Shown here: positions 1-59,823 of the stretch, in pieces | Numbering within the stretch: position 1 is the first letter of the stretch | Layout of the letters: each line of letters opens with the position of its first letter | DNA from: Planctomycetota bacterium | GTDB lineage: Bacteria > Planctomycetota > PLA2 > JAEUHO01 | Direction of reading: 5' to 3' | NCBI GenBank assembly: GCA_965223505.1 | Contig: CBDCWP010000017.1 | Location: forward strand, 1-59,823 | DNA length: 59,823 nucleotides | Notes under the pieces: model-generated | Databases searched by the model: none | Told to the model about the DNA's origin: nothing | The model's input: the letters and a program-made list of their open reading frames with translations, nothing else | Made by a program: the position numbers and the translations under genes

Positions 1-366
1 CACGCCGCGGGGCAACCCCACGATCTCTCCGATCGAGCGCAGCCGGATGTCGTTGTCCATCAACTCGTCACGCTCGTTGACCAGGTAGCGGCGAAGGAGC
101 CGCATGAGGAAGTTGATCTCCGTCTTGGGCCGCTTCCAGTTCTCGGTACTGAACGCGAACAGCGTCAGCTGGTCGAGCCCGAGCTTGGCCGCGTGCCGCG
201 TGACGGCCCGAACGCTCTCCACGCCGTGCTCGTGACCGCGCATGCGGACGAGCCCGCGCGCCTGCGCCCAGCGGCCGTTGCCGTCCATGATGATGGCCAC
301 GTGCCGCGCGAGGCCGCGGCTCCGGGGACTTCCGTTGCCGTTCAAGCTGACGTCGTTCGCGCGCAT
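1..366 (-). CDS. uppS: Isoprenyl transferase / undecaprenyl diphosphate synthase (partial, runs off the window edge)
   Basis: Not in the ORF track. Manual translation from ATG at 366 gives HVAIIMDGNGRWA...GH..G and LTLFAFSTENWKRP, the cis-prenyltransferase signatures. Confidence 0.95.
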   Translation of the reverse strand, partial: MRANDVSLNGNGSPRSRGLARHVAIIMDGNGRWAQARGLVRMRGHEHGVESVRAVTRHAAKLGLDQLTLFAFSTENWKRPKTEINFLMRLLRRYLVNERDELMDNDIRLRSIGEIVGLPRGV

Positions 367-432
367 GAACGGTCTTCCTCCCGGGATCGACGGGGCAACG
401 CTACCAGATGAATCGGCAGGAACGGCGGTGAG

Positions 433-1728
433 CTAGACCGCGACCGGAATCCCGTCATCGAGCGGGATCATGCGGTCGCGCTCGGCGCCGACGCTGATCA
501 TCTCGATCGGAACGCCGAGGATGTCCTGGATCGCCCGCACGTACCGCTGCGCCGCGACCGGTAGATCGCCGAAGTGCCGCACCGAGCTCAGATCCTCGCT
601 CCACCCGGGAAACGTCTCGTAGACCGGCACGCACGCCTGCCAGTCACCGGCGTAGGCGGGCGGCGCGTCGACACGCTTCCCCTCGAGCTCGTACGCGGTG
701 CACAGCTTGATCTCGGGCAGCCCCGAAAGGACGTCGAGCTTCGTGAGTGAGACGGCGTCCACACCCTGGGTGACGGCGGCCCGCTTCGCGAGCACCGCGT
801 CGAACCACCCGCAGTCACGCGGACGGCCCGTGGTCGCGCCGAACTCGTTTCCGGCCTTGCCGATGTGTTCGCCTTCGGCGCCGCCGCACTTGGTGGGGAA
901 CGGGCCGGCGCCGACGCGCGTCGTATAGGCCTTCGAAATGCCCACGACGTGATCGAGGGCCTTGGCGGGAAGGCCGGTTCCGGCCGGCACCCCGGTCGTG
1001 CCGGTGTTGCTGGAGGTCACGTAGGGGTACGAGCCGTGATCGACGTCGAGGCCGAAGCCTTGGCCGCCTTCGAGCAAGATGCGCTTGCCGGACTTCCACG
1101 CGTCGATCAAGACGGCCGTCGTGTCGGCGACGAAGGGACGCAGCCGCTCGGCGACCTCGCAGGCCTTGGCGACGGCGGCGGGTCCGTCGATCGGCTCCAG
1201 GTTCGCCTGCTCGAGAATCGCGTTCCACGCATGCAGACTCTCGAGCAGGTGCTCGCCGAACGACTCGGGATGCATGAGCTCGGCGAAGCGCAGCCCGGCG
1301 CGGCGCGCCTTGTCGCCGTAGGCGGGGCCGATGCCGCGGCTCGTCGTGCCGAGCGACTTGTCGCCGCGCAACATCTCGAGCGCCTCGTCCATGCGCTTGT
1401 GATGCGGCAACACCACGTGCGCGCGATCGGAGATGAGGAGCCGGCCGGTCAGGTCGATGCCGCGACCGGTGAGCTCGTCGATCTCCTCGAGCAACGTCCA
1501 CGGATCGACCACGACGCCGTTTCCGATGACGTTCACCGTGGCGGGCTGGAGCGAGCCCGAAGGCAACAGGTGCAGGACGTACTTGTCCTCCCCGACGACG
1601 ACGGTGTGGCCCGCATTGGCGCCGCCCTGATAACGGACGACGAGGTCGGACTCGGCGGCGAGAAGGTCTACGACGCGCCCCTTGCCCTCGTCCCCCCACT
1701 GCATGCCGAAGACGCAAGTGACAGACAT
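433..1728 (-). CDS. purA: Adenylosuccinate synthetase
   Basis: GMQWGDEGKG, RYQGGANAGHT, GxYPYVTSS and EFGATTGRPRDCGWFD motifs; 431 aa. Confidence 0.98.
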   Translation of the reverse strand: MSVTCVFGMQWGDEGKGRVVDLLAAESDLVVRYQGGANAGHTVVVGEDKYVLHLLPSGSLQPATVNVIGNGVVVDPWTLLEEIDELTGRGIDLTGRLLISDRAHVVLPHHKRMDEALEMLRGDKSLGTTSRGIGPAYGDKARRAGLRFAELMHPESFGEHLLESLHAWNAILEQANLEPIDGPAAVAKACEVAERLRPFVADTTAVLIDAWKSGKRILLEGGQGFGLDVDHGSYPYVTSSNTGTTGVPAGTGLPAKALDHVVGISKAYTTRVGAGPFPTKCGGAEGEHIGKAGNEFGATTGRPRDCGWFDAVLAKRAAVTQGVDAVSLTKLDVLSGLPEIKLCTAYELEGKRVDAPPAYAGDWQACVPVYETFPGWSEDLSSVRHFGDLPVAAQRYVRAIQDILGVPIEMISVGAERDRMIPLDDGIPVAV

Positions 1729-1881
1729 GGCCGGATGGGTCCTCCGGTTAAAAGCCCATTCTAGTCGTCGAGGGCGTGCGGACGGAGGGATACCTGCCGC
1801 GGGTCGTGGGTCGGTTCGACGAAGGGGCGCGTCGGCGGCGGAATGGGCGGGCGCGGGGAACTCGGGGTCGGCGCGTCGGGG

Positions 1882-3036
1882 CTAGGCGGACGTGGAGAGG
1901 GCCGCACCCTCGATCAACGCTCGGAACCGCGCGAAGAGATGCTGGGCATCGTGGGGACCCGGCGCGGCCTCGGGGTGGAACTGGACGCCGAACGCGCGCT
2001 GGGCCTCCGAGGCGATGCCCGCGTTCGTCATGTCGTTCAGGTTCGTGTGCGTGGCCTCGAACCCGGTCCCTTCGAGGCTCTTCTCGTCGACGACGAACCC
2101 GTGGTTCTGGCTCGTGATCTCGATGCGCCTGGAAGCGTGCTCTTGGACGGGGTGGTTCGCGCCCCGGTGGCCGAACTTGAGCTTGTACGTCTTCGCGCCG
2201 GCCGCCAACGCCAGCAGCTGATGCCCGAGGCAGATGCCGAAGATCGGCACCTTGCCGAGCAGATCGCGAATCGTGTCGACCGCGTAGGTGACCGCCGCGG
2301 GATCGCCGGGACCGTTCGAAAGGAACACGCCGTCGGGGTTGCGCTCGAGGATCTCGGCGGCGGACGTCGTGGCCGGCACCACCGTCGGGACCAGGCCGTT
2401 CGACACGAGCGACCGCAGGATGTTGCGCTTGACGCCGAAGTCCATGGCCACGACCTGGAAGGTCTTCGACGACTCGTCGTCGCCGTTCACCCGGTGCACC
2501 CACTGCGCCGGCCAGGGCTTGTCCCAGGCGTATGCCGCTTCGCAGGTCACGCCGCTGACGAGGTCCTGCCCCGCCATCGACGGGATCGCCTTCGCCTTCT
2601 CGAGCAGGCTGTCCGCGTCGAGGTCCGTGGACGACACGACGCCGTTGACGGCGCCGTCGATGCGCAGGCGGCGCGTCAGCTTGCGCGTATCCACGCCCTG
2701 AATGCCGACGATGCCGGTCTTCTCGTACCAGGCCGAGAGGTCGCTCGTCGCGCGGAAGTTGCTGGCGCGCGGCGAGAGCTCGCGCACGACCATGCCCTCG
2801 ATCCAGGGATGCGCCGCCTCGTCGTCTTCGGGCGTGACGCCGTAGTTGCCGATGTGCGGATACGTCATGCACACGATCTGGCCGGCGTAGGAGGGGTCGG
2901 TGGCGATCTCCTGGTATCCGGTCATCGCCGTGTTGAAGACGACCTCTCCGGCACGTTCGCCGTCGGCGCCGAAAGCGCGCCCACGGAGCACGGTGCCGTC
3001 GGCGAGAACCAGCAGGGCCGGGCGTTCGCTGCTCAT
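1882..3036 (-). CDS. carA: Carbamoyl-phosphate synthase small subunit
   Basis: GEVVFNTAMTGYQE, LSNGPGDP, FGICLGHQ and QFHPEAAPGPHD motifs; start reassigned to ATG 3036 (MSSERPALL). Confidence 0.97.
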   Translation of the reverse strand: MSSERPALLVLADGTVLRGRAFGADGERAGEVVFNTAMTGYQEIATDPSYAGQIVCMTYPHIGNYGVTPEDDEAAHPWIEGMVVRELSPRASNFRATSDLSAWYEKTGIVGIQGVDTRKLTRRLRIDGAVNGVVSSTDLDADSLLEKAKAIPSMAGQDLVSGVTCEAAYAWDKPWPAQWVHRVNGDDESSKTFQVVAMDFGVKRNILRSLVSNGLVPTVVPATTSAAEILERNPDGVFLSNGPGDPAAVTYAVDTIRDLLGKVPIFGICLGHQLLALAAGAKTYKLKFGHRGANHPVQEHASRRIEITSQNHGFVVDEKSLEGTGFEATHTNLNDMTNAGIASEAQRAFGVQFHPEAAPGPHDAQHLFARFRALIEGAALSTSA

Positions 3037-3168
3037 GGCGGGCAGGGTACCCGCGGAGACCGTCAGGCCACAGTGAAGGTCCCATGGGGAAGGTGGACGG
3101 GAGGGTGCGAAGGGAGCCGAGATGCACGTGACCAAGGCGACACCGGGTCGCCGCCTGCACCGCCGGGC

Positions 3169-3192
3169 GTGTCGTGCACGACACCAAGTGAG
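3169..3192 (+). repeat. Minimal copy of the palindrome family: perfect 16-bp palindrome GTGTCGTGCACGACAC followed by CAAGTGAG
   Basis: Read directly; intergenic between larB and carA; same ends as the units at 25793-26413 and 31074-31252. Confidence 0.8.
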
Positions 3193-3239
3193 GGTCTCCG
3201 GCACCCCAACCCGCGCCCGAACCTCGAGTTGCCCCCCGA

Positions 3240-4007
3240 CTATGCGCGCTCCCCGCCGCCGTTGATAAGCGCGGCGAGGTACCCCGCACCGAAGCCGTTG
3301 TCGACGTTGACCACGCAGACGTTGGGCGCGCAGGCGTTCAGCATCGAGAGCAGGGGGGCCAGGCCGTCGAGGCTCATGCCGTACCCCACGCTCGTGGGCA
3401 ACGCGATCACGGGCACGTCGGCCAGCCCGCCGACGACGCTCGGCAGCGCGCCGTCCATGCCCGCGGCCACGATGATCACGCGGGCGCGGCGCACGCGCTC
3501 GACCTCGCCGAGAATGCGGTGCAGACCCGCGACGCCGACGTCGTACACGACCTCCGGCGCCTCCCCCATCAACGTCGCCGTCACGCGGGCCTCTTCGGCG
3601 ACCGGCACGTCACCGGTCCCGGCGGTCGCGATCAACACGCCTGGGCGTCCCTCTACCGCGGCGCCGCGGCGAACGCTGACCGCGCGGGCACGCTCGTGGT
3701 GCACCGCATCCGGCACGGCTTCGAGCAGGGCCCGAGCCCGCTCTGCATCGACACGCGTAACCAGCAGCTTCTCGCTGCGCTCGAGGATCTCGGACGCGAT
3801 GGCGACGAGATCCGCGACCGGCTTCGACGCGCCCAACACGACCTCCGGGAAGCCGCACCGCAGCGCTCGATGATGATCGACGTGCGCCACGCGGTTCTCG
3901 CCGTTGGTCGCGGGGAGCACCCCCGCGAGCTGTTCGGCCGCGTCGCCGACGCCGACCGCGCCCGTCCGCACGCCCTCCAGAAGCTGTTTCACCGCGTCGC
4001 GGTCCAT
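3240..4007 (-). CDS. larB: Nickel pincer cofactor biosynthesis protein LarB (PurE-like)
   Basis: DHHRALRCGFPEVV, TAGTGDVPVAEEA, DVGVAGLHR, AGMDGALPSVVGGL, PTSVGYG and VNVDNGFGAG motifs; start ATG 4007. Confidence 0.93.
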   Translation of the reverse strand: MDRDAVKQLLEGVRTGAVGVGDAAEQLAGVLPATNGENRVAHVDHHRALRCGFPEVVLGASKPVADLVAIASEILERSEKLLVTRVDAERARALLEAVPDAVHHERARAVSVRRGAAVEGRPGVLIATAGTGDVPVAEEARVTATLMGEAPEVVYDVGVAGLHRILGEVERVRRARVIIVAAGMDGALPSVVGGLADVPVIALPTSVGYGMSLDGLAPLLSMLNACAPNVCVVNVDNGFGAGYLAALINGGGERA

Positions 4008-4068
4008 GCGCACATCGTAAGGAGCAGGCGGCGGGCGGCGAGCCCGGAACAGGTGTATCCTCTCTGCC

Positions 4069-4764
4069 ATGCACGAAGCGCCGCTCGACGTACCCACCAT
4101 CCTCGATCGCTTCGAGGGCGTTGCGCGCATCTTCCCGCTGCCCAGCCTCGTGCTCTTCCCGGACAGCTTCGTCCCGCTCAAGATCTTCGAGAAGCGGTAC
4201 ATCACGATGGTGCAGGACGCGCTCGAGGGCGACGAGCTGATCGCGCTGGCGCTGCTCCGTCCGGGCTGGGAGAAGGACTATCAGGCCGCGCCGCCGATCC
4301 ACCCCGTGGTGTGCCTCGGCAAGATCCTCAAGTACCACCAGCTCCCGACGGGCAAGTACGACATCTACCTCTACGGGTTGGTGCGCGCGCACATCGAAGA
4401 GGAGCTGCCGTCCGAGCCCTATCGCAAGGCGCGGGTCAAGATCCTCGAGGAGTACGCGCAGCCCTCGCAGGCCGAACAGATCGCCAAGCGCATGCGGCGC
4501 GCGCTCGACCTCGTGCCCGGACGCCAGTCGACCATCTGGGAGCTTCGGCGCATGGCGAACCAGCTGCGCGGCGTGGACTCCGCGCCCGGCCGGTACGCCG
4601 ACGCAGTCGCCAATGCCAGCGATCTGCAGCCCGAGGACCGATACCAGGTGCTCGAAGAGTGCGACGTGCTCGAACGCTTCAACCGCCTCATCGACATCCT
4701 CGAGTCGCGTGCCTACGAGGGCGCGCCGGACGTACCGCCGAACCTCAATCCTCGGCTGAACTGA
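4069..4764 (+). CDS. LON peptidase substrate-binding (N-terminal) domain protein
   Basis: IFPLPSLVLFP..VPLKIFEKRY..MVQDAL motif; no AAA or protease domain. Confidence 0.88.
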   Translation: MHEAPLDVPTILDRFEGVARIFPLPSLVLFPDSFVPLKIFEKRYITMVQDALEGDELIALALLRPGWEKDYQAAPPIHPVVCLGKILKYHQLPTGKYDIYLYGLVRAHIEEELPSEPYRKARVKILEEYAQPSQAEQIAKRMRRALDLVPGRQSTIWELRRMANQLRGVDSAPGRYADAVANASDLQPEDRYQVLEECDVLERFNRLIDILESRAYEGAPDVPPNLNPRLN

Positions 4765-4888
4765 CGCGGTAAGACCGGGCCGGCTGACGACCGTCACGTG
4801 GCTTGCGAGCAGACCCGCTCCCCTCGCCGAATGGGCGTATCCCGCTCCCGATCCGGCTCCCGCTCCCGACGCGGGCCTGGCGATCTCC

Positions 4889-4922
4889 CTCGCGTGTCGT
4901 GCTCGTGAACGTGCACGACACC
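4889..4922 (+). repeat. Short copy of the palindrome family (CTCGC-GTGTCGTG-12 nt-CACGACAC), preceded by CCCGCT-type hexamer repeats
   Basis: GTGTCGTG at 4894-4901 and CACGACAC at 4914-4921, between convergent genes; cccgctcccgatccggctcccgctcccg at about 4841-4868. Confidence 0.75.
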
Positions 4923-4940
4923 CTCACCTAGGTGCCCGTC

Positions 4941-6761
4941 CTATCGCGGCACGCGCGCGGCGGAAAGCGCCGTCAGAAGCGCTTCGCCGACGACCTCGCC
5001 GGCGTCGGCGCCGTACAGCGTCACGCGCGACTCGTACGTCTCCTGCGCGTACTCCTCGGACGTCGTCAGGTAGGCGCACACGCCGTTCGTCAGGCCGAAG
5101 ATCAACGTGTCCGCGTACCCGAGTCCGGTCGCCGCCTCGCGCCACGCCTTGCCGAGCGCCTGGGTGGCTTCGCCCGGCAGCCAAAGCGCGGCGAACGCCT
5201 CCTCGGTGTCCCCGTCGAACGACGAGAGCGCGAACGTCATCGCGCCGAATCGGCTACGCCGTTCCGTCACGTGATCGTACAGGTTCACCACCGTCCCGAA
5301 GCTGCCGTCGAACGTGAATCCGACGCGCATCTCGGTGCAGGTCGTGCACCAAAGCGCGAAATTGACCGGCAGCGCGAGCGCGTTCTCGACCCAACCGTCT
5401 TCGGACAGGAGTCCCCGGCCCGGGCCGTCGAGAAACGACGCCCGTTCCCCGCTGGTGATGACCGCGTGGGGCGTTCCCAGATCGCGCTCGACGTCCGCGC
5501 AGCGCATGCGCAACAGCGGCAACGGCCGGCATGCCTCGACGTCACGCGCCACGACGTCGGCGAAGCGTCGCGCCAGCTCCGCGAGCCGCTCGGTGGCGTC
5601 CGTGTGACCCGTGTGAATCGGCGAGACATCGCCGACGGCGCCGTTGACGAACAGCACCGTCGCTCGGAGCCGCGCGCCGACCCCGACCTCCAGCGCGAGC
5701 GCGAGGTCGCCGTCGTACTCGGCGTGTTGGCGCTTGTACACCGTGGGATGGACCGCGTAGTTCAGCAGGAGGGTCTGCAGCCTGCTTTGCCGGTCGTACA
5801 CCGCGATCCCGTACACGCGGTCGTCGATGTCGCCCGGATCGCGGCGGCGGTTACGCGCAAGCACGGCCGCGCCGTCATCGTGGTCGCGGCTGCGCAGCAG
5901 CGCGACGTTGGCGGGCGTCGCCGTCAGATGCGCCGTCTCGATCGCTTTCACCGCAGCATCGACGACGGCGTCGAACACCCGTTGGTCGAAGTGTCCGGTT
6001 CCGACGACCTCCGACAGCGGCTGCCGGCTGTAGGCGCCCGGGCCGCTGTGCGTGTGCGTGGAGCTCACGGTGACGGTCTCCGCGCGGTAGCCGAGTCGAG
6101 CGACCCGCCCGAGGATGGCCTGGGTCAGCAGCGCGTCCCCGGTCGCGAGGTCGACGCGCACGAACGCAACGGGGGCGGCGTTCGGCGCCTCCTCCGGCAC
6201 GAGAACGAGGGCGTGCGCCCCCAGCAGCCGGTTGGGGCGTCGCGACGACTGGAAGATCGGCCATCGCGCGAGGCCGTTCTCGTCGCGGCGCCCCATGACG
6301 AACTGGGTCATCCGCCCGAGGGGTCCCATCCCGGCGAAGGCCGGCAGGTTCACGCGCCGCGGCCGCGTACCCCATCCCGCCAGCGGCGTGCCGGCGGGCA
6401 GCTCGAACGGCATGGCGCCGACACCTGCGCGAACCGTCGTACCGCGGCCCCAGTCGTGCACCCGCGGCTCGGACACGGGCCCGGCGGGTTCGAGCGCGGA
6501 CTCGCTCACGCCGACGGCGCCCCAGAACCCGATGTGGAGGAGCACGGCGAGTCGGTAGACGCGGCGCATCAACGGCCGCGCGCGAACGACGATCAACAGA
6601 CCCGAGAGCGCCAGCCAGACACCGAACGCGAAGACGCCGGCGAAGATCGGCGACACGAACGGCAGCACGGTCAGTCCGACGATGCCGGTCGCGCCCAGCG
6701 GCACCAGCTCGTTTCCCAGCCGGCGCAGCGGCCCGCCCGGACCGTAGACGAGGCTGATCAA
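4941..6761 (-). CDS. Neutral/alkaline ceramidase-like metallo-amidohydrolase with an N-terminal membrane region
   Basis: STHTHSGP, NYAVHPT, NGAVGDVSP, PGEAT and GLTNG..AY motifs; hydrophobic N-terminus. TTG start uncertain. Confidence 0.75.
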   Translation of the reverse strand: MISLVYGPGGPLRRLGNELVPLGATGIVGLTVLPFVSPIFAGVFAFGVWLALSGLLIVVRARPLMRRVYRLAVLLHIGFWGAVGVSESALEPAGPVSEPRVHDWGRGTTVRAGVGAMPFELPAGTPLAGWGTRPRRVNLPAFAGMGPLGRMTQFVMGRRDENGLARWPIFQSSRRPNRLLGAHALVLVPEEAPNAAPVAFVRVDLATGDALLTQAILGRVARLGYRAETVTVSSTHTHSGPGAYSRQPLSEVVGTGHFDQRVFDAVVDAAVKAIETAHLTATPANVALLRSRDHDDGAAVLARNRRRDPGDIDDRVYGIAVYDRQSRLQTLLLNYAVHPTVYKRQHAEYDGDLALALEVGVGARLRATVLFVNGAVGDVSPIHTGHTDATERLAELARRFADVVARDVEACRPLPLLRMRCADVERDLGTPHAVITSGERASFLDGPGRGLLSEDGWVENALALPVNFALWCTTCTEMRVGFTFDGSFGTVVNLYDHVTERRSRFGAMTFALSSFDGDTEEAFAALWLPGEATQALGKAWREAATGLGYADTLIFGLTNGVCAYLTTSEEYAQETYESRVTLYGADAGEVVGEALLTALSAARVPR

Positions 6762-6850
6762 CGCGGCCTCCGTGATCGGGGGCCTCCCAAAACGGGTGGC
6801 CCGACGGGGTCGAGGGTACCTTCCGGGATTGCAGGTCGAAGGAACCCCTC

Positions 6851-7879
6851 ATGAGCAGCCATCGCGTCGCGTTTCTGGCAGGAGACGGAATTGGACCGGA
6901 GGTGAGCGAAGCGGCGCGGCGCGTCGTGGACGCCTCCGGCATGGAGATCGAGTGGGTCGAGGCCACCATCGGCCTCGGGGCGATCGAGTCCCACGGTGAC
7001 GCGCTGCCCGCCGAGGCCCTCGCGGTCATCCGGGACTGCGCCGTCGCCCTGAAGGGCCCCACCACCACGCCGATCGGCGGCGGTCACGTCTCCGCGAACG
7101 TGCGTCTGCGCAAGGAGCTCGAGCTCTTCGCCAACGTGCGGCCTGTCAAGACGGTGCCCGGCCTCGAAACGCCGTATGGGCCGGTCGACATGGTGATCGT
7201 CCGCGAGAACACGGAGAGCCTGTACGCGGGTCTGGAGAACGAGGTCGCGCCGGGCGTCGTCACTTCCTTGAAAGTCATCACCGACCGCGCCTGCCGTCGG
7301 ATCTCGCGCTTCGCCTTCGAGTACGCGGCGCGCTGGGACCGCAAGGAGGTGACCGCCGTTCACAAGGCCAACATCATGAAGCTGGCAGACGGCCTCTTCC
7401 TCGACTGCGCCCGCCGGGCGGCCGAGGAGCAGTCGGGTGACGTCAAGTTCTCGGACGTGTTGGTGGACGCGCTCTGCATGCACATGGTCAAGGACCCGTC
7501 CCGCTACGACGTCCTGCTCCTGGAGAATCTGTACGGCGACATCGTCAGCGACCTCGCCGCGGGCCTGATCGGCGGCCTCGGGCTCGCGCCGGGCGGCAAC
7601 TACGGCACCGACTGCGCCGTGTTCGAGGCGATCCACGGCTCGGCGCCCGACATCGCGGGCAAGGGCGTCGCGAATCCGATCGCCATGATTCTCTCGGGCG
7701 CCATGATGTGCCACCACCTCGGGCATCCCGACAACTACACGCGCATTCGCCGGGGCGTCGCGGACGTCACGCGCAATCGCAAGGACGTCCTCACGCCGGA
7801 TCTCGGCGGAAGCGGCACGACCGAGGGCTTGACGGAGGCCATCATGGAGGCCGTCCGCGCCCAACCCGTCCCTGCCTGA
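6851..7879 (+). CDS. Isocitrate/isopropylmalate dehydrogenase family protein (probably NAD-dependent IDH)
   Basis: GDGIGPEV, SANVRLRK, RENTE..Y, VHKANIMK, NLYGDIVSDL, FEAIHGSAPDIAG and TPDLGG motifs. Confidence 0.93.
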   Translation: MSSHRVAFLAGDGIGPEVSEAARRVVDASGMEIEWVEATIGLGAIESHGDALPAEALAVIRDCAVALKGPTTTPIGGGHVSANVRLRKELELFANVRPVKTVPGLETPYGPVDMVIVRENTESLYAGLENEVAPGVVTSLKVITDRACRRISRFAFEYAARWDRKEVTAVHKANIMKLADGLFLDCARRAAEEQSGDVKFSDVLVDALCMHMVKDPSRYDVLLLENLYGDIVSDLAAGLIGGLGLAPGGNYGTDCAVFEAIHGSAPDIAGKGVANPIAMILSGAMMCHHLGHPDNYTRIRRGVADVTRNRKDVLTPDLGGSGTTEGLTEAIMEAVRAQPVPA

Positions 7880-7895
7880 TCGGAGTCCGCCCGGC

Positions 7896-8642
7896 ATGAA
7901 GCGCGTCTTGCTCGCCATCGGGATCACCGTCGTTCTGAGCACGATTGCACTCGCGCTCATGCTCGCAAGTGGAGACGAGACGCGGCAGGCTGAAGCCGAG
8001 CGGTTCGTGAAGCTCGCGTGGACGAACGACCCGGCGGAAGCCATAGGCGCCCTTTCTCCGGGTCTGCTCATGCAAAGCCCCATGGAACGCGTCGAGCAGC
8101 GTCTTCGCTACTATCGCACCTTGCTCGGTCCGTTCATCGAGACCGAGGACGTGGTGTCGTCCGAGCTGACCGACCGGGGCAAGAAGAGTACGCTCGTCCT
8201 GCGGATGAAGTTCGAGAGAGCGAGCAGCGTCGCGCGCTTCGAGTTCGAGAAGCTGGGGGAAACGTGGGTCGTATCGAGCTTCGCCTTCGAGGTGCCGGAG
8301 GCCCTGCATCCGAAGCCGGAGTGGAAGCACGTACGGTCGAATGCGGAGTACGCCGTTCGCAGCTGGACGGAAGGCAACGTGGAGGCGCTACGCGACTACT
8401 TCACACCGGGCTACCGCGACCAATACTCGACCGCCGCACTCGAAAGGGAACATGCCGAGCTGAGCGGCGGCCTGGGCGGCGGTGAATCGGTCGAGTACGT
8501 CGACCACGAAGAGCTCGGCGACGGACGTCGCAAGATGCGCTTCCGGATCCAGTTCGAGAACGGCGCCGCCGTCATGGAGCTGACGCTGCGGTGGAGATTC
8601 GCCGAAGGCACGATCGAGCGACACGACGTTCGGCGCGAGTAG
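7896..8642 (+). CDS. Exported or membrane-anchored hypothetical protein with two tandem similar (DUF3887-like) domains
   Basis: N-terminal hydrophobic helix; two halves resemble each other (AERFV..W..D...AI..LSP / AEYAV..W..G...AL..FTP, each with a later FE turn). Confidence 0.65.
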   Translation: MKRVLLAIGITVVLSTIALALMLASGDETRQAEAERFVKLAWTNDPAEAIGALSPGLLMQSPMERVEQRLRYYRTLLGPFIETEDVVSSELTDRGKKSTLVLRMKFERASSVARFEFEKLGETWVVSSFAFEVPEALHPKPEWKHVRSNAEYAVRSWTEGNVEALRDYFTPGYRDQYSTAALEREHAELSGGLGGGESVEYVDHEELGDGRRKMRFRIQFENGAAVMELTLRWRFAEGTIERHDVRRE

Positions 8643-8646
8643 CGGA

Positions 8647-9495
8647 CTACGTCTCGGGCACCGCGCGGAGCGTGACGAGAAGCTCGCCGGCCCTGCGCCC
8701 CCGGATCTCGATCGACTCGATCTCGACCCGACCGGCCCAAACCATGTGGAGGCCGTCGAGAATCTCGAGACGCGGCGTCGGGCCGAACGACTCCGTCAAG
8801 AACGCCACCAGCGGGGCGATCTCGGCGCTGGTGCCCGCGGGCAGGTCCATGGCGCTGAGCCGCAGGAGGGCGACATCCTCGAGAACGCCGTCCGTCCGTC
8901 CGACGAGCGGATGGACGTGCATCCCGGGCGACGGGTGCAAGTAGCCCATGTGGCCTTCCGGCTTCGGCTGCTCGAGCTCGTCGTCTTCATCCGACTCTCG
9001 CCGTTTCGGCGCCGGGACCTCTCGGAACGCGGCGACGCTGGTGACGCCGACGGGGGGAAGACCGATCCCCAACATGGTGGCTTCGTCGTCGCTCAACGGT
9101 TCCTCGAACACGCAGCCGATCTCGAGTCCGCCGGTGTCGTCGCTGATGTGACCGAGACGGATGGGCCGAAGGCGCTTGCGCACGAGCGGCCCGAGCATCT
9201 CACTGTGCAGGTCGGCGAGGAAGTGGTCCCCCATGAGCTTCTCGACGGCGCCGGCGAGCGCCGCGAGATCGCCGCGCTTCTCTCCGAGCAACCGTGCGAC
9301 GGGAATCTGCAGCGCCATGCCGGTGCGGCTGACGTCGACCATGCGTCCCTCGAACTCGCGCAACTGGCCGTACACGCGAACGGGGTATTCGCACGGGACG
9401 CGTAGCGATTCGCGTTTTTCGCCGGCCCCCAAGTGTCGCCCCCCCGGTCGTCGTTCCGTTCCCGGAAGCCTACGGCAGCTTTCACACCGCGCCAA
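8647..9495 (-). CDS. PilZ domain-containing protein
   Basis: RESLR (RxxxR) and DVSRTG (D/NxSxxG) c-di-GMP-binding motifs; start uncertain. Confidence 0.75.
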   Translation of the reverse strand: MARCESCRRLPGTERRPGGRHLGAGEKRESLRVPCEYPVRVYGQLREFEGRMVDVSRTGMALQIPVARLLGEKRGDLAALAGAVEKLMGDHFLADLHSEMLGPLVRKRLRPIRLGHISDDTGGLEIGCVFEEPLSDDEATMLGIGLPPVGVTSVAAFREVPAPKRRESDEDDELEQPKPEGHMGYLHPSPGMHVHPLVGRTDGVLEDVALLRLSAMDLPAGTSAEIAPLVAFLTESFGPTPRLEILDGLHMVWAGRVEIESIEIRGRRAGELLVTLRAVPET

Positions 9496-9506
9496 CCTCC
9501 GCTGTC

Positions 9507-10685
9507 TCAGAGCATCTCGATGTTCGGAGCGATCGTCTCGCGGTCGATGCCGTCGAACGCCTCGGCAACGAGCGCGTCCCAGTCGAGTGGCGCCTCCATC
9601 TCCTGGACCCGATCCAGCTTCGACGTCGTCGCGGGATGGTCGGCGATGAGGAAAGAGCAGCAGTCGTCGTGGGGACGAATCGAGATGTCGTACGTACCGA
9701 TGCGTCGTGCCCGCTCCGTGATCTCGACCTTGTCACTCCCGCAGAGCGGCGCGTACACCGGCAAGTCGGCTGCGGCATGGATCGTGCGCAGGTTCTCCGC
9801 GGTCTGGCTCGCGACTTGACCAAGACTGTCGCCCGTCACGTAGCCGAGCGCGCGCTCGTCCTTCGCGATGCGCGCGGCGATCCGAAACATCGCGCGACGA
9901 TAGACGATCATGCGGTACTCGGCCGGGACTTGGCCGACGATGGCCCGCTGACACGCTTCGAACGGAACGACGAGCAGCGGCACGGTCCCCCCCGCCCACG
10001 CAAGCGTCCCGCAGAGGTCCTCCAGCTTCTCCAGCACCGCCGTGCCTTCGTGCGTTCGGTTGTGGAAGTGCACCGCGCTCACGCGCGCGCCGCGACGCAT
10101 CATCTTCCAGATCGCGACGGGCGAGTCGAGGCCGCCGGAAAGGAAGCCGAGCAGCCGCGACGTGCTGCCCACCGGAAGTCCGCCGGGCCCCTGCACACGT
10201 TTCGCGCCGACCATCGTGCGATCCGACATGACGTGGACGCGCACCGTGACGTCGGGATCGTGCACGTCGACGGGGCGCCGGGTTTCCGCGACGCAGCGCC
10301 CGGCAACGGCACGCGAGATGTCGATGGACGTCATCGGAAACCCCTTGAACGCGCGCTTCGTCTCGACCTTGAACGTGCCGTCTGGGGCGTCACGGAGCAT
10401 CGCGACCGCGGCATCCTTGATCGCTTCGATCTCCGTCGCGACGCCGATGGTCGGCGACGCGTTGGCGACGCCGGGAATGCGCGTCACGACCCGCATGGCG
10501 AGGTCCGCTTGCGACGCATCGTCGCACTGAATCGAAAAGCGGTTGTGGACGAACGACACCTTGGCGGCGACGCCGGCGGCCTCGAGGCCGTTGCGCAGAC
10601 GGTCGCCGAGGCGGCGTTCGAACTGATGCCGGTTGCCCGCTTTCAATCCGATCTCGGCGTAGTGAACGAGGATCGCGTGCTTCAT
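9507..10685 (-). CDS. thiI: tRNA 4-thiouridine synthase ThiI (THUMP + PP-loop, no rhodanese domain)
   Basis: HYAEIGLK..NR..FE, GPGGLPVG, LSGGLDSPVA, TGDSLGQVASQT and DDCC motifs. Confidence 0.95.
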   Translation of the reverse strand: MKHAILVHYAEIGLKAGNRHQFERRLGDRLRNGLEAAGVAAKVSFVHNRFSIQCDDASQADLAMRVVTRIPGVANASPTIGVATEIEAIKDAAVAMLRDAPDGTFKVETKRAFKGFPMTSIDISRAVAGRCVAETRRPVDVHDPDVTVRVHVMSDRTMVGAKRVQGPGGLPVGSTSRLLGFLSGGLDSPVAIWKMMRRGARVSAVHFHNRTHEGTAVLEKLEDLCGTLAWAGGTVPLLVVPFEACQRAIVGQVPAEYRMIVYRRAMFRIAARIAKDERALGYVTGDSLGQVASQTAENLRTIHAAADLPVYAPLCGSDKVEITERARRIGTYDISIRPHDDCCSFLIADHPATTSKLDRVQEMEAPLDWDALVAEAFDGIDRETIAPNIEML

Positions 10686-10698
10686 GCGCGACAGAAGG

Positions 10699-11871
10699 TT
10701 AGTCCTTCTTCTTCGCTCTTGCCCTTTTGATCATCATGGTCCGTTTGGCCTTCTCCTTGTTGGAGATGCCGGCCTCGTTCGGGTCCGGCAGGCCCGCCGC
10801 GGGATCGGCGTCCTCCGCCGGCGCGGCGGCGGCGGGTGCGGCAGCGGCCTTCGCCCGCGCGCGCTTGATCATCATCGTTCGCTTGGCCTTCTCCTTGTTG
10901 GAGATGCCCGGCTCGTCCGGATCGGGCATGCCGGCTGCGGGGTCGGCCGGAGCGGCCGCGGGCGCTGCCGCGGCGCCCTTCGCGCGGGCGCGCTTGATCA
11001 TCATCGTGCGCTTGGCCTTCTCCTTGTTGGAGATGCCCGGCTCGTTCGGATCGGGCAGGCCCGCCGCGGGATCGGCGGCGGGAGCCGCCGCGGCGCCCTT
11101 GGCGCGAGCACGCTTGATCATCATCGTGCGCTTGGCCTTCTCCTTGTTGGAGATGCCCGGCTCGTTCGGATCGGGCATGCCTGCCGCAGGATCGGCCGCG
11201 GCCGGAGCCGCCGCACCGCTCTTGATCGCGCGCATGCGCATGACCGTGCGACGCGCCTTCTCCTTGTTGGAGATGCCGGGCTCGTCCGGGTCGGGCATCC
11301 CGGCGACGGCGGCCGAGGCGCCGGACTTGGCCTTGCGCGCCGCTTCCTTGGCCGCCTTCTCCTTGGCGAGGCGGTCCATGCGGGTCTTCTTCACCGCAGC
11401 GATCTCGTCCGCGTAGGCCTTGGCCTCGCGCGCCTGCGCCTCCTCCGCGAGCGGCCGCAACTCGTCGAGCACGGCCAGCTTCTCGGCGCGGATCGACTGC
11501 AACATCGTGCGCGCCAGGCCCATGTTGGCGGGCAGGTCCGCCAACGCGTTCTCGTAACGCACGACGTCGTCCTCGAGCGCCCCGATCACGAATCCGGCGA
11601 GGTACGGAACCGTCAGGTAGTTGAGGTCGCGGTGCCAGTACGGGAACGCGCCCGGCTCGGGAACGCGATCCAGCGACTCGATGATCTGCGCCAGCATGCG
11701 CGCGTGGCTGCGCTCTTGCCGTCGCGCGTCACGCAGCGAGGTCAGCACGTCCTGATCGCCGTCCGTGACGTACGGCTGCGACTCGAAGACGTACCCGGTC
11801 GCGCTGTAGTACGAACGCGTGAACAGGTCGTTCAGCTTGCCAACCAGGTCGGAAGAGACGGTGATCTGCAT
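10699..11871 (-). CDS. Ferritin-like N-terminal domain protein with five C-terminal Lys/Ala-rich repeats
   Basis: Helical N-terminal domain with ERSH (ExxH-like); five G(M/L)PDP(D/N)EPGISNKEKAKRTMMIKRARAK units. Starts 6 nt after the nuoN stop with a GGAGG RBS. Confidence 0.8.
   Translation of the reverse strand: MQITVSSDLVGKLNDLFTRSYYSATGYVFESQPYVTDGDQDVLTSLRDARRQERSHARMLAQIIESLDRVPEPGAFPYWHRDLNYLTVPYLAGFVIGALEDDVVRYENALADLPANMGLARTMLQSIRAEKLAVLDELRPLAEEAQAREAKAYADEIAAVKKTRMDRLAKEKAAKEAARKAKSGASAAVAGMPDPDEPGISNKEKARRTVMRMRAIKSGAAAPAAADPAAGMPDPNEPGISNKEKAKRTMMIKRARAKGAAAAPAADPAAGLPDPNEPGISNKEKAKRTMMIKRARAKGAAAAPAAAPADPAAGMPDPDEPGISNKEKAKRTMMIKRARAKAAAAPAAAAPAEDADPAAGLPDPNEAGISNKEKAKRTMMIKRARAKKKD
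10702..11304 (-). repeat. Intragenic tandem repeat, 5 units of about 120-138 bp
   Basis: ccttctccttgttggagatgcc core recurs five times at 120-138 bp spacing. Confidence 0.95.
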
Positions 11872-11877
11872 GGACCG

Positions 11878-13350
11878 CTACCCTCCTCCGAAGAACGCGG
11901 GGACCGCGCTCTGCGCCCAGGTCCAGATCTGGTCCCAGAAGACGCCGAAGACGAGCAGCGGCACCACGAGCGCGCCGCAGAACACGCTGTCGACCAGCGT
12001 CATGCGCACCTGGGGCTCGGGCTCGCCTTCCTCCAGGTCGGTCAGCGCCATCAGCTTGATGATGTGCGCGTAGTAGTACAGCGAGATGACGCCGTTGATC
12101 AGCCCGATCACGCCGAGCCACACGTAGCCCTTCGCGAAGACGGCATAGAAGATCTGCAGCTTGGCGACGAACCCGAAGAACGGCGGAAGGCCGGTCAAAC
12201 TGAACAGGATCACGCACAGCGCGATCGTCAGCCCGGCGTTCCGCTTCACGAGTCCGCGGAACGCCGACAGCTCTCCGGTGCCGAGCTCCCGGATCGCGAG
12301 CCCGGCGATGAAGAACGCAGCGATGTTCATGAACAGGTACGCGACCAGATACAAGAGCAGCGCCGCGATGGCGTCCTCCGACCAGATCGAGATGGCGAGC
12401 ATGATGTAGCCCGCGTGCGCGATGCTCGACCAGGCGAGCAGCCGCTTGATCTCCCGCTGCCGAAGCGCCGCCACGTTGCCGAACGTCATGGTCAGGATCG
12501 CGGAGACGGCGACGACCGTGACGAGCGCGTTCGAGTCGGGCAGGAACGTGTGGATGTCGGCGTCGGGCACGTTCGGCACCGTCGCGCCGACGACCCGCAC
12601 GAGCGCGGCGAAACCGGCCGCCTTGCTGGCGACTGCTAGGAAACCGCCGACCGACGCCGGCGCGCCGGCGTACACGTCCGGCGCCCAGAAGTGGAAGGGC
12701 ACGGCCGAGATCTTGAACGCGAAGCCCGCGAACACGAGCACCGACGCGAAGACGAAGATCGGCTGGTCCGCCGCGCCGTTCTGCAGCGCCGCGCCGATGG
12801 CGTCGAGCGACGTGCCGCCGCTCAACCCCACGATGAACGACAGGCCGTAGAGCATGAGGCCCGAAGAGACCGCGCCGAACAGCACGTACTTCATCGAGGC
12901 TTCGTTGGCCTTGAAATCCGCGCGCCGCATGCCGACGAGCACGTAGCTGGGGATCGAGACGGTCTCGAACGCCAGGTACAGGAAGATCAAGTCCACCGAC
13001 ATCGACAAGAGCGACATGCCGAGGACGGCCGACAAGATCAACGTCAGGAACTCGCCGCCGGGGCGACGGAACGCCTCGCCGCGCATCGTGGCCACGATCG
13101 AAAGGAACCCGACGGCGCAGCAGAACACCGTGAAGACGATCCCGAAGTTGTCGACGCGCAGCCCACCCAGCACGACGTCGTCGCTCGGCTCGAGGCCGAG
13201 CGCGGTCAGCGCCGCGCCCGCGAGCGTGGCCAACGCGATCGTCACCGGTCCGCCGGGACGGCGGCCCTTCGTGAGCAGATCGACCACCAGGACGCCGAGG
13301 ATCCCGAGCGTCAGGAGGCAGGCGGGAAGGATGGGAGTGAAGTCAACCAA
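11878..13350 (-). CDS. nuoN: NADH-quinone oxidoreductase subunit N
   Basis: EASMKY, FKISAVPFHFWAPDVY.GAP and KRLLAWSSIAHAGY motifs; operon position. Confidence 0.96.
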   Translation of the reverse strand: MVDFTPILPACLLTLGILGVLVVDLLTKGRRPGGPVTIALATLAGAALTALGLEPSDDVVLGGLRVDNFGIVFTVFCCAVGFLSIVATMRGEAFRRPGGEFLTLILSAVLGMSLLSMSVDLIFLYLAFETVSIPSYVLVGMRRADFKANEASMKYVLFGAVSSGLMLYGLSFIVGLSGGTSLDAIGAALQNGAADQPIFVFASVLVFAGFAFKISAVPFHFWAPDVYAGAPASVGGFLAVASKAAGFAALVRVVGATVPNVPDADIHTFLPDSNALVTVVAVSAILTMTFGNVAALRQREIKRLLAWSSIAHAGYIMLAISIWSEDAIAALLLYLVAYLFMNIAAFFIAGLAIRELGTGELSAFRGLVKRNAGLTIALCVILFSLTGLPPFFGFVAKLQIFYAVFAKGYVWLGVIGLINGVISLYYYAHIIKLMALTDLEEGEPEPQVRMTLVDSVFCGALVVPLLVFGVFWDQIWTWAQSAVPAFFGGG

Positions 13351-13365
13351 GGTTCAGTCGTCCGC

Positions 13366-14937
13366 CTAGCCCACGCCCGTATCGACGACGTGCTGCAGCT
13401 TGTCCATGACGGACACCAACGGATCCACGACCTCCTTGTACATGTCCATGGCGGTGTGCGGGATGACGCCCATGTACAGGGTCACGAGCGCGAGCGGCAC
13501 CAGCACCGCGAGCTCGCGCATCGAGGCGTCGGGGTAGTGCTTCGGATCCAGGTACACCTTGGGCGTCTTGCCCAGATAGACCTTCTGCAGCGTGATGAGG
13601 TAGTACGCCGCGGTGATCACGACGCCGAGCAATCCGATCAGCGCCATGGTCGGGTGCTGACCGACGAACGCGCCGGTGAAGGTCGTGATCTCGGCGATGA
13701 ACCCGCTCATGCCCGGCAGGCCGAGGCTCGCGAAGAACGCGAAGCTCGCCAGAACGAAGTACTTGGGCATCGTCCAGGCGAGACCGCCGAAGCGGTCGAG
13801 GTCGCGATGGTGGGCGCGGTCGTAGATGACGCCCACGATCATGAAGAGCATGGCGCTGATCGTGCCGTGCGCGAGCATCATGTACATCGCGCCGTTGATG
13901 CCGGCGGCGGTGCCGCTTGCGAGGCCCAGCGTCACGAAGCCCATGTGGCTCACGGACGAGTAGGCGATCATCTTCTTGAAGTCGGTCTGCGCCATCGCGA
14001 CGAACGCGCCGTACACGATCGCGATGACCGAAAGCGCGGAGACCATCCACCCCACGTCCACAGCGGCCTGCGGGAAGAATGGATAGGCGATGCGGATCAA
14101 GCCGTACCCCCCCATCTTCAGCAGCACGCCGGCGAGGATCATCGAGATCGGGGTCGGCGCCTCCACGTGCGCGTCGGGAAGCCAAGTGTGAAACGGGAAG
14201 GCCGGGATCTTGATGGCGAACCCGATGAACATGCCGATGAACGCGAGCAAGCCGATCAGCGAGCTGCCGAGAATGCCCTCGCGCGCCGCCAGGATGGCCG
14301 CCTGCTGCTCGGCCGTCGTCTCGGCGGTGATCTCCATCGAGGCCGTGTTGGCGGTCTGCGTCGCGATCTCGGTGATCTCCGGAATGGACCAGGTGCCGGT
14401 CTCGAAGCGCACGAGGATGACGGCCGCGAGCAACAGCACCGAGCCCGCCAGCGTGTAGAGGAAGAACTTGATGGCCGCGTACTGGCGCCGCGGACCGCCC
14501 CACACGCCGATGAGGAAGTACATCGGCAGAAGCATCAGCTCCCAGAAGACGTAGAAGAGGAACAGGTCCATCGCGACGAACACGCCGAGCATGCCCGTCA
14601 AGAGCATGAGGTACATCATGTGATAGCCGCGGGCGCGGTTCTCGATGTTCCAGGACGCGATCGCGCCGACGAACGACACGAACGCCGTCAGCAAGAGGAG
14701 GCTGAGGCCGAGCCCGTCGACCGCCAGGTGGTACTGGATGCCGATGGAGGCGATCCAGTCCGTCGGCCCGTCCGCGAGCTGGTACGTCGACATGCCGTCC
14801 ATTCGTCCCCAGATCATCAGAGTCAGAATCAGGACGGCGGTGCACGTGATGAGATTCACGACGCGCGCCTGCTTCACCGGCACGAACCAGCAGAGCAGCA
14901 TGCCGATCAGAGGTAGAAAGACCGTGAGGCTGAGCAT
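13366..14937 (-). CDS. nuoM: NADH-quinone oxidoreductase subunit M
   Basis: FYVFWE, KFFLYT, FPFHTWLPDAHVEAPT and AYSSVSHMG motifs. Confidence 0.97.
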   Translation of the reverse strand: MLSLTVFLPLIGMLLCWFVPVKQARVVNLITCTAVLILTLMIWGRMDGMSTYQLADGPTDWIASIGIQYHLAVDGLGLSLLLLTAFVSFVGAIASWNIENRARGYHMMYLMLLTGMLGVFVAMDLFLFYVFWELMLLPMYFLIGVWGGPRRQYAAIKFFLYTLAGSVLLLAAVILVRFETGTWSIPEITEIATQTANTASMEITAETTAEQQAAILAAREGILGSSLIGLLAFIGMFIGFAIKIPAFPFHTWLPDAHVEAPTPISMILAGVLLKMGGYGLIRIAYPFFPQAAVDVGWMVSALSVIAIVYGAFVAMAQTDFKKMIAYSSVSHMGFVTLGLASGTAAGINGAMYMMLAHGTISAMLFMIVGVIYDRAHHRDLDRFGGLAWTMPKYFVLASFAFFASLGLPGMSGFIAEITTFTGAFVGQHPTMALIGLLGVVITAAYYLITLQKVYLGKTPKVYLDPKHYPDASMRELAVLVPLALVTLYMGVIPHTAMDMYKEVVDPLVSVMDKLQHVVDTGVG

Positions 14938-14946
14938 GTTCCCGAC

Positions 14947-17016
14947 CTACAAAATCTGTTGGAGAACGAGGGCGAGGGCCACCGCGCCCACGCTCAGAGA
15001 GAGATAGAGACGGACGCGGCCACTCTGGGTGGCGCTGACGCCCGCACCTAGTACCTGCATGATCCAGCCGGTGAACGTCACCAGCCCGTCGACGATCTTG
15101 CTGTCGTGCCAGCCGGAACCCGTGGCCGCCTTGATGCCGCCCTCGCCGATCCGGTTCACTGCGCCGTCGACCCCGTGCTTGTCAACGAATCCGCACAGTC
15201 GCGCCGCGGCGTAGCCCGGCTTGAGGACGGCCTCGCGATACAGCTCGTCGAACCAGAACTTGTTCTGGAAGGCCTTCTCCAGCCAGCCGAAACGGGCCTT
15301 CATCCGCGGCACCCTCGAAGCGTTTCTGAGGAAGACCAGCCAGCCCAGAGCAAGACCGCCCAGGCCGGCGATCACGGCGAGCGCCATCACGAAATTGCTG
15401 TGCTCCTGCCCGACCGACAGGACGGTGCGTCCGGCGGCGTCGCTCTCGACGGCGTCGAGGGCCGCTTGCGCCGCCACCTTGGCGTCACCGTCCGCCACGG
15501 CGACGGCCTCGCGGAGCGCGGGTACGCCCGCTTCGTTGGCGCCCCATGCCGTGAAGTGCGTTCCGTCCCACGTCATGGCGCCCGGGTCGAGCAGCGTCGT
15601 GTGCCAGCCGTAGCCGGCGATCACCGCGAGCACGGCGAGGATCACGAGCGGTGCGGTCAAGGACGGACCGCCCTCGTGCGCGTGGTCGTAGATCTTCTGA
15701 TCGCGCGGCTCGCCAAGGAACGTCATGACGAAGAGTCGCGTCATGTAAAACGCGGTGAGGATCGCCGCCGCGAGACCGACCCAGAACAGCACCGGGAACC
15801 GCGCCCACGCGGCCGAGAGGATCGCGTCCTTCGAGTAGAAGCCCGAGAGGAACGGGAAGCCCGCGATGGCGAGCACGCCGATCGCGAACGTCCAGCCCGT
15901 GATCGGCATCTTCTTGAGCAGCCCGCCCATCTTGCGCATGTCCTGCTCGTGGTGGCAGGCGTGGATGACGCTGCCCGAGCCGAGGAACATGAGCGCCTTG
16001 AAGAAGGCGTGCGTCGTCAGATGGAAGAGGCCCGCGTGCCACGCGCCGCAGCCGAGCCCGAGGAACATGTAGCCGAGCTGGCTGACGGTCGAGTATGCCA
16101 ACACCTTCTTGATGTCGTCCTGCGCGAGCGCGATGAAGCCGGCCATCAGTCCGGTGACCGCGCCGACCGTGGCGACGACGGTGAGGGCGTCGGGCGAGAG
16201 CATCGGCATCATGCGGCCGACGAGGTAGACGCCCGCGGCGACCATCGTGGCGGCGTGGATCAACGCGCTGACCGGCGTCGGGCCTTCCATCGCGTCCGGC
16301 AGCCAGACGTGCAGCGGCGCCTGCGCGCTCTTGCCGATGGCCGCGCAGAACAGCCCGAGGCCCGCGACCGTCAACCACGTGTCGTCGAACGCTCCGTTCG
16401 CGACGGCGGCAAAGATCGCGTCGAATTCGAACGAGCCCACCGCGGCGTAGATCGCCATGATCGCGACCATCATGCCGAGATCGCCGATGCGTGTGGTGAT
16501 GAAGGCCTTGCGCGCCGCGTTCGCCGGATCCGGCTTCTCGCTCCAGAAGCCGATGAGCTTGTAGGAACACAGGCCCACCAGCTCCCAGCCCATGAAGAGA
16601 TGCAGCAGGTTGTTCGCCAGCACCAGAATGAGCATGGCGACGGAGAACATCTGCAGCCAGGCGAAGAAGTTGGCGTACTTCGGATCGCCGTGCATGTACC
16701 CCATGCTGAAGACGTGCACGAGGAAGGCGACGACCGAGACGACGAACAGCATCACGGCCGTCAGGCCGTCGATGTAGATGCCGATGCTCCAGGGCTCCCC
16801 GCCGGCGCCGCCGGGGTCGAACCAGGGGACCGAGACCTCGAACGGCCCTGCCCCGCCCCAGATCCGGATCAGGATGATGATCGAGCAGACCATCGAGATG
16901 CCGATGGCGCCGACCGTCATCCAGTCGCCCTGGCGCGGCAGCTTCCTACCCCAGCAGAACTGGATCACGAAGCCGACGAGCGGCGCGATCAGGATGGTGA
17001 GTGCGAGCTCGGTCAT
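14947..17016 (-). CDS. nuoL: NADH-quinone oxidoreductase subunit L
   Basis: GKSAQAPLHVWLPDAMEGPTPVSALIHAATMV, AYSTVSQLGYM and HAFFKALMFL motifs. Confidence 0.97.
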   Translation of the reverse strand: MTELALTILIAPLVGFVIQFCWGRKLPRQGDWMTVGAIGISMVCSIIILIRIWGGAGPFEVSVPWFDPGGAGGEPWSIGIYIDGLTAVMLFVVSVVAFLVHVFSMGYMHGDPKYANFFAWLQMFSVAMLILVLANNLLHLFMGWELVGLCSYKLIGFWSEKPDPANAARKAFITTRIGDLGMMVAIMAIYAAVGSFEFDAIFAAVANGAFDDTWLTVAGLGLFCAAIGKSAQAPLHVWLPDAMEGPTPVSALIHAATMVAAGVYLVGRMMPMLSPDALTVVATVGAVTGLMAGFIALAQDDIKKVLAYSTVSQLGYMFLGLGCGAWHAGLFHLTTHAFFKALMFLGSGSVIHACHHEQDMRKMGGLLKKMPITGWTFAIGVLAIAGFPFLSGFYSKDAILSAAWARFPVLFWVGLAAAILTAFYMTRLFVMTFLGEPRDQKIYDHAHEGGPSLTAPLVILAVLAVIAGYGWHTTLLDPGAMTWDGTHFTAWGANEAGVPALREAVAVADGDAKVAAQAALDAVESDAAGRTVLSVGQEHSNFVMALAVIAGLGGLALGWLVFLRNASRVPRMKARFGWLEKAFQNKFWFDELYREAVLKPGYAAARLCGFVDKHGVDGAVNRIGEGGIKAATGSGWHDSKIVDGLVTFTGWIMQVLGAGVSATQSGRVRLYLSLSVGAVALALVLQQIL

Positions 17017-17026
17017 GTCCTTCGGA

Positions 17027-17344
17027 CTACCCCTTCAAGCTGTCCATCTGGTCGACGTCGATGCGGTCGCGCGAGTCGAACACCGTGAGAATGATGGCGA
17101 GCGCGACCGCCGCCTCGGCGGCCGCGATGGCGAGCACGAACAGCGCGAAGAGCTGTCCGTTGATGTCGAGCGGACCGAAGCGGTCGAACGCGACGAGGTT
17201 GAGGTTCGCGGCGTTGAGCATCAGCTCGATGCCGATGAGGATCGCGACGGCGTTGCGCCGCGCGAGCACGGTGACCAACCCGGCGGCGAACAGGACGGCG
17301 CCGACGGCCAGATAGCTGGAGAGACCCACCGCCAGCACGATCAC
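17027..17344 (-). CDS. nuoK: NADH-quinone oxidoreductase subunit K
   Basis: IELMLNAANLNLVAF and AAAEAAVALA motifs; GTGA overlap with nuoJ. Confidence 0.95.
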   Translation of the reverse strand: MIVLAVGLSSYLAVGAVLFAAGLVTVLARRNAVAILIGIELMLNAANLNLVAFDRFGPLDINGQLFALFVLAIAAAEAAVALAIILTVFDSRDRIDVDQMDSLKG

Positions 17345-17877
17345 GACCGCCTCCTTCGGGCCAGGTAGGCCGCGCCCACCAGCGCCGCCAACAGCAGCAC
17401 GGATGCGAGCTCGAACGGAATCAGGAACTGATCGGGGTCGAGGAACGCGCGCCCGATGGCCGCCACGGTCGGCTCCGGTTCACCGGGATCTTCGACCGCG
17501 TTGAAGTCGCTCGACCCGATGGCGAGCAGCATCGCGAAGAGGAAGATGCCGCCGGCGAAGATCGCCCAGCCGACGCGCGGCTTGGTCTCGAGGCCGAGCG
17601 CTTCCTGCGTGCGTCCCGTCAGCAGGATGCCGAAGACCAGCAGCACGAGAAGACCGCCGACGTACACGACGATCTGCGCCATCGCCACGAAGTCGGCGCC
17701 GAGCATCATGTAGAGCCCGGCAACGCCGAAGAACGCCGCCATCAGACCGAACGCGGCGTGAACGATCTTGGGCGCGGTGGCGGCGGCGATCGCCGAGATG
17801 ATCGCCAGCGCGGAGAGCGCACCGAAGATGATGCCGGGCAGGTACGGGGTCAGGTCGGGGATCGCCGCGAACGCCAC
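17341..17877 (-). CDS. nuoJ: NADH-quinone oxidoreductase subunit J
   Basis: QIVVYVGG and PFELASVLLLAALVGA motifs; probable GTG start at 17877 overlapping the nuoI stop. Confidence 0.92.
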   Translation of the reverse strand: MAFAAIPDLTPYLPGIIFGALSALAIISAIAAATAPKIVHAAFGLMAAFFGVAGLYMMLGADFVAMAQIVVYVGGLLVLLVFGILLTGRTQEALGLETKPRVGWAIFAGGIFLFAMLLAIGSSDFNAVEDPGEPEPTVAAIGRAFLDPDQFLIPFELASVLLLAALVGAAYLARRRRS

Positions 17878-18383
17878 TACCCATCCCCCTTCGCGCGCTT
17901 CTCGATGTGCGGCCGCACGCCGGCGTTCGGATCCGCGCTCGTCGCGGCGGTGCGCCAGGGCCCCTCGCCGTTCATGAACTCGATCTTGGTGCCGGTGTCG
18001 CGATCGAACGCGGCGAGGTCGTACTGCTGGCCCATGTGGATGCAGTCCACCGGACACGGGTCCACGCACAGCGCGCAGAACAGACACTTCGCGTAGTCGA
18101 TCTCGTAGTGCGTGAGGAACTTGCCGACCTTCGACTTCTTCGTCGGATCGTCCTCGATGCGGATGCAGTCGACGGGGCACGCCTTCGCGCAAAGGAAGCA
18201 GACGATGCACTTCTCCGGCTCGAACTCGTGCAGGCCGCGCTCGTACGGGCTGAAGTAGGTGTCTTCCCCTTCGTCGGGGTACTGGATCGTGGTCGGCTTC
18301 GTCAGGAAGTGCCGCCACGTGAGCTTCATGCCCTTCGCCGTGGTCGTGACGCCGTGCCAGACGTTCTTGAGGTATCCGATCAT
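17877..18383 (-). CDS. nuoI: NADH-quinone oxidoreductase subunit I
   Basis: TIQYP and two CxxCxxCxxxCP motifs; GGAGGT RBS before ATG 18383. Confidence 0.95.
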   Translation of the reverse strand: MIGYLKNVWHGVTTTAKGMKLTWRHFLTKPTTIQYPDEGEDTYFSPYERGLHEFEPEKCIVCFLCAKACPVDCIRIEDDPTKKSKVGKFLTHYEIDYAKCLFCALCVDPCPVDCIHMGQQYDLAAFDRDTGTKIEFMNGEGPWRTAATSADPNAGVRPHIEKRAKGDG

Positions 18384-18385
18384 CG

Positions 18386-19492
18386 TTACCTCCCCGCCAA
18401 CCACTGCGCGAAGGCGCCGTCACCGAGCGCGACGCCGAGCATCACCTGGAGAGCGGCGCCGACGGTGCAGACCACGCTGATCGGTAGCAGGACCTTGTAG
18501 CAGAGGTACATCACGCGATCGATGCGGAAGCGCGGGAGCGACCATCGCACCCAGATCATCACGAACAGCAACGCGGACGTCTTCAGGAAGAGGATGCCGA
18601 AGCCGACCCAGCGCATGCCCGGGCCCGTCAGGTCGATGGGGAAGCCCGGCGACCAGCCGCCCAGGAAGAGTACGGCGGTGAGCATCGAGAACAGGATCAT
18701 CGCGCAGTACTCGGCGAGGAAGAACACGGCGAACCGGAAGCCCGTGTACTCGGTGTGGAACCCCGCCACCAGCTCGGACTCCGCCTCGGGCAGGTCGAAC
18801 GGCGCGCGCTTCAGGCTCGCGAGCGCGGCGGTGAAGAAGACGAAGAACGCGACGAACGCGAACGGGCCGCGGAACACGTACCAGTTGGTGATCCAGCCTT
18901 CCTGCTGCATCACGATGTCGCTCAGGTTCAACGTGCCCGCGAGCACGGCCACCGCCAGCGCGGAGATGCCGAGCGGCATCTCGTAGCTGATCATCTGGGC
19001 GACCTCGCGCATCGAGCCGAGGATGGCCCACTTCGAGTTGCTCGCCCAGCCGGCCATGATGACCCCGACGACCTCGATGCTGGTGATCGAGAGGATCACG
19101 AACAGCGCGATGTTCATGTCGGCCGCGACGAGCCCGTAGCCGAACGGGATCACGGCGAACGCCGTGAACGCGCCCATGAACACGATCAGCGGCGCCGCCA
19201 GGAAGATCGGCTTGTCCGCGGTCGCGGGAATGATGTCTTCCTTGGACAGCAGCTTCAGGCCGTCCGCGAGGAACTGCAGCAATCCCTGGGTGCCGACGCG
19301 GTTGGGCCCGATGCGCGCCTGCATGCGGCCGGCGACGCGGCGCTCCAGCCACACGACCTCGCCCGCGAGCAAGCTCGCGAACACCAGGATGACCTTGCAG
19401 GCGAGGAGGATGCCGACCGTGTAGATCAGCCCCGGCGGCACGGACTGCATCCAGTCGTTGTTCGCGATGAGCGTGTCGAGCCAGGCCTGCAT
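18386..19492 (-). CDS. nuoH: NADH-quinone oxidoreductase subunit H
   Basis: ERRVAGRMQARIGPNRVG, ADGLKLLSKED and PFDLPEAESELVAGFHTEY motifs. Confidence 0.97.
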   Translation of the reverse strand: MQAWLDTLIANNDWMQSVPPGLIYTVGILLACKVILVFASLLAGEVVWLERRVAGRMQARIGPNRVGTQGLLQFLADGLKLLSKEDIIPATADKPIFLAAPLIVFMGAFTAFAVIPFGYGLVAADMNIALFVILSITSIEVVGVIMAGWASNSKWAILGSMREVAQMISYEMPLGISALAVAVLAGTLNLSDIVMQQEGWITNWYVFRGPFAFVAFFVFFTAALASLKRAPFDLPEAESELVAGFHTEYTGFRFAVFFLAEYCAMILFSMLTAVLFLGGWSPGFPIDLTGPGMRWVGFGILFLKTSALLFVMIWVRWSLPRFRIDRVMYLCYKVLLPISVVCTVGAALQVMLGVALGDGAFAQWLAGR

Positions 19493-20712
19493 CAGCGATC
19501 CACCTCACCGAGCACGATGTCCATGCTTCCGATCAGGGCCACGAGGTCGGCGATGAGCACGCCCTGCGCCACCTCGGTAATCACCGCGATGTTGCTGAAC
19601 GACGGTCCGCGGCAGCGGATGCGGTACGCGGTGGGCTTCCCGTCGCTGACCATGTACGCGGCGAGCTCGCCGCGCGGATTCTCGGCGCGCACGTAGACCT
19701 CGCCGGGCGGCGCCTTGAAGCTCTTGGGCATCCGCGCGCGCGTCGGTCCCTCCGGCATCTGCGCGAGTGCCTGGCGGACGATCTTGACGGACTCCTCGAC
19801 CTCGCGGACACGGATCCAGTGGCGCTGGAAGCAGTCGCCGAGCGTCCCGCCCATGCCGCTGTGCCCGTGCGGCACCTCGAAGTCGAACCGATCGTAGATC
19901 GAGTACGGCGCGTCGCGGCGGCAGTCGAAGTCCACGCCCGCGGCGCGCAGCGCGGGACCGGTGACGCCCCAACGCAGCGCCGTCTCGCGATCGATGACAC
20001 CGATGTCGAACGTGCGTTCTTGGAAGATGTGGTTGTTGAGCAGCAACGTGTTGTATTCGGGCAGCCGCTTCTCGACGGCCGCCAGGAACGCTTCCAGCTC
20101 GTCGATCCAGTCCTGGCTGAGGTCGCGCTTCACACCGCCGATCTGGATGTAGTGGTACAGCAGCCGGCCGCCGGAGATGTGGTTGAGCAGGTCGAGGCCG
20201 CGCTCGCGCTCGCGGAACTGATGCAGGAACGGCGTGAAGGCGCCCAGGTCGAGGCCATACACCCCAATCGCCATGATGTGGCTGATGATGCGCTGCAGCT
20301 CCGCCACGATGACGCGGATGTACTCCGCGCGCTCCGGGATCTCGAGCTCGCCGAGGCGCTCGATCGCCATGCAGGCGAGGTGCTCGTTGTTCATCGCCGC
20401 CAGGTAGTCCATCCGGTCGACGTACGGCAGCCACTGGTAGTACGGCACCGACTCGCCGATCTTCTCGCAGCAGCGATGCAGGTTGCCGACGTGCGGCTGC
20501 AGCGCGCGGACCGACTCGCCGTCGGTCTTGATGACGACGCGCAACACGCCGTGCGTCGCCGGGTGCTGCGGCCCCATGTTGAAGACCATCTCTTCAGTGC
20601 GCAGATCGCGCGCGACCATCGCCTGGCGTTCGTGCAGCTCGGTCGCCGACGGGCCTCGGGGTTCGCCCGCGCCCGTGAAGACGTCTCGTTCGCCGGTGGA
20701 GGGATCGGTCAC
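19492..20712 (-). CDS. nuoD: NADH-quinone oxidoreductase subunit D
   Basis: NMGPQHPATHGVLR, DRMDY, ENPRGE and IGSMDIVLGEVDR motifs; GTG start overlapping the nuoC stop. Confidence 0.96.
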   Translation of the reverse strand: MTDPSTGERDVFTGAGEPRGPSATELHERQAMVARDLRTEEMVFNMGPQHPATHGVLRVVIKTDGESVRALQPHVGNLHRCCEKIGESVPYYQWLPYVDRMDYLAAMNNEHLACMAIERLGELEIPERAEYIRVIVAELQRIISHIMAIGVYGLDLGAFTPFLHQFRERERGLDLLNHISGGRLLYHYIQIGGVKRDLSQDWIDELEAFLAAVEKRLPEYNTLLLNNHIFQERTFDIGVIDRETALRWGVTGPALRAAGVDFDCRRDAPYSIYDRFDFEVPHGHSGMGGTLGDCFQRHWIRVREVEESVKIVRQALAQMPEGPTRARMPKSFKAPPGEVYVRAENPRGELAAYMVSDGKPTAYRIRCRGPSFSNIAVITEVAQGVLIADLVALIGSMDIVLGEVDR

Positions 20713-21275
20713 AGGCCCTCCGGCGGGATGATGGGAATGCCGTGGTAGCTGGCCGGGAACTCCCAGTCCTTGCGCAGCGGGTGCCCGGGCCAGTCCTCGG
20801 GCAGCAGGATGCGGTTGAGCTCTTCGCGGCCGGTGAAGTTGACGCCCACGAGATCGAAGGTCTCGCGCTCGTGCCAGTCGGCGCCGGTCCACACGTCCAT
20901 CACCGACGGCACGTCCGGCGCGTCGCGCGGGACGCGCACCTTGACGACCAGGAACGCGTCGTTCTTGTCCGCGCGCTGCTTGTACGCGTCGTCGGGCCGC
21001 TTGGTGTAGCTGACGAGGTGGTAGACGACCTCGAGCTCCTGATCCTGGGGGTAGTCGACGCCGGACACGAGGTGGCAGCAGTCGAACCGGAGCTCGTCGT
21101 GGTCCCGCAGGAGCAGCGCGATGTCGTGCCAGCGCTCGGCCTGGACCCGAATCCACGGATGCCGCCCGGTCGTCTCGGAGGCGACGACGGCATCCGCGTA
21201 CGCGCTCTGGATGACCTCCAGCGCCGCTTCCGTGATCGGATCGGCGGCGGGTGCGGTGTCCGTGTGCTCGCTCAT
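20709..21275 (-). CDS. nuoC: NADH-quinone oxidoreductase subunit C
   Basis: WHERETFDLVGVNF and RILLPEDWPGHPLRKD motifs. Confidence 0.95.
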   Translation of the reverse strand: MSEHTDTAPAADPITEAALEVIQSAYADAVVASETTGRHPWIRVQAERWHDIALLLRDHDELRFDCCHLVSGVDYPQDQELEVVYHLVSYTKRPDDAYKQRADKNDAFLVVKVRVPRDAPDVPSVMDVWTGADWHERETFDLVGVNFTGREELNRILLPEDWPGHPLRKDWEFPASYHGIPIIPPEGL

Positions 21276-21347
21276 GGACCGGCGGGGCTTCCTATTCGCC
21301 TGCGACAGGGGGCATGCCGCGAGACGACGGTATTTGGCGTGTGGCGC

Positions 21348-21890
21348 CTAGGCGGCGCCGACTCCCTGATTCGCATCTTCCGGAAGGGTCCCTCCACCCT
21401 TTTCCAGAATGCGGAACTGCAACTTGCGGATCGCGTCGATCAGCGCCTCGGGCCGCGGCGGGCACCCGGGCAGATAGATGTCGACGGGAATCACGTGATC
21501 GACGCCCTGCACGACGTGATAGCCGTACCGGACGTACGGGCCGCCGCCGACGGTGCAGGCACCCATGGCGATGGCGTATTTGGGATCGGGCATCTGCTCC
21601 CACAAGCGGCGCACGCGCGGCGCCATCTTGTGCGTTACGGTGCCGGCGACGATCATCAGATCGCTCTGCCGCGGAGATGCCCGGAACACGCCCGCTCCGA
21701 AGCGGTCGAGGTCGTACTTCGTCGCCGCCGTGGCCATCATCTCCATCGCGCAGCACGCGAGACCGAACGCCATCGGCCACAGGGCGTTGCGGCGCCCCCA
21801 GTCCTTGACCCAGTCGACCTTCGTCAGGATGACGCTCTGCTGAAGCTCCGGATCCATCTCGACGTTCGGGGTCGTGGGTGCATCAGGCAT
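21348..21890 (-). CDS. nuoB: NADH-quinone oxidoreductase subunit B
   Basis: [22 protein letters not shown] and PGCPPRPE motifs; GGAGGT RBS before ATG 21890. Confidence 0.96.
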
Positions 21891-22362
21891 CGACACCTCC
21901 CGACGCCGCGCCGACCGGCTCGCGGTGTGCGGACTCTCGCTCAGTCGGCTCGGACGCGGTGCCGAGCGAACCCCTGGACTCGACGGGGTTCGTCCAGTCG
22001 ATGTCGCCCCGCGCCCAGACATAGGCGAGGCCGACCATGAGGATCGCGATGAAGGTCGCCGCCTCGATGAAGGCAATCAGCCCCAGGCCCTGCTCGACGA
22101 GGTCGCGGAAGACCACGCCCCAGGGGAAGAGCAACGCGATCTCGACGTCGAACACGACGAACATCAGCGCCACCGTGTAGAAGCGGATGTCGAAGCGGAT
22201 CCACGCCTGCCCGATCGTCGGCTCGCCGCACTCGTAGATGGCGAGCTTGCCGGGCTCGCTCGTGCTCTTGGGTCGCAGCAGCCGGGCGAGCACGAGGTTG
22301 AGGACGACGAACCCGATGCCCAGCAGAGCGAATACGAGCACGTTGGCGAACTCGAAATACAA
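21883..22362 (-). CDS. nuoA: NADH-quinone oxidoreductase subunit A
   Basis: YECGE and [12 protein letters not shown] motifs; TTG start with a GGGAG RBS. Confidence 0.95.
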
Positions 22363-22544
22363 CGCTGCTACTCCCGAATTTCCGCGGGGCGAACGGGAAA
22401 GATAGCAAGCGCCCCCCAGCGCCGAGACGGGATTCCCGGCAGGCGCGGGGCCCGCCGCCCCGGCGCCGAGGGCAGACGCGTCCGGCCGTGCCTTTCGGCG
22501 GGGGACGCGCTAGGATCGGCGGACTTCGGGTGGGAGATTCGAGA

Positions 22545-23783
22545 ATGACGCCGACGCACGTCACCACCGCGGTCCTGCTCCTCGTGACCCTCGGCGCGGC
22601 GGCGGCCCTGGCGGGTCCGGAGCCGATGCCCGGCGTCGGCCTGGACGAGGCGTGGCCGGACCTGACGTTCGTGGAGCCGCTGCAGGTCACGCACGCCGGC
22701 GACGGCTCGAACATGCTGTACGTGGTCGAGCGGGCGGGCCGGGTCCTGCGGCTGCCCCGGTACACGGGGCAGGGCGCCGTGCCGAAGCCCCAGGTCTTCC
22801 TGGACATGCGGAAGGTGGTCGGCGGCCTGGACAGCCAAGGGGGGCTGCTCTGCATCGCCTTTCATCCGAAGTACCGGCAGAATCGGAAGTTCTACGCGTG
22901 CTACGTGGACGAGAACGCCCATCCGAAGCTCCGCTACCGGATGCTGGTCGCGGAGCTGACCAGCGACGCCGCGAAGGCGCGGCTCGGCACGCTCCGCGTT
23001 CTGCTCGAGGTGCGCAAGGAGCACGCGAGCCACAACGGCGGCTGCATCACGTTCGGCCCGGACGGGATGCTCTACATCTCGACGGGCGACGACCGGCAGG
23101 ACCCCATGCTCGGCGCGGCCCACGCGTCTCAGCAGCCGCGCTCCCCGCTCGGCAAGATCCTGCGCATCGACGTCGACAGCCGCACCGGGCGCAAGCAGTA
23201 CGGCATTCCGGCGGACAACCCTTGGGCCAAGAAGCCGGACCGGGCGTTGCCGGAGATGTGGGCGTTCGGGATGCGCAACCCCTGGCGCATGTCGTTCGAC
23301 GGACGCGGCCGGTTGTGGACGGTCGAGCCGGGGACGTCGCCCGAGTTCGCGAAGAAGCAGGGCGGCACGTCGCGAGAGTGGGTGACGCAGATCAAGCGCG
23401 GGGGCAATCACGGCTGGCCCTACTACGAGGGCAAACGCAAGATCAGCGAACCGCCGGGCTGGGCGAAGCGCATGGGGCTCGTTCCGAAGACGTTCGAGTA
23501 CCTGAACGAGGGCGGCCGGCGCATGGCCGGCATCGGCGGGTTCGTCTACCGCGGCACGCGGGTGCCGGAGCTGTTCGGCAAGTACGTCTTCGGCGACTTC
23601 AAGACCGAAGAGGTCTACGCGATCGATCTGGTCGCGAGCGACGGCAAGATCGATGGACGCAACTGGCGCAAGCTGGGCGACGTCGTCGAGCTCGCGTCGC
23701 TCGGAGAGGACGAGCAGGGGGAGCTGTACTTCTGCAGCAACAGCCAAGACGGCTACATCGTGACGCTGGTGTCGGAGAATTGA
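22545..23783 (+). CDS. PQQ-dependent sugar dehydrogenase family protein (YliI/GdhB-type beta-propeller), copy 1
   Basis: Signal peptide; GLLCIAFHP, HNGGCITFGPDGMLYISTGD, GKILRIDVD, IPADNP, GMRNPWRMSFD and NHGWP motifs. Confidence 0.9.
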   Translation: MTPTHVTTAVLLLVTLGAAAALAGPEPMPGVGLDEAWPDLTFVEPLQVTHAGDGSNMLYVVERAGRVLRLPRYTGQGAVPKPQVFLDMRKVVGGLDSQGGLLCIAFHPKYRQNRKFYACYVDENAHPKLRYRMLVAELTSDAAKARLGTLRVLLEVRKEHASHNGGCITFGPDGMLYISTGDDRQDPMLGAAHASQQPRSPLGKILRIDVDSRTGRKQYGIPADNPWAKKPDRALPEMWAFGMRNPWRMSFDGRGRLWTVEPGTSPEFAKKQGGTSREWVTQIKRGGNHGWPYYEGKRKISEPPGWAKRMGLVPKTFEYLNEGGRRMAGIGGFVYRGTRVPELFGKYVFGDFKTEEVYAIDLVASDGKIDGRNWRKLGDVVELASLGEDEQGELYFCSNSQDGYIVTLVSEN

Positions 23784-23847
23784 CCGCTAGGGTACGAACG
23801 AGGTCTCGGGGACGGGTACCATGCGCCCCCTCGATCGGGAGAACGTC

Positions 23848-25062
23848 ATGTCGATTCGGTTCGCGCTAACCATCACCGCCGTTGCGGCTCTGGCCGTGCT
23901 GCCGCTGCTGCCCGCAGCGGGCGTCTTCGCGGCCCCGCCGCAGGTGCCGGGCGTGCGGCTCATCGAGGCCTGGCCGGACCGGGAGTTTCCGGAGCCGGTG
24001 GACATCGCCCATCACGGCACCGAGCGCATGTACGTCGTCAGCCAGCCGGGCCGGATCCGGGCGGTCATGAAGTGGCGCGGCGTCGGCCAGGCGGATCGGC
24101 CGAAGATGTTCCTCGACATCAAGTCGCGGGTCGCCGCCATTCAGCAAGGCGGACTCTTGTCCTTGGCGTTCCACCCACGCTTCGATCAGAACCGCAAGTT
24201 CTACGTTTGCTATCTGGCGAAGCACGCCGACCCGCAGCTGAAGTTCAAGCTGGTGGTCTCGGAGTTCACGGCGACCGGCGGCTCGGTGGACGCGTGCGTG
24301 GGCGACCCCAACACCGAGCGCAAGCTGCTCGAGATGCCGAAGAGGCTCCCGGTCCACCAGGGCGGCGATCTGGAATTCGGCCCGCGCGGGAAGCTGTTCG
24401 TATCGACCGGCGACGGCGGGATCGAGAAGGAAGGCAAGTCACAGGACATTCGGGGTTGGTTCGGCAAGATCCTGCGTATCGACGTCGACGCGCGCTCTGC
24501 GGGCAAGGCGTACGGCATCCCGTCGGACAACCCGTGGCCGAACATTCCGAACCAGGTCTTGCCGGAGCTGTACGCGTACGGTTTCCGCAACCCCTGGCGT
24601 ATGTCGTTCGACGCGCAGGGCCGTCTGTGGACGACGGAGCCGGGCACGAAGGGTCCGGACTCGCGCGAGTGGGTGATGCTGGTGCAGCGGGCGGGCAACC
24701 ACGGTTGGCCGTACTACGAGGGCAAGCGCAGGCTGCGCAACCCGCCGGCGAGCGTGAAGCTGGTGCCGCCGGTCTTCGAGTACGTGCGCGGCGCCGGGAC
24801 GGGTGGAACGGCGGGCATCGGTGGGTTCGTGTACCGCGGATCGCGTGTGCCGAGCTTGCGGGGCAAGTACGTGTTCGGCGACTACATGCGCGGCGAGGTG
24901 TACTGCATCGACCTCGCCGGCGCGGGCCAGGGCGTGACGGGCCGCAACTGGCGGAAGATCGGCGACGTGGACACGCTGTCCTCGATCGGCGAGGACGCGC
25001 AAGGCGAGCTCTACTTCTGCTCGAACGACGGTGGATTCATCTTCATGATGGCGCCCGAGTAG
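23848..25062 (+). CDS. PQQ-dependent sugar dehydrogenase family protein, copy 2 (tandem paralog)
   Basis: GLLSLAFHP, HQGGDLEFGP, GKILRIDVD, GFRNPWRMSFD and NHGWPYYEG motifs; GGGAG RBS before ATG 23848. Confidence 0.9.
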   Translation: MSIRFALTITAVAALAVLPLLPAAGVFAAPPQVPGVRLIEAWPDREFPEPVDIAHHGTERMYVVSQPGRIRAVMKWRGVGQADRPKMFLDIKSRVAAIQQGGLLSLAFHPRFDQNRKFYVCYLAKHADPQLKFKLVVSEFTATGGSVDACVGDPNTERKLLEMPKRLPVHQGGDLEFGPRGKLFVSTGDGGIEKEGKSQDIRGWFGKILRIDVDARSAGKAYGIPSDNPWPNIPNQVLPELYAYGFRNPWRMSFDAQGRLWTTEPGTKGPDSREWVMLVQRAGNHGWPYYEGKRRLRNPPASVKLVPPVFEYVRGAGTGGTAGIGGFVYRGSRVPSLRGKYVFGDYMRGEVYCIDLAGAGQGVTGRNWRKIGDVDTLSSIGEDAQGELYFCSNDGGFIFMMAPE

Positions 25063-25135
25063 GCCGGGAACGTCGACTGCGAGCGTCGTTGACTGCGAGG
25101 GTGATTCTCGCGGCTGACCGCGAACTGAGACCTGC

Positions 25136-25173
25136 GTGTCGTGGTCGATACCGTGCCCGTGACCGTGCGCGTG
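25136..25173 (+). repeat. Left 38-bp inverted repeat upstream of the four-helix-bundle gene
   Basis: GTGTCGTGGTCGATACCGTGCCCGTGACCGTGCGCGTG matches the reverse complement of 25933-25970 at 34/38 positions. Confidence 0.85.
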
Positions 25174-25344
25174 GGCTCTCGAGCCGCTGTTCGCCGCCCG
25201 CGTGAGCCGTTGCCTGAGTTCGACGGTTCGGAGCGCTGCGTGACCGTCGCCTGTCGTCGCGCGAAGACCTGATCTCAGACGGGCGCCAAGATCGCCCGCC
25301 ATGCGTGTGAGGGCGATCGGCGCCCTCGCCACCGGAGATCATCC

Positions 25345-25722
25345 ATGAACGATCTACCTGCCGGCGGATTCGCGCATCTGCGCCTTGACGCCTACCACAT
25401 CGCGCAAGATCTTGCGACTGAGTGCGTGCAGCGCACGAAGGACATCCCGCGCGGCTTCGCCGAGGTGCGTTGTCAGGCACAGCGAAGCGCGTTGGCAACG
25501 GTCCGGCACATTGCCGAGGGCGCCGAACGCGAAACGCCCGCGGACAAGTCCGCGCGCTTCATCCTCGCACGTAGCGAGGTAGCCGAGCTTGACGCGACCC
25601 TCGATACTGCGATTCGGCTCGCTCTCGTCCCACCCGAGCAAGGCGACGAACTCCGCGCCCTCGCCTCACGGGTCGGAGCAATGTTGAACGGTCTCATCCG
25701 CAGACAGCGGTCTTTGCAGTAG
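25345..25722 (+). CDS. Four helix bundle protein (23S rRNA IVP / Avd-like superfamily)
   Basis: F.H.RLDAY..A, P.G, Q..RSA....HIAEG..R, F..AR....E and V.AML.GL pattern; 125 aa; GGAG RBS. Confidence 0.85.
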   Translation: MNDLPAGGFAHLRLDAYHIAQDLATECVQRTKDIPRGFAEVRCQAQRSALATVRHIAEGAERETPADKSARFILARSEVAELDATLDTAIRLALVPPEQGDELRALASRVGAMLNGLIRRQRSLQ

Positions 25723-25758
25723 CCAGGAGCACTTCTGCCGCGCGCGAAAGGTGCCGAC

Positions 25759-26462
25759 AGTCGGACGGCCGACAATGCGTGTGCCTCCTCGCGTGTCGAG
25801 CACGTGCCCGCTCTCGGTCTCGTGCCCGTGGTTCGCCGCGTCAGCCACACTTCCCTCGCCTGCCGGGTGAATCCATGAACCGGGCGGGAGGGCGCATTCC
25901 TCTGATACGAAGGCCTTGCGGAGATCAGAACACACGGGAACGGTCACGGGCACGGTATCGGGCACGACACCAAGATGAGAGTCGGACGACCGACAATGCG
26001 TGTGCCTCCTCGCGTGTCGTGCACGTGCCCGCTCTCGGTCTCGCGCCCGTGGTTCGCCGCGTCAGCCACACTTCCCGCGCCTGCCGGGTGACTCCATGAG
26101 CCGGGCGGGAGGGCGCACTCCTCTGATACGAAGGCCTTGCGGAGATCAGGACACACGGGAACGGTCACGGGCACGGTATCGGGCACGACACCAAGATGAG
26201 AGTCGGACGACCGACAATGCGTGTGCCTCCTCGCGTGTCGTGCACGTGCCCGCTCTCGGTCTCGCGCCCGTGGTTCGCCGCGTCAGCCACACTTCCCGCG
26301 CCTGCCGGGTGAATCCATGAACCGGGCGGGAGGGCGCACTCCTCTGGATACGAAGGCCTTGCGGAGATCAGGACACACGGGAACGGTCACGGGCACGGTA
26401 TCGGGCACGACACCAAGATGAGAGTCGGACGACCGACAATGCGCGTGCCCGCTCGCGTGTCG
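25759..26462 (+). repeat. Tandem array of about 3.2 copies of a 221-bp structured non-coding unit
   Basis: agtcggac(g)(a/g)ccgacaatgcg recurs at 25759, 25980, 26201 and 26423 (period 221, 221, 222); units nearly identical. Confidence 0.97.
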
Positions 26463-26538
26463 CCGCATCTCCAGCAGAGGGAGCTCACGCTCCATCGCAC
26501 GCTCGGTTTCCCGCGCCCTGTCCGGTCGTCGCCTCGCC

Positions 26539-27510
26539 CTACTCGATGCCCTCTTCCGCCAACCAGCGCTCCGCGTCCAATGCACCCATGCATCCCGACC
26601 CGGCAGCCGTGATCGCCTGACGATAGACCTTGTCGGACACATCCCCCACCGCGAACACGCCGGGGATCTTCGTCTTCGACGTGCCCGGCTCGAACGGGAT
26701 GATGTAGCCCGACTCGTCCGTGTCGATCTGCCCGTCCAGGAACTTCGTGTTCGGCTCGTGGCCGATCGCGATGAAGAGCCCCTTGCACTCGAGGTTGCTC
26801 TTCTCGTTCGTCTGCGTGTCCGTCAGCTCGACGCCCGTGATGACCTCGTCGCCGTGCACGTCCGTGACGATCTTGTTCCAAGCCATCTCGACCTTCGGGT
26901 TGTTCAGCAGCCGGTCCTGCATGATCTTGCTCGCGCGCAGCTCGTCGCGCCGGTGCACCACCGTCACCTTCGACGCGAACTTGGTGAGGAACGTCGCTTC
27001 CTCGACCGCGGTGTCGCCACCGCCCACCACGACCAGATGCTGATCGCGGAACACGGGCAACGCCCCGTCACAGACGGCGCACGCGGACACGCCGCCGCCC
27101 GACTGCGCGAGCTTCTGCTCGTTGTCGAGCCAAAGCCACTTGGCCTTCGCGCCCGTCGCGATGATCGCGGCGTGGGTCTTGACCTCGTTGCCCTCGAGCG
27201 TGTGGAGCACGAACGGACGTTGTGAGAAGTCGCACTTCACGATGTCGTCCGTGATGACGCGCGTACCGAACCGCTCGGCCTGCTTCTTGAAGTCGGCCAT
27301 CATTTCCTGGCCGGTCACGCCTTCCGGGTAACCCGGGTAGTTCTCTACGTCGGTCGTGAACATCAGCTGACCACCGGGGATCATCTGCTGCGTGGGGGCG
27401 CCCTCGTAGACGAGAGGATCCAGGTCGGCGCGTGCCGCGTAGAGCGCCGCCGTCCAGCCCGCAGGGCCGGAACCGATGATCACCAGCTTCTCGACTCCGT
27501 TCTCGCTCAT
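26539..27510 (-). CDS. trxB: Thioredoxin-disulfide reductase
   Basis: [30 protein letters not shown] and [11 protein letters not shown] motifs; start ATG 27510. Confidence 0.97.
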
Positions 27511-27607
27511 GGATCTGCTCCCTCGAGGTGCGTTGGATCGGGATGCTACTCGCGCGGCGGCGCTTGTCATTCCCCAGACGGGCGTCGCGCGTCCCGGGTT
27601 GCGCGAA

Positions 27608-28216
27608 TCAGCCTTCGACGCGCCCGGCCGAGAGCCAGCGGAACGCGGCGAGGCACGTCCCGACCACGGCGATGCCCTGCAGGATCGACCGCTCCGCGTT
27701 CGCGTGGGCGTCGTCCTCGTCATCCGCCTCGCCGAGGAGGTCCGGCTCGGCCAGGTAGGTCGCCACGACGGGCCACGCCGCGTCGAACAGCGCGTACGCC
27801 TGCTCGCCGCGCGCGTCGAGCGCGACGTCCTCGCCGGCGAGGTACTCCTCGAGCGGACCGAGGACCTCGGCGGCGAGAGACTCGAAATACGCCTCCTCAC
27901 CGTCGTCCGGCTCTTCGACCAGGCGGGCCAGGGTCTCCGGCGGATCGGCGTCTTCGATGCCGGACGCCGCCAACACCGCGAGACTGCCGAGGTGCGCGAA
28001 GCGGAAGACGCGCTCGGCACGTTCGATGATCTCCGCAGCGGACTCGAGGTCGTCCGCGGCTTCGTCAGGCGCGACACCCTCGACGTTCGCGACCATCGCG
28101 GGCGCGTCGGCACACAGGCCGGCCCAGTGAAAACAGCCGGGGAACCAGTCCAGGAACCCGTCGCCGTAGGTTCCCATCGCCTCTTCGACGAAGTGGCGGA
28201 GCGCGTCCGTCGACAT
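27608..28216 (-). CDS. Hypothetical acidic helical protein
   Basis: 202-aa ORF with genome-typical codon use between the IscA-like gene and trxB; no family recognised. Confidence 0.65.
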
Positions 28217-28225
28217 GCGATGTCG

Positions 28226-28561
28226 CTACGCGGAGAACGAGCTGCCGCAGCCGCAGCTGCCGGTGGCGTTCGGGTTCTTGAACTCGAACCCCGATCCCAT
28301 CATCGACTCGGTGTAGTGGATCTGCGTGCCGCCCACGAACAGCGCGGACTTGGGGTCGACGTAGACCTCGAAGCCGTCGTAGGCGGTGATCACCTGGTCC
28401 TTCTCGTCCGGCCCGCGCTCCAGGGCGAGCTGGTAGCTCATGCCGGAGCAGCCGCCGCCGACGACCTTGACGCGCAGCCCCTTCGCCTCGCTCTGGGCCG
28501 GGTCGGCCATCAGCTCGCGGACCTTCTTCTCGGCCTCGGGTGTCAGGGTGACGGCAGTCAT
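28226..28561 (-). CDS. Iron-sulfur cluster assembly accessory protein (HesB/IscA/ErpA family)
   Basis: GGGCSG and [14 protein letters not shown] motifs. Confidence 0.95.
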
Positions 28562-28652
28562 GTCGGGCTCCTCGTGGAACTTTCCTCATTATAGGTTCCA
28601 CTGCGGCCCGACCGCCCATTTCCGCACCGGACGTCGATAAGATGCTCGTCCC

Positions 28653-30998
28653 ATGCGACCGATTCTGCCTCTCCTGATCGTCGTGACAGCGCTGGCGCTG
28701 TTCGGCTACGCCTGGATGAAGAGCGGCCCGCGGGAGGACGACGGCGCCGGCAACGGCGCGGACGCGCCCGACGCGCGCGGCACGTACCTGACCGACGAGC
28801 AGCGCGTTCGGCTCTTCGACCTCGAGCGCGCCGATCTGCTCCTGGGCCGCGCGCTGAAGCCCTGGACCGAGGCGATTCGGGCCAAGGACCGCGAGCGCAT
28901 CGGCGCAGCCCTGGCGTCGTCGTTCGAAGGGCGCTGTCCGATCGTGCCGAGCGGCGTGGAACGTCGCGCCGGCGGCGGGCTCGTTTTCGGACATGCGCGA
29001 CTCGAAGGCGCCGACGCGAAGACCGCAGAGACGTTCCTTGCGTGGATCATGGATCTGACGTCGAGGTTCGACCGCATCGACGCCGTGAAGTTCGGCCGGC
29101 GCTACAACAGTGTCGAGATCCTGGAGGGGCCGCAGGGCCGCGCCGAGAGCACCGGCACATGGCGGGTCGCGGGCGTGCGCGACGGCAGCGCACCGCTCGA
29201 GGTGTCGGGCAAGTTCCGTCTCCGGCACCGCGGCATGTCCCCGGACGCGCCGGTAGAGAATCCATGGATCTTCGGCCTGGAGCTCTTCGACGTCTCGGTG
29301 GTTCATGCCGAGCGCCCGCTCTTCCGGGAGATCACCGCGGACACCGGCATCGACGTCGACGGGCTGCATGACAACTGGCGGCCGGAGCATCTCGAGAAGT
29401 CCTTCCAGATCTTGACGGGCGGCATCTACCTGGGCGATGTGAACGGTGACGACCATCTCGACGCGCTCGTCACGGACGTGCACAGGACATGGCTCTACAT
29501 CGGCAAGGGCGACGGGAGCTTCGTGGACAGCGGTTGGAACCCGAAGGTGCCGGAACGGGTCTACGCGGCGCTCTTCGACGCGACGGGTGACGGACGGGTC
29601 GACGTGCTGCTCGACGGCCTGCTGTACGAATTCGACCCTCGGCAGGGCAAGCCCGTGCCGATCGAAGGCGCGACGCGCATGCCGAACGGCGACGCGAGCT
29701 TGTGTGACTACGACCGCGACGGACTCGTCGACGTGTACTTCCGCGACAGCGGGCGGTTCTACCCCGGCGACCAGCCTCGGGCGTTCTTCGACAACGACCG
29801 CATCGCGGGGCGCGAGAACCTGCTCTTCCGCAACCTGGGCGGCGGCAAGTTCGAGGACGTCACCGCCCTCGCGAAAGCCTCCGGAGGCTTCGGACGGACG
29901 TTCGCGACGACCTGGTTCTACGCCGACGGCGACGAGTGGCCCGACGTGTTCTGCGCGAACGAGTTCGGACGCAACGCGTTGCTGATCAACAACGGCGACG
30001 GCACCTTCGACGACGGGCCCGAGATCGACGCCCAGTTCGGCGGATTCTCGATGGGCGTCACCGCCGGAGATCTCGACGACGATGGGGTCACCGACCTCTA
30101 CGTGTCGAACATGTACTCCAAGGCGGGGCACCGTGTGTATCACCACCTCGACCTCGACGCGTACCCGCCGAACGTGCGGCGGATGTTCATGGCCTCGATC
30201 AAGGGCAACAAGTACTACCGCGGAAGGACGGGCACGGCGTTCGACGACTGGAGCTTCGACGCGGGCGTGAACGAGGTCGGCTGGGGTTGGTCCGGCGCGA
30301 TGGCCGACTTCGACCTGAACGGCCGGCTCGACATCTACGCACCGTGCGGACACTCGTCGGCGGACAAATCGAAGCCGGACGGGTGAGGCTGTGTCTGGCA
30401 GGCTGTGGCTGCGCAGCCGTTCAACACCTCCAAGAGACACTCGGCGCCGCGCGACCCCGACGAGCGGGTCAACGAGTTCTGGCTCGAGAACCCGTTCGAC
30501 TTCGAGCGCCGCAAGGGCTTCAACCTCTCGATGTACGAGCGCAACCGGATGTTCCTCAACATGGACGGGCGCAGTTTCGCGGAAGCGTCGCACGTCAGCG
30601 CAACGGACATCGATGCCGACTCGCGCGCGGTCGCCGTCGGCGACCTCAACGAGGACGGACGTCCGGACTTGATCGTGCGGTCGGTGGGTGGCGGCGTGTT
30701 GCGGGTGTACCTCAATCAGATTCCCGCGCGCGCGTCGGTACGGGTCACGTTGCGAGGCAGGCGCTCGAACAGCGCCGGGATCGGCGCGCGGATGGTGATG
30801 GACCTGGGCGGCCGCAAGCTGCATCGGGACCACTTTCCGCAGAACAGCCTCATGGCGCAGACGGCGACGGAGACGATCTTCGGGCTCGGGGACTACGACG
30901 GACCCATGACGCTGACGATCACGTGGCCGTCGGGCGCGGTGCAGGTCGTCGAGAACGTCAAGCCGGGGCGACATGTGATCGAAGAACCGGACGCATAG
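28653..30998 (+). CDS. FG-GAP/VCBS-repeat + ASPIC/UnbV (CRTAC1-like) protein with an in-frame TGA at 30384-30386; candidate selenoprotein, alternatively two genes or a pseudogene
   Basis: ORFs 28653-30386 and 30405-30998 are in the same frame. DxDxDG repeats occur on both sides of the TGA; the C-terminus has SNSAGIGAR, FGLG and ITWPSG. Confidence 0.7.
30387..30418 (+). promoter_or_regulatory. Candidate bacterial SECIS hairpin
   Basis: GGCTGTG-GCTG-CGCAGCC (30401-30418) forms a 7-bp stem with a 4-nt loop starting with G; 21 nt lie between the TGA and the loop. Confidence 0.55.
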
Positions 30999-31070
30999 AT
31001 CGGGCCAGAGGACGACGGTGCGTTGAGGAGGCGGTGCGCGCCGATCACAGCCCCGACGTTCCCTCGGCCC

Positions 31071-31319
31071 CGCGTGTCGTGACCGTGCCCGTTGGCGTTC
31101 CCGTGACCGTCGTTCGCCGAGTCAGCCACGCTTCCCTCGTTTGCCGGGTGACTCCCGACGCCCGACGGGAGGACGCATTTCTCCGAAACGAGAGGCTTGT
31201 CGACGACCAGGACACACGGGCACGGGAACGGGCACGGTATCGGGCACGACACCAAGGTGAGCGTTGCACGGCCAGCGTTGCGCGTTCCTCATCGCGTGTC
31301 GTGCACGCCACCAGGTGAG
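31071..31319 (+). repeat. Diverged solo copy of the 221-bp unit (179-bp element + 43-bp linker + degenerate minimal palindrome)
   Basis: GTGTCGTG at 31074 to CACGACAC ending 31252; shared blocks gttcgccg.gtcagccac.cttccctcg, gccgggtga.tcc and gggcacggtatcgggcacgacaccaag; between convergent genes. Confidence 0.9.
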
Positions 31320-31341
31320 AGGCCGCCCTCCCGAACGGCGC

Positions 31342-32331
31342 TCAACGCTCCGACTCGCCGTCGATCCGTCGCGCATCCTCCATCAGGTTGATGTCGTACA
31401 GCACCTGATCCAACCAGTCGCCCGCCTGGATCGCGCCCTCGCGCTGCGGATGCTCCGCATCGATGCACGTCGGCAACGGAACCAGAATCGTCCGCGGCGT
31501 GGGGTGGCAGAACTGGACGACCGAAAATCGCTCCTCCGTCTGCGCCGGGTCCGCGACGACCCGATGCGTACCCGCCGGGATCCGACCGTTCGACAAGAGC
31601 GCCAGCATCATGCCCGTGTTCAGGATCGCGGCGTTCTCCGGCGGCGCGGCATCGACGTACGCGCCTTCCACGCTCACCTGCAATCCGCGCGACGTCGCGC
31701 GCGGCAGTGCCGTGATGAGATTGATGTCGTCGTGCGCCTCGGCCCAGATGTGGCCGCCCTCCGGCGCCTCCCCCATCGGCGGATACCGAATCGCACGACA
31801 CAGCGTCGGCCCCTCCTTCAACATGCCGTCGAAGAACGAAGGATGCACTCCCAATCCCTCCGCGATGATGCGCAGGAAGCGCCGCTGAAGGTCGAGCAGC
31901 CGGTCGTACAGCAACGTGAGCGCCGCGGCGATGCCCGGCACGTCGGGCTCCGGAAACACCCGCTCCATGTACCGGTGGGGAAAGGCACGCCGAAGCGGAT
32001 GGCCTTCGGGCAGCTCGATGCCCCAGTTGAGCATCTCTTTCCAATCCGGCCGGTCCGCGACGGCCGCCGCTTCGACCATCAACCCCGTGTACCCGGTCTG
32101 CCCCATGGAACCGGGCCGCACGTACGCCTCCTTCGTCGCCCTGGGAAGGTGGAAAAAGGCGGCGAGCATCTCGTACGCGTCGTCGATGACCCCCTGGGGG
32201 ACGTCATGCTGCGCGTAGACGAATCCCGTTTGCAGGCTGCGCATGACGCCGTCGACGACGCTCTTGCGCTGTGTACGGTCGCCGCGCTCGTAGCGCAGCA
32301 GATCGACGTCGAGAATGCGGGCGGACGTCAT
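31342..32331 (-). CDS. Isopenicillin N synthase family 2OG-Fe(II) oxygenase
   Basis: GFVY..H, RAIRYPP, HDD (HxD), NTG.ML..LSNG, THRV and RFSVVQF motifs. Confidence 0.9.
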   Translation of the reverse strand: MTSARILDVDLLRYERGDRTQRKSVVDGVMRSLQTGFVYAQHDVPQGVIDDAYEMLAAFFHLPRATKEAYVRPGSMGQTGYTGLMVEAAAVADRPDWKEMLNWGIELPEGHPLRRAFPHRYMERVFPEPDVPGIAAALTLLYDRLLDLQRRFLRIIAEGLGVHPSFFDGMLKEGPTLCRAIRYPPMGEAPEGGHIWAEAHDDINLITALPRATSRGLQVSVEGAYVDAAPPENAAILNTGMMLALLSNGRIPAGTHRVVADPAQTEERFSVVQFCHPTPRTILVPLPTCIDAEHPQREGAIQAGDWLDQVLYDINLMEDARRIDGESER

Positions 32332-32350
32332 GCGGCTCCGGCCGGATTCG

Positions 32351-32791
32351 CTACCCGCCCGGACCGTCGGCCGCGAGGTACTGCTCGAGCGAGTCCACGT
32401 CGATCTTCAGCCGCTCGATCTGATGCGTCTGCAGATGCCGGATCGAGAGCATGCCTGCCAGCCCGCCGTCCGTGCCGACGATCGGCAGATGCCGGAAGTG
32501 ATTGGTCATCATCAGCTCCAGCGCTTCGGACCGGGGCGTGTTCGACTGGATGCTGACGGGATTGCGGACCATGACCTCCGCCACCGGCGTCCGTTTCGCA
32601 TCGAGACCCTCGTGCACGACCTTCGTCATGAGGTCGCGCTCCGTGAAAATGCCCACGAGACTGCCCTCTTCGACGACCGCGACCGCACCGATGCGCGTTT
32701 CGACCATGAGGCGCACGGCTTCGTCCACCTTGGACGTCACGGAAACGGTCTTGGCGGGTGTCCGGGCGATCTTCAGCAGGGGTTCATTCAT
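32351..32791 (-). CDS. CBS domain-containing protein
   Basis: IGAVAVV..LVGIFTERDL and FRHLPIV..LAGMLSIR motifs; start ATG 32791. Confidence 0.9.
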   Translation of the reverse strand: MNEPLLKIARTPAKTVSVTSKVDEAVRLMVETRIGAVAVVEEGSLVGIFTERDLMTKVVHEGLDAKRTPVAEVMVRNPVSIQSNTPRSEALELMMTNHFRHLPIVGTDGGLAGMLSIRHLQTHQIERLKIDVDSLEQYLAADGPGG

Positions 32792-32844
32792 GGGGGCTCC
32801 AAAACACAGTCTATCAGCGACGGGCAGCGCCATCAACGGGGCCT

Positions 32845-32873
32845 GTAGCGTGTGTACGCATCGCGTACGCACG
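32845..32873 (+). repeat. GTAG-type REP-like hairpin (second family)
   Basis: GTAG followed by the CGTGTGTACGC-ATC-GCGTACGCACG hairpin, in an intergenic space. Confidence 0.55.
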
Positions 32874-32923
32874 ATGAACGATGATTGAAGACGCAGTCCG
32901 GTCGAAGCAGAGACGATTCGCGG

Positions 32924-34726
32924 CTATTCGCCGCTCTGCGCGGCGAGACGCTCCTCTCGACGACGCTTGATGTGATCGAGGTCGTCGCGCGGCACCGCAT
33001 CGATGAGGCGTTTCGTGTACGCCTCCTTCGGATTCGCGTAGATCGCTTCCGCCGTCCCGAACTCGACGATCTTCCCGTCCTTCATCACCGCCATCGTGTC
33101 CGACATGAACTTCACGACCGAGAGGTCGTGACTGATGAAGATGTACGTGAGACCGTGCTTTTCCTGCAGGTCCTTGAGCAAGTTGAGCACCTGCGCTTGC
33201 ACGGAGACGTCCAGTGCCGACACCGACTCGTCGCAAACGATGAACGACGGGTCGAGCGCGAGGGCGCGCGCGATGGAGATGCGCTGGCGTTGCCCGCCGG
33301 AGAACTCGTGCGGATAGCGGTTCATGTGGTTCGCTTCGAGGCCGACTTCCTCGAGCAGCTGGGCCACACGATCGGTGCGCTCGCCCTTCGTGCGGTAGAG
33401 CCTGTGGACCTCCATCGGCTCCGCGATCATGTCGCCGACGGTCATGCGCGGGTTCAACGACGAGTACGGATCCTGGAAGATGATCTGCAGCTTGCGACGA
33501 AGCTCCCGGAACTCCTTGGCCGGGATCTCGGCGAGGTTCTGCCGTTCGTAGATCACGTTGCCGGTGACCTGGATCCCGCCCTTGTTCTCGATGAGGCGCA
33601 GCAGCGCGCGGCCGCAGGTCGTCTTGCCGCAGCCGGACTCGCCGACGAGGCCGAGCGTCTGACCGGGCCAGACCTTGAACGAGACGCCGTCGACCGCGCG
33701 GACGTAGTCGTGAACACGGCTGAACACACCCTTGCGGATCGGAAAGTGCACGTGGAGATCGTCGACCACGAGGAGCGGGTCGCCGTCGGGATCGGTCAGC
33801 TTGTCGCGGCCGGTCGTCTCGAGCTTCTTGAGCTCCGCGTCGGACACGTCTTTCTCGGTGATGACGAGCTGGTGGTCGTCGTCGAGATGCCAGTCCATGA
33901 ACGTCGACGTCGTCGGCAGCCGGCGGAACTTGGTGTCGAGATTCGGGCGGCATGCGAGCAGGCTGCGCGTGTAGGCGTGCTTCGGGCTCTCGAAGATGTC
34001 GAGCACGGGGCCGAACTCGACCAGGTGTCCCTGGAACATGACCGCGACATCGTCGGAGATCTCCGCGATGACGCCGAGGTCGTGCGTGATGAACATGATC
34101 GACATGCCGCGGTTGTCACGCAGGTCCCGCATCAGATCGAGGATCTGGGCCTGGATGGTCACGTCGAGCGCGGTGGTCGGCTCGTCCGCGATGAGCAGCT
34201 TCGGGTTGCAGGACAGCGCCATGGCGATCATGACGCGCTGCTTCTGGCCACCGGACATCTCGTGCGGGTAGCTGTCGATGCGGCGTTCGGGATCGGGGAT
34301 GTCGACCTCGCGGAAGAGCTCGAGCACGCGCTCGCGCGCTTCTTCCTTGCTGACGTCCTCGTGGACGAGGATCGGCTCCATGACCTGGTCGCCGACGGTG
34401 AACACGGGGTTCAGCGACGTCATGGGTTCCTGGAAGATCATGCCGATGTCGGCGCCGCGGATGTCGCGCATCTCGCGCTGCGGCACGCCGACGAGGTCCT
34501 TGCCGAGGAAGGCGATCTTGCCGGCGTGGATCCGGGCGGTCTCGGGCGGCAGGAGCCGCATCATCGAGAGGGCGGTGACGGACTTGCCGGAGCCGGACTC
34601 GCCGACCACACCGAGGGTCTCACCCTCTTCGATGCGGATGGAGACGTCGTCGACGGCGCGGACGACTCGATCCTCGGTGTGGAAGTAGGTCTTGAGTCCG
34701 CTGATGTCGAGCAGGGGTTGGGACAT
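32924..34726 (-). CDS. Peptide/nickel ABC transporter ATP-binding protein, fused double ATPase
   Basis: GESGSGKS and GESGCGKT Walker A motifs; YPHEMSGGQ and YPHEFSGGQ signatures; start ATG 34726. Confidence 0.95.
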
Positions 34727-34850
34727 AGGCGCCGGATTCTCGGGGGCTCCCGGCCGCCTGTCAAACGCGGCGGCCGACCGCACCGGTCCGGGCGCGCACG
34801 AGCAGGCCTCCCGTGGCTCCCCCTACCCCATCCCGATCCCTCTCCGGCGT

Positions 34851-34898
34851 TCCTCCTCGCGTGTCGTGCACGTTCTCGGTGTCGGCCACGACACCAAG
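34851..34898 (+). repeat. Short copy of the palindrome family (CCTCCTCGC-GTGTCGTG-18 nt-CACGACAC-CAAG)
   Basis: GTGTCGTG at 34861-34868 and CACGACAC at 34887-34894; flanks match the array linker ends. Confidence 0.85.
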
Positions 34899-34937
34899 CG
34901 AAGCGCGGCGGTCCCGCCGACCTATACCGTCCGGGCC

Positions 34938-35393
34938 CTACCTCGCCCCCGTGTGCCCGAATCCCCCGGCGCCGCGCTCGGTGGCATCGAGCTCCACGGC
35001 CTCCGCCCAGGAAGCGCGCGCGACCGGCGCGAACACGATCTGGGCGATCCGCATGCCCCTCTCGATCCGCACGGGCTCCGAGCCGAGATTGCCGAGGATC
35101 ACCTTCAGCTCACCGCGATAGTCGCTGTCCACCGTGCCCGGGCTGTTCGGCATCGTCAGGCCGAAGCGCAGCGCGAGACCGCTGCGCGGCCGCACCTGGC
35201 CCTCGAAGCCGCGTGGGATCGCGATGCAGAGACCCGTCGGACAGAGCCAGCGCGCCCCGGGATCGAGCGTCACGGCCTCGTCGATCGCCGCCATGAGGTC
35301 CATGCCGGCCGATCCGTCAGTCTCGTAGCGAGGCAGCGGGAGCCCCGCGCCGTGCGGCAGGCGTTCCACGGGAATCGTCAGGTCGTGGGACAT
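34938..35393 (-). CDS. dut: dUTP diphosphatase
   Basis: [30 protein letters not shown] and [10 protein letters not shown] motifs; start ATG 35393. Confidence 0.97.
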
Positions 35394-35493
35394 CGGGGGG
35401 CAATCTAGCGCGTCGCTCTGACAGCGATGACGAGCCGCAATGTCCGGATTTGTTGGCGCGGCCCCGGCGGCGACCGTTAGGTAGGGCCTCCCC

Positions 35494-36414
35494 ATGTTGA
35501 CGGTCATCCAGCTCGTCGCCGGCTTCGTGCTGCTCTGGAAGGGCGGCGATCTGCTCGTCGAGGGCGCGGACCGCTTCTCGCGCAGCCACGGGGTCCCTCC
35601 CACCTTGGCGGGCGTGTTCATTCTCGGGTTCGGAACCTCGTTCCCCGAGCTGGCGACCTCCGTGCTCGCCGTCTTGAAGGACAAGCCCGGCATCGCCGTC
35701 GGCAACGTCGTCGGCAGCAACATCACCAACGTCGCGCTCATCCTCGGCGTCACCGCGACCATCGCCGCGGTCCCGGTCAATCGCTTCCTGTTCCGGGTCG
35801 AGATTCCGGTCGGCATCGCCGCGTCGGCGCTCGCGTTCGTGCTGGTCACCGACGGCGTCATCGGCCTCGAAGACGGCATCGCGTTGTTGGTCGCGTTCTC
35901 GATCTACGCACTGGTGGCCATGCGCACCGTCCATCTTCGGGACATCGACGACGGCGATCGACCCGCGAAACGCGCCTGGTTCGACCTGGGCCAGGCGGCG
36001 CTGGCCCTGTGCGCCGTCGTCGGCGGCGCCGAGCTGTTCCTCACCGGCGCGACCACCGTCGCCGACTGGTGGGGCCTGACGGACACGGCGGTCGGGCTCA
36101 CGCTCGTCGCGCTGGGAACGAGCCTGCCGGAGCTCGCCACCGGCGTCGCCGCCGCGCGCGCGCACAAGCTCGACCTGGCGCTCGGGAACATCATCGGCTC
36201 GAACATCTTCAACCTGCTCCTGGTGCTCGGCGTCGCGGGCGTGATGCGCAACCAGACGGCCGAAGGCCGGCTCATGTCCGTCGACATGCCGTTCATGCTC
36301 GCGCTGGCCGTCATGCCGTGGATCGCCGGCGCCTTCGGCTGGAAGATGGGGCGAGCGACCGGCATCCTGCTGGTGGCGAGCTACCTGGCGTGGGTGCTGC
36401 TGTTCACCAAGTGA
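35494..36414 (+). CDS. Calcium/sodium antiporter (YrbG-like, CaCA family)
   Basis: Duplicated alpha repeats [14 protein letters not shown] and [16 protein letters not shown]. Confidence 0.93.
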
Positions 36415-36439
36415 CGTTCGCTACGGTCCGAAGACGCCC

Positions 36440-37561
36440 CTACTCGAACGTGAAACCCGCGGCGCGCGCCTGGTCGCGAATCGCATCACGCAACGCGCGA
36501 TCGAGCAGCTTCGAGTCGTCGAGTCCGCGCTTGGACATTTCCGCCTCGATGTACGCCGCGCGCCTGGCGCTCAGCGCCCTGATCTTCGCTCGAAGGTCTG
36601 CACGCTCCTCGGCCTTCTTCTCGAGATGCGCCTTGCGTTCGGCAGGCGAGAGCTCCTTCAGCTCCTCGGGCAGGTCCTTCTCCGCCACACGGCCGAGGTC
36701 GAAACCCCGGAGGCGCGCGTCCGAGACGAGGTCGTCCCGCTTCCGGTACAGCGCACCCGCCTTGGCCGCGGCGCGCTCCGCCGCAATGCCCGCCCCGGCC
36801 GCGCCGGCGCTCTTGTCCGAGTCTTCCTGGCGGCGCTTCTTCGTCTTGCGATCGGCGCCGTAGAAGAGATACGTACCACTCAAGTCGCGCGAGAGCTTCG
36901 CCAGCTCCTTGTCGAACGGCGTCGAGAGCTCGACCTTCTGGTTGTGGTCGATCGAGGCGAACTTGCCCTTGCCGAGCGCGGCGACCTCGCGCCAGCCGGC
37001 GGCGACGGCGTCGTCCGCACCGCCGCAGTAGACCGCGTTGACCCGAACTTTGCGCTCGACCGCGCGCTTCACGACCTTGCGAAAAGGCCGATCGCGGTCC
37101 TGGTCGGCGGACTCGTTGCCCGCTACGAACGCGATGCGCAGAGAATCGGCTCTGTCGGACCACGACAAGTCGTTGAGCGCGTAGTGCAGCACCCGGCCGA
37201 CGTACTCGACACCGCCGTTGGTGCGCAGGGCGAAGAGCGTTTCGCTCAGCGTATCGAGATCTTCGGTGAAGTCCTCCCGGACGATGACGTGTCCGGTTGC
37301 GCTGTTGCCCGGCCCGCCGTACGTCAGCAGTGCGACGCGTAGCGTGGGTGTGGGCTTGGCGCGCGCCAGCTCCGCGACGACCTTCCAGAGCTTCTCTCGA
37401 GCGGCCTCGATCAGCCCCTCCATGCTGCCGCTGGTGTCGAGGCAGAGTGCGATCTCGACGACGCGGGGCTGTGGTTTCTTGGCCGCCTCGTCGGCGGCGG
37501 CAAGGCCCGAACAGCCGACGATGAGGGCAAGTACGACGAACACGCGAATGAGCTGAATCAT
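36440..37561 (-). CDS. Exported vWA domain-containing protein
   Basis: Signal peptide; LDTSGSM MIDAS motif; TNGGVEYVG and AGNE; GAGGAG RBS before ATG 37561. Confidence 0.88.
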   Translation of the reverse strand: MIQLIRVFVVLALIVGCSGLAAADEAAKKPQPRVVEIALCLDTSGSMEGLIEAAREKLWKVVAELARAKPTPTLRVALLTYGGPGNSATGHVIVREDFTEDLDTLSETLFALRTNGGVEYVGRVLHYALNDLSWSDRADSLRIAFVAGNESADQDRDRPFRKVVKRAVERKVRVNAVYCGGADDAVAAGWREVAALGKGKFASIDHNQKVELSTPFDKELAKLSRDLSGTYLFYGADRKTKKRRQEDSDKSAGAAGAGIAAERAAAKAGALYRKRDDLVSDARLRGFDLGRVAEKDLPEELKELSPAERKAHLEKKAEERADLRAKIRALSARRAAYIEAEMSKRGLDDSKLLDRALRDAIRDQARAAGFTFE

Positions 37562-37637
37562 GACGAACTCCTCACGGGTCGGTCTCACCCCAACATAGAC
37601 CCGAAAGAAGGGAACGAGTTCCGACTACATTCTCGAC

Positions 37638-38798
37638 GTGGATCCGATCGAACGACTCGCCGCCGTCGCTGCGCGCCGAAGCCGCCTGGCGCTCGGCTTG
37701 ATGTCCGGAATGAGCATGGACGGGCTGGATCTGGCGCTCGTGCGAATCGAGCACGAGCCGGATCGCGTGCGCCCCGCCGTCGAGCTCGTCGCGGCGCGCA
37801 CGGCTCCGTACGACGACGCGCTGCGCGCCAGGATCCGTGACGCGGCGACCGCCGGTCCCGCAACCGTCGCGCGGCTCGACTTCGAGCTGGCGTCGCGCTG
37901 GGCGGACGATGTGTCGGCCTTTCTCGAGAGCGCGAACGTCGCCGCGTCCGACGTGGATCTGATCGGCTCGCACGGGCAGACGATCCACCATACGCCGCGG
38001 GACGGATCGACCGGCGCCTTCACGTTGCAGATCGGCCAGGCCGACGTGCTCGCCGCGCGCACCGGCATCCTCACGGTCTCGGACTTTCGTCCGCGCGACG
38101 TCGCCGCGGGTGGCGAGGGTGCGCCGCTCATCCCGTATGCGGATTGGCTGTTGTACGCCGAAAGCGACGCGACCACCGCGTGCCACAACCTGGGCAGCAT
38201 CGCGAACGTGACGGTCGTGACGCCGGCGCTGGAGGACGTGATCGCGTTCGACACCGGACCGGCCAACGCGCTCATCGACTCCTTTGCGGGGGGCATCGAC
38301 ATGGACGGCCAGATCTCCGCCCACGGCACGGTCGACGACGACGCGCTCTTGTCGCTGTTCACGCGTCGGTCGAAGTGGCTGTCGCAGGCACCGCCGAAGA
38401 GCGCGGGCTTCGAGACGTTCGGGCCGGCGCTGGCTGCCGAGATCGCAGCCGCGCACCCGCAGGTCGAGCGGGACGACCTGGTGCGAACGGCGGTCGAGTT
38501 CACCGCCAACACCCTGCGCAACGCCTATGAGTGGCACGTGCTCACCCGCTTTCCCGGCCTTCGTCGCGTTCGTTTCAGCGGCGGCGGCACGCGCAACCCG
38601 ACGCTGATGAACCGCATCCTCGCCGAGCTCGGCCGGCTCGACCTGGAGGTGAGCGTGCTGGAGCCGCGTTGGTCCGACGCCAAGGAAGCGGTCGGGTTCG
38701 CGCTGCTGGCGGACGCGACGCTTCGCGGCACGCCGAGCAACGTGCCGGCGGCGACCGGCGCGACGCACCCCGTCGTCCTGGGGAAGATCTCCCTGTGA
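37638..38798 (+). CDS. anmK: Anhydro-N-acetylmuramic acid kinase
   Basis: GLMSG.SMDG.D, GSHGQT..H, DFR..D.AAGGEGAPL, FDTGPAN, PPKS and KEA..FA motifs. Confidence 0.95.
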   Translation: MDPIERLAAVAARRSRLALGLMSGMSMDGLDLALVRIEHEPDRVRPAVELVAARTAPYDDALRARIRDAATAGPATVARLDFELASRWADDVSAFLESANVAASDVDLIGSHGQTIHHTPRDGSTGAFTLQIGQADVLAARTGILTVSDFRPRDVAAGGEGAPLIPYADWLLYAESDATTACHNLGSIANVTVVTPALEDVIAFDTGPANALIDSFAGGIDMDGQISAHGTVDDDALLSLFTRRSKWLSQAPPKSAGFETFGPALAAEIAAAHPQVERDDLVRTAVEFTANTLRNAYEWHVLTRFPGLRRVRFSGGGTRNPTLMNRILAELGRLDLEVSVLEPRWSDAKEAVGFALLADATLRGTPSNVPAATGATHPVVLGKISL

Positions 38799-39310
38799 TC
38801 GCGCTGCGCATCATGACCGTCGACGACGCCGACGTGCTCGGCAGGTTGCACACCGCCTCCTGGCGTGCGGCGTATCGCGGCATCATGCCGGACGAGGTTC
38901 TCGAAGGGCTCGATGCGAACGCGAGCGCCAAGCGTTGGCGTACCAACATCGCGAAGCGACGGCCTGACATCCGCAACGTGGTGGCCGTCGACGAGCGGGG
39001 CGGCATTCGCGGCTTCTGCACGACGGGCGAGGTGCGTGACGACGATCTGAACGACACGGCGGTCGAGCTGTACGCGATCTACGTGTGGCCGGACGACACG
39101 CGCGGCGGCATCGGCCGGCTGATGATGGAGGACGCGCTCGACAACGCGCGCAGCAAGGGCTTTCGCGAGATGGTGTTGTGGGTGTTGACCGAGAACGGCC
39201 CGTCGCGCCGGTTTTACGAGGCGACGGGATTCGAGGTGGACGAGCGTGTGGGGCAGAAAGAGTTTCGGGACACGGGGGTGTACGAGACGAGGTATCGGCA
39301 GGTCTTGTAG
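38795..39310 (+). CDS. GNAT family N-acetyltransferase
   Basis: ELYAIYV.P...GGIGR.LM and LWVL.EN..SRRFYE..GF motifs; GTG start overlaps the anmK stop. Confidence 0.9.
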   Translation: MIALRIMTVDDADVLGRLHTASWRAAYRGIMPDEVLEGLDANASAKRWRTNIAKRRPDIRNVVAVDERGGIRGFCTTGEVRDDDLNDTAVELYAIYVWPDDTRGGIGRLMMEDALDNARSKGFREMVLWVLTENGPSRRFYEATGFEVDERVGQKEFRDTGVYETRYRQVL

Positions 39311-39418
39311 GGGCAGCCCTTGTGGCTGCCCAAGGAGGGCACGGTTGATTGGGCGACCACGAGGGTCGCCCCTACATGGGAATCCGCCGGATTGGGCGAC
39401 CGCGAGGGGCGCCCCTAC
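39307..39418. repeat. Cluster of three GTAG-family REP palindromes
   Basis: GTAGGGGCAGCCCTTGTGGCTGCCC (+, 39307-39331) and two inverted copies GGGCGACC.CGAGGG.CGCCCCTAC (39351-39375 and 39394-39418). Confidence 0.85.
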
Positions 39419-39834
39419 GTGCCCGTCACATGCACGACCAACGTCCGCTCGTGCGGTCGCACCCGATGCTCCGCCAGGAACAACCCTTGCCAGGTCCCCA
39501 TCGCCAGCTCGCCGTTCGTGACGGGAATCGTCTCCGACGTCTTCGTCACCGCCGCGCGCAGGTGCGACGGCATGTCGTCCGGGCCCTCCGCCGTGTGCGT
39601 GTAGTGCGGATCGCCGTCCGGCGCGATGCGCTCCAGCCACGCCTCCAAGTCCGCCCGCGCCGACGGATCGGCGTTCTCCTGGATGACCAGGCTGCAGGAC
39701 GTGTGCCGGCAGTACACGATGCAAAGCCCGGTGCGAATGCCCGACACCCCCACCACGCCGCGGATGCGCGCGGTCACGTCGTGCAGTCCGCGTCCCGGAA
39801 TCGAGAACCGCAGCGACTCCTGATGCTGTTTCAT
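39415..39834 (-). CDS. yjbQ: YjbQ / UPF0047 family protein (secondary thiamine-phosphate synthase)
   Basis: HTSCSLVIQENADP, HTAEGPDDMPSH and GTWQG.FL.EHR motifs. Confidence 0.92.
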   Translation of the reverse strand: MKQHQESLRFSIPGRGLHDVTARIRGVVGVSGIRTGLCIVYCRHTSCSLVIQENADPSARADLEAWLERIAPDGDPHYTHTAEGPDDMPSHLRAAVTKTSETIPVTNGELAMGTWQGLFLAEHRVRPHERTLVVHVTGT

Positions 39835-39898
39835 GCCCTTGTTCTTCCACCTTCGGCGCCGAATGGCAAGCCGCTGCGGCCTGCGGCAGAATGACGCG

Positions 39899-40537
39899 AT
39901 GCTGATCCAGGCTCTCCAGGAAGGCGACTACGTCTTCTACTTCAGCGTCGTCACGACCGTCGTCATCAGCATCGTGCTGCACGAGCTGGGCCACGGTGTC
40001 GCGGCGATGTGGCAAGGAGACGACACACCGCGCGCCACGGGGCACCTGACCCTCGATCCGATGGTGCACATGGGCGGCTTCTCGCTCGTCCTGCTGTTCG
40101 TCGTCGGCATCGCCTTCGGCCAGATGCCGGTCAACCCGTCGCGATTTCGCGGCCGCTTCGGGCGCGCGCTCGTGGCCGCCGCCGGCCCCGCCGTCAACGT
40201 CGTGCTGGCCCTGATCGGGCTCACCGCGCTCGGCATCTGGCTCGGCGCGACGGGCACGCCCCTGGCCCGCGACGCGATGAACAACGGCCAGTTCTTCCTC
40301 TTCATCTTCGGTCAGCTCAACATCGTGCTCTTCCTCTTCAACCTGCTGCCCATCCCGCCGCTGGACGGCTCCACGGTGCTGGCCGACATCAGCCCCGGGT
40401 ACGCGCGCTTCGCGCGCAACCCCGCGAACCAGGGCGTCTTCCTGGGCATCTTCCTCGGCGTCTTCGTGCTCGCCGGATTCCTCTTCGACGCGGCCCGTGC
40501 CATCACGGCGAACTACGTTGCGCTCTTCGGTGCCTGA
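39899..40537 (+). CDS. Site-2 protease (peptidase M50) family protein
   Basis: HELGH, AGPAVN and FNLLPIPPLDG motifs. Confidence 0.92.
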   Translation: MLIQALQEGDYVFYFSVVTTVVISIVLHELGHGVAAMWQGDDTPRATGHLTLDPMVHMGGFSLVLLFVVGIAFGQMPVNPSRFRGRFGRALVAAAGPAVNVVLALIGLTALGIWLGATGTPLARDAMNNGQFFLFIFGQLNIVLFLFNLLPIPPLDGSTVLADISPGYARFARNPANQGVFLGIFLGVFVLAGFLFDAARAITANYVALFGA

Positions 40538-41825
40538 CACCACCGTCCTCGAGTTCGCCCGGCGCCCCGTTCCCGGAAAGGTGAAGACGCGGCTCGCTCG
40601 AACCGAAGGCGAGCGCGAGGCGGCGCGGATCTACCGGCTTCTGGCAACCGACGTGCATGCGACGCTCATGCGCGCGCAGCGCCACGGCGCCTTCGACGTC
40701 GCGCTGTGCCTGCCGCCCGAGGACGTCGAAGAGCCGTGGCTCGAGGGCGCCGCGCGCGTCTTCAGCCAGGGCGAAGGCGACCTCGGTGACCGGCTGACCC
40801 GTTGCTTCACGCAGGCGTTCGACGGCGGCGCGCGACGCGCCTTCGCGGTCGGCACGGACGTCGTCGGCCTGGACGACGCGCGGCTGCGTGAAGCCGTTGC
40901 GTTGCTCGACGACGCCGACGTCGTCTTGGCGCCCACCCCCGACGGCGGCTACGGCCTGTTGGGCATCCGGCCCAACGGCGACGCGCGGTGGCAGGCGCTG
41001 TTCGAGGACGTGCCCTGGAGCACGCGCGACGTCGCCGAGCGCACGCGCGCCCTCGCCGCGAACGCAGGTCTGCGGGTTCGCGAGCTTCGGGGACTTCGCG
41101 ACGTGGACGTGGCCCACGACCTGCGCGGTGTCGTCCCGTTGATCTCGATTCTGATGCCCGTGCTCGACGACGCCGCGGCCCTGCGGGCGAACCTGCCGCG
41201 CATCGCCGCGCAGGCCGCGCGCGCGAAGGACGCGGAGCTCATCGTGTGCGACGGCGGGTCGAGTGACGACTCGGCCTCGATCGCGGAAGGGCTCGGCGCG
41301 CGCGTCGTGCGGGCGCCGCCGGGACGCGGCCGGCAGCTGCGCGCCGCGGCGGGCGCGTCCCGCGGGCGCTGGCTCTGGACGCTGCACGCGGACACCGCGC
41401 TCGCCGACGACGCGCTCGACCGGGCGCTTCGCTTCGCGACCCGACGCACCCACGACTGGGCGTTCTGCGAGCTGCGCGTCGATCATCCCGCGCCGTCGAT
41501 GCGCTTCCTGGAGTGCCTGATCCACGGGCGGTCGCGCATCTTCGGACTGCCCTACGGCGACCAGGGCATCCTCGTTCGTCGCCGCGCGTACCGGCGCGTC
41601 GCCGGCTACGACGACGTGCCGTTGATGGAGGACGTCCTGCTCGCGCGGCGGCTTTCGCGCACGTCCGGACCGGGCGTCGTCGGGACCCGGCTGGGCGTCG
41701 ATGCGCGCCGCTGGCGCCGGCACGGGGTCGGCGGGACGACGCTGCGCAACGCCGCGGCGCTGTTTCGGTTCTTCGTGCTCGGCACACCGCCCGAGGTTCT
41801 CGCGCGCAGCTATCGCCGCGGGTAG
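40530..41825 (+). CDS. Fused DUF2064/TIGR04282-type transferase + GT2/TIGR04283-type glycosyltransferase
   Basis: N-half PVPGKVKTRL, QGEGDLG, GTD, DGGY.LLG, VPWST, DVD; C-half DGGSSD, GRGRQL, LHADT, LPYGDQG, PLMEDV, RRW. GTG start at 40530. Confidence 0.85.
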   Translation: MPDTTVLEFARRPVPGKVKTRLARTEGEREAARIYRLLATDVHATLMRAQRHGAFDVALCLPPEDVEEPWLEGAARVFSQGEGDLGDRLTRCFTQAFDGGARRAFAVGTDVVGLDDARLREAVALLDDADVVLAPTPDGGYGLLGIRPNGDARWQALFEDVPWSTRDVAERTRALAANAGLRVRELRGLRDVDVAHDLRGVVPLISILMPVLDDAAALRANLPRIAAQAARAKDAELIVCDGGSSDDSASIAEGLGARVVRAPPGRGRQLRAAAGASRGRWLWTLHADTALADDALDRALRFATRRTHDWAFCELRVDHPAPSMRFLECLIHGRSRIFGLPYGDQGILVRRRAYRRVAGYDDVPLMEDVLLARRLSRTSGPGVVGTRLGVDARRWRRHGVGGTTLRNAAALFRFFVLGTPPEVLARSYRRG

Positions 41826-41834
41826 CTTGCGCGC

Positions 41835-43535
41835 ATGAAGGCGCACTGGATCGTGCTCATCATCGTGGCGCTCGGCGTGGCCGCGTTCTTCCTGGTGCAC
41901 GATCCGCGGCCCGAGAGCGAGGGGCTCGTCGTCCACGTCTACGCGAAGGACTCGAACGGCGTCCCGGTGACGCGCGCGCAAGTGCAGCGCCGGTTCGCGC
42001 CGGGCTGGATGCCGATGGGCGACGACGGCTATGTCCGGCTGACGCGCGTCGCCCTGCGGCTCGGCGAGACCCCGAGCAACGACGCCGTCGCCGCCGCCGT
42101 CGAGGTGAAGGCGCGCTTCCACGCCAATCGAAGCGCGACGCCGCCGGCGGTCCGGCAGCGCGAAGACGGCAGCTACGAAGCCGTCTTCACCATGCAGGCG
42201 CACGGACTCCTGCGACTGACGCTCGCGCCGACGCAGCTTCCCGGCGCTCGCGCCGCGCTGGAGCCGGATCCGGTGCTGCAGCGTTGGGAAGCCGTCGACG
42301 GCATGGCCGTCGCGCGCAGCGGCCAGCCCGTGCTGTACCGCATCTATCCCGAGCTCGACCGCTGCCGCGTGCACGTGATGGGCGACGAGGGCACCGCCTC
42401 CATTCGCGGCAGCTTCGAGTGCCCTTCGCCGGGGTTCATCATCGAGCGCACGGTCCATGCCCTGCCGTCGCGCCCGATCGTCGGGAAGGTGCTGCCGCCG
42501 AAGGGCGTCGCGCCGCCGACGTTGTCCGGGCGGGTCGAGGTGGAGCAGGTGAGCCCGGACGGGTCGCTGATTCCGATGGAGCCCGTCGTTCTCCATGCGA
42601 GCGGCAGCTTCGAGATTCCCTATGCGGGGCCCGGCGAGTACCGGTTGCGGGCGTTCCCGGGTTTCACCGGACCGACGGAGACGAAGACGGTGCGCGGCGG
42701 CACGGACTTCGACTTCGAGAACGCCGAGGCGCGGCCCTGGCTCGTGGTCGAGCACCCCGACTTCGACTCGACCACGCGGGAAGGGCGCTTCGTCGTGCTG
42801 CGGCACGTCGAAGGCGGCGTCGAGCGCGTCTCGATCCAGGACGGCGTCATCGCCGAGGCGACGCGCACGCTCATCGCGTTGAACGGTCCGGGGCAACACG
42901 ACGTGCACCTCACGCTGCCGGGCACGGACACGCTGACGCCGCTGAAGACGACGGTCGGCGTCATGGTGAACGCCGCCGGCCCGCACACGCTCACGATGAA
43001 GCTCGAGCAGGCGCCCGCCGGCCGCCTGCACGTCTCGGCCTCGGCCGACGTGGTCAACGCGATGCGCGGCGCGTCGGTGGTCTTGCCGGGCGGACGCACG
43101 TTGTCGTGGCTCAAGGGCGACACGCAAGGCGTCACGTTCGATCACGTGCCCGTGGGCGGCATCACGGTCACCGTCTTGTGGCAAGACGGGCGTCACGCCA
43201 TCGAGTTCCTGCGCGCGGACATCCTCGACGAAGCGGCGACGCGGGTCGAGGTGAAGCGGGTGATCGGCGGCACGCTGCAGGTCGTGCCCGGGAACGACAC
43301 GAGGCGTCCGGACGGCCCCCTGTTGGTGGCGTTCGAAGCGGAGCACAATCCGTACGGCACGACCGGCAACGTCATCTGCACGTGGGATCCCGGCACGGGA
43401 CGGTGGCGCGCCGACTGGCGCCTGCGGCCGGGGGCGTACCGTGCGACATTGCGGTCGCCGACGAGCGACGCGTCCTTCGGCGACGTGTCCTTCGAGATCC
43501 AGGCGAACGAAACCACGGACGTGACGCTCGAGTAG
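41835..43535 (+). CDS. Membrane-anchored beta-rich hypothetical protein (carboxypeptidase-regulatory-like repeats)
   Basis: N-terminal TM helix; D.NG.PV..AQV and repeated PG.Y-type motifs. Confidence 0.65.
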   Translation: MKAHWIVLIIVALGVAAFFLVHDPRPESEGLVVHVYAKDSNGVPVTRAQVQRRFAPGWMPMGDDGYVRLTRVALRLGETPSNDAVAAAVEVKARFHANRSATPPAVRQREDGSYEAVFTMQAHGLLRLTLAPTQLPGARAALEPDPVLQRWEAVDGMAVARSGQPVLYRIYPELDRCRVHVMGDEGTASIRGSFECPSPGFIIERTVHALPSRPIVGKVLPPKGVAPPTLSGRVEVEQVSPDGSLIPMEPVVLHASGSFEIPYAGPGEYRLRAFPGFTGPTETKTVRGGTDFDFENAEARPWLVVEHPDFDSTTREGRFVVLRHVEGGVERVSIQDGVIAEATRTLIALNGPGQHDVHLTLPGTDTLTPLKTTVGVMVNAAGPHTLTMKLEQAPAGRLHVSASADVVNAMRGASVVLPGGRTLSWLKGDTQGVTFDHVPVGGITVTVLWQDGRHAIEFLRADILDEAATRVEVKRVIGGTLQVVPGNDTRRPDGPLLVAFEAEHNPYGTTGNVICTWDPGTGRWRADWRLRPGAYRATLRSPTSDASFGDVSFEIQANETTDVTLE

Positions 43536-43558
43536 CAGCGCCGGGTATGGTTGCGCGC

Positions 43559-45925
43559 ATGAGCGGCAGGGCGCGCATTCTCCTCTTGTCCTTCGCGAGC
43601 GGTGCGTGCGTCATGGCGGCCGAGCTCGTCGGTCCGCGCCTCGTCGCGCCGCATCTCGGGACGAGCCTGCTGACGTGGACGAGTGTGATCGCGGTGTTCC
43701 TGGGCGGCATCGCCGTAGGCAACGCGCTGGGCGGACGCCTCGCCGATCGCGCGACACGCAAGACGCTGCCGATCCTGTTCGGCATCGCCGCCGCGGCAGT
43801 CGCGGCGTCGCTCGTTCTCGACGAATGGTGGCGCGACGGGCTCGCGACGATCCCCCACGCTGTGCGCACGCCGCTGTCGGTGACGCTTACGTTCTTGCCG
43901 GCTGCGCTCGCGTTGGGCGCCGCGTCCCCGATCCTGGGCAAGGCGGCGCTCGGCGCGAGCGACCTGCCGGGCCGCGCACTCGGCGAGGTCGCCGCGGCCG
44001 GCGCGCTGGGCAGCGTGTCCGGAACGTTCCTGACGGGGTTCTTGCTGCTTCCCGCGTTCGGCATTCGCGCGCTGCACGTGGGTGTTGCGGGTGTGCTCGT
44101 CGTGTGCGCGCTGCTGGCGTTTTCCGTCGCGCCGCGCGAGCGTGTCGTGTCGCAGGCGACGGCGACGAGCGCGAAGACACCGCGCGGGTTCGGCGCCCTC
44201 GCCGCGCTGGCCGGCGCCGCGCTGCTCGTGGTCGAGATCCTGGCCGGCCGACTCGCGGCGTTGCACCTGGGCTCGTCGCTCTACACGTGGACGTCCGTGA
44301 TCGGCGTGGTGTTGGTCGGGCTGGGCGTCGGCAACGTCGTCGGCGGGCGTCTCTCGGACCGTCGCGATCCGCGCGCGCTGCTCGCGCGGTCGTTCTTGTG
44401 GACGTCGGTCGCCGTCGCGTCGTGCCTGTGGACGCCGTCGCTGATGGCGGGCGCCGCGGACGGCGGCGGCCCCTGGGCGCTGCGGGTCCTGCTCGCGATC
44501 GCTGTCGGGTTCCTGTTGCCCTCGGTGGCGCTGGGCATGCTCTCTCCGGTCATCGTTCGAGGCGCGCTGGCGGCGCCGAACGCGGACGGTCGTATCGTCG
44601 GCCGGCTCTACGCCCTCGGAACGCTCGGCGCCGTCGTCGGCGCGCTGATCACGCCGTACGTGCTCATTCCGGTGCTGCAGACCCCGCTGCTCATCGTCGT
44701 CGTCGCGCTCGCGCTCGCCGTCACGGCCAACGTACTGGGCGGACGCAGGGAGATCCCGTGGGTCGCCACGCTGGTGGTGCTGGGACTGTTGGCGCGGCTC
44801 CCCGTCGACGCGGTGGCGACGCTCGGCAACAAGCTGATGCTGCGTGACGACGTCGAAGGGAGCTTCGTCACGGACAGCCCCTACTTCCACATCGCGGTCC
44901 ACCCGTTCACGTCGTTCTCGATCCAGCTGTCGCGCGATCCCGATATGCGCTTCGTGGAAGAGGACAGCCGTCTGCGCGAGGGCGTCGAGTACGACCCGCT
45001 CACGCGGCGTCTCACGATCACGGGCCGGTTGCTCGAGCCGGAGTTCGAAGCGTTGCGCCCGCGCATGCAGTCGGACGAGGACGAGGCGTTGCTCGAGGAG
45101 CTGCGCGAGCGCTCCAAGCACGACGTGCGGCTGATGAGCCTGGACCGGCTCGTACACGGCTTCGTCGATCTGCAGGATCCAATGTATCTGGAGTACGACT
45201 ACGAGCGGATCACGGCGGCCGTCGTGGACCGGCTCTGGCCGGAGCAGGGCGGCGCAAGGCGCGCCTACTTCATCGGGGGCGGCACGTACACGTTCCAGCG
45301 GCGGGTTCTCGCCCGCCGCGGTGCGGACGTCGCGCTCGTGTCGTCGGAGCTGGATCCCGCCGTGACGCGGGCGGCGCGCGAGCACCTGGGCCTGGGCGAG
45401 GACGATCGGCACACGATCGTCCACGGCGACGCGCGCACGTTCCTACGCAGGTACGACGGGGCGCCGTTCGACTTCGTCTTCGGCGACGCGTTCCACGACG
45501 TCGCGGTGCCGTGGCACCTGACGACGGTGGAGTGCGCCCGCTCGGTGAAGCGTGTCCTGGCGACGGACGGCGTCTACATCGCCAACGTCGTCGACGTCTT
45601 CGACGCGGGGCAGTTCCTCGGCGCCTTCCTCTGCACGCTCGAAGCGGTGTTCGACAACGTGACGCTGATCTCCAACGCGCCGCGCGTGGACGCCCGCCAG
45701 GAGACGTTCCTGTTCGTCGCGTCCGACGCCGTGCTCGACCTCGCGTCGCTGGTGGACGCCAAGGGCAGGGCGCTGCCCGTCACGCGCTACGAGGCGGCGG
45801 ACCTCGCGTGGCTGCGCGAGCGCGCGGCCGGACTCGTGCTGACCGACGACTACGCCCCGGTCGAGGACCTGCTGGCGCCGGTCGTGCGGATGCGGGGCAC
45901 GCGCGGTGAGCGGTTCGGGCGCTGA
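43559..45925 (+). CDS. Fused MFS-like membrane / spermidine-synthase-like methyltransferase protein with a duplicated membrane module
   Basis: Two E....R......G.S...WTSVI...L.G...GN..GGRL.D modules; IGGGTYT, ELDPAV, GDAR, DAF, PWHLTT.E and LTDDYAPVE motifs. Confidence 0.88.
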   Translation: MSGRARILLLSFASGACVMAAELVGPRLVAPHLGTSLLTWTSVIAVFLGGIAVGNALGGRLADRATRKTLPILFGIAAAAVAASLVLDEWWRDGLATIPHAVRTPLSVTLTFLPAALALGAASPILGKAALGASDLPGRALGEVAAAGALGSVSGTFLTGFLLLPAFGIRALHVGVAGVLVVCALLAFSVAPRERVVSQATATSAKTPRGFGALAALAGAALLVVEILAGRLAALHLGSSLYTWTSVIGVVLVGLGVGNVVGGRLSDRRDPRALLARSFLWTSVAVASCLWTPSLMAGAADGGGPWALRVLLAIAVGFLLPSVALGMLSPVIVRGALAAPNADGRIVGRLYALGTLGAVVGALITPYVLIPVLQTPLLIVVVALALAVTANVLGGRREIPWVATLVVLGLLARLPVDAVATLGNKLMLRDDVEGSFVTDSPYFHIAVHPFTSFSIQLSRDPDMRFVEEDSRLREGVEYDPLTRRLTITGRLLEPEFEALRPRMQSDEDEALLEELRERSKHDVRLMSLDRLVHGFVDLQDPMYLEYDYERITAAVVDRLWPEQGGARRAYFIGGGTYTFQRRVLARRGADVALVSSELDPAVTRAAREHLGLGEDDRHTIVHGDARTFLRRYDGAPFDFVFGDAFHDVAVPWHLTTVECARSVKRVLATDGVYIANVVDVFDAGQFLGAFLCTLEAVFDNVTLISNAPRVDARQETFLFVASDAVLDLASLVDAKGRALPVTRYEAADLAWLRERAAGLVLTDDYAPVEDLLAPVVRMRGTRGERFGR

Positions 45926-45944
45926 CGGCCGGGAACGCCGCGGG

Positions 45945-46439
45945 TCACTTGTCGTGGTCGTGCTCTTTGGGCTGCTTGCCGGTGTAGGCGATGTACAGGT
46001 CCAGGATCGACTTCTTGAGCGCGTCGGCGTGCTCGTCCTTCACGCTCTGCTTGCACTTCATGGCCGCAAGCAGGACGTTGTGCGCCGCCGTCAGCTGGCT
46101 CAGGTACTTCTTGCCCTCGGCGGACGTCAGGTCGTCGACCGGCTTGATGCGCTGGGTCATGAAGTACTGCGCAACGACGTGCTGGGTCTTTGTCGCGTGG
46201 TCCTCTTTCGTGTTGACCCAGCGCACGGACTGGTTGACGGCCTGCGCTGACTTGGGCGCGTCGAACTCGCGGATCTTCGCCATCGCCTTGGCGATCGTCG
46301 TGTGGTCTTCGAGCATCTGCTCGAAGCGCATCTGGTCGGCGTAGACCCCGCAAGGCACTTCGCAGTGCGCGCCGGCGTCGCGGCTGCCGCCGAGGCTGAC
46401 GGTGATGACGAGCAACGAGAGAAAGGCGAGGCGCTTCAT
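45945..46439 (-). CDS. sodN: Nickel superoxide dismutase precursor with a signal peptide
   Basis: HCEVPCGVY nickel hook directly after an A-G-A cleavage site; RWVNTKEDHA, QYFMTQRIK and AMKCKQ. Confidence 0.92.
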   Translation of the reverse strand: MKRLAFLSLLVITVSLGGSRDAGAHCEVPCGVYADQMRFEQMLEDHTTIAKAMAKIREFDAPKSAQAVNQSVRWVNTKEDHATKTQHVVAQYFMTQRIKPVDDLTSAEGKKYLSQLTAAHNVLLAAMKCKQSVKDEHADALKKSILDLYIAYTGKQPKEHDHDK

Positions 46440-46503
46440 GACGATCTCCGTTTCGGGACTGGGCGCCGCATAGTATTCGACAGCCGGGCAGGAGGGCACG
46501 TAG

Positions 46504-46755
46504 ATGGCGAGCTTCGAGGAACTTCCGACCCTGGAGCCCCACTTCGCGTTCCTGGCGGCGGGATTGTTGGTCGTGTTCTGGCTCTTCATGCGGGTGCGGA
46601 TCCTCCGGAGCCGGATCGCACTTCGGGAGGAAGGCGAGCCGCCGCCCGACGCGCCCGGCTGGATGCACTCGCTGGCGCGCTCCCCCCGCACCATGCCGCT
46701 GCTCGGCATAGCGGCGCTGCTGCTGGCCGGCGCGATCGCGTTCTTCGCGCTGTAG
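46504..46755 (+). CDS. Small two-TM membrane protein
   Basis: GGAGG RBS, two hydrophobic segments, fills the gap between sodN and the next gene. Confidence 0.6.
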   Translation: MASFEELPTLEPHFAFLAAGLLVVFWLFMRVRILRSRIALREEGEPPPDAPGWMHSLARSPRTMPLLGIAALLLAGAIAFFAL

Positions 46756-46758
46756 GCG

Positions 46759-48651
46759 CTACTGGAGCAGCCGCTCCGCGACGACGACGAAGTTCGCCGC
46801 CGTGAGGATCCCCACGAGCTTGCCGTTGCGCACCACCGGCAGGCCGCGAAGCTCTTCCTCGCGCATGATCTTGATGGCCTCGGCCGTCGGCGTCTCCGGC
46901 TCCACGTAGCGGACGTCGCGGTCCATGATGTCGCCGATCGTCAGCTGGTCGTCCTGCTTCTCGCGCAGCGCGTTGACCAGGTTCTGCAGCGTGAACATGC
47001 CGACCAGCTCGCCCTTCTCGTTCTCGACCGGCACATGGCGAATGCCCTCCCACCGCATCATGGCCTCGGCCAGCGTCACGGTGTCCTCTTCGTGCACCGT
47101 GATGAGGTCGGACGTCATGATCTGGCCGACCTTCATGTAGGCGGCGCGGCGCTGCTCGCCGGACGGCAAGCGCATCGGGCGCCAGGTGTGGACCGGCTGG
47201 CCGCCGCGCTGCAGCTTGAGGTAGTCGTGGACGAGGCCTTGCAGCGCTTCGTCCTTGGGCATCTGGTGCTGCGCGCGGTTGAACCCCTCGAGCATCCAAC
47301 GCGAACCGGTCTGGCCGCTGCTCGCCCGTTCGCTGATCAGATCCAGGAAACGGTTGATGTCGCGCTCGTCGACGCCGGCGCCCTTCAGACCCTTGGCTGC
47401 CAGCGGCAACGTGAGGAGCACGAGCTCGTCGGCGGGCCGGGAGCGGCCGTCGATCCAGTGCAACGACGCGCGCAATCCGTTCGAGCCGGCGTTGTAGAAG
47501 TTGCCCTGGCAATCGTGGAACGGCATGCGGTCCGACACGTTGCCATACTCCTCGGCGATCCCGAGCGTCAAGCCGAACAGGTACGCCGCGTTGGCGACGC
47601 CGTCGAGCGCCGTCGGTCCACCGGGAAGCGGCCGGTTCTCGATGCGCAGGTGCGGAACGCCGCCGGCGACGCCGTAGCAGGGACGGTTCCACCGATAGAT
47701 CGTGCCGTTGTGCAACGCGAGCGTGCCGAGCTTCGGCACCTCACCGCGATCGAGCAGCTCCTTGGGCGACGGCTCCTCGGACTCCACCGGCAACACGGCG
47801 CGGTAGCGCGCGATGTCGTCGCGAATGAGCTCGAGAATCGACCCGCGCACCCACTCGTCGCCGAAGAAGACCCTGGGGCGGTTGCCGCGCGTCTGCTCGT
47901 GATCGGTGCGGGTGTCGACGGACTGCCGGAAGAGGGCGATACGCGTCTCTTCCCAGAGGCGCGCGCCGAGCAGCAGCGGCGAGTTCCCCGCCGCGGCCAG
48001 CACGGGTCCGGTCGCGAGCTGCATCGCGTTGTACATGAGCGCGAACTCGTCCGGCGCGACCTGCATGTGCAGCTGGAACGAGGTGTTGAAGGCCTCGAGC
48101 AGCACGTTGTCGTGCGTGGCGTGGAGGATGTCGGTGCCGCGAATGTGAATGCGGAACTCGCCGCCGCGCATCTCCTTCACCTTGCGATTGAGCGCCGCGT
48201 ACCGGGGCGACGGGGTCATGTAGTCGAGCGTGAGGTGCTCCCAGCCCAGCGTCGGCAGGATGCCGATGGCCAGCACGTCGACGCCATGGCGCTGCGCGGC
48301 GGTTCTGACGGTGCCGATGTTGCGCCGCAGCTCGTGCTCGGCCTTGGTGAAGCAGTCGCCCGTGAGCTCGAGCGGCGGCAACGCCAGCTCGACGTTGAAC
48401 AGCGCGAGCTCGGTTTGATACGTCGACTCGTCGCCGCCGAGGGTCTCGAGGATCTCCAACGCGCGCGGCGCCGGACGGCCATGCTCGTCGATGACGAAGA
48501 GCTCCTGCTCCATGCCCATGCGGCGGATGCCGGTCTCGAACATGTTCTCGTTGAGCATGCGCTCGAGCGCGTCCGCATCTTCCACCAAGCGCGTCTCGAA
48601 GCGGCGCAGATCCTTCGGATCGTCGGTGAGTTCGATGTCGTGGCGGCCCAT
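46759..48651 (-). CDS. Glutamate--cysteine ligase (GCS2) family protein fused to a C-terminal CBS pair
   Basis: GMEQE, ELALFNVE, NTSFQLH, WEETRIALF.QS, HNGTIYRWNR.CY and HLRIENR motifs; CBS IRHVPV and GLPVV; start ATG 48651. Confidence 0.88.
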   Translation of the reverse strand: MGRHDIELTDDPKDLRRFETRLVEDADALERMLNENMFETGIRRMGMEQELFVIDEHGRPAPRALEILETLGGDESTYQTELALFNVELALPPLELTGDCFTKAEHELRRNIGTVRTAAQRHGVDVLAIGILPTLGWEHLTLDYMTPSPRYAALNRKVKEMRGGEFRIHIRGTDILHATHDNVLLEAFNTSFQLHMQVAPDEFALMYNAMQLATGPVLAAAGNSPLLLGARLWEETRIALFRQSVDTRTDHEQTRGNRPRVFFGDEWVRGSILELIRDDIARYRAVLPVESEEPSPKELLDRGEVPKLGTLALHNGTIYRWNRPCYGVAGGVPHLRIENRPLPGGPTALDGVANAAYLFGLTLGIAEEYGNVSDRMPFHDCQGNFYNAGSNGLRASLHWIDGRSRPADELVLLTLPLAAKGLKGAGVDERDINRFLDLISERASSGQTGSRWMLEGFNRAQHQMPKDEALQGLVHDYLKLQRGGQPVHTWRPMRLPSGEQRRAAYMKVGQIMTSDLITVHEEDTVTLAEAMMRWEGIRHVPVENEKGELVGMFTLQNLVNALREKQDDQLTIGDIMDRDVRYVEPETPTAEAIKIMREEELRGLPVVRNGKLVGILTAANFVVVAERLLQ

Positions 48652-48718
48652 GGCGAGGCGGATGGTAGCGGGAAGGCGTTCGCCGGGGAAAGCCCGCCGC
48701 GTTTCCGTTAGGGTGCGG

Positions 48719-50809
48719 CTAGCGTCGTTCCGACTGCGCCGCTGCCTGCGCGGACGGGTCGTTGTCGAGCGACGCGGCGAGGCGCGCCCACGCGTCGTCG
48801 TTTGCGCCGGCGACTGCGTACGCAGCCCCAACCGCCGCCGCCAACCGCTTGCGGGCCGCGTTCGGATCCTGGGGAACGCGTGACGACGTCTCGACCTGGG
48901 TCTTGGCCTCGAAGACACGCGCGACCACATTTTTCTCCAGACGCTTGACCGCGCTCTCGCTCGTTGCGAGATCGGCAAACGCGCGCACGAGCGCGGCGAG
49001 CGTGTTGATCGAACGGCGCCAGTCGCTGTAGCGCATCTGCTCGCCCATGAGCTTGGACTCGTAGTAGCCGCACCACTGCTCGATCGCGCGCAGAAGCGCA
49101 TCTTGGCCGTCCTCTTGCTTCAGCGCCGACAGCGCCTTGGCGGCCTCCACGGCGACCATCGACTGCTGTTTCTCCGCGGGCAACGCGACGACCTTGCGCA
49201 GCGCCGACAGGCCGGCGGACAGGCCGAGCCGCCCGAGCGTCCGGGCGGCATACGCCCGCGCGTCGAACGGCAGGCCGGCGTTGCCGGCGACCTTCGCGAC
49301 CGGGCCGACGGCCTCGTCCGCGACCTGCAACGCGACGATGCGGGTCACCGCGGCCGCGGCCTTGCCCCCACCGAGTCTGAGATCCGCGACGAGCGACTTG
49401 AGGTCGGGCGCCGTTCCGTCGACGTGCATCATCGGGTCGCCGAGGTACTTCGTCTCGTCCTTGGTCACTTTGACGTGGAACGACGAACGCGGCCACGCGG
49501 TCTTGCGCTTCTTGTCGAAGCGCCGCCGCGGACCGAAGAACGCGAACAGCTCGTTGCGCACCGAGTCGGGGAAGCCGTGGCCCGCGTCGGGCAGCTCCGT
49601 GTAGACGAAGTCGTGACCGCTACCCAACAGCGACTTCGCGGCCGCGCGATCCGAAGACGGACCGACGACCGCGTCGTCGGACGAGTGGAAGATGAAGATC
49701 GGCGTCTTGGTGGCGACCAGCTTGCCGCCGCCGCTGCCCCCGCCGCCGGCCATCGGCGAGACCGCAGCGAGGTCTTCCGCCAGACGCGGCCCGAGCGCCC
49801 ACGTGCCGAACCCGCCCATCGAGTGCCCGGTCAGATAGATGCGGTCGATGTCGACGTTGTAGAGCAGCCTCAGCTCGGTGATGACGTCGCGCACCATCTC
49901 CTCGTTGTCGTTGCTGCCCCATCCGGCGGAGAGCGCCGTCGGGCACGCGACGATGTAGCCGTGCCGCGCCGCCGGCTGCTGATAGAAGTTCATCGCCGAC
50001 GGGCCGCTGCCGACGACCTCGTCGGCCGACTTGCCGTCGGGACCGCCGCCGTGCAGGCCGATGATGAGCGGCCAGGTGCGGGTCGGCTCGTAGCTCGTCG
50101 GAACGTAGAGGGTGTAGACCGCGCCTGGATGCTGATCGGAGCGGTAGCTCAGCGGCCGGTCGCGCACGTACCCCGTCGGTTGATGCGAACTGCGGCGATA
50201 GCGCTCGAGCGCTTCCGGCTTCGCCGGGTACCCCGCGTCCTTCAGGTCGCTTGCCAGCTTCACGCGCGCGGCGGGGTCGGCTTCGGCGACGTAGCGCTTC
50301 AGGGCGTCCTGCAGGGCCGGGTCGAGCCGTGGGTTGCCCTTCTTGACCGACGCCCATTTGGCACGGCCCCCGATGCCCTTGATCGCGTCCAGATTCGACG
50401 GGTCGGCGGCCAGTGCCCGCGCGAAGGCCATCGACGCCTCGGCCTTGAGCTTGTGCTCCTTCGCGTAGGCGCCGATCGCGAGCAGCTCGTCCACGTCGTC
50501 GTCCGCGCACGCGTCGAGCCGGCGATAGACTTCGACCTCCGGACGTGGAACGAGGTCCACGCGCTTGACCCGATCGGCCGGGTACCGGACGAGGTGGTCC
50601 GGATTCGTGACGCCGGGATTGCGCGACCAATACCGGTTGAGGACGACCTCGCCGTCGTCCTGTTTGACGATCGCGCCCTCGACCTTCTTGCCCTTGCGCG
50701 GAACGAGCACGTCGGCGCTGGCCGGGGCCGTGCCCGCCAGCAACGCCCACAGCACGCCCGCGAGCACCGCACGCGTCCGTAGGCCGGTTCGAGATGCGTC
50801 GAAGGCCAT
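48719..50809 (-). CDS. Exported alpha/beta hydrolase (peptidase/esterase) with helical N-terminal and HEAT-like C-terminal regions
   Basis: WPLIIGLHGGG, RIYLTGHSMGGFG, IFH..DD.VV and GHG catalytic elements; signal peptide; start ATG 50809. Confidence 0.82.
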   Translation of the reverse strand: MAFDASRTGLRTRAVLAGVLWALLAGTAPASADVLVPRKGKKVEGAIVKQDDGEVVLNRYWSRNPGVTNPDHLVRYPADRVKRVDLVPRPEVEVYRRLDACADDDVDELLAIGAYAKEHKLKAEASMAFARALAADPSNLDAIKGIGGRAKWASVKKGNPRLDPALQDALKRYVAEADPAARVKLASDLKDAGYPAKPEALERYRRSSHQPTGYVRDRPLSYRSDQHPGAVYTLYVPTSYEPTRTWPLIIGLHGGGPDGKSADEVVGSGPSAMNFYQQPAARHGYIVACPTALSAGWGSNDNEEMVRDVITELRLLYNVDIDRIYLTGHSMGGFGTWALGPRLAEDLAAVSPMAGGGGSGGGKLVATKTPIFIFHSSDDAVVGPSSDRAAAKSLLGSGHDFVYTELPDAGHGFPDSVRNELFAFFGPRRRFDKKRKTAWPRSSFHVKVTKDETKYLGDPMMHVDGTAPDLKSLVADLRLGGGKAAAAVTRIVALQVADEAVGPVAKVAGNAGLPFDARAYAARTLGRLGLSAGLSALRKVVALPAEKQQSMVAVEAAKALSALKQEDGQDALLRAIEQWCGYYESKLMGEQMRYSDWRRSINTLAALVRAFADLATSESAVKRLEKNVVARVFEAKTQVETSSRVPQDPNAARKRLAAAVGAAYAVAGANDDAWARLAASLDNDPSAQAAAQSERR

Positions 50810-50907
50810 CAAAGGGCGAGTGTACCCGGTCCAAAGGCCGCCCGAGGCTCTGCAAACCTCCGACCCTCGACTATGCTTTGACCCCGCCCCGCATCCGGAG
50901 GTGCATC

Positions 50908-52308
50908 TTGAAGGCATTGTCGATTCCCTTCGTCGTGTTGCTCTTGGCCGCGCTCGTCGCGCCGCTCTCGTTGCCGCCGGCGCCGGCCGCGGGCGAAGAG
51001 TCCAAGGCGGACGGTGACCGCATCCCGCTCGACTTCGAGGCTGTGATCGCGACAGCCAAGCGGCGGGTGTACCCGGCGCTGGTGTTCGTCAAGCCGGTGC
51101 AGGAAGACCTGTCCGAGGGCGAGAAGCGTCGGGTCGAGGTGCTGGGCTCCGGCGTCATCTTCAAGGAAGAGGGCTACGTGGTGACGAACCACCACGTCGC
51201 GGAGAAGGCGAAGGAGATTCGCTGCGTCCTCTGGGACAAGCGCCAGGTGCCCGCGAAGGTGATCGGGCTCGACAAGCTGACCGATCTCGCGGTGCTCAAG
51301 CTCGAGGTGCCCGAGGGCGAGAAGCTCCCGTACGCGGAGTTCGGCGACGCAGAGAAGCTGGAAGAAGGCCAGTTCGTGATGGCGCTCGGATCGCCGTACG
51401 GGTTCGAGCGCTCGATCTCGCTCGGCATCATCTCCAACGCGCGGCGGATGCTCGACGGCGCCGGACACCCCTACAACAACTGGATTCAGACGGACGCGGC
51501 GATCAACCCCGGAAACTCCGGAGGACCGTTGGTCAACTCGCGCGGCGAGGTGATCGGCATCAACACGCTCGGCATCCGCGCCGCGGACAACCTGGGCTTC
51601 TCGATCCCGGTCGACATCGTCCAGCTCGTGGTGGGCCGCCTCCTGAAGGACAAGCGCATCGCGCGTTCACGGCACGGACTGACGCTGCGTCCGCTCGTGG
51701 ACTACTCGCAGAACACGATCTTCGAGGGCGACCACGGCGTGATCGTGGACGACGTCGCGCCTTCGAGCGCCGCGGAGAGCGCGGGCATCCGCAAGGGCGA
51801 CCGCATCATGACCGTCGGCCAGGTCGCGACGAACGCCAAGTACGGCGAAGAGCTCCCGCGGATCCGGTGGCAGCTCGCCGACCTGACGCCCGGCACGGCC
51901 GTCGAGGTCGAGGTGAAGCGTGGCGAGGAGATCGTGAAGCTGTCGATGACGCCCGAGGCGGACGAAGAGACCGACAGCAACGGGATGGAGTGCGACCGCT
52001 GGGATGTGACCTTTCAGCGGATCACGCCCGAAGACGTCCCGTCCCTGCACTTCTGGCGGCCGAACGGGCTCTACGTGCTGGGTGTGAGCTACCCCGGCAA
52101 CGCCGGCACCGCGGGTCTGCGCTCGGGCGACGTGGTCGTGCGGGTGGACAAGAAGGAAGTCAAGACCCTCGACGAGCTCGAGAAGCTCTACGAGTCGATC
52201 ATCGCGGAAGACCGCACCAAGAAGCTGGTGCTCATCGAGGTCCTGCGCAACGGGTACACGAAGTACATCGCCCTCGACTACGAGCGCGACTACGACAAGA
52301 AGAAATAG
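50908..52308 (+). CDS. HtrA/DegP-like trypsin serine protease with two PDZ domains
   Basis: GSG, TNHHV, DLAVLK and QTDAAINPGNSGGPL motifs; TTG start after GGAGGT. Confidence 0.93.
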   Translation: MKALSIPFVVLLLAALVAPLSLPPAPAAGEESKADGDRIPLDFEAVIATAKRRVYPALVFVKPVQEDLSEGEKRRVEVLGSGVIFKEEGYVVTNHHVAEKAKEIRCVLWDKRQVPAKVIGLDKLTDLAVLKLEVPEGEKLPYAEFGDAEKLEEGQFVMALGSPYGFERSISLGIISNARRMLDGAGHPYNNWIQTDAAINPGNSGGPLVNSRGEVIGINTLGIRAADNLGFSIPVDIVQLVVGRLLKDKRIARSRHGLTLRPLVDYSQNTIFEGDHGVIVDDVAPSSAAESAGIRKGDRIMTVGQVATNAKYGEELPRIRWQLADLTPGTAVEVEVKRGEEIVKLSMTPEADEETDSNGMECDRWDVTFQRITPEDVPSLHFWRPNGLYVLGVSYPGNAGTAGLRSGDVVVRVDKKEVKTLDELEKLYESIIAEDRTKKLVLIEVLRNGYTKYIALDYERDYDKKK

Positions 52309-52363
52309 CGACGAGGAGCAGCAGGGCCGCGCCCGCGTTTCCGGTCGTACGTCAGGAGATCCC

Positions 52364-54664
52364 ATGAAGCAACGTGGACGTTGGCTGCTCGCCTTGATGA
52401 TGGTGTTCGCTCTCGTCGCGCCGACGGCACGGGCCGACGAGACGCCGACCGATCCCGCGAAGAAGGCCGAGCACGAGAAGGAACGGGCGCAGAAGCAGAA
52501 GCAACGAATGAAGGAGCGCGACGACGCCGTCTTCGGCGCCGTCGCCAAGCACGCCGTTCTCATTCGACTGCGGTTCCAGAAGGACCTCGAAGCGGAGGCG
52601 ACCGGCGTCGAGCCCCCGGACCGCAACAGCCTGAGCGAGCGCTATCGGACCTATCGAATGTCCGACGTGAAGCCCGGCTTCCTCATCCGCGACCAGCGCA
52701 CCGTCATCGCGTCCGACATCTGGTACCCCGCGGGCGCCATCGGTTCGGTCGAGATCTCCGCGCCCGGCGGCAAGCCCGTCAAGGCGCGGCTTCGCGGGTT
52801 CCTGCGCCGCGCGCAGGGCATCGTCTTCGAGGCGGAAGCGGACATCGAAGGCGTCGAGCCCGTCCAGTTCGACAACGACCTCGAGGTCGACGCGACGACG
52901 ACGCTCTACGCCGGCTCCGTCGCCGAAGGCCGTGACGGATTCGAGTACTGGTTCGAGAACCTGAGCGGCACGCGCCGCCGTTCGTCGGAGGGCGGCGCAA
53001 CCGAGTTCGGCGGCCCGTCGACGGTTTCCAACCAGGGTTTGTCCAGCGGCAGCGACGGCGCTCGCTACATCGACCTCGTCACCGACGGCAAGGGCCGCGC
53101 CTTGGGATTCCGCTTCGGCGCGCGCATCGACTTCGACGAGGGCGCGTGGCGCGGCAACCAGGTGCTGGCGGACGAGGAGATTCCGTTCACGCGGCTGCGC
53201 GACATGGCGCGCAAGTACAACGTCGACTCGTTCGTGCATCGCGTGAAGGTCCACTTCCGCACCAAGTCGCGTCACGAGGCACGGCGCGACCCCTTCTCGA
53301 TGGGCGGTGACGACAACCAGGGCGAGCGGGAGTTCTGGGGCCTCGCGGTCTCCGAGGACATCCTGCTGGTGATTGGCCGGCTCGAGGAAGACGCCATCCG
53401 GAAGATCAAGTCGGTCGAGATGGCGGACACCGAGGAAGGCGCGGGCGAAGAGGCCGTGTTCGCGGGACGTCTGCGTGGCTACAACGGGTTCTTCGTCCGG
53501 CTGAAGGAAGCGCGCGTGCACGCGATGGACGGCGGCGCTTGTCCGGTGCCGGACAGCGGCGAAGCGATGCTGTTTCATCGGTTCGTCTGGCGCGGCGGCG
53601 CTCGTCGTGACCAGGTCGACTACAACCGCGTGGAAGGCTACGGCCGCGGCTACGGCGACCGGCGCTATCTCACGCTGGAGCGGAGCGTGCCGCCCGGCGC
53701 AGTGCTCCTGGACGCTTCGGGCCAGGTGCTCGGGTTCTCGACGCAGCTGAATCCCGAGGATCAGGAAAAGGACCTCTCCCGCTCGCGACGGCGCTCGCGC
53801 AGCCGCTTCCCGGTCATGGCCGTGCTGTTCTGCGAGGTCGGCCAGCCCATGACGCTCCTGGACACGGCCGACGTCAGCGTCATGCCGCAGGAAGAGGTCG
53901 AAGCGAAGCGCCTGCCGTGGCTCGGCGTCGAGTTCGAAGGTCTCAACAAGGGCGTGGCGGAGCTGCTGGAAGTGTCCGCTTCGACGCGCGACGGCCGCCG
54001 CGGTCTCATCGTGACGCGCGTCTACGAAGGCTCGCCGGCGCAGAAGGCGGGCATCGCCGAGCGCGACATCCTGCTCTCGGCGCAGAAGCTGAGCGGTCCC
54101 GGCGCGGACGCGCCGCCCGTGAACCTGCGCGGCAGCGGTAGCCGGTTCGGCGGATTCGGCTGGAACTTCGGCGCGGCCCCCGCTCCGTGGCGCGCGCGCG
54201 ACAACGCGCTCGTGAACCTCCTGAAGGACTGGGGCGAGGGCACGGAGTACGAGCTCGTCTGGTTGCACGACGCTGCGGAGAAGAAGGTCACGTTGAAGGT
54301 CGAGATCGCGCCGCCCGACTTCAACAGCGCGCCGCGCGCGCACGACGAAGGCACGGGACTCAACATTCGCGACATCACCTACGAGGTGCGCAACGTACTG
54401 CGCATGTCGAAGGACACGCGTGGCGTCGTCATCGCGCGCGTCGAGCCGGGCTCGCCCGCGGCGCAGGCGCGACTGTCGCCGAACGAGCTGATTCTCGAGT
54501 GCGACGGCAAGTCCGTCGAGGGCGCCGAGGCGCTGGAGAAGCAGCTCGCCGCCGCTCGCGAAGCCGGCGCGGAGCAGGTTCGCTTGGTCGTCCGCCGCTT
54601 GGACAAGACGCGCCTGGTCGATCTGGGGCTGCAAGGCGCCGACGACGCCGGAGGCGCGAAGTAG
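52364..54664 (+). CDS. Exported PDZ-domain protein with degenerate trypsin-like regions
   Basis: Signal peptide; PWLGV and two GSPA PDZ motifs; PPGAVLLDASGQVLGF in place of NSGGPL. Confidence 0.8.
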   Translation: MKQRGRWLLALMMVFALVAPTARADETPTDPAKKAEHEKERAQKQKQRMKERDDAVFGAVAKHAVLIRLRFQKDLEAEATGVEPPDRNSLSERYRTYRMSDVKPGFLIRDQRTVIASDIWYPAGAIGSVEISAPGGKPVKARLRGFLRRAQGIVFEAEADIEGVEPVQFDNDLEVDATTTLYAGSVAEGRDGFEYWFENLSGTRRRSSEGGATEFGGPSTVSNQGLSSGSDGARYIDLVTDGKGRALGFRFGARIDFDEGAWRGNQVLADEEIPFTRLRDMARKYNVDSFVHRVKVHFRTKSRHEARRDPFSMGGDDNQGEREFWGLAVSEDILLVIGRLEEDAIRKIKSVEMADTEEGAGEEAVFAGRLRGYNGFFVRLKEARVHAMDGGACPVPDSGEAMLFHRFVWRGGARRDQVDYNRVEGYGRGYGDRRYLTLERSVPPGAVLLDASGQVLGFSTQLNPEDQEKDLSRSRRRSRSRFPVMAVLFCEVGQPMTLLDTADVSVMPQEEVEAKRLPWLGVEFEGLNKGVAELLEVSASTRDGRRGLIVTRVYEGSPAQKAGIAERDILLSAQKLSGPGADAPPVNLRGSGSRFGGFGWNFGAAPAPWRARDNALVNLLKDWGEGTEYELVWLHDAAEKKVTLKVEIAPPDFNSAPRAHDEGTGLNIRDITYEVRNVLRMSKDTRGVVIARVEPGSPAAQARLSPNELILECDGKSVEGAEALEKQLAAAREAGAEQVRLVVRRLDKTRLVDLGLQGADDAGGAK

Positions 54665-54666
54665 CC

Positions 54667-55050
54667 GTGGCCGGGGACTCCCTCCCCGCGTATCTGCGCG
54701 TGACGGTCGTCGCCGGCGCCGTCACGCTGCTGATCGGGATCGCGGGCATGCTCTGGTTGCCGCCGCCCCTCGAAGCGGCCGAACCCGCGCGCGTGCGTCT
54801 CGTCGCCGCGGATCCGCAGATCGAAGGCCTCGCCGTCGAAGCCCGCTGGAACGACGCCGACGGCAAGGGCCGGCGCGAGGTCGGCACTCCCTGCGCGGAC
54901 GATCTCACGTGGGTGTTTCGCGACACCCCCAGCGACCGACCGGTCGTCCTCGTCGTGACTCGTCGCTTCGGCGCCGACGATCCGGAGCAGATCAAGTACG
55001 AGGAGGGCTTCCTCAGGCCGGGGGCCGTGTTCGAGCTGCCGCTCGAGTAG
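54667..55050 (+). CDS. Hypothetical membrane-anchored protein
   Basis: GTG start 2 nt after the upstream stop; N-terminal TM segment; 127 aa. Confidence 0.6.
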   Translation: MAGDSLPAYLRVTVVAGAVTLLIGIAGMLWLPPPLEAAEPARVRLVAADPQIEGLAVEARWNDADGKGRREVGTPCADDLTWVFRDTPSDRPVVLVVTRRFGADDPEQIKYEEGFLRPGAVFELPLE

Positions 55051-55131
55051 CCCCGACCCGGCGCTGTTTCTCCATCACGGCGCGACGAACGTTGCCTTCG
55101 GAGCGCCGTCCCCCGTCTAGGCTCACGCCCG

Positions 55132-56070
55132 ATGCTGCTGGCGTTCCTCCGATCCGGACCTCCCTTTCCTTTCGCCGGTGAGGTGGCGGCGGCGCTGAGT
55201 GCGCTCCTGTGGGCGAGCGCGGGCATCGTGTTCGCGCGACTGCGGCCTACCCCCTCGCCGGGCGCCATCAACTTCGGCAAGAACGCGTCGTCCGTGCTCT
55301 GCTTCGCCGTGCTGCTGTGCTTCACCGTCGGTGCGCCGTGGCCCGCGTTCCTTCCGGGATCGGCTCTGCCGTGGTTCGTGCTGAGCGGCGTCATCGGGCT
55401 GACGATCTGCGACACGCTGCTGCTTCGAAGTCTCCAGGCGATCGGGCCGCAGCGCATGAGCCTGATCTTCACCATCGCGCCGATCGTGGTCGCGCTGGTC
55501 GCCCTCGCGCCGCCCTACTCGGAGACGCCGTCGGTGTGGGGATGGATCGGGATGCTCGTCTGCATCTCGGGCATCGCGTTGGCGGTGCTCGAACGGCCGA
55601 TGCGGGATCGGGCGCACGACGCGCGCTTCAAGCGCGGCGTGCGCGACGCCGTGCTGGCTGCGATTTGCCAGGCGATCGCGGTGTTGCTGGCGCGCTACGG
55701 CATTCGCGAAGCGGACGTGCGCGCGGAGGACGGTGCGCTCGTGCGTCTGGCGGCGGGAACGGCCGGGCTCGTCGTGATCGGACTGCCGGCGGGACGGCTG
55801 ATCGCGTGGCAGCGGCAGCTTCGCAACCCGCGCGTCTTCTGGCCGATCTTCGTCGCGGCGTTCTTCGGGACGTTCATCGGCATCTGGACCAACCAGCTCA
55901 GTCTCGAGTGGGCCGAGCACACGGGCATCGCGACCGTGCTCAACTCGTTGATGCCGATCTACCTGATCCCGCTGTCGGCGATCTTCCTCGGCGAACGCCA
56001 CACCGCGCGCGGCTGGACGGCGACGATCCTCGCCATCGCCGGCATCGCGCTGATGACGGTTCTTCGCTGA
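55132..56070 (+). CDS. DMT/EamA family transporter
   Basis: About 10 TM segments; SGVIGLTICD and LGER motifs. Confidence 0.9.
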   Translation: MLLAFLRSGPPFPFAGEVAAALSALLWASAGIVFARLRPTPSPGAINFGKNASSVLCFAVLLCFTVGAPWPAFLPGSALPWFVLSGVIGLTICDTLLLRSLQAIGPQRMSLIFTIAPIVVALVALAPPYSETPSVWGWIGMLVCISGIALAVLERPMRDRAHDARFKRGVRDAVLAAICQAIAVLLARYGIREADVRAEDGALVRLAAGTAGLVVIGLPAGRLIAWQRQLRNPRVFWPIFVAAFFGTFIGIWTNQLSLEWAEHTGIATVLNSLMPIYLIPLSAIFLGERHTARGWTATILAIAGIALMTVLR

Positions 56071-56075
56071 GTCGG

Positions 56076-56411
56076 CTACGGACCGTCCATGCGTTCGCGC
56101 AAGCGCTTCAACCGATCGCCCAGCTCTTCACGCCATTTCGGGGCCTTCGTGCGCAGCTTCTCGACCGATCCCTGCGCCGCCGTCTCCAACGACACGCCGA
56201 AGCGGTCCGCGACCTCCGCGAGACACACCAGCACGTCGCCCAGCTCGTCCGCAAGCTCGGCTTGCACGTCCTTGCCGTAGTACTCGCCGTCCAACACGCA
56301 GCGCATCACCTCGCCGCATTCCTCCGCCAACGCCAACGCCGCCCCCACGCGCGGGTGCTCGATGCCCTCGCATAGCGTCTTCACCTCGGCCTGGAACGCG
56401 GCGATCTCCAT
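56076..56411 (-). CDS. MazG-like nucleotide pyrophosphohydrolase
   Basis: LAEECGEV and DELGDVL motifs. Confidence 0.88.
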   Translation of the reverse strand: MEIAAFQAEVKTLCEGIEHPRVGAALALAEECGEVMRCVLDGEYYGKDVQAELADELGDVLVCLAEVADRFGVSLETAAQGSVEKLRTKAPKWREELGDRLKRLRERMDGP

Positions 56412-56420
56412 GACGGTCTC

Positions 56421-57932
56421 CTAGAGTGCGGCGAAGTCCACCACGCGGCATCCCAACGCGGCAAGTCCTTCGGTCAGCGGCGGATCGTAGAGCGCCCGCG
56501 CGTCGGCAGCGCGATCGATCTCGCCTTGCTCCCGCGCCGGAAGATCGCTGGGTCCGGCGGCGGGATGGGCGATCACCTCGATCGTACGGCCGCGCGCGAA
56601 TCGGGGCACGCGGCCGGCCTCGACCCAGCGCCGGGCCTCGTGCACGTCGACGTATCCGTCCGGCGCCCGCAAGCCGCGTGCGTGTTCGGCGCCGCGCGAC
56701 GCCGTCGCGGCGATCCACATCGCCAGCCGCTTGAGGGTCTCCATGACCGTGGGACCACGAAGCGACCCGAGCGGCCGCAGCGAACGCACCGCCCCCACCC
56801 GGCTGCGGGCGGCGGCGCCGAGAACGTCCCTGCGCGTCCAGGGGAGCAGATACGCGTGCCGGTGCGCGTCGAGGTGGGTCACCTGCGCGCCCAATGCACG
56901 CAGCGACGCCAGCTGAGCCTGCACGGCGCGACGTAGCGCACGCCGGCCCGGCCGGCCGAAGCAGGCGCGCACCAGGAAGGAGGTCAACGATCGGTCCTCG
57001 AGCAGGTCGAGGTGCAGCCCGAGGTCCGCGTCCGCTGACGCGGGCAGCGCGGCATCGATCGTGGCGCCGGTCGCCAACGCGGACACGGACGTCAACGCGC
57101 CGCACGCGACGCCCGTCGCGATGCCGGCGTCCACCGACGCCGACATCCCGAGATCGTCCGCGCTCACGATGACCCGCGTCTCGCGCGGCGGCCGGTGCCG
57201 GCTGCGCACCCTCGCGTAGGACGCCAACCCGACGTCGCGGCCGAAGATGCGCAGCGTATCGACTGCGGCGTGCAGCGCGCCGGCGACGCCGACGCGCGAG
57301 GCGCGCGACGCCGGCTCGACGCGCACCGGGTGAATGACGAACCGGTGCCGCGCCTTGTGCGCGAGCAGGAGCAGCTCGACGTCCCACGCGAACCGCCGCG
57401 AACGAAGATGCGGCAACACGTGTCGTGCCGCCTCCACGCGCAACGCCTTGAGACCGGTCTGCGTGTCGCGGAGCGGAAGTCGAAAGAGCACGGCGGTGAC
57501 GACGTGATAGAGCCGGGAGAGCATCCGCCGGTGCAACGGCCAGTGCAGAGCGTCGCTCTCGTACTTGCTTCCCACGGCGACGTCGGCCCGCGATCGCTCG
57601 AGACGCTCGACGATCGGGACGATCTCCTCGGGCGGGATCGCCAGGTCGGCGTCGAGCAGGACCAGGACGTCTCCGCCGGCGCGTTCGCAGCCCTTGGCCA
57701 GGGCGCGCCCCTTGCCCCGGTTCTTCGGCAGCGTGAGCAGCTTCACGCGTTCGTCGGCGCTCGCGACGTTCTGCGCGCATGCGCCCGTGGCATCCGTGCT
57801 GCCGTCGTCGACGACCAGGATCTCGAACGCGCGGTCGGACGCCTCCAGACACCGGAGCAGCCGCACCAAGTTGTCCTCGATGTTCGCGGCCTCGTTGAAC
57901 GCCGGGAGGATGACCGAGAGCGACGCGCTCAC
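56421..57932 (-). CDS. Glycosyltransferase family 2 fused to a YdjC/ChbG-family deacetylase
   Basis: PAFNE, DDGSTD, GKG, DADL and DTQTGLK, then ADDLG, GLHL, HLDAHRH and IAHP. Confidence 0.85.
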   Translation of the reverse strand: MSASLSVILPAFNEAANIEDNLVRLLRCLEASDRAFEILVVDDGSTDATGACAQNVASADERVKLLTLPKNRGKGRALAKGCERAGGDVLVLLDADLAIPPEEIVPIVERLERSRADVAVGSKYESDALHWPLHRRMLSRLYHVVTAVLFRLPLRDTQTGLKALRVEAARHVLPHLRSRRFAWDVELLLLAHKARHRFVIHPVRVEPASRASRVGVAGALHAAVDTLRIFGRDVGLASYARVRSRHRPPRETRVIVSADDLGMSASVDAGIATGVACGALTSVSALATGATIDAALPASADADLGLHLDLLEDRSLTSFLVRACFGRPGRRALRRAVQAQLASLRALGAQVTHLDAHRHAYLLPWTRRDVLGAAARSRVGAVRSLRPLGSLRGPTVMETLKRLAMWIAATASRGAEHARGLRAPDGYVDVHEARRWVEAGRVPRFARGRTIEVIAHPAAGPSDLPAREQGEIDRAADARALYDPPLTEGLAALGCRVVDFAAL

Positions 57933-58594
57933 GCAGCCGGCCGTTCGTAGATCACGATCCGGCTCGGCCCGCCGCTCAGCTCGAGCGCGGGCGGCACGAC
58001 GAGCCCGCGGGACTGGGCGATGTCGCGGCCGGCCTCCTCTTCGGCCTCGTGCAGCGCGTCACCCTTCCAATGCGCCAGGCGTCCGCCGGGCGCAAGCAGC
58101 GGGGCCGCGAGCTTGGTGACGGCGTCGAGCGGGCCGACGGCGCGCGCGGTGACGAGATCACAGGCGCCGAGCAGGCTCGCGTGATCGTGCTTGAGCTCGC
58201 GCACGTCGATCCCGAGTGCGGTCGCGTTGTCGATGCCGACGCGGGCGAGACACGCCTCGATGGCCCGCGCCTTCTTGCCCCGGCGCTCGACCAACACGAC
58301 ACGCGCCTCGGGCCACATCACCGCCGCGATCACGCCCGGGAACCCGTTCCCGCTTCCGACGTCGAGCACGGTGCGCGGCGGCGCCGCCCCCACCCAGACG
58401 CGCGGCAGCGGCAGTGACGGCAGCACCAGGATGTCGACGGCGTCCTCGAGGGACCGCGCGGCGGTCAGATTGACCGGCGCCTGGACGACGCCGGCCGCGT
58501 AGGCGACGAGGGTCGCCGCGCACGCGGGATCGAGCGACACGCCGAGCCGTTCGGCAGCTTCGATGACACGCGCTCTGGACGACTCGGTTCCCAC
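57929..58594 (-). CDS. rsmG: 16S rRNA m7G527 methyltransferase RsmG
   Basis: NLTA, LDVGSGNGFPG, VERRGKK and D.VTARAV motifs. Confidence 0.88.
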   Translation of the reverse strand: MGTESSRARVIEAAERLGVSLDPACAATLVAYAAGVVQAPVNLTAARSLEDAVDILVLPSLPLPRVWVGAAPPRTVLDVGSGNGFPGVIAAVMWPEARVVLVERRGKKARAIEACLARVGIDNATALGIDVRELKHDHASLLGACDLVTARAVGPLDAVTKLAAPLLAPGGRLAHWKGDALHEAEEEAGRDIAQSRGLVVPPALELSGGPSRIVIYERPAA

Positions 58595-58663
58595 GGCAGG
58601 GGCAAATCGTGCACGCAGACCGCCCCTACGGCGAGGACAGTTCGTGCGCGATCGCTCGTGGTG

Positions 58664-59488
58664 CTACCCCGAGGCGGCGGCGCGCTTGGCCGCTTCGCGC
58701 TCGCGGCGAAGCGCCACCCCGCGCAGCGCGGCGGCGCGCGCGATCTCGCGCAGCTCCGCCTCGCGAACGACGCGGTAGGCCCGAAGGTCCTTGGCCTGGT
58801 CCCAGACGTCGTCCTCGCTGGCGATGCCGTCGAGCTCGGGCACCGGCTGCGACGCGGGCGGCACGCGGTGGCCGGCGGCCAACGCATGGCGCTTGAACAG
58901 GAGCCTGAGCTCCTTCAGCACGTTCTCGTTGCCGGTCCAGAGGCCGACGAAACCGCCGCCCGGCAGGACGCGCGAGATGACGGCGACCCTGAATCCGGGC
59001 GTGTCGGCCATCAGGAAGCGATAGCCCTGGAGCTCGAGCGGCGTCGAGAGCTGCTTGACCTTGCCGAGACGGGACGGAACGGACGGGCGCGAGCCCTGGT
59101 AGAAGCCGAAGGTCTCGGCGGCCGACGCGAGCTCGCGCAAGCCGCGGGCGCGCCCCGGCAGATCCGCAGGCTGGGGCAGCGAGACGAAGACGCTGCCGCC
59201 CTGGCGCTCGTCCTTGACGGTTTCCTCGACGTCGACCTCGGCGGCGCGTAGCTCACTCGGACTGAGGATGAGCAGGGTGCCGTCGGGCAGCGCGGTGTCG
59301 CTGAGGGCGTCCTCCACGGGACGCGGCGTTCTCAGCGACGCCGGATCGTCGATGCCGAGATCGCGCAGGGCGGTCTCCACGGCGTCGAACGCCCGGTCGA
59401 GGATCGGGAACGGCCGCAAGTCGCTTCCGGAGAAGCCACGCGGCGGGTAGGTGCCGGAAAGCTCGAAGTTACGAAGCGGTCGAATCAT
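58664..59488 (-). CDS. Hypothetical protein, possibly containing a DICT-like sensory region
   Basis: Coherent ORF from ATG 59488; YRFLMADTPGFRVAVISR...FVGLWTG resembles the DICT C-terminal pattern by eye only. Confidence 0.6.
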   Translation of the reverse strand: MIRPLRNFELSGTYPPRGFSGSDLRPFPILDRAFDAVETALRDLGIDDPASLRTPRPVEDALSDTALPDGTLLILSPSELRAAEVDVEETVKDERQGGSVFVSLPQPADLPGRARGLRELASAAETFGFYQGSRPSVPSRLGKVKQLSTPLELQGYRFLMADTPGFRVAVISRVLPGGGFVGLWTGNENVLKELRLLFKRHALAAGHRVPPASQPVPELDGIASEDDVWDQAKDLRAYRVVREAELREIARAAALRGVALRREREAAKRAAASG

Positions 59489-59624
59489 GAGTGACGGTCG
59501 CTCTCTCGGGGGCGAGGGGGTTGATTGGACGTGGGGCCGGCTCCGGGTCGTCCGGACTTTCACTGGTCTGTACGTGCTTGGACGCGCGTGGGTTGGGTCC
59601 GTTTCGTCGAATCCCTGTCACCCT

Positions 59625-59705
59625 GTCAGTGTCATTCCGTCAATATTTTCGTAACAACTTGAAATGAAGATACTTACGTCGAATGTAAGATGTAAGTAAA
59701 CTCTG
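59625..59705. promoter_or_regulatory. AT-rich promoter-like region with a CGTAA-N19-TTACG dyad
   Basis: Sharp local AT enrichment upstream of the 58664-59488 gene; dyad arms at 59650-59654 and 59674-59678. Confidence 0.45.
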
Positions 59706-59823
59706 CTTCCGGGCGCCGCCTGGGGCCTCCGACTAGACCGCCATGTCATTTCTGGCCCGACGCTCGAAAACGGCGCCGCCGACGCGGCACCTAGCCGAAC
59801 GACTTGGGGGGCGCGGGGTCGCG

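Follow-up and report, generated by a model that had tools for sequence, protein, structure and literature searches.

Integron attC sites, imperfect palindromes whose ends are conserved and whose centre varies, are considered to act as folded single strands; integrons have R/L core sites (GTTRRRY), IntI next to them, and promoterless cassettes that share one orientation. The bacterial MITEs include Correia/NEMIS, ERIC, and Nezha. Intervening sequences (IVSs) of 23S rRNA are inserted in a helix of that RNA, and their stem is excised by RNase III; gene-less IVS hairpins exist in Salmonella. The ORF-bearing IVSs of Coxiella burnetii and Leptospira, as described in PMC4990558, carry an S23p ORF and have terminal inverted repeats able to form a long stem (28 bp in Coxiella); the same account records an earlier proposal that the IVS is a selfish or mobile element whose ORF possibly serves mobility. 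The family PF05635 is described as resembling Avd of diversity-generating retroelements (DGRs) (PMC10053308). REPs, in the description of Di Nocera et al. (2013, PMC3733652), are short stem-loops, one end of which bears GTAG or CGTC as an unpaired tetranucleotide; their survey places GTAG REPs in Planctomycetes, reports CGTC repeats without a dedicated transposase, and describes some REP families as regularly joined to other conserved tracts.

We analyzed a 59,823-nt stretch of DNA from a Planctomycetota bacterium (the window), in which an initial annotation had described dispersed palindromes with constant ends and an expandable interior of length N. Copies of the form GTGTCGTG...CACGACAC were present at all the coordinates and with all the spacers that it had listed, and GTGTCGTG occurred 19 times in the window compared to 3.89 ± 1.89 expected, a count reached by none of 100 shuffles. 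With at most one mismatch, CACGACACCAAG matched eight times compared to 0.30 expected; its one-mismatch matches at 15097 and 33929 lie within coding DNA and look like chance. The features are as follows.

3169 to 3193, plus strand: collapsed mini-copy A, a 16-nt perfect palindrome (3169-3184, N = 0) plus an outer CAAGTGAGG flank
4838 to 4870, plus strand: C-rich period-6 tract of TCCCGN units adjoining copy B
4894 to 4921, plus strand: short foldback B (N = 12) without CAAG, its left end fused to a GAACGTGCACGACAC-type right end
25130 to 25178, minus strand: left arm of the copy that holds the gene, repeating the right arm in inverted orientation (nhmmer E 6e-11)
25270 to 25341, plus strand: folded leader hairpin, whose 3' strand holds GGAG just upstream of the ATG
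25345 to 25722, plus strand: four-helix-bundle gene, 125 aa, of the 23S rRNA intervening-sequence protein/Avd-like family (PF05635 5.5e-15; TIGR02436 6.3e-14)
25759 to 26462, plus strand: tandem array of 3.2 gene-less 221-bp units (Tandem Repeats Finder: period 221, 97% matches)
31074 to 31261, plus strand: full-length foldback D1 without a gene (31074-31252, N = 163), plus a CAAGGTGAG flank
31262 to 31319, plus strand: the rest of a 43-nt spacer (31253-31295), then mini-copy D2 (31296-31311, N = 0, one mismatch) with a CAGGTGAGAG flank
34815 to 34845, plus strand: C-rich hexamer-like tract adjoining copy E, read directly from the sequence and below the strict criterion of the period-6 detector
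34861 to 34898, plus strand: collapsed copy E (palindrome 34861-34894, N = 18), about 24 nt of array-type left arm fused to the right end CACGACACCAAG

We found that one copy carries a gene, in agreement with the variable cargo that had been suggested. The inverted arm pair 25130-25178/25927-25975 encloses the PF05635/TIGR02436 four-helix-bundle gene together with its folded leader, and apart from this pair, at 25124...25983, no inverted arm pair encloses a gene. The left arm is 86 to 89% identical to right arms over 38 to 44 nt and is complementary to the right arm of its own copy at 38 of 44 positions, without gaps. The encoded protein matches PDB 2gsc XCC0516 (1.9e-7), and its leader has a strong predicted RNA fold (–39.9 kcal/mol, z –3.55, 0 of 200 shuffles as good); analogous leaders precede PF05635-family genes in this genome and in related ones. 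The pair with N = 819 (25136...25970) is not one simple hairpin: between its ends lie both the gene and the first unit of the array, which has GTGTCGAG at its own left end. Within each array unit, a left and a right arm enclose an interior and are accompanied by a 43-nt spacer that contains a small hairpin. The resulting palindromes are at 26014-26191 (N = 162) and 26235-26413 (N = 163), and nhmmer places right arms (E about 1e-12) at 25930-25983, 26149-26204, and 26371-26426. On contig C1, the copy is surrounded by 35-nt repeats, which are array spacers. Interiors of different loci could not be aligned to each other, and the similarity between the array-unit interior and the leader of the gene was not significant (162 of 500 shuffles scored as well). 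Thus, the gene could be a passenger in the arm pair, and any descent of the gene-less copies from a gene-bearing one is conjectural.

The gene-less copies in the window are the locally amplified 3.2-unit array, one 179-nt foldback (D1), and four collapsed mini-copies (N = 0, 0, 12, 18), which retain just the ends of the arms. D1 is 80% identical to the array unit over 194 nt, copy E is 86% identical to the left part of that unit over 37 nt, and mini-copy A is 92% identical over 26 nt to the mini-copy at 31294-31319. Copy B is predicted to form a strong hairpin (–11.9 kcal/mol, z –4.4, 0 of 200 shuffles as good), followed by D1 as DNA (z –2.3, 3 of 200), whose arms differ by one hexamer, and copy E (z –1.8, 9 of 200), while mini-copy A as single-stranded DNA (–4.9 kcal/mol, z +0.59) and the array unit (z +1.0) fold no better than shuffles. 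The interior looks as collapsible as it is expandable: the N = 0 form is the product expected if the two arms of an array unit underwent deletion between their GCACG pentamers. That interiors are multiples of six, as had been proposed, is true for 0, 12, 18, and 162 and false for the two of 163 and for those of 116 and 160 on contigs C1 and C38. The C-rich hexamer tracts said to lie beside copies are real at 4838-4870, with related stretches at C16:19909-20019, and at 34815-34845.

What the copies share is the arm. An arm comprises some six hexamers in CG phase (C/A, A/T, C, G, A/G/T, N) and terminates in CACGACAC, followed by an outer (A/G)TGAG flank; the sequence of the arms is far better conserved than that of the interiors. 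A genome-wide nhmmer search (E < 1e-3) recovered 32 arms at about 28 loci; of the 27 arms with the terminal motif, 12 had exactly six units, and gaps between arms were 6 nt long. Arm-to-arm mismatches were mostly transversions (51), with indels in 6-nt steps, which argues that the hexamer units are kept more than perfect pairing; a G-U bias was absent for either strand (7 versus 8). The copies may or may not be processed as a folded single strand, as had been suggested. The initial annotation had proposed scanning the genome for the ends and tabulating intergenic enrichment. The bare 8-mer gave nothing of the kind: its 302 matches rank at the 87th percentile among 182 same-composition permutations, and 64% of them lie inside ORFs. 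The hexamer arms, in contrast, are strongly extragenic, with 28 of 32 outside the high-GC3 ORFs that cover 75% of the genome. The family is defined by its hexamer-tract arms of about 40 nt and not by the 8-mer site. The exact CAAG form is mostly local (six of seven genome matches are on this contig), and the arm pattern is confined to the lineage, with 22 matches in this genome versus 0 to 2 in each of 40 relatives. All window copies are intergenic by the ORF map, as had been stated, provided that the carA-like ORF at 1882-3204 uses not the start codon that makes it longest but one further downstream; residue 65 is the first of its Pfam domain. The description of a repeat family whose ends are conserved while the middle varies likewise stands, with REP-like extragenic placement between convergent genes and tandem reiteration.

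Hexamer arms also accompany the gene family elsewhere. In this genome, a period-6 tract lies within 500 nt of 4 of 7 PF05635 matches, compared to 5% of random segments; in relatives, such a tract was found at 12 of 27 PF05635 loci, with 0.53 tracts per kb near the gene versus 0.11 further away. A PF05635 gene with a folded leader and flanking inverted 6-nt arrays is found at 25130-25975, and relatives have the same layout; the other window copies share only the arms with this cassette. NACGGN x3 tracts occur only at the C17 locus of this genome and at locus L136 of the relative G001, whose proteins are sisters in the protein tree, although the tree joins them weakly (85/64), and NACGTG x3 tracts occur only at the four loci examined in the relative G014. 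In G001, where the sister protein bears NACGGN-type arms, we counted 45 arm-pattern matches versus 4 in the control, at no fewer than 25 loci, yet only two genes of the PF05635 family, and at least 20 gene-less loci for one gene. Three of these loci (L162, L165, and L179) are gene-less foldbacks that end in TGAGCG or TGAGAG and match the gene-bearing locus over 63 to 83 nt. A related genus thus shows this architecture too, including a sister protein and numerous copies without a gene. Across the 41 genomes (this one and 40 relatives), at least 28 NACGKN x4 matches were found in four (G000, G001, G014, and G017), all of which have the gene, while the 26 genomes without the gene had at most 11. 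A blastn comparison of the window elements with the G001 loci gave no match at E ≤ 1e-3, and on these comparisons the likeness between genera is at the level of motifs only.

Gene-bearing and gene-less copies have their arms in common, and these arms are hexamer arrays that change length in 6-nt steps. We conclude, with a probability of roughly 0.55, that the palindromes are the arms of a hexamer-arm, IVS-like foldback family of mostly gene-less copies, selfish-looking and REP/MITE-like in behavior; this cassette family is apparently unpublished. We postulate that the gene-less copies would be non-autonomous relatives of the cassette, as MITEs are to insertion sequences, multiplying mainly through tandem duplication and, rarely, moving to new sites by a putative function acting in trans. 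Collapse would occur by deletion between short direct repeats at the arm bases, and copies may survive at the 3' ends of genes because they do no harm in that position. The hexamers would be putative recognition units for a protein, for which the four-helix-bundle protein is the obvious candidate. A bolder proposal, which we offer only tentatively, is that this IVS/Avd-like protein is a sequence-specific binder of its own 6-nt arrays, that gene and arms make up a new mobile or self-maintaining element without a known transposase, and that the palindromes are its non-autonomous "MITEs" and the REPIN-linked tracts orphan arms. If true, this would explain the origin of rRNA intervening sequences.

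The palindromes could instead be an independent REP/BIME-type family, in which the hexamer tract ending in CACGACAC is a module of GTAG-REPIN mosaics that is moved or reiterated by a REP-associated tyrosine transposase (RAYT) and the four-helix-bundle gene merely landed in one copy. Among the 32 arms, 17 lie within 120 nt of a GTAGGGG/CCCCTAC head (579 in the genome), compared to 2% of random positions. In every case the arm comes after the ...CCCCTAC end as a linker module, with tandem arrays on contigs C4 and C7, and their placement and clustering fit REP behavior as described in PMC3733652. The initial view that the family does not match the GTAG-REP consensus holds for the window ends, as neither a GTAG nor a CGTC tag, nor a complement, is present in GTGTCGTG or CACGACAC, but leaves out its link to GTAG-type REPINs. 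In BIMEs, REPs alternate in orientation and are reiterated with conserved linkers between them. Such a mosaic was seen in other parts of the genome for these 17 arms, for which the assembly contains no cognate gene, and for none of the window copies, which lie 3.5 to 9.7 kb from any REPIN head. We found no PF01797 (HUH/RAYT) match in the assembly (92.5% complete, so that one may lie in the unassembled part; the control matched in 6 of 14 genomes), nor did we find the HUH (RAYT/IS200) or tyrosine recombinase gene flanked by the motif that had been suggested: no transposase, HUH enzyme, recombinase, or integrase was linked to any arm. Together with the PF05635 genes that have hexamer arms in genera whose arms differ from those of the window, these observations make an independent REP family rather unlikely. 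It is more doubtful still that the copies are immobile resident elements (bidirectional transcription stops, RNase III or stability hairpins at 3' ends, or binding arrays for a host protein) copied by local duplication only. Such a role would suit the position of 19 of 29 arm loci between convergent genes (compared to 354 of 1822 intergenic regions genome-wide), the 20 to 130 nt that separate five window loci from a flanking stop codon by ORF coordinates, the conservation of arms over interiors, and the folding of B and D1. However, the hairpins are not followed by a T-run, shuffled sequences fold as well as the N = 0 copy and the array unit do, arm mismatches carry no G-U bias, the pattern belongs to one lineage, and the copies are as numerous and as amplified in tandem as is typical of selfish repeats. 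Against the foldback reading that we favor, no transposase or recombinase was linked to an arm, and the comparison of occupancy among strains that had been proposed gave no sign of presence/absence polymorphism: the locus is contained in four public runs, none of them an RNA run, whose contigs are low-depth and probably derive from the source samples.

We consider it improbable that the arms are plain hexanucleotide microsatellites, self-complementary by accident through CACGTG-type units, with neither common descent nor element identity. Period-6 tracts are indeed the commonest tandem class in the genome (30, versus 0, 7, 0, and 14 at periods 5, 7, 8, and 9), and unit number differs between neighboring copies, with 7, 5, and 4 hexamers in the three units of the C4 array, but several loci have in common CACGACAC as a non-repetitive end, the (A/G)TGAG flank, and the 43-nt spacer, and the similarity of D1 to the array spans 194 nt. 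The analogy to attC fares worst, and sites of an integron-like cassette system are hardly credible here. The palindromes are imperfect with fixed ends and a variable centre, and all four orientable window loci point one way, but a shared orientation at four loci arises 1 time in 8 by chance. The contig has no IntI or other tyrosine recombinase (of 17 PF00589 matches in the genome, the one closest to an arm is on another contig, at a distance of 4.3 kb), the GTTRRRY core is absent, and the intervening genes, among them purA, carA, and the nuo operon, have housekeeping functions, lie on both strands, and show no cassette organization.

The foldback family that we favor resembles several known systems in part. 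With Avd of DGRs it shares the protein superfamily (PF05635); a Pfam search of the window found no reverse transcriptase, and the window has no template/variable repeat pair, the single RVT_1 match of the genome being on another contig (C43:22656-23300). Like bacterial MITEs, the copies are small, intergenic, and without coding capacity, have terminal inverted repeats, and outnumber a gene-bearing relative, but the only such relative here encodes a four-helix-bundle protein and no known transposase, and no target-site duplication was seen, with no direct repeat outside the arms when the flanks of seven elements were compared by eye. Like REPs and BIMEs as published accounts present them, they are extragenic palindromes that form clusters or dimers and are reiterated together with flanking DNA, but they lack the GTAG or CGTC tag, have hexamer-repeat arms of about 40 nt instead of a stem of 8 to 13 bp, and include one copy with a gene; neither a RAYT nor a TIRYT gene was found between arms. 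Unlike the 23S rRNA IVS, the copies described here lie between protein genes and not in rRNA (the 23S gene of this genome, C34:218405-222063, contains a group I intron only and no IVS), their arms are 6-nt repeat arrays, and they are many, mostly gene-less, in tandem arrays, and linked to REPINs. What the gene-bearing copy, alone among them, shares with the IVS is its layout, a small gene of the same family between terminal inverted repeats.

The palindromes are a real, non-random feature of the window. Every copy named in the initial annotation was confirmed where it had been placed, and the 8-mer GTGTCGTG has 19 matches on both strands (3.89 ± 1.89 expected; 0 of 100 shuffles reach 19). The motif CACGACACCAAG has 6 exact matches, all on the + strand, and 8 when one mismatch is allowed (0.30 expected), the two extra matches lying in coding DNA. 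The window is one complete contig, C17, of an assembly of 5.15 Mb (67% G+C, 44 contigs, 92.5% completeness). Across that assembly the bare 8-mer GTGTCGTG does not stand out: its 302 matches lie at the 87th percentile of 182 same-letter permutations, and 64% of them are inside ORFs. The conserved entity is instead an arm of ~40 nt, of which BLAST and an nhmmer profile built from 16 arms recovered 32 (E < 1e-3) at ~28 loci on 16 contigs. The members in the window include one that carries a gene (25130-25975), as listed here.

Members of the palindrome family in the window (forward-strand coordinates; N, interior length between the constant 8-nt ends)
3169-3193: copy A, 92% identical to D2 over 26 nt
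4894-4921: copy B, a left end like that on contig C16 fused to a GAACGTGCACGACAC-type right end
25130-25178: left arm of the gene-bearing copy, an inverted ungapped copy of the right arm (38/44 positions, nhmmer E 6e-11)
25270-25341: leader hairpin (-39.9 kcal/mol, z -3.55, 0/200 shuffles)
25345-25722: four-helix-bundle gene, 125 aa (PF05635 5.5e-15, TIGR02436 6.3e-14, PDB 2gsc 1.9e-7)
25759-26462: array of gene-less units 3' of the gene (Tandem Repeats Finder, 3.2 copies x 221 bp, 97% matches)
25927-25975: next right arm, closing the first array unit
31074-31252: D1, another complete copy lacking the gene (80% identity with the array unit across 194 nt)
31296-31311: D2, a collapsed copy beyond the 43-nt spacer of D1
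34861-34898: copy E, ~24 nt of array-type left arm fused to the right end

The 3' strand of the leader hairpin contains GGAG preceding the start codon. The copy annotated with N = 819 does have both ends, but since the right arm that follows the gene belongs to the first array unit, this copy spans the gene plus one gene-less unit with its own left end, GTGTCGAG.

Each arm is a run of CG-phased hexamers (C/A at position 1, A/T at 2, C at 3, G at 4, A/G/T at 5, and any base at 6), with exactly six units in 12 of the 27 arms carrying the terminal motif. The arm is closed by CACGACAC, which together with the preceding GTG(A)TCGTG forms a mini-palindrome centered on GTGCAC; the right arm of the gene-bearing copy reads six NACGGN units, CACGACAC, and CAAGATGAG. 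The outer right flank is (C)AAG(A/G)TGAG and the outer left flank is its pyrimidine-rich near-complement (CCTCCTCGC, CCCACCTGC), so the previously noted CTCGC and CAAG...TGAG are present and constitute the outermost part of the inverted repeat. In arrays, both outer flanks are the ends of a 43-nt spacer that has its own small hairpin. The remark that interiors are multiples of six holds for the short forms because these consist solely of hexamers (N = 0, GTGTCG TGCACG ACAC; N = 12, four hexamers plus ACAC; N = 18, five hexamers plus ACAC), whereas the long forms (162, 163, 163, 116, and 160) break the rule in all cases but that of 162.

We aligned the left arm of 10 elements (two duplicate array units excluded) to the reverse complement of the right arm and counted 338 matches, 51 transversions, and 7 and 8 transitions of the two wobble classes, that is, no G-U asymmetry between the arms. 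Gaps were mostly of 6 nt, mismatches were mainly transversions at the variable hexamer positions, and three adjacent units of an array on contig C4 have 7, 5, and 4 hexamers. We conclude from these patterns that arm evolution proceeds by adding or losing entire hexamers and that perfect pairing is not the preserved trait. The folds of individual copies agree: copy B (z -4.4) and D1 (z -2.3) form good hairpins and copy E a marginal one (z -1.8), while neither the N = 0 copy (z +0.6) nor the array unit (z +1.0) outperforms its shuffles. Interiors do not align between different loci; right arms are 85-90% identical.

In the array units, the pentamer GCACG occurs in both arms, adjoining the constant ends. 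Long palindromes classically collapse through deletion between direct repeats, and such an event between these two would, judging from the sequence, yield exactly the N = 0 palindrome. The interior, variable as the initial annotation held, therefore looks collapsible at least as much as expandable. Gene-less copies may descend from gene-bearing ones, and the family may also have moved beyond local duplication. The end of contig C16 (19909-20091) shares with window 4789-4900 the C-rich tract, left arm, and ~40 nt upstream of B in changed order, which suggests an array that the assembly did not resolve at the contig break.

Other accounts of the gene-less units fared poorly. As a remnant of the leader, the array-unit interior matches it no better than chance (162 and 384 of 500 shuffles score equally). 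The 162-nt interior had suggested a retron, an idea we dropped because the contig has no reverse transcriptase, and small ORFs running through the array were rejected since a period of 221 bp is not divisible by three and the reading frames shift from unit to unit.

The arms avoid genes and favor their 3' sides. Using high-GC3 ORFs of at least 100 aa, which make up 75% of the genome, we found 28 of 32 arms outside such ORFs. Nineteen of 29 classifiable loci lie between convergent genes, compared with 354 of 1822 intergenic regions genome-wide; only two were called divergent, and one of these, locus 34861, is a miscall because the ORF filter dropped the dUTPase gene. All five window loci are 20-130 nt from a flanking stop codon. 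On both strands the contig carries housekeeping genes (purA, carA, an 11-gene nuo cluster, an ABC ATPase, dUTPase, and others), with no recombinase or transposase among them. The longest ORF of the carA-like gene, 1882-3204 (-), covers palindrome A; its CPSase domain begins only at residue 65, and translation probably starts downstream of A. Elsewhere in the window, a 120-nt tandem repeat (10841-11304; 3.8 copies, 84% matches) lies within a high-GC3 ORF, 10699-11871 (-), that has no Pfam match.

Arms occur in two settings. Seventeen of the 32 are within 120 nt of a GTAGGGG/CCCCTAC head (2% of random positions; 579 heads in the genome). These REPIN-linked arms are composed of NACGTG units and form tandem arrays on contigs C4 and C7; each lies between two GTAG-type REPINs, invariably after the ...CCCCTAC end of the first. 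The window's arms, composed of NACGGN units, are stand-alone foldbacks or single arms, as are those at C1:11169-11300 and C38:223928-224103 and on C30, C18, C16, and C12. A stand-alone foldback at C39:346776-346992 has NACGTG units and another lies at C7:32612-32790, which was the only additional inverted hexamer pair returned by a strict search whose detector misses degenerate arms, the window's included. The window itself holds a GTAG-type REPIN at 39307-39375 (GTAGGGGCAGCCC...GGGTCGCCCCTAC) and single REP heads at 36436, 39411, 44877, and 58622.

No gene other than the four-helix-bundle gene lies between any inverted arm pair in this genome. Its PF05635 matches number seven, five of them genes that pass the cut-off and two of them weak; a period-6 tract lies within 500 nt of four of these seven (5% of random segments), and each of the four strong genes outside the window has a preceding hairpin plus G-rich or other hexamer tracts, the gene on C31 being bracketed by ~30-nt inverted CGGGAN tracts. 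At C12:7200-7800 and C44:21150-21500, upstream of four-helix-bundle genes, the leader hairpin and GGGATN tracts are tandemly reiterated in ~100-nt units. A truncated PF05635 fragment (profile positions 2-54 of 106) at C39:152823-153417 lies beside a 249-nt (GAACCC)n microsatellite. At C43:22132-23300, the genome's sole RVT_1 match (E 2.2e-15) immediately precedes a weak PF05635-like match (E 1.2e-4) in the same orientation, a pair that could be a diversity-generating retroelement or a reverse transcriptase with a four-helix-bundle tail.

Among 41 genomes (this one included), the gene has a patchy distribution and is often multicopy: it has no match in 26 of 40 relatives, whereas relatives G014, G026, G038, G003, and G001 have 18, 21, 7, 5, and 2, respectively, and many matches are located at contig ends. 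A period-6 tract lies within 500 nt of the gene at 12 of the 27 relatives' loci fetched, including 11 of the 13 from G001, G003, G014, and G026, and tract density is 0.53 per kb near the gene versus 0.11 farther out; in the low-G+C clade, whose Pfam scores are the best, a single such tract occurs and looks like chance. Among the loci examined, tract type tracks protein clade. NACGGN x3 tracts occur only at the window's gene and G001 locus L136, whose proteins are sisters with weak support (85/64); NACGTG x3 tracts occur only at the four loci of G014; and G3N3 tracts are shared by the genes on C44, C12, and C39 with G001 locus L152 and, additionally, the G026 clade. Genes at four G014 loci (L138, L149, L154, and L158) are flanked by (GTGGAC)n microsatellites of up to ~35 units; this genome has 457 NACGKN x4 matches, and its 18 gene copies cluster at 2.27-2.85 Mb of one contig.

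The pattern of the window is repeated in G001, a member of a second genus, which has gene-less arms, the sister protein, and the same hexamer type. There the arm pattern has 45 matches (4 in the control) at 25 or more loci, with two genes. L162, L165, and L179 are gene-less foldbacks of ~200-230 nt, and L170, L176, and L181 are single right arms, those of L176 and L181 beginning ~20-30 nt past a stop codon; all six end in TGAGCG or TGAGAG, as in the window copies, and match their gene-bearing locus over 63-83 nt at 77-85%. Between the two genomes the likeness is at the motif level only, blastn (E ≤ 1e-3) giving no match of window elements to the G001 loci. At least 28 NACGKN x4 matches were found only in this genome, G001, G014, and G017, all gene-positive, and the 26 gene-negative genomes have at most 11 each; we take this association as an indication rather than a test because the genomes are related to each other.

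The arm sequence itself appears confined to this genome. The 40 nearest genomes have 0-2 pattern matches each versus 22 here. A genome contig collection gave 112 single matches in unrelated organisms, scoring at most 32.7 bits with nhmmer (40-51 bits for the better-scoring arms of this genome), and the one such locus read (L036) has a coding-looking context; metagenome contigs gave three matches, all in coding context. Neither large collection yielded a relative of the arms. Four public runs from one study, probably the source samples of the assembly, hold the locus in low-depth contigs that are identical to the window and break inside the array, with no structural variation; two records bridge locus D unchanged, and no RNA run is among the listed holders. 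Literature searches outside subscription journals turned up no description of hexamer arrays flanking four-helix-bundle genes, nor of this palindrome family.

The evidence best supports a reading in which the palindromes belong, as members without a gene, to a foldback family whose arms are inverted arrays of a 6-nt unit. The one form of this family known to carry a gene is an IVS-like cassette encoding a four-helix-bundle protein. Because arms are conserved while interiors vary, length changes by whole hexamers, and arm-arm pairing is imperfect, the hexamers may well be recognized by a protein, beyond merely forming a stem. The four-helix-bundle protein encoded between the arms would be the natural candidate for this arm-recognizing factor. 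In the solved structure of XCC0516, this protein family forms a pentamer (as cited in PMC4990558), and it is similar to Avd, which handles nucleic acids (PMC10053308).

The usual explanation for small palindromic repeats such as REPs and MITEs is a transposase that matches them. In this family, the sole kind of gene seen between arms is instead one of the 23S-rRNA-IVS/Avd-like group, which has remained enigmatic outside diversity-generating retroelements for ~30 years. The window unites a copy with the gene, an array of amplified units without it, a complete copy that also lacks it, and collapsed remnants, and together with G001 it offers a specific protein-repeat pair, one protein and one 6-nt unit, that can be tested. 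Should the protein bind its arms, the family would represent a new class of selfish element and could account for the origin of rRNA intervening sequences; otherwise it is a further REP-like repeat specific to one lineage.

Set against known systems, the family is not a REP, MITE, attC, or rRNA IVS. Over the whole window no Rfam family reached gathering score (around the array the sole match, mir-341 at E 0.68, is chance). The analogy with attC was mistaken: the palindromes are not attC sites, contig C17 has no recombinase, and genome-wide no tyrosine recombinase lies within 4.3 kb of an arm. Nor are they rRNA IVSs; the genome's own 23S gene (C34:218405-222063) has none and owes its length of 3659 nt to a group I intron (RF00028, 53.9 bits, E 7e-12; locus L161, 3515-4188), the 16S, 23S, and 5S genes being linked on C34. 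They differ from MITEs in having no visible target-site duplication and no transposase parent, and from REPs in having neither a GTAG or CGTC tag nor a RAYT, the assembly (92.5% complete) containing no Y1/HUH transposase (PF01797, RAYT). The REP analogy therefore stands for behavior and not for membership. What the family shares with REPs and MITEs is its placement, its clustering, and an excess of gene-less over gene-bearing copies, and we accordingly classify it as foldback/REP-like repeats tied to an IVS-like cassette.

Follow-up and report, generated by a model that had tools for sequence, protein, structure and literature searches.

RESULTS

Layout of the locus

The window analysed here is a stretch of 59,823 nt from an uncultured planctomycete. 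Within it, two convergent genes, for a glucose/sorbosone dehydrogenase (GSDH) and a thioredoxin reductase (trxB), are separated by a spacer of 1476 nt. This 1.48-kb block (25063-26538) holds, in order, a 5' arm, a leader hairpin, a gene for a four-helix-bundle protein and, in tandem, three hairpin units that contribute one 3' arm apiece. The features are listed below, with "no strand" where none was assigned.

23821-25062, + strand: left host gene, glucose/sorbosone dehydrogenase (GSDH), second of a tandem pair (PF07995, E 2.3e-37)
25136-25179, + strand: gene-side (5') arm, hexamer-periodic (NCCGTG-type units), beginning GTGTCGTG; 38/44 complementary to 25927-25970
25271-25340, + strand: leader hairpin (GATCTC...GGGCGCC...GGCGCCC...GAGATC), about 70 nt, read from the sequence
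25345-25722, + strand: gene for a 125-aa four-helix-bundle protein (23S_rRNA_IVP / TIGR02436 / Avd-like), from HMM matches
25756-26462, no strand: tandem array, 3.2 units of 221 nt, 97% matches, units differing at 3-9 positions, without coding signal
25793-25970, no strand: hairpin unit 1, 3' arm 25927-25970, fold -73.0 kcal/mol
26014-26191, no strand: hairpin unit 2, 3' arm 26148-26191, fold -78.2 kcal/mol
26235-26413, no strand: hairpin unit 3, 3' arm 26370-26413, fold -76.0 kcal/mol; core 26388-26413 with 0 mismatches
26539-27510, - strand: right host gene, trxB (thioredoxin reductase), pointing towards the dehydrogenase gene (Pyr_redox_2, E 9.6e-51)

The initial annotation had listed no rRNA, reverse-transcriptase, transposase or integrase gene in the window, and our scans agree. 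No rRNA or other Rfam family reached its gathering score anywhere in the window, and the transposase, integrase and reverse-transcriptase Pfam families were all missing from the 55 window ORFs scanned. An Rfam search of 24900-31500 with E up to 1 returned nothing relevant, a PADLOC search for defence systems gave no match, and no pair of repeats resembling a template and a variable repeat (TR/VR) was found in 24800-26300. Promoter-like and terminator-like sites numbered 0 and 0 in 24900-26700, in a sigma-70-specific scan that is hardly informative for this phylum.

Contigs from four public DNA runs of one study carry 24600-25853 unbroken on one contig and split the 221-nt tandem array into short contigs. 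These contigs show the window orientation only, with no empty-site form, inverted form or strand-changing joint. Among public RNA runs, none was listed as containing 24600-27000. The presence of 44-nt inverted arms on both sides of the gene might suggest an invertible DNA switch, in which recombination between the arms flips the gene segment, but the single orientation in the four runs and the lack of a recombinase gene in the window make such a switch highly improbable.

The four-helix-bundle gene and its family

The IVP family was first met inside ribosomal-RNA intervening sequences. Membership of the 125-aa protein in this IVP/Avd four-helix-bundle family, proposed initially from the translation, is borne out by profile searches, with PF05635 at 55.9 bits (cut-off 33.8; E 5.5e-15; profile positions 3-106 of 106) and TIGR02436 at 52.1 bits (cut-off 24). 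The protein also matches phrog_3206, "Avd protein of DGR" (E 3.8e-6), and thus shares its fold family with the Avd protein of diversity-generating retroelements (DGRs). At the sequence level, the family profile matches two proteins of solved structure, namely XCC0516 of Xanthomonas campestris (PDB 2gsc, E 2.7e-13) and PDB 2rld (E 2.3e-4). Both entries contain five chains, and XCC0516 is described as a homopentameric toroid of four-helix bundles (PMC4990558). The ORF differs from its surroundings in codon usage, as had been noted by eye, with a GC3 of 0.72 vs 0.89-0.97 in six neighbouring genes.

The PF05635 family is patchily distributed, with matches in 13 of 41 related genomes and 0 to 20 matches in each, and the clade of the 125-aa protein is present in 7 of 401 Planctomycetota genomes. 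A single-protein scan of public genome contigs and a two-sequence alignment scan of metagenome contigs found no close relatives of the protein; a 14-sequence alignment scan of public collections recovered 26 loci, which belong to Planctomycetota MAGs and to a single Labilithrix MAG. Many copies of the family lie at contig ends.

Inverted arms and tandem array

The inverted repeat originally described around the gene is real: its 38-nt core is complementary at 34/38 positions, and it extends to arms of 44 nt (25136-25179 and 25927-25970) that are complementary at 38/44 (86%), with 747 nt between them. The right arm is not single, however, and recurs in the 221-nt tandem array that the initial annotation had missed. 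Array units are 96-99% identical to one another. As every unit has a copy of the right arm at its 3' end, the left arm has three equivalent partners. A 26-nt core of the arm occurs five times in the window with at most 3 mismatches, compared with 0 occurrences in 100 dinucleotide shuffles.

The computed duplex energy of the left arm with each of the three 3' arms is about -73 kcal/mol, vs -44 to -48 kcal/mol when a unit's 5' arm pairs with the 3' arm of that unit and a mean of -29 kcal/mol for shuffled partners. When 25120-25990 is folded, the minimum-energy and centroid structures are both closed by the arms (z -3.45; 0/20 shuffles as stable), and the predicted long stem of terminal inverted repeats carries the IVP ORF in its loop. 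Arm mismatches, read by eye, show no strand-specific G-U signal, with one wobble per strand. Six ORFs in and around the array gave no Pfam match and no GC3 bias; those internal to the array have GC3 values of 0.61-0.73.

A conserved leader hairpin

Between the 5' arm and the gene lies a conserved leader hairpin, a feature absent from the initial annotation. The Shine-Dalgarno sequence (SD) GGAG (25334-25337) is part of the 3' strand of this hairpin, 7 nt before the ATG, and in the minimum-energy fold the SD is paired in all of the leaders compared (14/14). A covariance model of the leader, R1, matches 25266-25347 at 41.6 bits (E 2.7e-8), and this is its sole match in the genome. Among 41 genomes, R1 matches were confined to this locus (G000, 1 site), G003 (6 sites) and G026 (21 sites), and 18 of the 21 sites in G026 lie directly upstream of a PF05635 match, tying the leader to the protein family. 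Aligned with MAFFT, the leaders show changes on both sides in 12 of 29 pairs, with a covariation score of 0.209 vs 0.106 in shuffled alignments (0/500 shuffles reach 0.209) and at most 0.156 in slid controls. R1 has no match in G001, the genome with the closest homologue of the protein, and the other IVP genes of the present genome have a different upstream hairpin that leaves the SD uncovered.

Gene-less hairpins and the dispersed repeat family

As claimed at the outset, the ends of the arms are shared with palindromes elsewhere in the window that contain no gene.

4894-4921, no strand: short palindrome with ends GTGTCGTG/CACGACAC (sequence and fold)
31074-31252, no strand: solitary diverged gene-less hairpin unit between two convergent genes (80% identity; fold -89.8 kcal/mol)
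34861-34894, no strand: short palindrome with ends GTGTCGTG/CACGACAC (sequence and fold)

Genome-wide, the arm type occurs at about 12 places, with an IVP gene at 1 of them and none at the remaining 11 or so, which include solitary arms (C16:20000 and C18:1622) that have no counterpart within 3 kb. A search for the 221-nt unit in 40 relatives gave just two borderline matches of 34-47 nt (E about 9e-4). Judged by sequence similarity, the arms are members of a hexamer-periodic hairpin repeat family that is confined to this genome. Between the units and the gene region, clear homology is limited to the arm and about 30 nt (GTTCGCCGC...). The stretch CCCTCGCC..ATCCATGAAC resembles the start-codon region at 75% over 28 nt (match D4), with a competing match inside the ORF (D6), and the interiors of the gene-less hairpins have a weak and ambiguous similarity to the gene region.

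Because some 11 further sites of the arm family have no IVP gene, the gene may simply sit beside generic repeats. The spacer of two convergent genes would have gathered REP-like hairpins that terminate transcription or stabilise mRNA, an unrelated IVP gene, gained by horizontal transfer, would have landed alongside, and the left arm would be an orphan half-repeat with no function connected to the gene. The partnerless single arms fit such a history, as does the position of the window's four repeat sites, all just 3' of a stop codon and three of them between convergent genes. Periodic arrays are also common (the genome has 498 with a length of 44 nt or more), and one relative (G014) has hexamer arrays in its GSDH/trxB spacer without an IVP gene. 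Against chance stands the pairing described above, in which the gene-side arm is the best partner for all three 3' arms, and the organization of other IVP loci, considered below, argues in the same direction. We regard a mere coincidence of neighbours as rather unlikely.

REP/BIME elements and MITEs are multicopy palindromic intergenic repeats found at gene 3' ends, sometimes in tandem, with gene-less copies related to a gene-carrying copy. The cassette repeats are like REP/BIME in being palindromic and intergenic. Unlike them, they occur in a genome in which no Y1/RAYT transposase gene (PF01797) was found, at 92% completeness, and in a window that has no transposase. The only gene associated with the cassette's repeats encodes a small four-helix-bundle protein that is not known to be catalytically active.

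Insertion relative to related genomes

The suggestion that related genomes might have empty sites between the dehydrogenase gene and trxB proved correct. In G012, G001, G009 and G008, the convergent GSDH/trxB spacer measures about 100, 100, 55 and 40 nt, respectively, vs 1476 nt here. Because the 1.48-kb block fills a spacer that is only about 40-100 nt long in these four relatives, and because the codon usage of the ORF is atypical, the comparison indicates that block 25063-26538 is an acquired cassette. At the seven relatives' loci that hold a trxB match, this match is 73-90% identical to trxB of the window. GSDH orthologues in the relatives adjoin trxB.

Acquisition may have happened at the DNA level, in which case the arms would be the terminal inverted repeats of a MITE-like, non-autonomous element mobilized by an enzyme encoded elsewhere, the IVP gene would be cargo, and the gene-less hairpins would be deletion derivatives. 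The empty sites, the terminal inverted repeats and their multiple copies are traits of the MITE type, and the deviant codon usage, the patchy multicopy distribution of the family with its many contig-end copies, and the dispersed gene-less hairpins with the same arms in two genomes are consistent with mobility as well. The array units are so similar (96-99%) that their expansion must be recent, and three cassettes have a tRNA gene at a distance of 220-260 nt. However, the ORF scan of the window and the search for a Y1/RAYT gene in the genome revealed no candidate enzyme, and no target-site duplication or direct repeat was recognised, by reading, at the ends of the block. The interiors of the gene-less hairpins are too ambiguous in their similarity to the gene region to speak for deletion derivatives, and cassettes of one genome can have quite different arms, a poor fit to a single end-recognising enzyme. 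A DNA-level element of this kind therefore seems unlikely to us.

Organization of other IVP loci

The layout recurs at the closest homologue of the protein (54% identity), in another genus (G001), where four tandem units upstream and two to three inverted units downstream, built of (GCCGTK)n hexamers, bracket the gene. This recurrence argues against chance neighbours. About 20 more gene-less matches to the G001 unit are dispersed over that genome, which has just 2 IVP genes.

It had been proposed that each four-helix-bundle gene of the genome might be flanked by the same inverted repeat. This did not hold, because the other five free-standing IVP genes have different arrays. A looser association did appear: all six free-standing IVP genes have an array of period 6 or 7 and at least 44 nt within 350 nt, vs 7% of random windows, which are mostly coding, so that this baseline understates the intergenic rate. 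The detector is a length threshold, and a stricter version found arrays at 0/6 intact genes and a laxer one in 56% of random windows. Short-period arrays are thus enriched next to these genes, which again argues against chance, and the tie does not extend to this particular arm type, with its IVP gene at 1 of about 12 places.

Clear inverted arms were present at 5 of 35 loci sampled. At 6 of the 35, the match of a locus's own upstream flank to its own downstream flank beat all cross-genome controls; one of the six (L031) is spurious and reflects direct arrays that contain ACGT. The 18 tested loci assigned to three named MAG records had no detectable 3' arm, including G003-like and G026-like cassettes with the same leader.

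In a further alternative, the hexamer arrays or hairpins, in the form of RNA or single-stranded DNA, would be ligands of the pentameric IVP protein both beside the gene that encodes it and at the gene-less copies, and the protein would control, protect or propagate them in a manner reminiscent of RAYT and REP. Its relative Avd sets a precedent: all five protomers of the Avd pentamer bind an 11-bp RNA stem-loop (bioRxiv 10.1101/2023.10.23.563531). Related proteins also appear with related hexamers, NCCGTG here and GCCGTK at the closest homologue, and the protein clade on C44, C12 and C39 goes with GGGNNN-type arrays. In addition, hairpins are dispersed in this genome, in which no Y1/RAYT gene was found. 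On the other hand, two protein clades about 40% identical to the 125-aa protein share one genome-specific repeat framework in G026, so that the arrays there go with the genome no less than with the protein, and the comparison within the protein's own clade comprises two members only. Such a partnership, taken as the explanation of the locus, is in our judgement decidedly unlikely.

DISCUSSION

Our analysis suggests that the locus is best read as an intervening-sequence (IVS)-type cassette that lies outside any rRNA gene and is processed by RNase III, a reading to which we give about even odds (roughly 0.5). According to this model, the + strand of the region would be transcribed, probably by read-through from the dehydrogenase genes, and the 5' arm would pair with one of the 3' arms to form an RNA stem of about 40 bp around the gene. 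RNase III, which the genome encodes (C39:290992-291357), might then cut the stem and free a small mRNA from the host transcript, much as an ORF-bearing IVS is released from pre-23S rRNA. Translation of the gene would be held off by the long leader hairpin until the hairpin is cut or opened. Since Avd, a pentameric relative, uses all five subunits to grasp an RNA stem-loop, the leader is in addition a putative target of the protein that the gene encodes; contacts of this protein with the arms may be envisaged as well. The arms themselves were possibly drawn from the lineage-specific family of hexamer-periodic hairpin repeats, or may have seeded it.

The closest parallel is the helix-45 IVS of Coxiella burnetii. 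There, a 28-bp terminal stem encloses an S23p ORF in its loop, tandem heptamers precede the start codon, and the element is cut by RNase III (PMC4990558). Both elements encode an S23p/IVP-family protein within the loop of a terminal-inverted-repeat stem, carry short tandem repeats close to the 5' stem and the start codon (GACAGAT heptamers there, hexamers here) and are sporadic in distribution; RNase III excision, demonstrated in Coxiella, would be expected here by analogy. The same combination of stem and short tandem repeats in an ORF-bearing IVS is a further argument against chance neighbours at our locus. Unlike the Coxiella element, the cassette lies between convergent protein-coding genes and outside an rRNA gene, its 3' arm is triplicated in 221-nt hairpin units, it has an extra conserved leader hairpin over a good SD, and its arms are common to dispersed gene-less hairpins. 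The same source terms the function and origin of rRNA-IVS proteins unclear, and its authors doubt that S23p is produced at all (PMC4990558).

DGRs, with Avd and its Sp RNA, offer a second comparison. Besides the shared fold of the protein, the RNA of these elements has its template bracketed by a duplex of upstream and downstream segments (bioRxiv 10.1101/2023.10.23.563531). Unlike in a DGR, there is no reverse transcriptase, template repeat or variable repeat near the cassette gene.

We speculate further that a single system could embrace free-standing IVP genes, the intervening sequences of rRNA and many hairpin repeats of short period that are specific to a lineage; in this system, the pentameric protein would recognise its own arms and leader as RNA, regulate itself through the leader and act in trans on gene-less hairpins that are non-autonomous derivatives. 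This wider scheme is a doubtful one at present. If it were true, IVP proteins would have the role of partner for a whole class of intergenic repeats in bacteria, like RAYT for REP, and the family would gain its first function. To our knowledge, IVP-family proteins are very common and have no known function outside diversity-generating retroelements. The initial annotation, which proposed that the gene could be the gene-carrying member of a hairpin element family whose protein binds or helps to spread its repeats, is partly supported by our findings.

Irrespective of the mechanism, the locus represents a defined unit outside rRNA, which combines a stem-enclosed gene, a conserved leader hairpin and a linked family of gene-less hairpins, and it may help to explain the origin of some lineage-specific intergenic hairpin repeats. 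We found no description of free-standing IVP genes with periodic inverted arms in the literature, subscription journals and supplements aside. With regard to the rRNA of this genome, the 23S gene (C34:218405-222063) owes its extra length to a group I intron, and its contig, C34, has no PF05635 match. The member of the family that is linked to a reverse transcriptase lies on C43, away from the locus.

Identity and setting of the gene

The initial annotation assigned the 125-aa ORF to the four-helix-bundle (IVP/Avd-like) family, and the profile search that it proposed bore this out, with both family models above their cut-offs.

25345-25722, plus strand: IVP ORF, 125 aa, with PF05635 and TIGR02436 profile matches

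PF05635 (23S_rRNA_IVP) scored 55.9 bits (cut-off, 33.8; profile positions 3-106 of 106) and TIGR02436 scored 52.1 bits (cut-off, 24). A profile built from 14 family members matched the structures 2gsc (E 2.7e-13) and 2rld, PHROGs labels the protein "Avd protein of DGR," and PADLOC gave no match for the gene. Its codon usage is indeed unlike that of its neighbors (GC3 of 0.72 versus 0.89-0.97 in six neighboring genes). The window was also correctly described as free of rRNA, reverse transcriptase, transposase, and integrase genes: no rRNA or other Rfam family reached gathering score within it, and the families represented among the 55 window ORFs scanned are all housekeeping ones (nuo operon, purA, carA, trxB, and others), with none of these enzymes present. 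A separate tandem repeat at 10841-11304 (period, 120 nt; 3.8 copies; 84% matches) sits within a 390-aa minus-strand ORF (10699-11871) that has no Pfam match.

Tandem dehydrogenase genes adjoin trxB in many relatives, and empty sites between the sugar dehydrogenase gene and trxB were found in the related genomes G012, G001, G009, and G008, where the convergent spacer measures ~100, 100, 55, and 40 nt, respectively, and holds a simple GC-rich hairpin and nothing more, versus 1476 nt in the window. The same spacer is 260 nt long in G018 and 630 nt in G014, where hexamer arrays are present and the IVP gene is absent; the region is rearranged in G003, and the contigs of G004, G017, and G022 stop 50-340 nt past the dehydrogenase gene. 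The short spacers in relatives, together with the atypical codon usage, show that the block was acquired, as a cassette comprising an arm, a leader, the IVP gene, and arm-bearing hairpin units. DNA contigs confirmed the left junction of the cassette and no other part. In G022 (C13, locus L037), the last 330 nt, directly after the orthologous dehydrogenase gene and up to the contig end, consist of ~105-nt tandem repeats, another repeat insertion at this spacer.

Inverted arms, tandem hairpins, and dispersed copies

The inverted repeat reported around the gene, complementary at 34 of 38 positions, is the core of 44-nt arms (25136-25179 and 25927-25970; 86% complementary). While the inverted arms stand as described, the description missed the leader hairpin and a tandem array of 221-nt units: a unit with the right arm at its 3' end is repeated 3.2 times head to tail (25756-26462, 97% matches), with just 3-9 positions differing between copies.

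25793-25970: hairpin unit 1, 178-179 nt, form GTGTCGTG...CACGACAC
26014-26191: hairpin unit 2, same length and form
26235-26413: hairpin unit 3, same length and form

The gene-side arm thus has three equivalent partners, each giving a duplex of about -73 kcal/mol, while the units' own 5' arms reach -44 to -48 kcal/mol and shuffled partners average -29. Folding 25120-25990 as RNA (z-score, -3.45) places the IVP gene in a loop that the gene-side arm and the first 3' arm close in the minimum-energy as well as the centroid structure. That the cassette is an invertible switch seems to us barely credible. ORFs within the array lack both Pfam matches and a GC bias at third positions, so the array is non-coding.

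The 26-nt arm core occurs five times in the window (at most 3 mismatches), compared with none in 100 shuffles. Further copies in the same genome, among them the gene-less palindromes that had been noted as sharing the arm ends, were located when the 221-nt unit served as a BLAST query and the arm core was used for a fuzzy search.

31074-31252: diverged full copy of the unit, 80% identity
4894-4921; 34861-34894: short palindromes
C1:11169-11300; C38:223928-224103: hairpins with the same arms and other interiors
C16, C18, C30: single arms
C4:39680-40058; C7:88790-88934; C40:19133-19335; C43:7888-8006; C8:32409-32497: examples of arms of a larger sister family, with CACGTG/ATCGTG hexamers ending GTGCACGACAC

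Hairpins of 24-30 nt with the form GGGCAGCC-ACAAGG-GCTGCCCC, in some cases tandemly arranged, often lie beside sister-family arms, and a hairpin of this type is also present in the empty spacer of G001. None of the dispersed arm-type or sister-family repeats of the genome has an IVP gene beside it, and the 221-nt unit was not found in 40 related genomes save for two borderline matches; the arm repeat is therefore genome-wide and lineage-specific, with one copy alone carrying the gene. This distribution speaks against the strongest form of the hairpin-family idea. A partnership between protein and repeats is doubtful, slightly more so than a DNA-level MITE-like element, itself improbable in a genome in which no Y1 transposase was found. 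Chance co-location of the gene with REP-like repeats is conceivable but unlikely. A general association of arrays with the family did hold, as arrays with a period of 6/7 and a length of 44 nt or more lie within 350 nt of 6/6 free-standing IVP genes of the genome (one truncated), with a different motif each time, versus 7% of random windows, a mostly coding baseline that overstates the contrast for intergenic DNA.

The leader hairpin

25271-25340: leader hairpin GATCTC...GGGCGCC...GGCGCCC...GAGATC, directly 5' of the start codon

The Shine-Dalgarno sequence GGAG (25334-25337, 7 nt 5' of the ATG) lies within the 3' strand of this hairpin. Related genes in other Planctomycetota genomes are also preceded by the leader core, the outer pairs there being CCTCCAGG/CCTGGAGG or GACTCCT/AGGAGTC. 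The Shine-Dalgarno sequence is paired in the minimum-energy fold of 14/14 leaders. In a MAFFT alignment not fitted to structure, made from mutually related sequences and scored on a structure derived from one of them, 76.8% of cells pair, versus 69.4% in shuffles, and both sides change at 12 of 29 pairs (reached by 8/500 shuffles). The covariation score is 0.209 versus 0.106 in shuffles (reached by 0/500) and at most 0.156 when partners were slid by 1-3 columns.

A covariance model of the leader, run over 41 genomes, matched the window's genome at this locus alone (25266-25347, E 2.7e-8), G003 at 6 sites, and G026 at 21 sites, and gave nothing in the other 38. Since 18 of the 21 G026 sites lie directly 5' of a PF05635 match (two are at contig ends), the leader is a cis element tied to the IVP gene family. 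It is not universal there: G001, which has the closest homologue, gave no match, and the other IVP genes of the window's genome have a different upstream hairpin that leaves the Shine-Dalgarno sequence uncovered. Translation would be under the control of the leader, to which the cassette's own protein may bind.

Generality of the layout

The G001 homologue (54% identity) is preceded by four tandem units of 122-128 nt and followed by two or three units in inverted orientation, all with (GCCGTK)n hexamers close to the window's NCCGTG hexamers; about 20 further matches to the unit are dispersed in that genome, which has only two IVP genes. Bracketed by its own inverted units with dispersed copies, this gene shows that the layout recurs independently in another genus. 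When upstream flanks at 35 Planctomycetota loci were aligned to the reverse complement of their downstream flanks, the own pair exceeded every control, drawn from different genomes, at 6 loci (6/23 in a first run); L025, L030, and L026 were marginal, and L031 was rejected as an artefact of direct ACGT-containing arrays. A 3' arm was detectable at 0/18 tested loci assigned to three named MAG records, most of which have the upstream array and leader; G003-like and G026-like cassettes are among these loci. Inverted arms are thus frequent but not obligatory in the family.

Relation to known systems

According to the respective reports, the Coxiella IVS (rRNA intervening sequence) has a 28-bp terminal stem with the S23p ORF in its loop and a variable number of tandem GACAGAT heptamers 5' of the start codon, RNase III cleaves it at the first repeat, and production of the protein is doubted by the authors (PMC4990558); in CPR, several rRNA sites have insertions with 23S_rRNA_IVP ORFs (PMC11270868); and in a DGR cryo-EM preprint, all five protomers of pentameric Avd hold an 11-bp RNA stem-loop, the template RNA being bracketed by an upstream:downstream duplex (10.1101/2023.10.23.563531). 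In the literature searched, free-standing IVP genes with periodic arms are not described. We infer that the arms would form an RNA stem to be cut by RNase III (an rnc homologue is present in the genome), in which case the cassette would be an IVS-type module outside rRNA.

The genome's own 23S rRNA gene (G000:C34:218405-222063; L138:2120-2793) spans 3659 nt, compared with 2925 positions in the model; an IVP-bearing intervening sequence was rejected, the extra length being a group I intron (RF00028, 53.9 bits). Elsewhere in the genome, at G000:C43:22132-22431 (L006), PF05635 matches weakly (24.4 bits) directly 3' of an ORF with an RT-like YADD motif, which makes this locus a candidate diversity-generating retroelement.

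Distribution of the family

IVP matches occur in 13/41 related genomes, at 0 to 20 per genome and many at contig ends, and the distribution is patchy; proteins matching the window's IVP with an E of at most 1e-14 were found in 7/401 sampled Planctomycetota genomes, all in the window's own order. Eighteen matches lie within ~0.6 Mb of one contig (G014:C7:2.27-2.85 Mb; L013, L022, L027, L031), each with a large leader palindrome, and are interleaved with (GTGGAC)n and ACCCGN arrays of great length. Three cassettes, in the window's genome (C12), G014, and a named MAG, lie 220-260 nt 5' of a convergent tRNA gene.

L002:1165-1253: tRNA Leu
L031:2032-2116: tRNA Leu
L055:1568-1644: tRNA His

The near-identical paralogues at G000:C44:20816-21121 (L001) and C12:6886-7194 (L002) have conserved sequence in common to either side of the ORF and look like copies of a second type of cassette within this genome. 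Their flanks hold GGGATN-type arrays and a perfect leader hairpin of 20-21 nt, with a CTTGGCG-AGCCAAG hairpin downstream, and at C12 the upstream module is triplicated.

Follow-up and report, generated by a model that had tools for sequence, protein, structure and literature searches.

The window, i.e. the whole 59,823-nt stretch of planctomycete DNA that was analysed, carries on its forward strand two open reading frames lying in one frame, with a TGA (30384-30386) in frame between them: the first (28653-30386) encodes 577 aa and the second (30405-30998, GTG start) 197 aa. Read-through of this codon gives a product of 781 residues with the motif D-G-U-G-C-V-W, encoded by a gene that spans 28653-30998 (forward strand; 781 codons followed by a TAG stop) and is read through at codon 578. 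The first-pass annotation had proposed such a single chain, composed of a propeller and an ASPIC/UnbV domain, and this is borne out by the open reading frames, the translation and Pfam, as well as by one structure model that spans the junction. Pfam recognized FG-GAP_3 in four stretches of the 781-residue protein (113 bits, cut-off 26.9) and UnbV_ASPIC (PF07593) at 45.2 bits (cut-off 23.4), while NCBIfam had no family matching the read-through protein.

The structure model (pLDDT 92.7, pTM 0.91) forms one confident fold across the junction. It begins with a hydrophobic helix (residues 4-23; 28662-28721), presumably a signal anchor or a signal peptide, which is followed by a low-confidence linker (residues 25-39) and an α+β domain (residues 48-226; 28794-29330), delimited by the secondary structure of the model. 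The latter belongs to no Pfam family and is also present in the closer Sec-type relatives (9-sequence alignment A3). The FG-GAP β-propeller (approximately residues 240-690; 29370-30722), with its repeated D-x-D-x-D-G-type loops, is supported by Pfam, Foldseek and conserved Asp columns, and the UnbV_ASPIC domain (residues 709-773; 30777-30971; Pfam E 8.5e-12) aligns in a profile search to residues 377-483 of CRTAC1. Residue 578, encoded by the UGA, opens a modelled helix (578-587), two residues before Cys580 (30390-30392). This cysteine completes a U-x-C motif, does not vary among the nine aligned sequences of the window's clade and is a candidate resolving cysteine. The upstream cysteine of the APCGH motif had been placed 11 residues before the UGA; it is actually residue 565, 13 residues before U578.

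Three neighbouring genes frame the locus: an IscA-like gene (28226-28561) and a thioredoxin-reductase-like gene (26539-28113), both upstream and divergent, and a 2OG-Fe(II) oxygenase gene downstream (31342-32331). Among 21 loci compared, only L022 and L023, which are the two closest relatives, share the neighbouring ORFs, and a functional tie to trxB was therefore rejected; the earlier caution that the trxB and IscA neighbours may be unrelated to the gene was right.

At the DNA level, 52 distinct homologous genes were compared, down to approximately 28% identity, and every one of them has TGA in this column of the alignment, far beyond what chance would give. In a search of 61 related genomes, the best 17 matches contained exactly one TGA each, 15 sequences of a 19-sequence alignment had it in the same column, and so did 22/22 loci (25 gene copies) from named Planctomycetota records, 8 of these loci being duplicates of earlier ones, and 20/20 further sampled loci. 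The surroundings of the codon are conserved as well, with Asp at -2 in 51/52 and Trp at +4 in 50/52 Sec-type genes; Cys at +2 is found in 30/52 and is absent from the sister clade. In 47/52, no start-like codon is encountered before +7. In a phylum sample of 401 genomes, 146 matches were obtained at E<=1e-25, of which 122 contained one TGA, one contained three and 23 none; a match with exactly one TGA was present in 82/401 genomes. Database proteins reflect the same codon: 95 of the best 150 representatives end exactly before the Sec column, and the best 120 hits to the sister clade, some of them named Acidobacteriota, all stop just before it. By the names that the sources give, the family also extends to that phylum.

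Among the homologues that do not use TGA, the Sec column is Cys in 7 of the 22 matches fetched from the phylum sample, and also in locus L036. In a comparison of 29 full-length representatives without TGA, 27 of which cover the junction, this position held S, D, E, A, N, V, L or Q, apart from a single gap and a single Cys whose alignment is unreliable. The homologue check proposed in the first-pass annotation therefore came out with TGA retained, coding conservation on both sides and Cys in some homologues. The mostly non-Cys residues in the sequences without TGA are unusual for a catalytic Sec and count against the interpretation favoured below. Two methionines also follow the type of protein: Met467 (codon 30051-30053) is present in 92/92 TGA-truncated representatives compared with 14/24 full-length non-TGA homologues, and Met487 (codon 30111-30113) in 91/92 compared with 12/24, the former being invariant and the latter nearly invariant in the alignment of Sec-type proteins.

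Directly downstream of the UGA, a hairpin (GGCTGTG/GCTG/CGCAGCC; 30401-30418) is formed by a 7-bp stem (30401-30407 paired with 30412-30418) and a 4-nt loop, GCUG (30408-30411), which starts 21 nt after the TGA. The bacterial SECIS model, as given in excerpts of PMC13188914, comprises a 3-9 nt loop with G in its first two positions, a 4-16 bp stem, a distance of 16-37 nt from the UGA and an energy of <= -7.5 kcal/mol. The hairpin of the window, with a loop beginning with G and an energy of approximately -11 to -13 kcal/mol, agrees with all four constraints. Such hairpins were found in 48/52 family genes, compared with 2686/33089 (8.1%) in-frame positions taken from these genes as controls, and the spacing was 16-21 nt in 47 of the 48; the 4 hairpins outside the limits were judged by a strict test that permits no bulges. 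In 26 sequences, 88.5% of the stem cells were paired, against 20-58% when the partner columns were slid, and compensatory changes were observed, one pair being UA in 21 and CG in 4 sequences and another UA in 14, CG in 6 and UG in 6. The sister clade gave similar values (88.1% of cells paired, with both-sided changes at 4 pairs). For single genes, the stability of the hairpin segment was only moderately unusual (median top 4.4%, worst 19%), and an Rfam search of 30300-30520 at E<=10 retrieved no SECIS family, its only hits being chance matches to microRNAs and sRNAs. The SECIS-like hairpin noted at first inspection hence fits the published bacterial model and covaries.

The genome of the window encodes all four components of the selenocysteine system, which the first-pass annotation had listed as a check, each scoring over its curated cut-off: a tRNA-Sec (selC; 69.2 bits, anticodon TCA), selA (507 bits), selB (336 bits) and selD (338 bits), the last of which itself contains one TGA. 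Across the phylum sample, selA was detected in 80/83 carrier genomes and in 290/401 genomes overall. Two of the three carriers without selA have selB over the cut-off; carrier genome G257 (~90% complete) has neither gene over the cut-off and yields only a tRNA-Sec-like hit of 50.6 bits. In two Cys-form genomes without detected selA and selB, the column holds Cys and not TGA. A genome-wide reassignment of TGA was ruled out, as 3 of the 10 Pfam-supported genes of the window end in TGA; the codon terminates ordinary genes, and the code is therefore standard.

Based on these observations, we suggest that the stop-like UGA is almost certainly read as selenocysteine. The locus is very likely one gene, encoding a 781-residue exported CRTAC1-like selenoprotein in which UGA 578 is decoded with the help of the hairpin as a SECIS element. 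According to this proposal, the hairpin would bring SelB and Sec-tRNA(Sec) to a ribosome paused at the UGA, the rest of the decoding would be supplied by the selA, selB, selC and selD genes of the genome, and selenium would be inserted into the protein. The same arrangement, with an in-ORF hairpin directly after the UGA, is found in SelB/SECIS-dependent bacterial selenoprotein genes, whose archetype in the excerpted text of PMC13188914 is E. coli formate dehydrogenase. The window's product differs from these archetypes in that the host protein is a propeller, and not a molybdopterin or thioredoxin-fold enzyme, and in that SelB binding is predicted. The checks proposed in the first-pass annotation that were run came out favourably and support the reading of the product as a Sec protein. 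The protein is probably membrane-anchored; the description 'membrane-anchored, exported' fits the modelled N-terminal helix and the TlpA-like fusions of relatives described below.

Could the TGA be a true stop that separates two genes (577 and 197 aa), marks a recent pseudogene or reflects an assembly error? This is how gene callers treat the codon, as the database proteins ending before the column illustrate, both 95 of the best 150 representatives and 120/120 best sister-clade hits. The same single TGA nevertheless recurs in 52 distinct genes at identities down to ~28%, and two conserved residues, Cys at +2 and Trp at +4, precede any start-like codon downstream of it. The supposed start at 30405 is the codon of a conserved Val585 that lies within the hairpin, and both halves fold in the model as one domain arrangement. 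Moreover, the base itself, which the first-pass annotation had wished to see confirmed, is the same in four run-level assemblies: region 30100-30700 is identical in contigs from four runs on a single sample, from which the window itself probably derives. We consider a true stop barely credible. It is also very improbable, if slightly less so, that the UGA mostly terminates translation or is read through by a near-cognate tRNA with the aid of the hairpin, giving 577- and 781-residue forms. In general, read-through can be stimulated by a stable hairpin located directly 3' of a stop codon, most non-TGA homologues lack Cys at the column, and carrier G257 has no detectable selA and selB. Against this, the hairpins conform to the SelB-type model (G within the first two nucleotides of the loop, and a spacing of 16-21 nt in 47 of the 48 passing cases), selA accompanies the gene in 80/83 carriers, and two genomes without detected selA and selB use Cys instead of TGA. 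In addition, a 577-residue form would be an incomplete version of what is modelled as a single compact fold, one blade of the propeller and the entire ASPIC domain being missing.

If Sec is inserted, its chemical role has to be considered. We propose that Sec578 would act as a redox-active nucleophile, forming in the window's clade a selenylsulfide with Cys580 of the U-x-C motif. For relatives, the recycling partner of Sec would be a fused thioredoxin domain of the TlpA-like CxxC type. An extracytoplasmic redox-active selenol is suggested by the position of Sec at the start of a helix near Cys580, together with such fusions. The Sec-type loci L031 and L037 encode a C-terminal AhpC-TSA/Redoxin (TlpA-like) domain with an intact W-C-x-x-C motif, and the non-Sec relatives P0160, P0182, P0189 and P0212 combine FG-GAP, ASPIC, AhpC-TSA and TPR. 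Flanks were available for six Sec loci of the sister clade, and four of these have no fused thioredoxin domain. The frames beyond the stops of L032, L034 and L027 revealed no second recoded TGA; that of L032 enters a separate ferrochelatase gene and the other two gave no hit. The window protein has no thioredoxin-type Pfam hit and folds as a propeller plus sandwich, a domain of that type occurring only as a fusion in relatives. Given Sec insertion, we put the chances of a redox role at about even.

On the other hand, Sec may be inserted and serve as a soft-metal ligand, contributing, on one propeller face, to a Cu(I)-type or other thiophilic metal site together with Met467, Met487 and, in the window's clade, Cys580. 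This is consistent with the contrast in the two methionines between TGA-truncated proteins (92/92 and 91/92) and non-TGA homologues (14/24 and 12/24), and with the mostly O-donor residues (S, D, E, N, Q) of the latter at the Sec column, as at a hard-metal ligand position. The propeller has many Asp-rich calcium-type loops, and many predicted Sec-ligand contacts involve metals, as stated in excerpts of the review PMC13188914. However, the nearness of Sec578, Met467 and Met487 is argued from general propeller geometry only, the methionines also occur in about half of the non-Sec homologues, and the fused CxxC thioredoxin domains suggest redox chemistry. We therefore regard a metal site as possible but doubtful. 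Rather unlikely, in our estimation, is the boldest form of the redox proposal, i.e. a new type of extracytoplasmic selenoenzyme built on a CRTAC1-like propeller, in which Sec578 would serve as the catalytic centre, perhaps placed near Met467 and Met487 and recharged by TlpA-like domains in relatives.

The closest structural counterpart is murine CRTAC1, the top Foldseek hit of the model (9etn_A; E 8.8e-23, TM 0.68 on the target, 16% identity) and a match in the profile search (E 3.3e-34). CRTAC1 (PDB 9etn) and the ASPIC/UnbV family, some members of which are labelled 'enediyne biosynthesis protein E4' in the sources, share with the window protein an FG-GAP propeller followed by an ASPIC/UnbV sandwich. 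Unlike the window protein, CRTAC1 lacks Sec and the N-terminal α+β domain, and its alignment leaves out profile positions ~508-660, within which the Sec helix lies. A different likeness is seen to TlpA/ResA-like and U-x-x-C thioredoxin-fold proteins, which likewise place a reactive chalcogen in the first helical turn, close to a Cys. In contrast to them, the window protein has no thioredoxin fold and its motif is U-x-C. By analogy, it may function like thioredoxin-fold oxidoreductases without being a member of that group.

Whether the family had been reported earlier, a question left by the first-pass annotation, is answered by Table S9 of Kim et al. (2016, PLoS One, PMC4807772), in which planctomycete ASPIC/UnbV FG-GAP genes appear as unnamed selenoprotein 'candidates'. 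The table lists four genes, each annotated as two adjacent genes, three of which were positive in bSECISearch, and the closest non-Sec hit has Gly, i.e. a residue other than Cys, at the column. The candidates stand in the supplementary table only, with no mention in the available portions of the main text. They share with the window gene the domain make-up, the phylum and the two-gene annotation, and are likely the same family, the match being made by these three features as the table gives only IMG identifiers. What is new beyond Table S9 is the conservation in 52 genes, the covariation of the hairpin, the Cys forms, the structural model and the thioredoxin fusions. The family is seemingly absent from the selenoprotein reviews searched; a family list in the supplements of PMC13188914 could change the novelty. 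This seeming absence may be due to the fact that the non-Sec relatives mostly lack Cys, on which the usual searches rely.

Judged from the sequence matches, the family is large, as indicated by its presence in 82/401 genomes and by the best 120 sister-clade hits, all of which end before the column. As the gene is cut in two by annotation wherever it is found, a large exported family is systematically mis-described. It may also constitute a notable selenium sink in Planctomycetota. Sec in an exported propeller protein is unusual, and its combination with thioredoxin fusions provides, for the ASPIC/UnbV/CRTAC1 superfamily, the first clue to its chemistry that can be tested, be it redox or thiophilic-metal. 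If the proposed catalytic role is true, this would be a case in which most non-Sec relatives of a selenoprotein family are devoid of Cys at the site, and the ASPIC/UnbV superfamily, including vertebrate CRTAC1 and 'enediyne biosynthesis protein E4', would consist of redox enzymes or soft-metal binders.

The gene at 28653-30998 (plus strand), which the first-pass annotation had put forward as a candidate selenoprotein, consists of two ORFs of the same frame, 28653-30386 (577 aa) and 30405-30998 (197 aa), parted by the TGA at 30384-30386. As proposed there, read-through of this codon gives a product of 781 residues with the junction …KPDG-U-GCVW…, and Pfam analysis confirmed its composition of propeller and ASPIC/UnbV domain (four FG-GAP_3 stretches, and UnbV_ASPIC at residues 709-773). 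The upstream Cys is residue 565, i.e. it is located 13 residues ahead of U578 and not 11, as had been claimed. Contigs from four runs of one sample, which is probably the source of the window's DNA, are identical over 30100-30700 and agree on the base at the TGA. As TGA also ends ordinary genes of the window (3 of 10 Pfam-supported ones), the standard code is used.

The Sec machinery, named in the annotation as a check, was found in the window's genome (44 contigs, 92% complete), all components being above curated cut-offs: tRNA-Sec (69.2 bits, cut-off 47; anticodon TCA by ARAGORN), selB (336 bits) and, outside the window, selA (507 bits; G000:C8:36851-38236) directly followed by selD (338 bits; G000:C8:38315-39232). 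The latter contains one in-frame TGA, and SelD of this genome is therefore probably itself a selenoprotein.

Homologues were expected to keep either TGA or Cys at the alignment position of codon 578 (hereafter the column), with coding conservation on both sides. TGA is so conserved in 52 distinct genes, and Cys occurs in some homologues. When 61 related genomes were searched with the read-through protein, each of the 17 best matches contained exactly one TGA; of 19 matches aligned, 15 had TGA in one column, one had Cys, one Glu and two a gap (ordinary CRTAC1-like proteins). Named genome records yielded 22 loci, eight of them duplicates of loci found earlier, all with TGA at the column (22/22) and all titled as Planctomycetota or its subgroups. 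Three of these loci hold tandem paralogues, two per locus, with TGA in every copy; the pairs (L052, about 2181 and 4810; L053, about 2176 and 4804; L055, about 2043 and 4702) have a hairpin for each copy.

In a phylum sample of 401 genomes, 94 had a match at E<=1e-25. The 146 listed matches comprised 122 with one TGA (82 genomes with such a match), one with three and 23 with none, and in 20/20 of the one-TGA matches fetched the codon was at the same column. The stretch with three TGAs (L114, G064:C78:23909-25660) has one at the column; the other two may be flanking read-through, extra Sec codons or damage. Genes with TGA at the column (Sec-type) form the window's clade and a sister clade, in whose rows identity to the window's protein falls to 27-34% (15-gene alignment).

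Database proteins frequently end at this site: 95 of the 150 best representatives stop at …PDG or a near variant, directly ahead of the column, and the best 120 matches to the N-terminal portion of one gene from the sister clade all end in …MKDT (120/120). Several of the latter, compared as protein records only, bear the NCBI names Acidobacteriota, Pyrinomonadaceae or Blastocatellia. The first start-like codon, a conserved Val codon, lies at +7 or beyond in 47/52 genes, and both Trp at +4 (50/52) and Cys at +2 (30/52) precede any such codon; a restart downstream of the TGA would leave these conserved residues untranslated.

The SECIS-like hairpin described in the annotation was located at 30401-30418, with a 7-bp stem and a GCUG loop starting 21 nt past the UGA. 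A hairpin 14-21 nt past the UGA folds in all of the first 32 distinct genes (32/32). Across 26 sequences of the window's clade, pairing is found in 88.5% of the alignment cells of the stem, versus 20-58% after sliding of the 3' partners, and compensatory changes occur at three stem pairs (e.g. UA in 21 and CG in 4; UA in 14, CG in 6 and UG in 6). The sister-clade stem, of different sequence and register, pairs in 88.1% of cells and changes on both sides at four pairs. The review PMC13188914 constrains a bacterial SECIS to a loop of 3-9 nt with G in its first two positions, a stem of 4-16 bp, a spacing of 16-37 nt and an energy <= -7.5 kcal/mol. Applied strictly with bulges disallowed, these constraints were passed by 48/52 genes, versus 2686/33089 (8.1%) of the remaining in-frame positions in these genes. 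When segments of each gene are ranked solely by stability, the one after the UGA falls in the top 0.2-19% (median 4.4%). No Rfam family matches the hairpin region.

The 22 non-TGA matches fetched from the phylum sample had at the column Cys (7), E/D/N/A/R (10) or a gap (4), and one did not cover it. The Cys forms share the motif D-Y-C-[TS]-x-[FYW]-W and occur in five genomes, three of which have selA and selB over the cut-off; in the other two (G176 and G044) neither was found over it. Full-length non-TGA representatives nearest the window's clade (29 compared, 27 spanning the junction) carry S, D, E, A, N, V, L or Q and not Cys, which, as judged from these sequences, runs against the usual Sec/Cys pattern. 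selA (E<=1e-40) was present in 80/83 carrier genomes versus 290/401 of the whole phylum sample, a co-occurrence that is not an independent-sample statistic because the carriers are related. Among the three exceptions, selB and tRNA-Sec are present in G358 (67% complete) and selB in G359 (84% complete); G257 (about 90% complete) yielded neither selA nor selB above the cut-off, only a 50.6-bit tRNA-Sec-like match. The G257 locus (L072) encodes a close homologue of the Sec type, and its hairpin is good.

A confident AlphaFold2 model (73-sequence alignment, pLDDT 92.7, pTM 0.91) comprises a hydrophobic helix (residues 4-23) followed by a disordered linker, an alpha+beta domain (48-226), a propeller extending to about residue 690 and a beta-sandwich (695-777). 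Structurally it is closest to murine CRTAC1 (9etn_A; E 8.8e-23, TM 0.68 on target), ahead of fungal FG-GAP lectins, PL11 lyases and integrin alpha chains. Residue 578 opens a helix (578-587), and since CRTAC1 leaves profile positions about 508-660 unaligned in a profile search, this Sec-bearing helix belongs to a stretch absent from CRTAC1.

With a selenol at the start of a helix and beside a Cys (U-x-C), the site would be similar to the reactive site of a thiol oxidoreductase. In two Sec-type proteins (L031 and L037) the ASPIC domain is followed by an AhpC-TSA/Redoxin domain whose W-C-x-x-C is intact, a fusion absent from four other sister-clade Sec genes, and the non-Sec relatives P0160, P0182, P0189 and P0212 join FG-GAP, ASPIC, AhpC-TSA and TPR. 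These thioredoxin-like fusions favour an extracytoplasmic redox function, in which Sec578 would be oxidised by a putative substrate and then resolved by Cys580 in the window's clade or, alternatively, recycled by a thioredoxin-like domain. A less likely rival is a metal-ligand position turned thiophilic, in which Sec578 would be a ligand together with Met467 and Met487. Two facts would fit it: these Met residues are kept in 92/92 and 91/92 Sec-type proteins (14/24 and 12/24 non-TGA homologues), and non-Sec relatives prefer oxygen-donor residues at the column.

The gene is flanked upstream by divergent IscA-like (28226-28561) and pyridine-nucleotide-disulfide oxidoreductase (thioredoxin-reductase-like; 26539-28113, minus strand) genes, and downstream by convergent 2OG-Fe(II) oxygenase (31342-32331) and ABC ATPase genes. 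As these ORFs recur solely beside the two closest relatives, we draw no functional link. The thioredoxin-reductase-like ORF (524 aa; minus-strand region 26539-28216) matches Pyr_redox_2 only at residues 209-507, and is overlapped in another frame by a 202-aa ORF (27608-28216) without a Pfam match, whose frame is conserved in the relative's locus L023. The assigned start is tentative, and a separate small gene may be present here. Two tandem GSDH (glucose/sorbosone dehydrogenase) propeller genes (22488-23783 and 23821-25062) and a 23S rRNA-intervening-sequence protein gene (25345-25722) follow one another on the plus strand. In another relative's locus (L032:3073-4242), a ferrochelatase gene (PF00762, E 1.6e-114) follows the family member in the same frame, past a TGA stop.

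Full-text literature searches returned no main-text account of an ASPIC/FG-GAP/UnbV selenoprotein family. A term search for FG-GAP, ASPIC, VCBS and Planctomycet- gave no match in the main texts of two reviews, of 2022 and 2026, or of the deep-Sep paper. Four planctomycete ASPIC/UnbV FG-GAP genes are listed as selenoprotein candidates in Table S9 of PMC4807772, each annotated as two genes, with bSECISearch positive in three and Gly at the site in the closest match; the passages of its main text that were consulted do not discuss them.

The window gene is predicted from these comparisons to be a genuine selenoprotein gene. It is of a known kind, the bacterial selenoprotein with a SECIS within its ORF, but in an unusual fold, and its family is widespread, mis-annotated and essentially uncatalogued.
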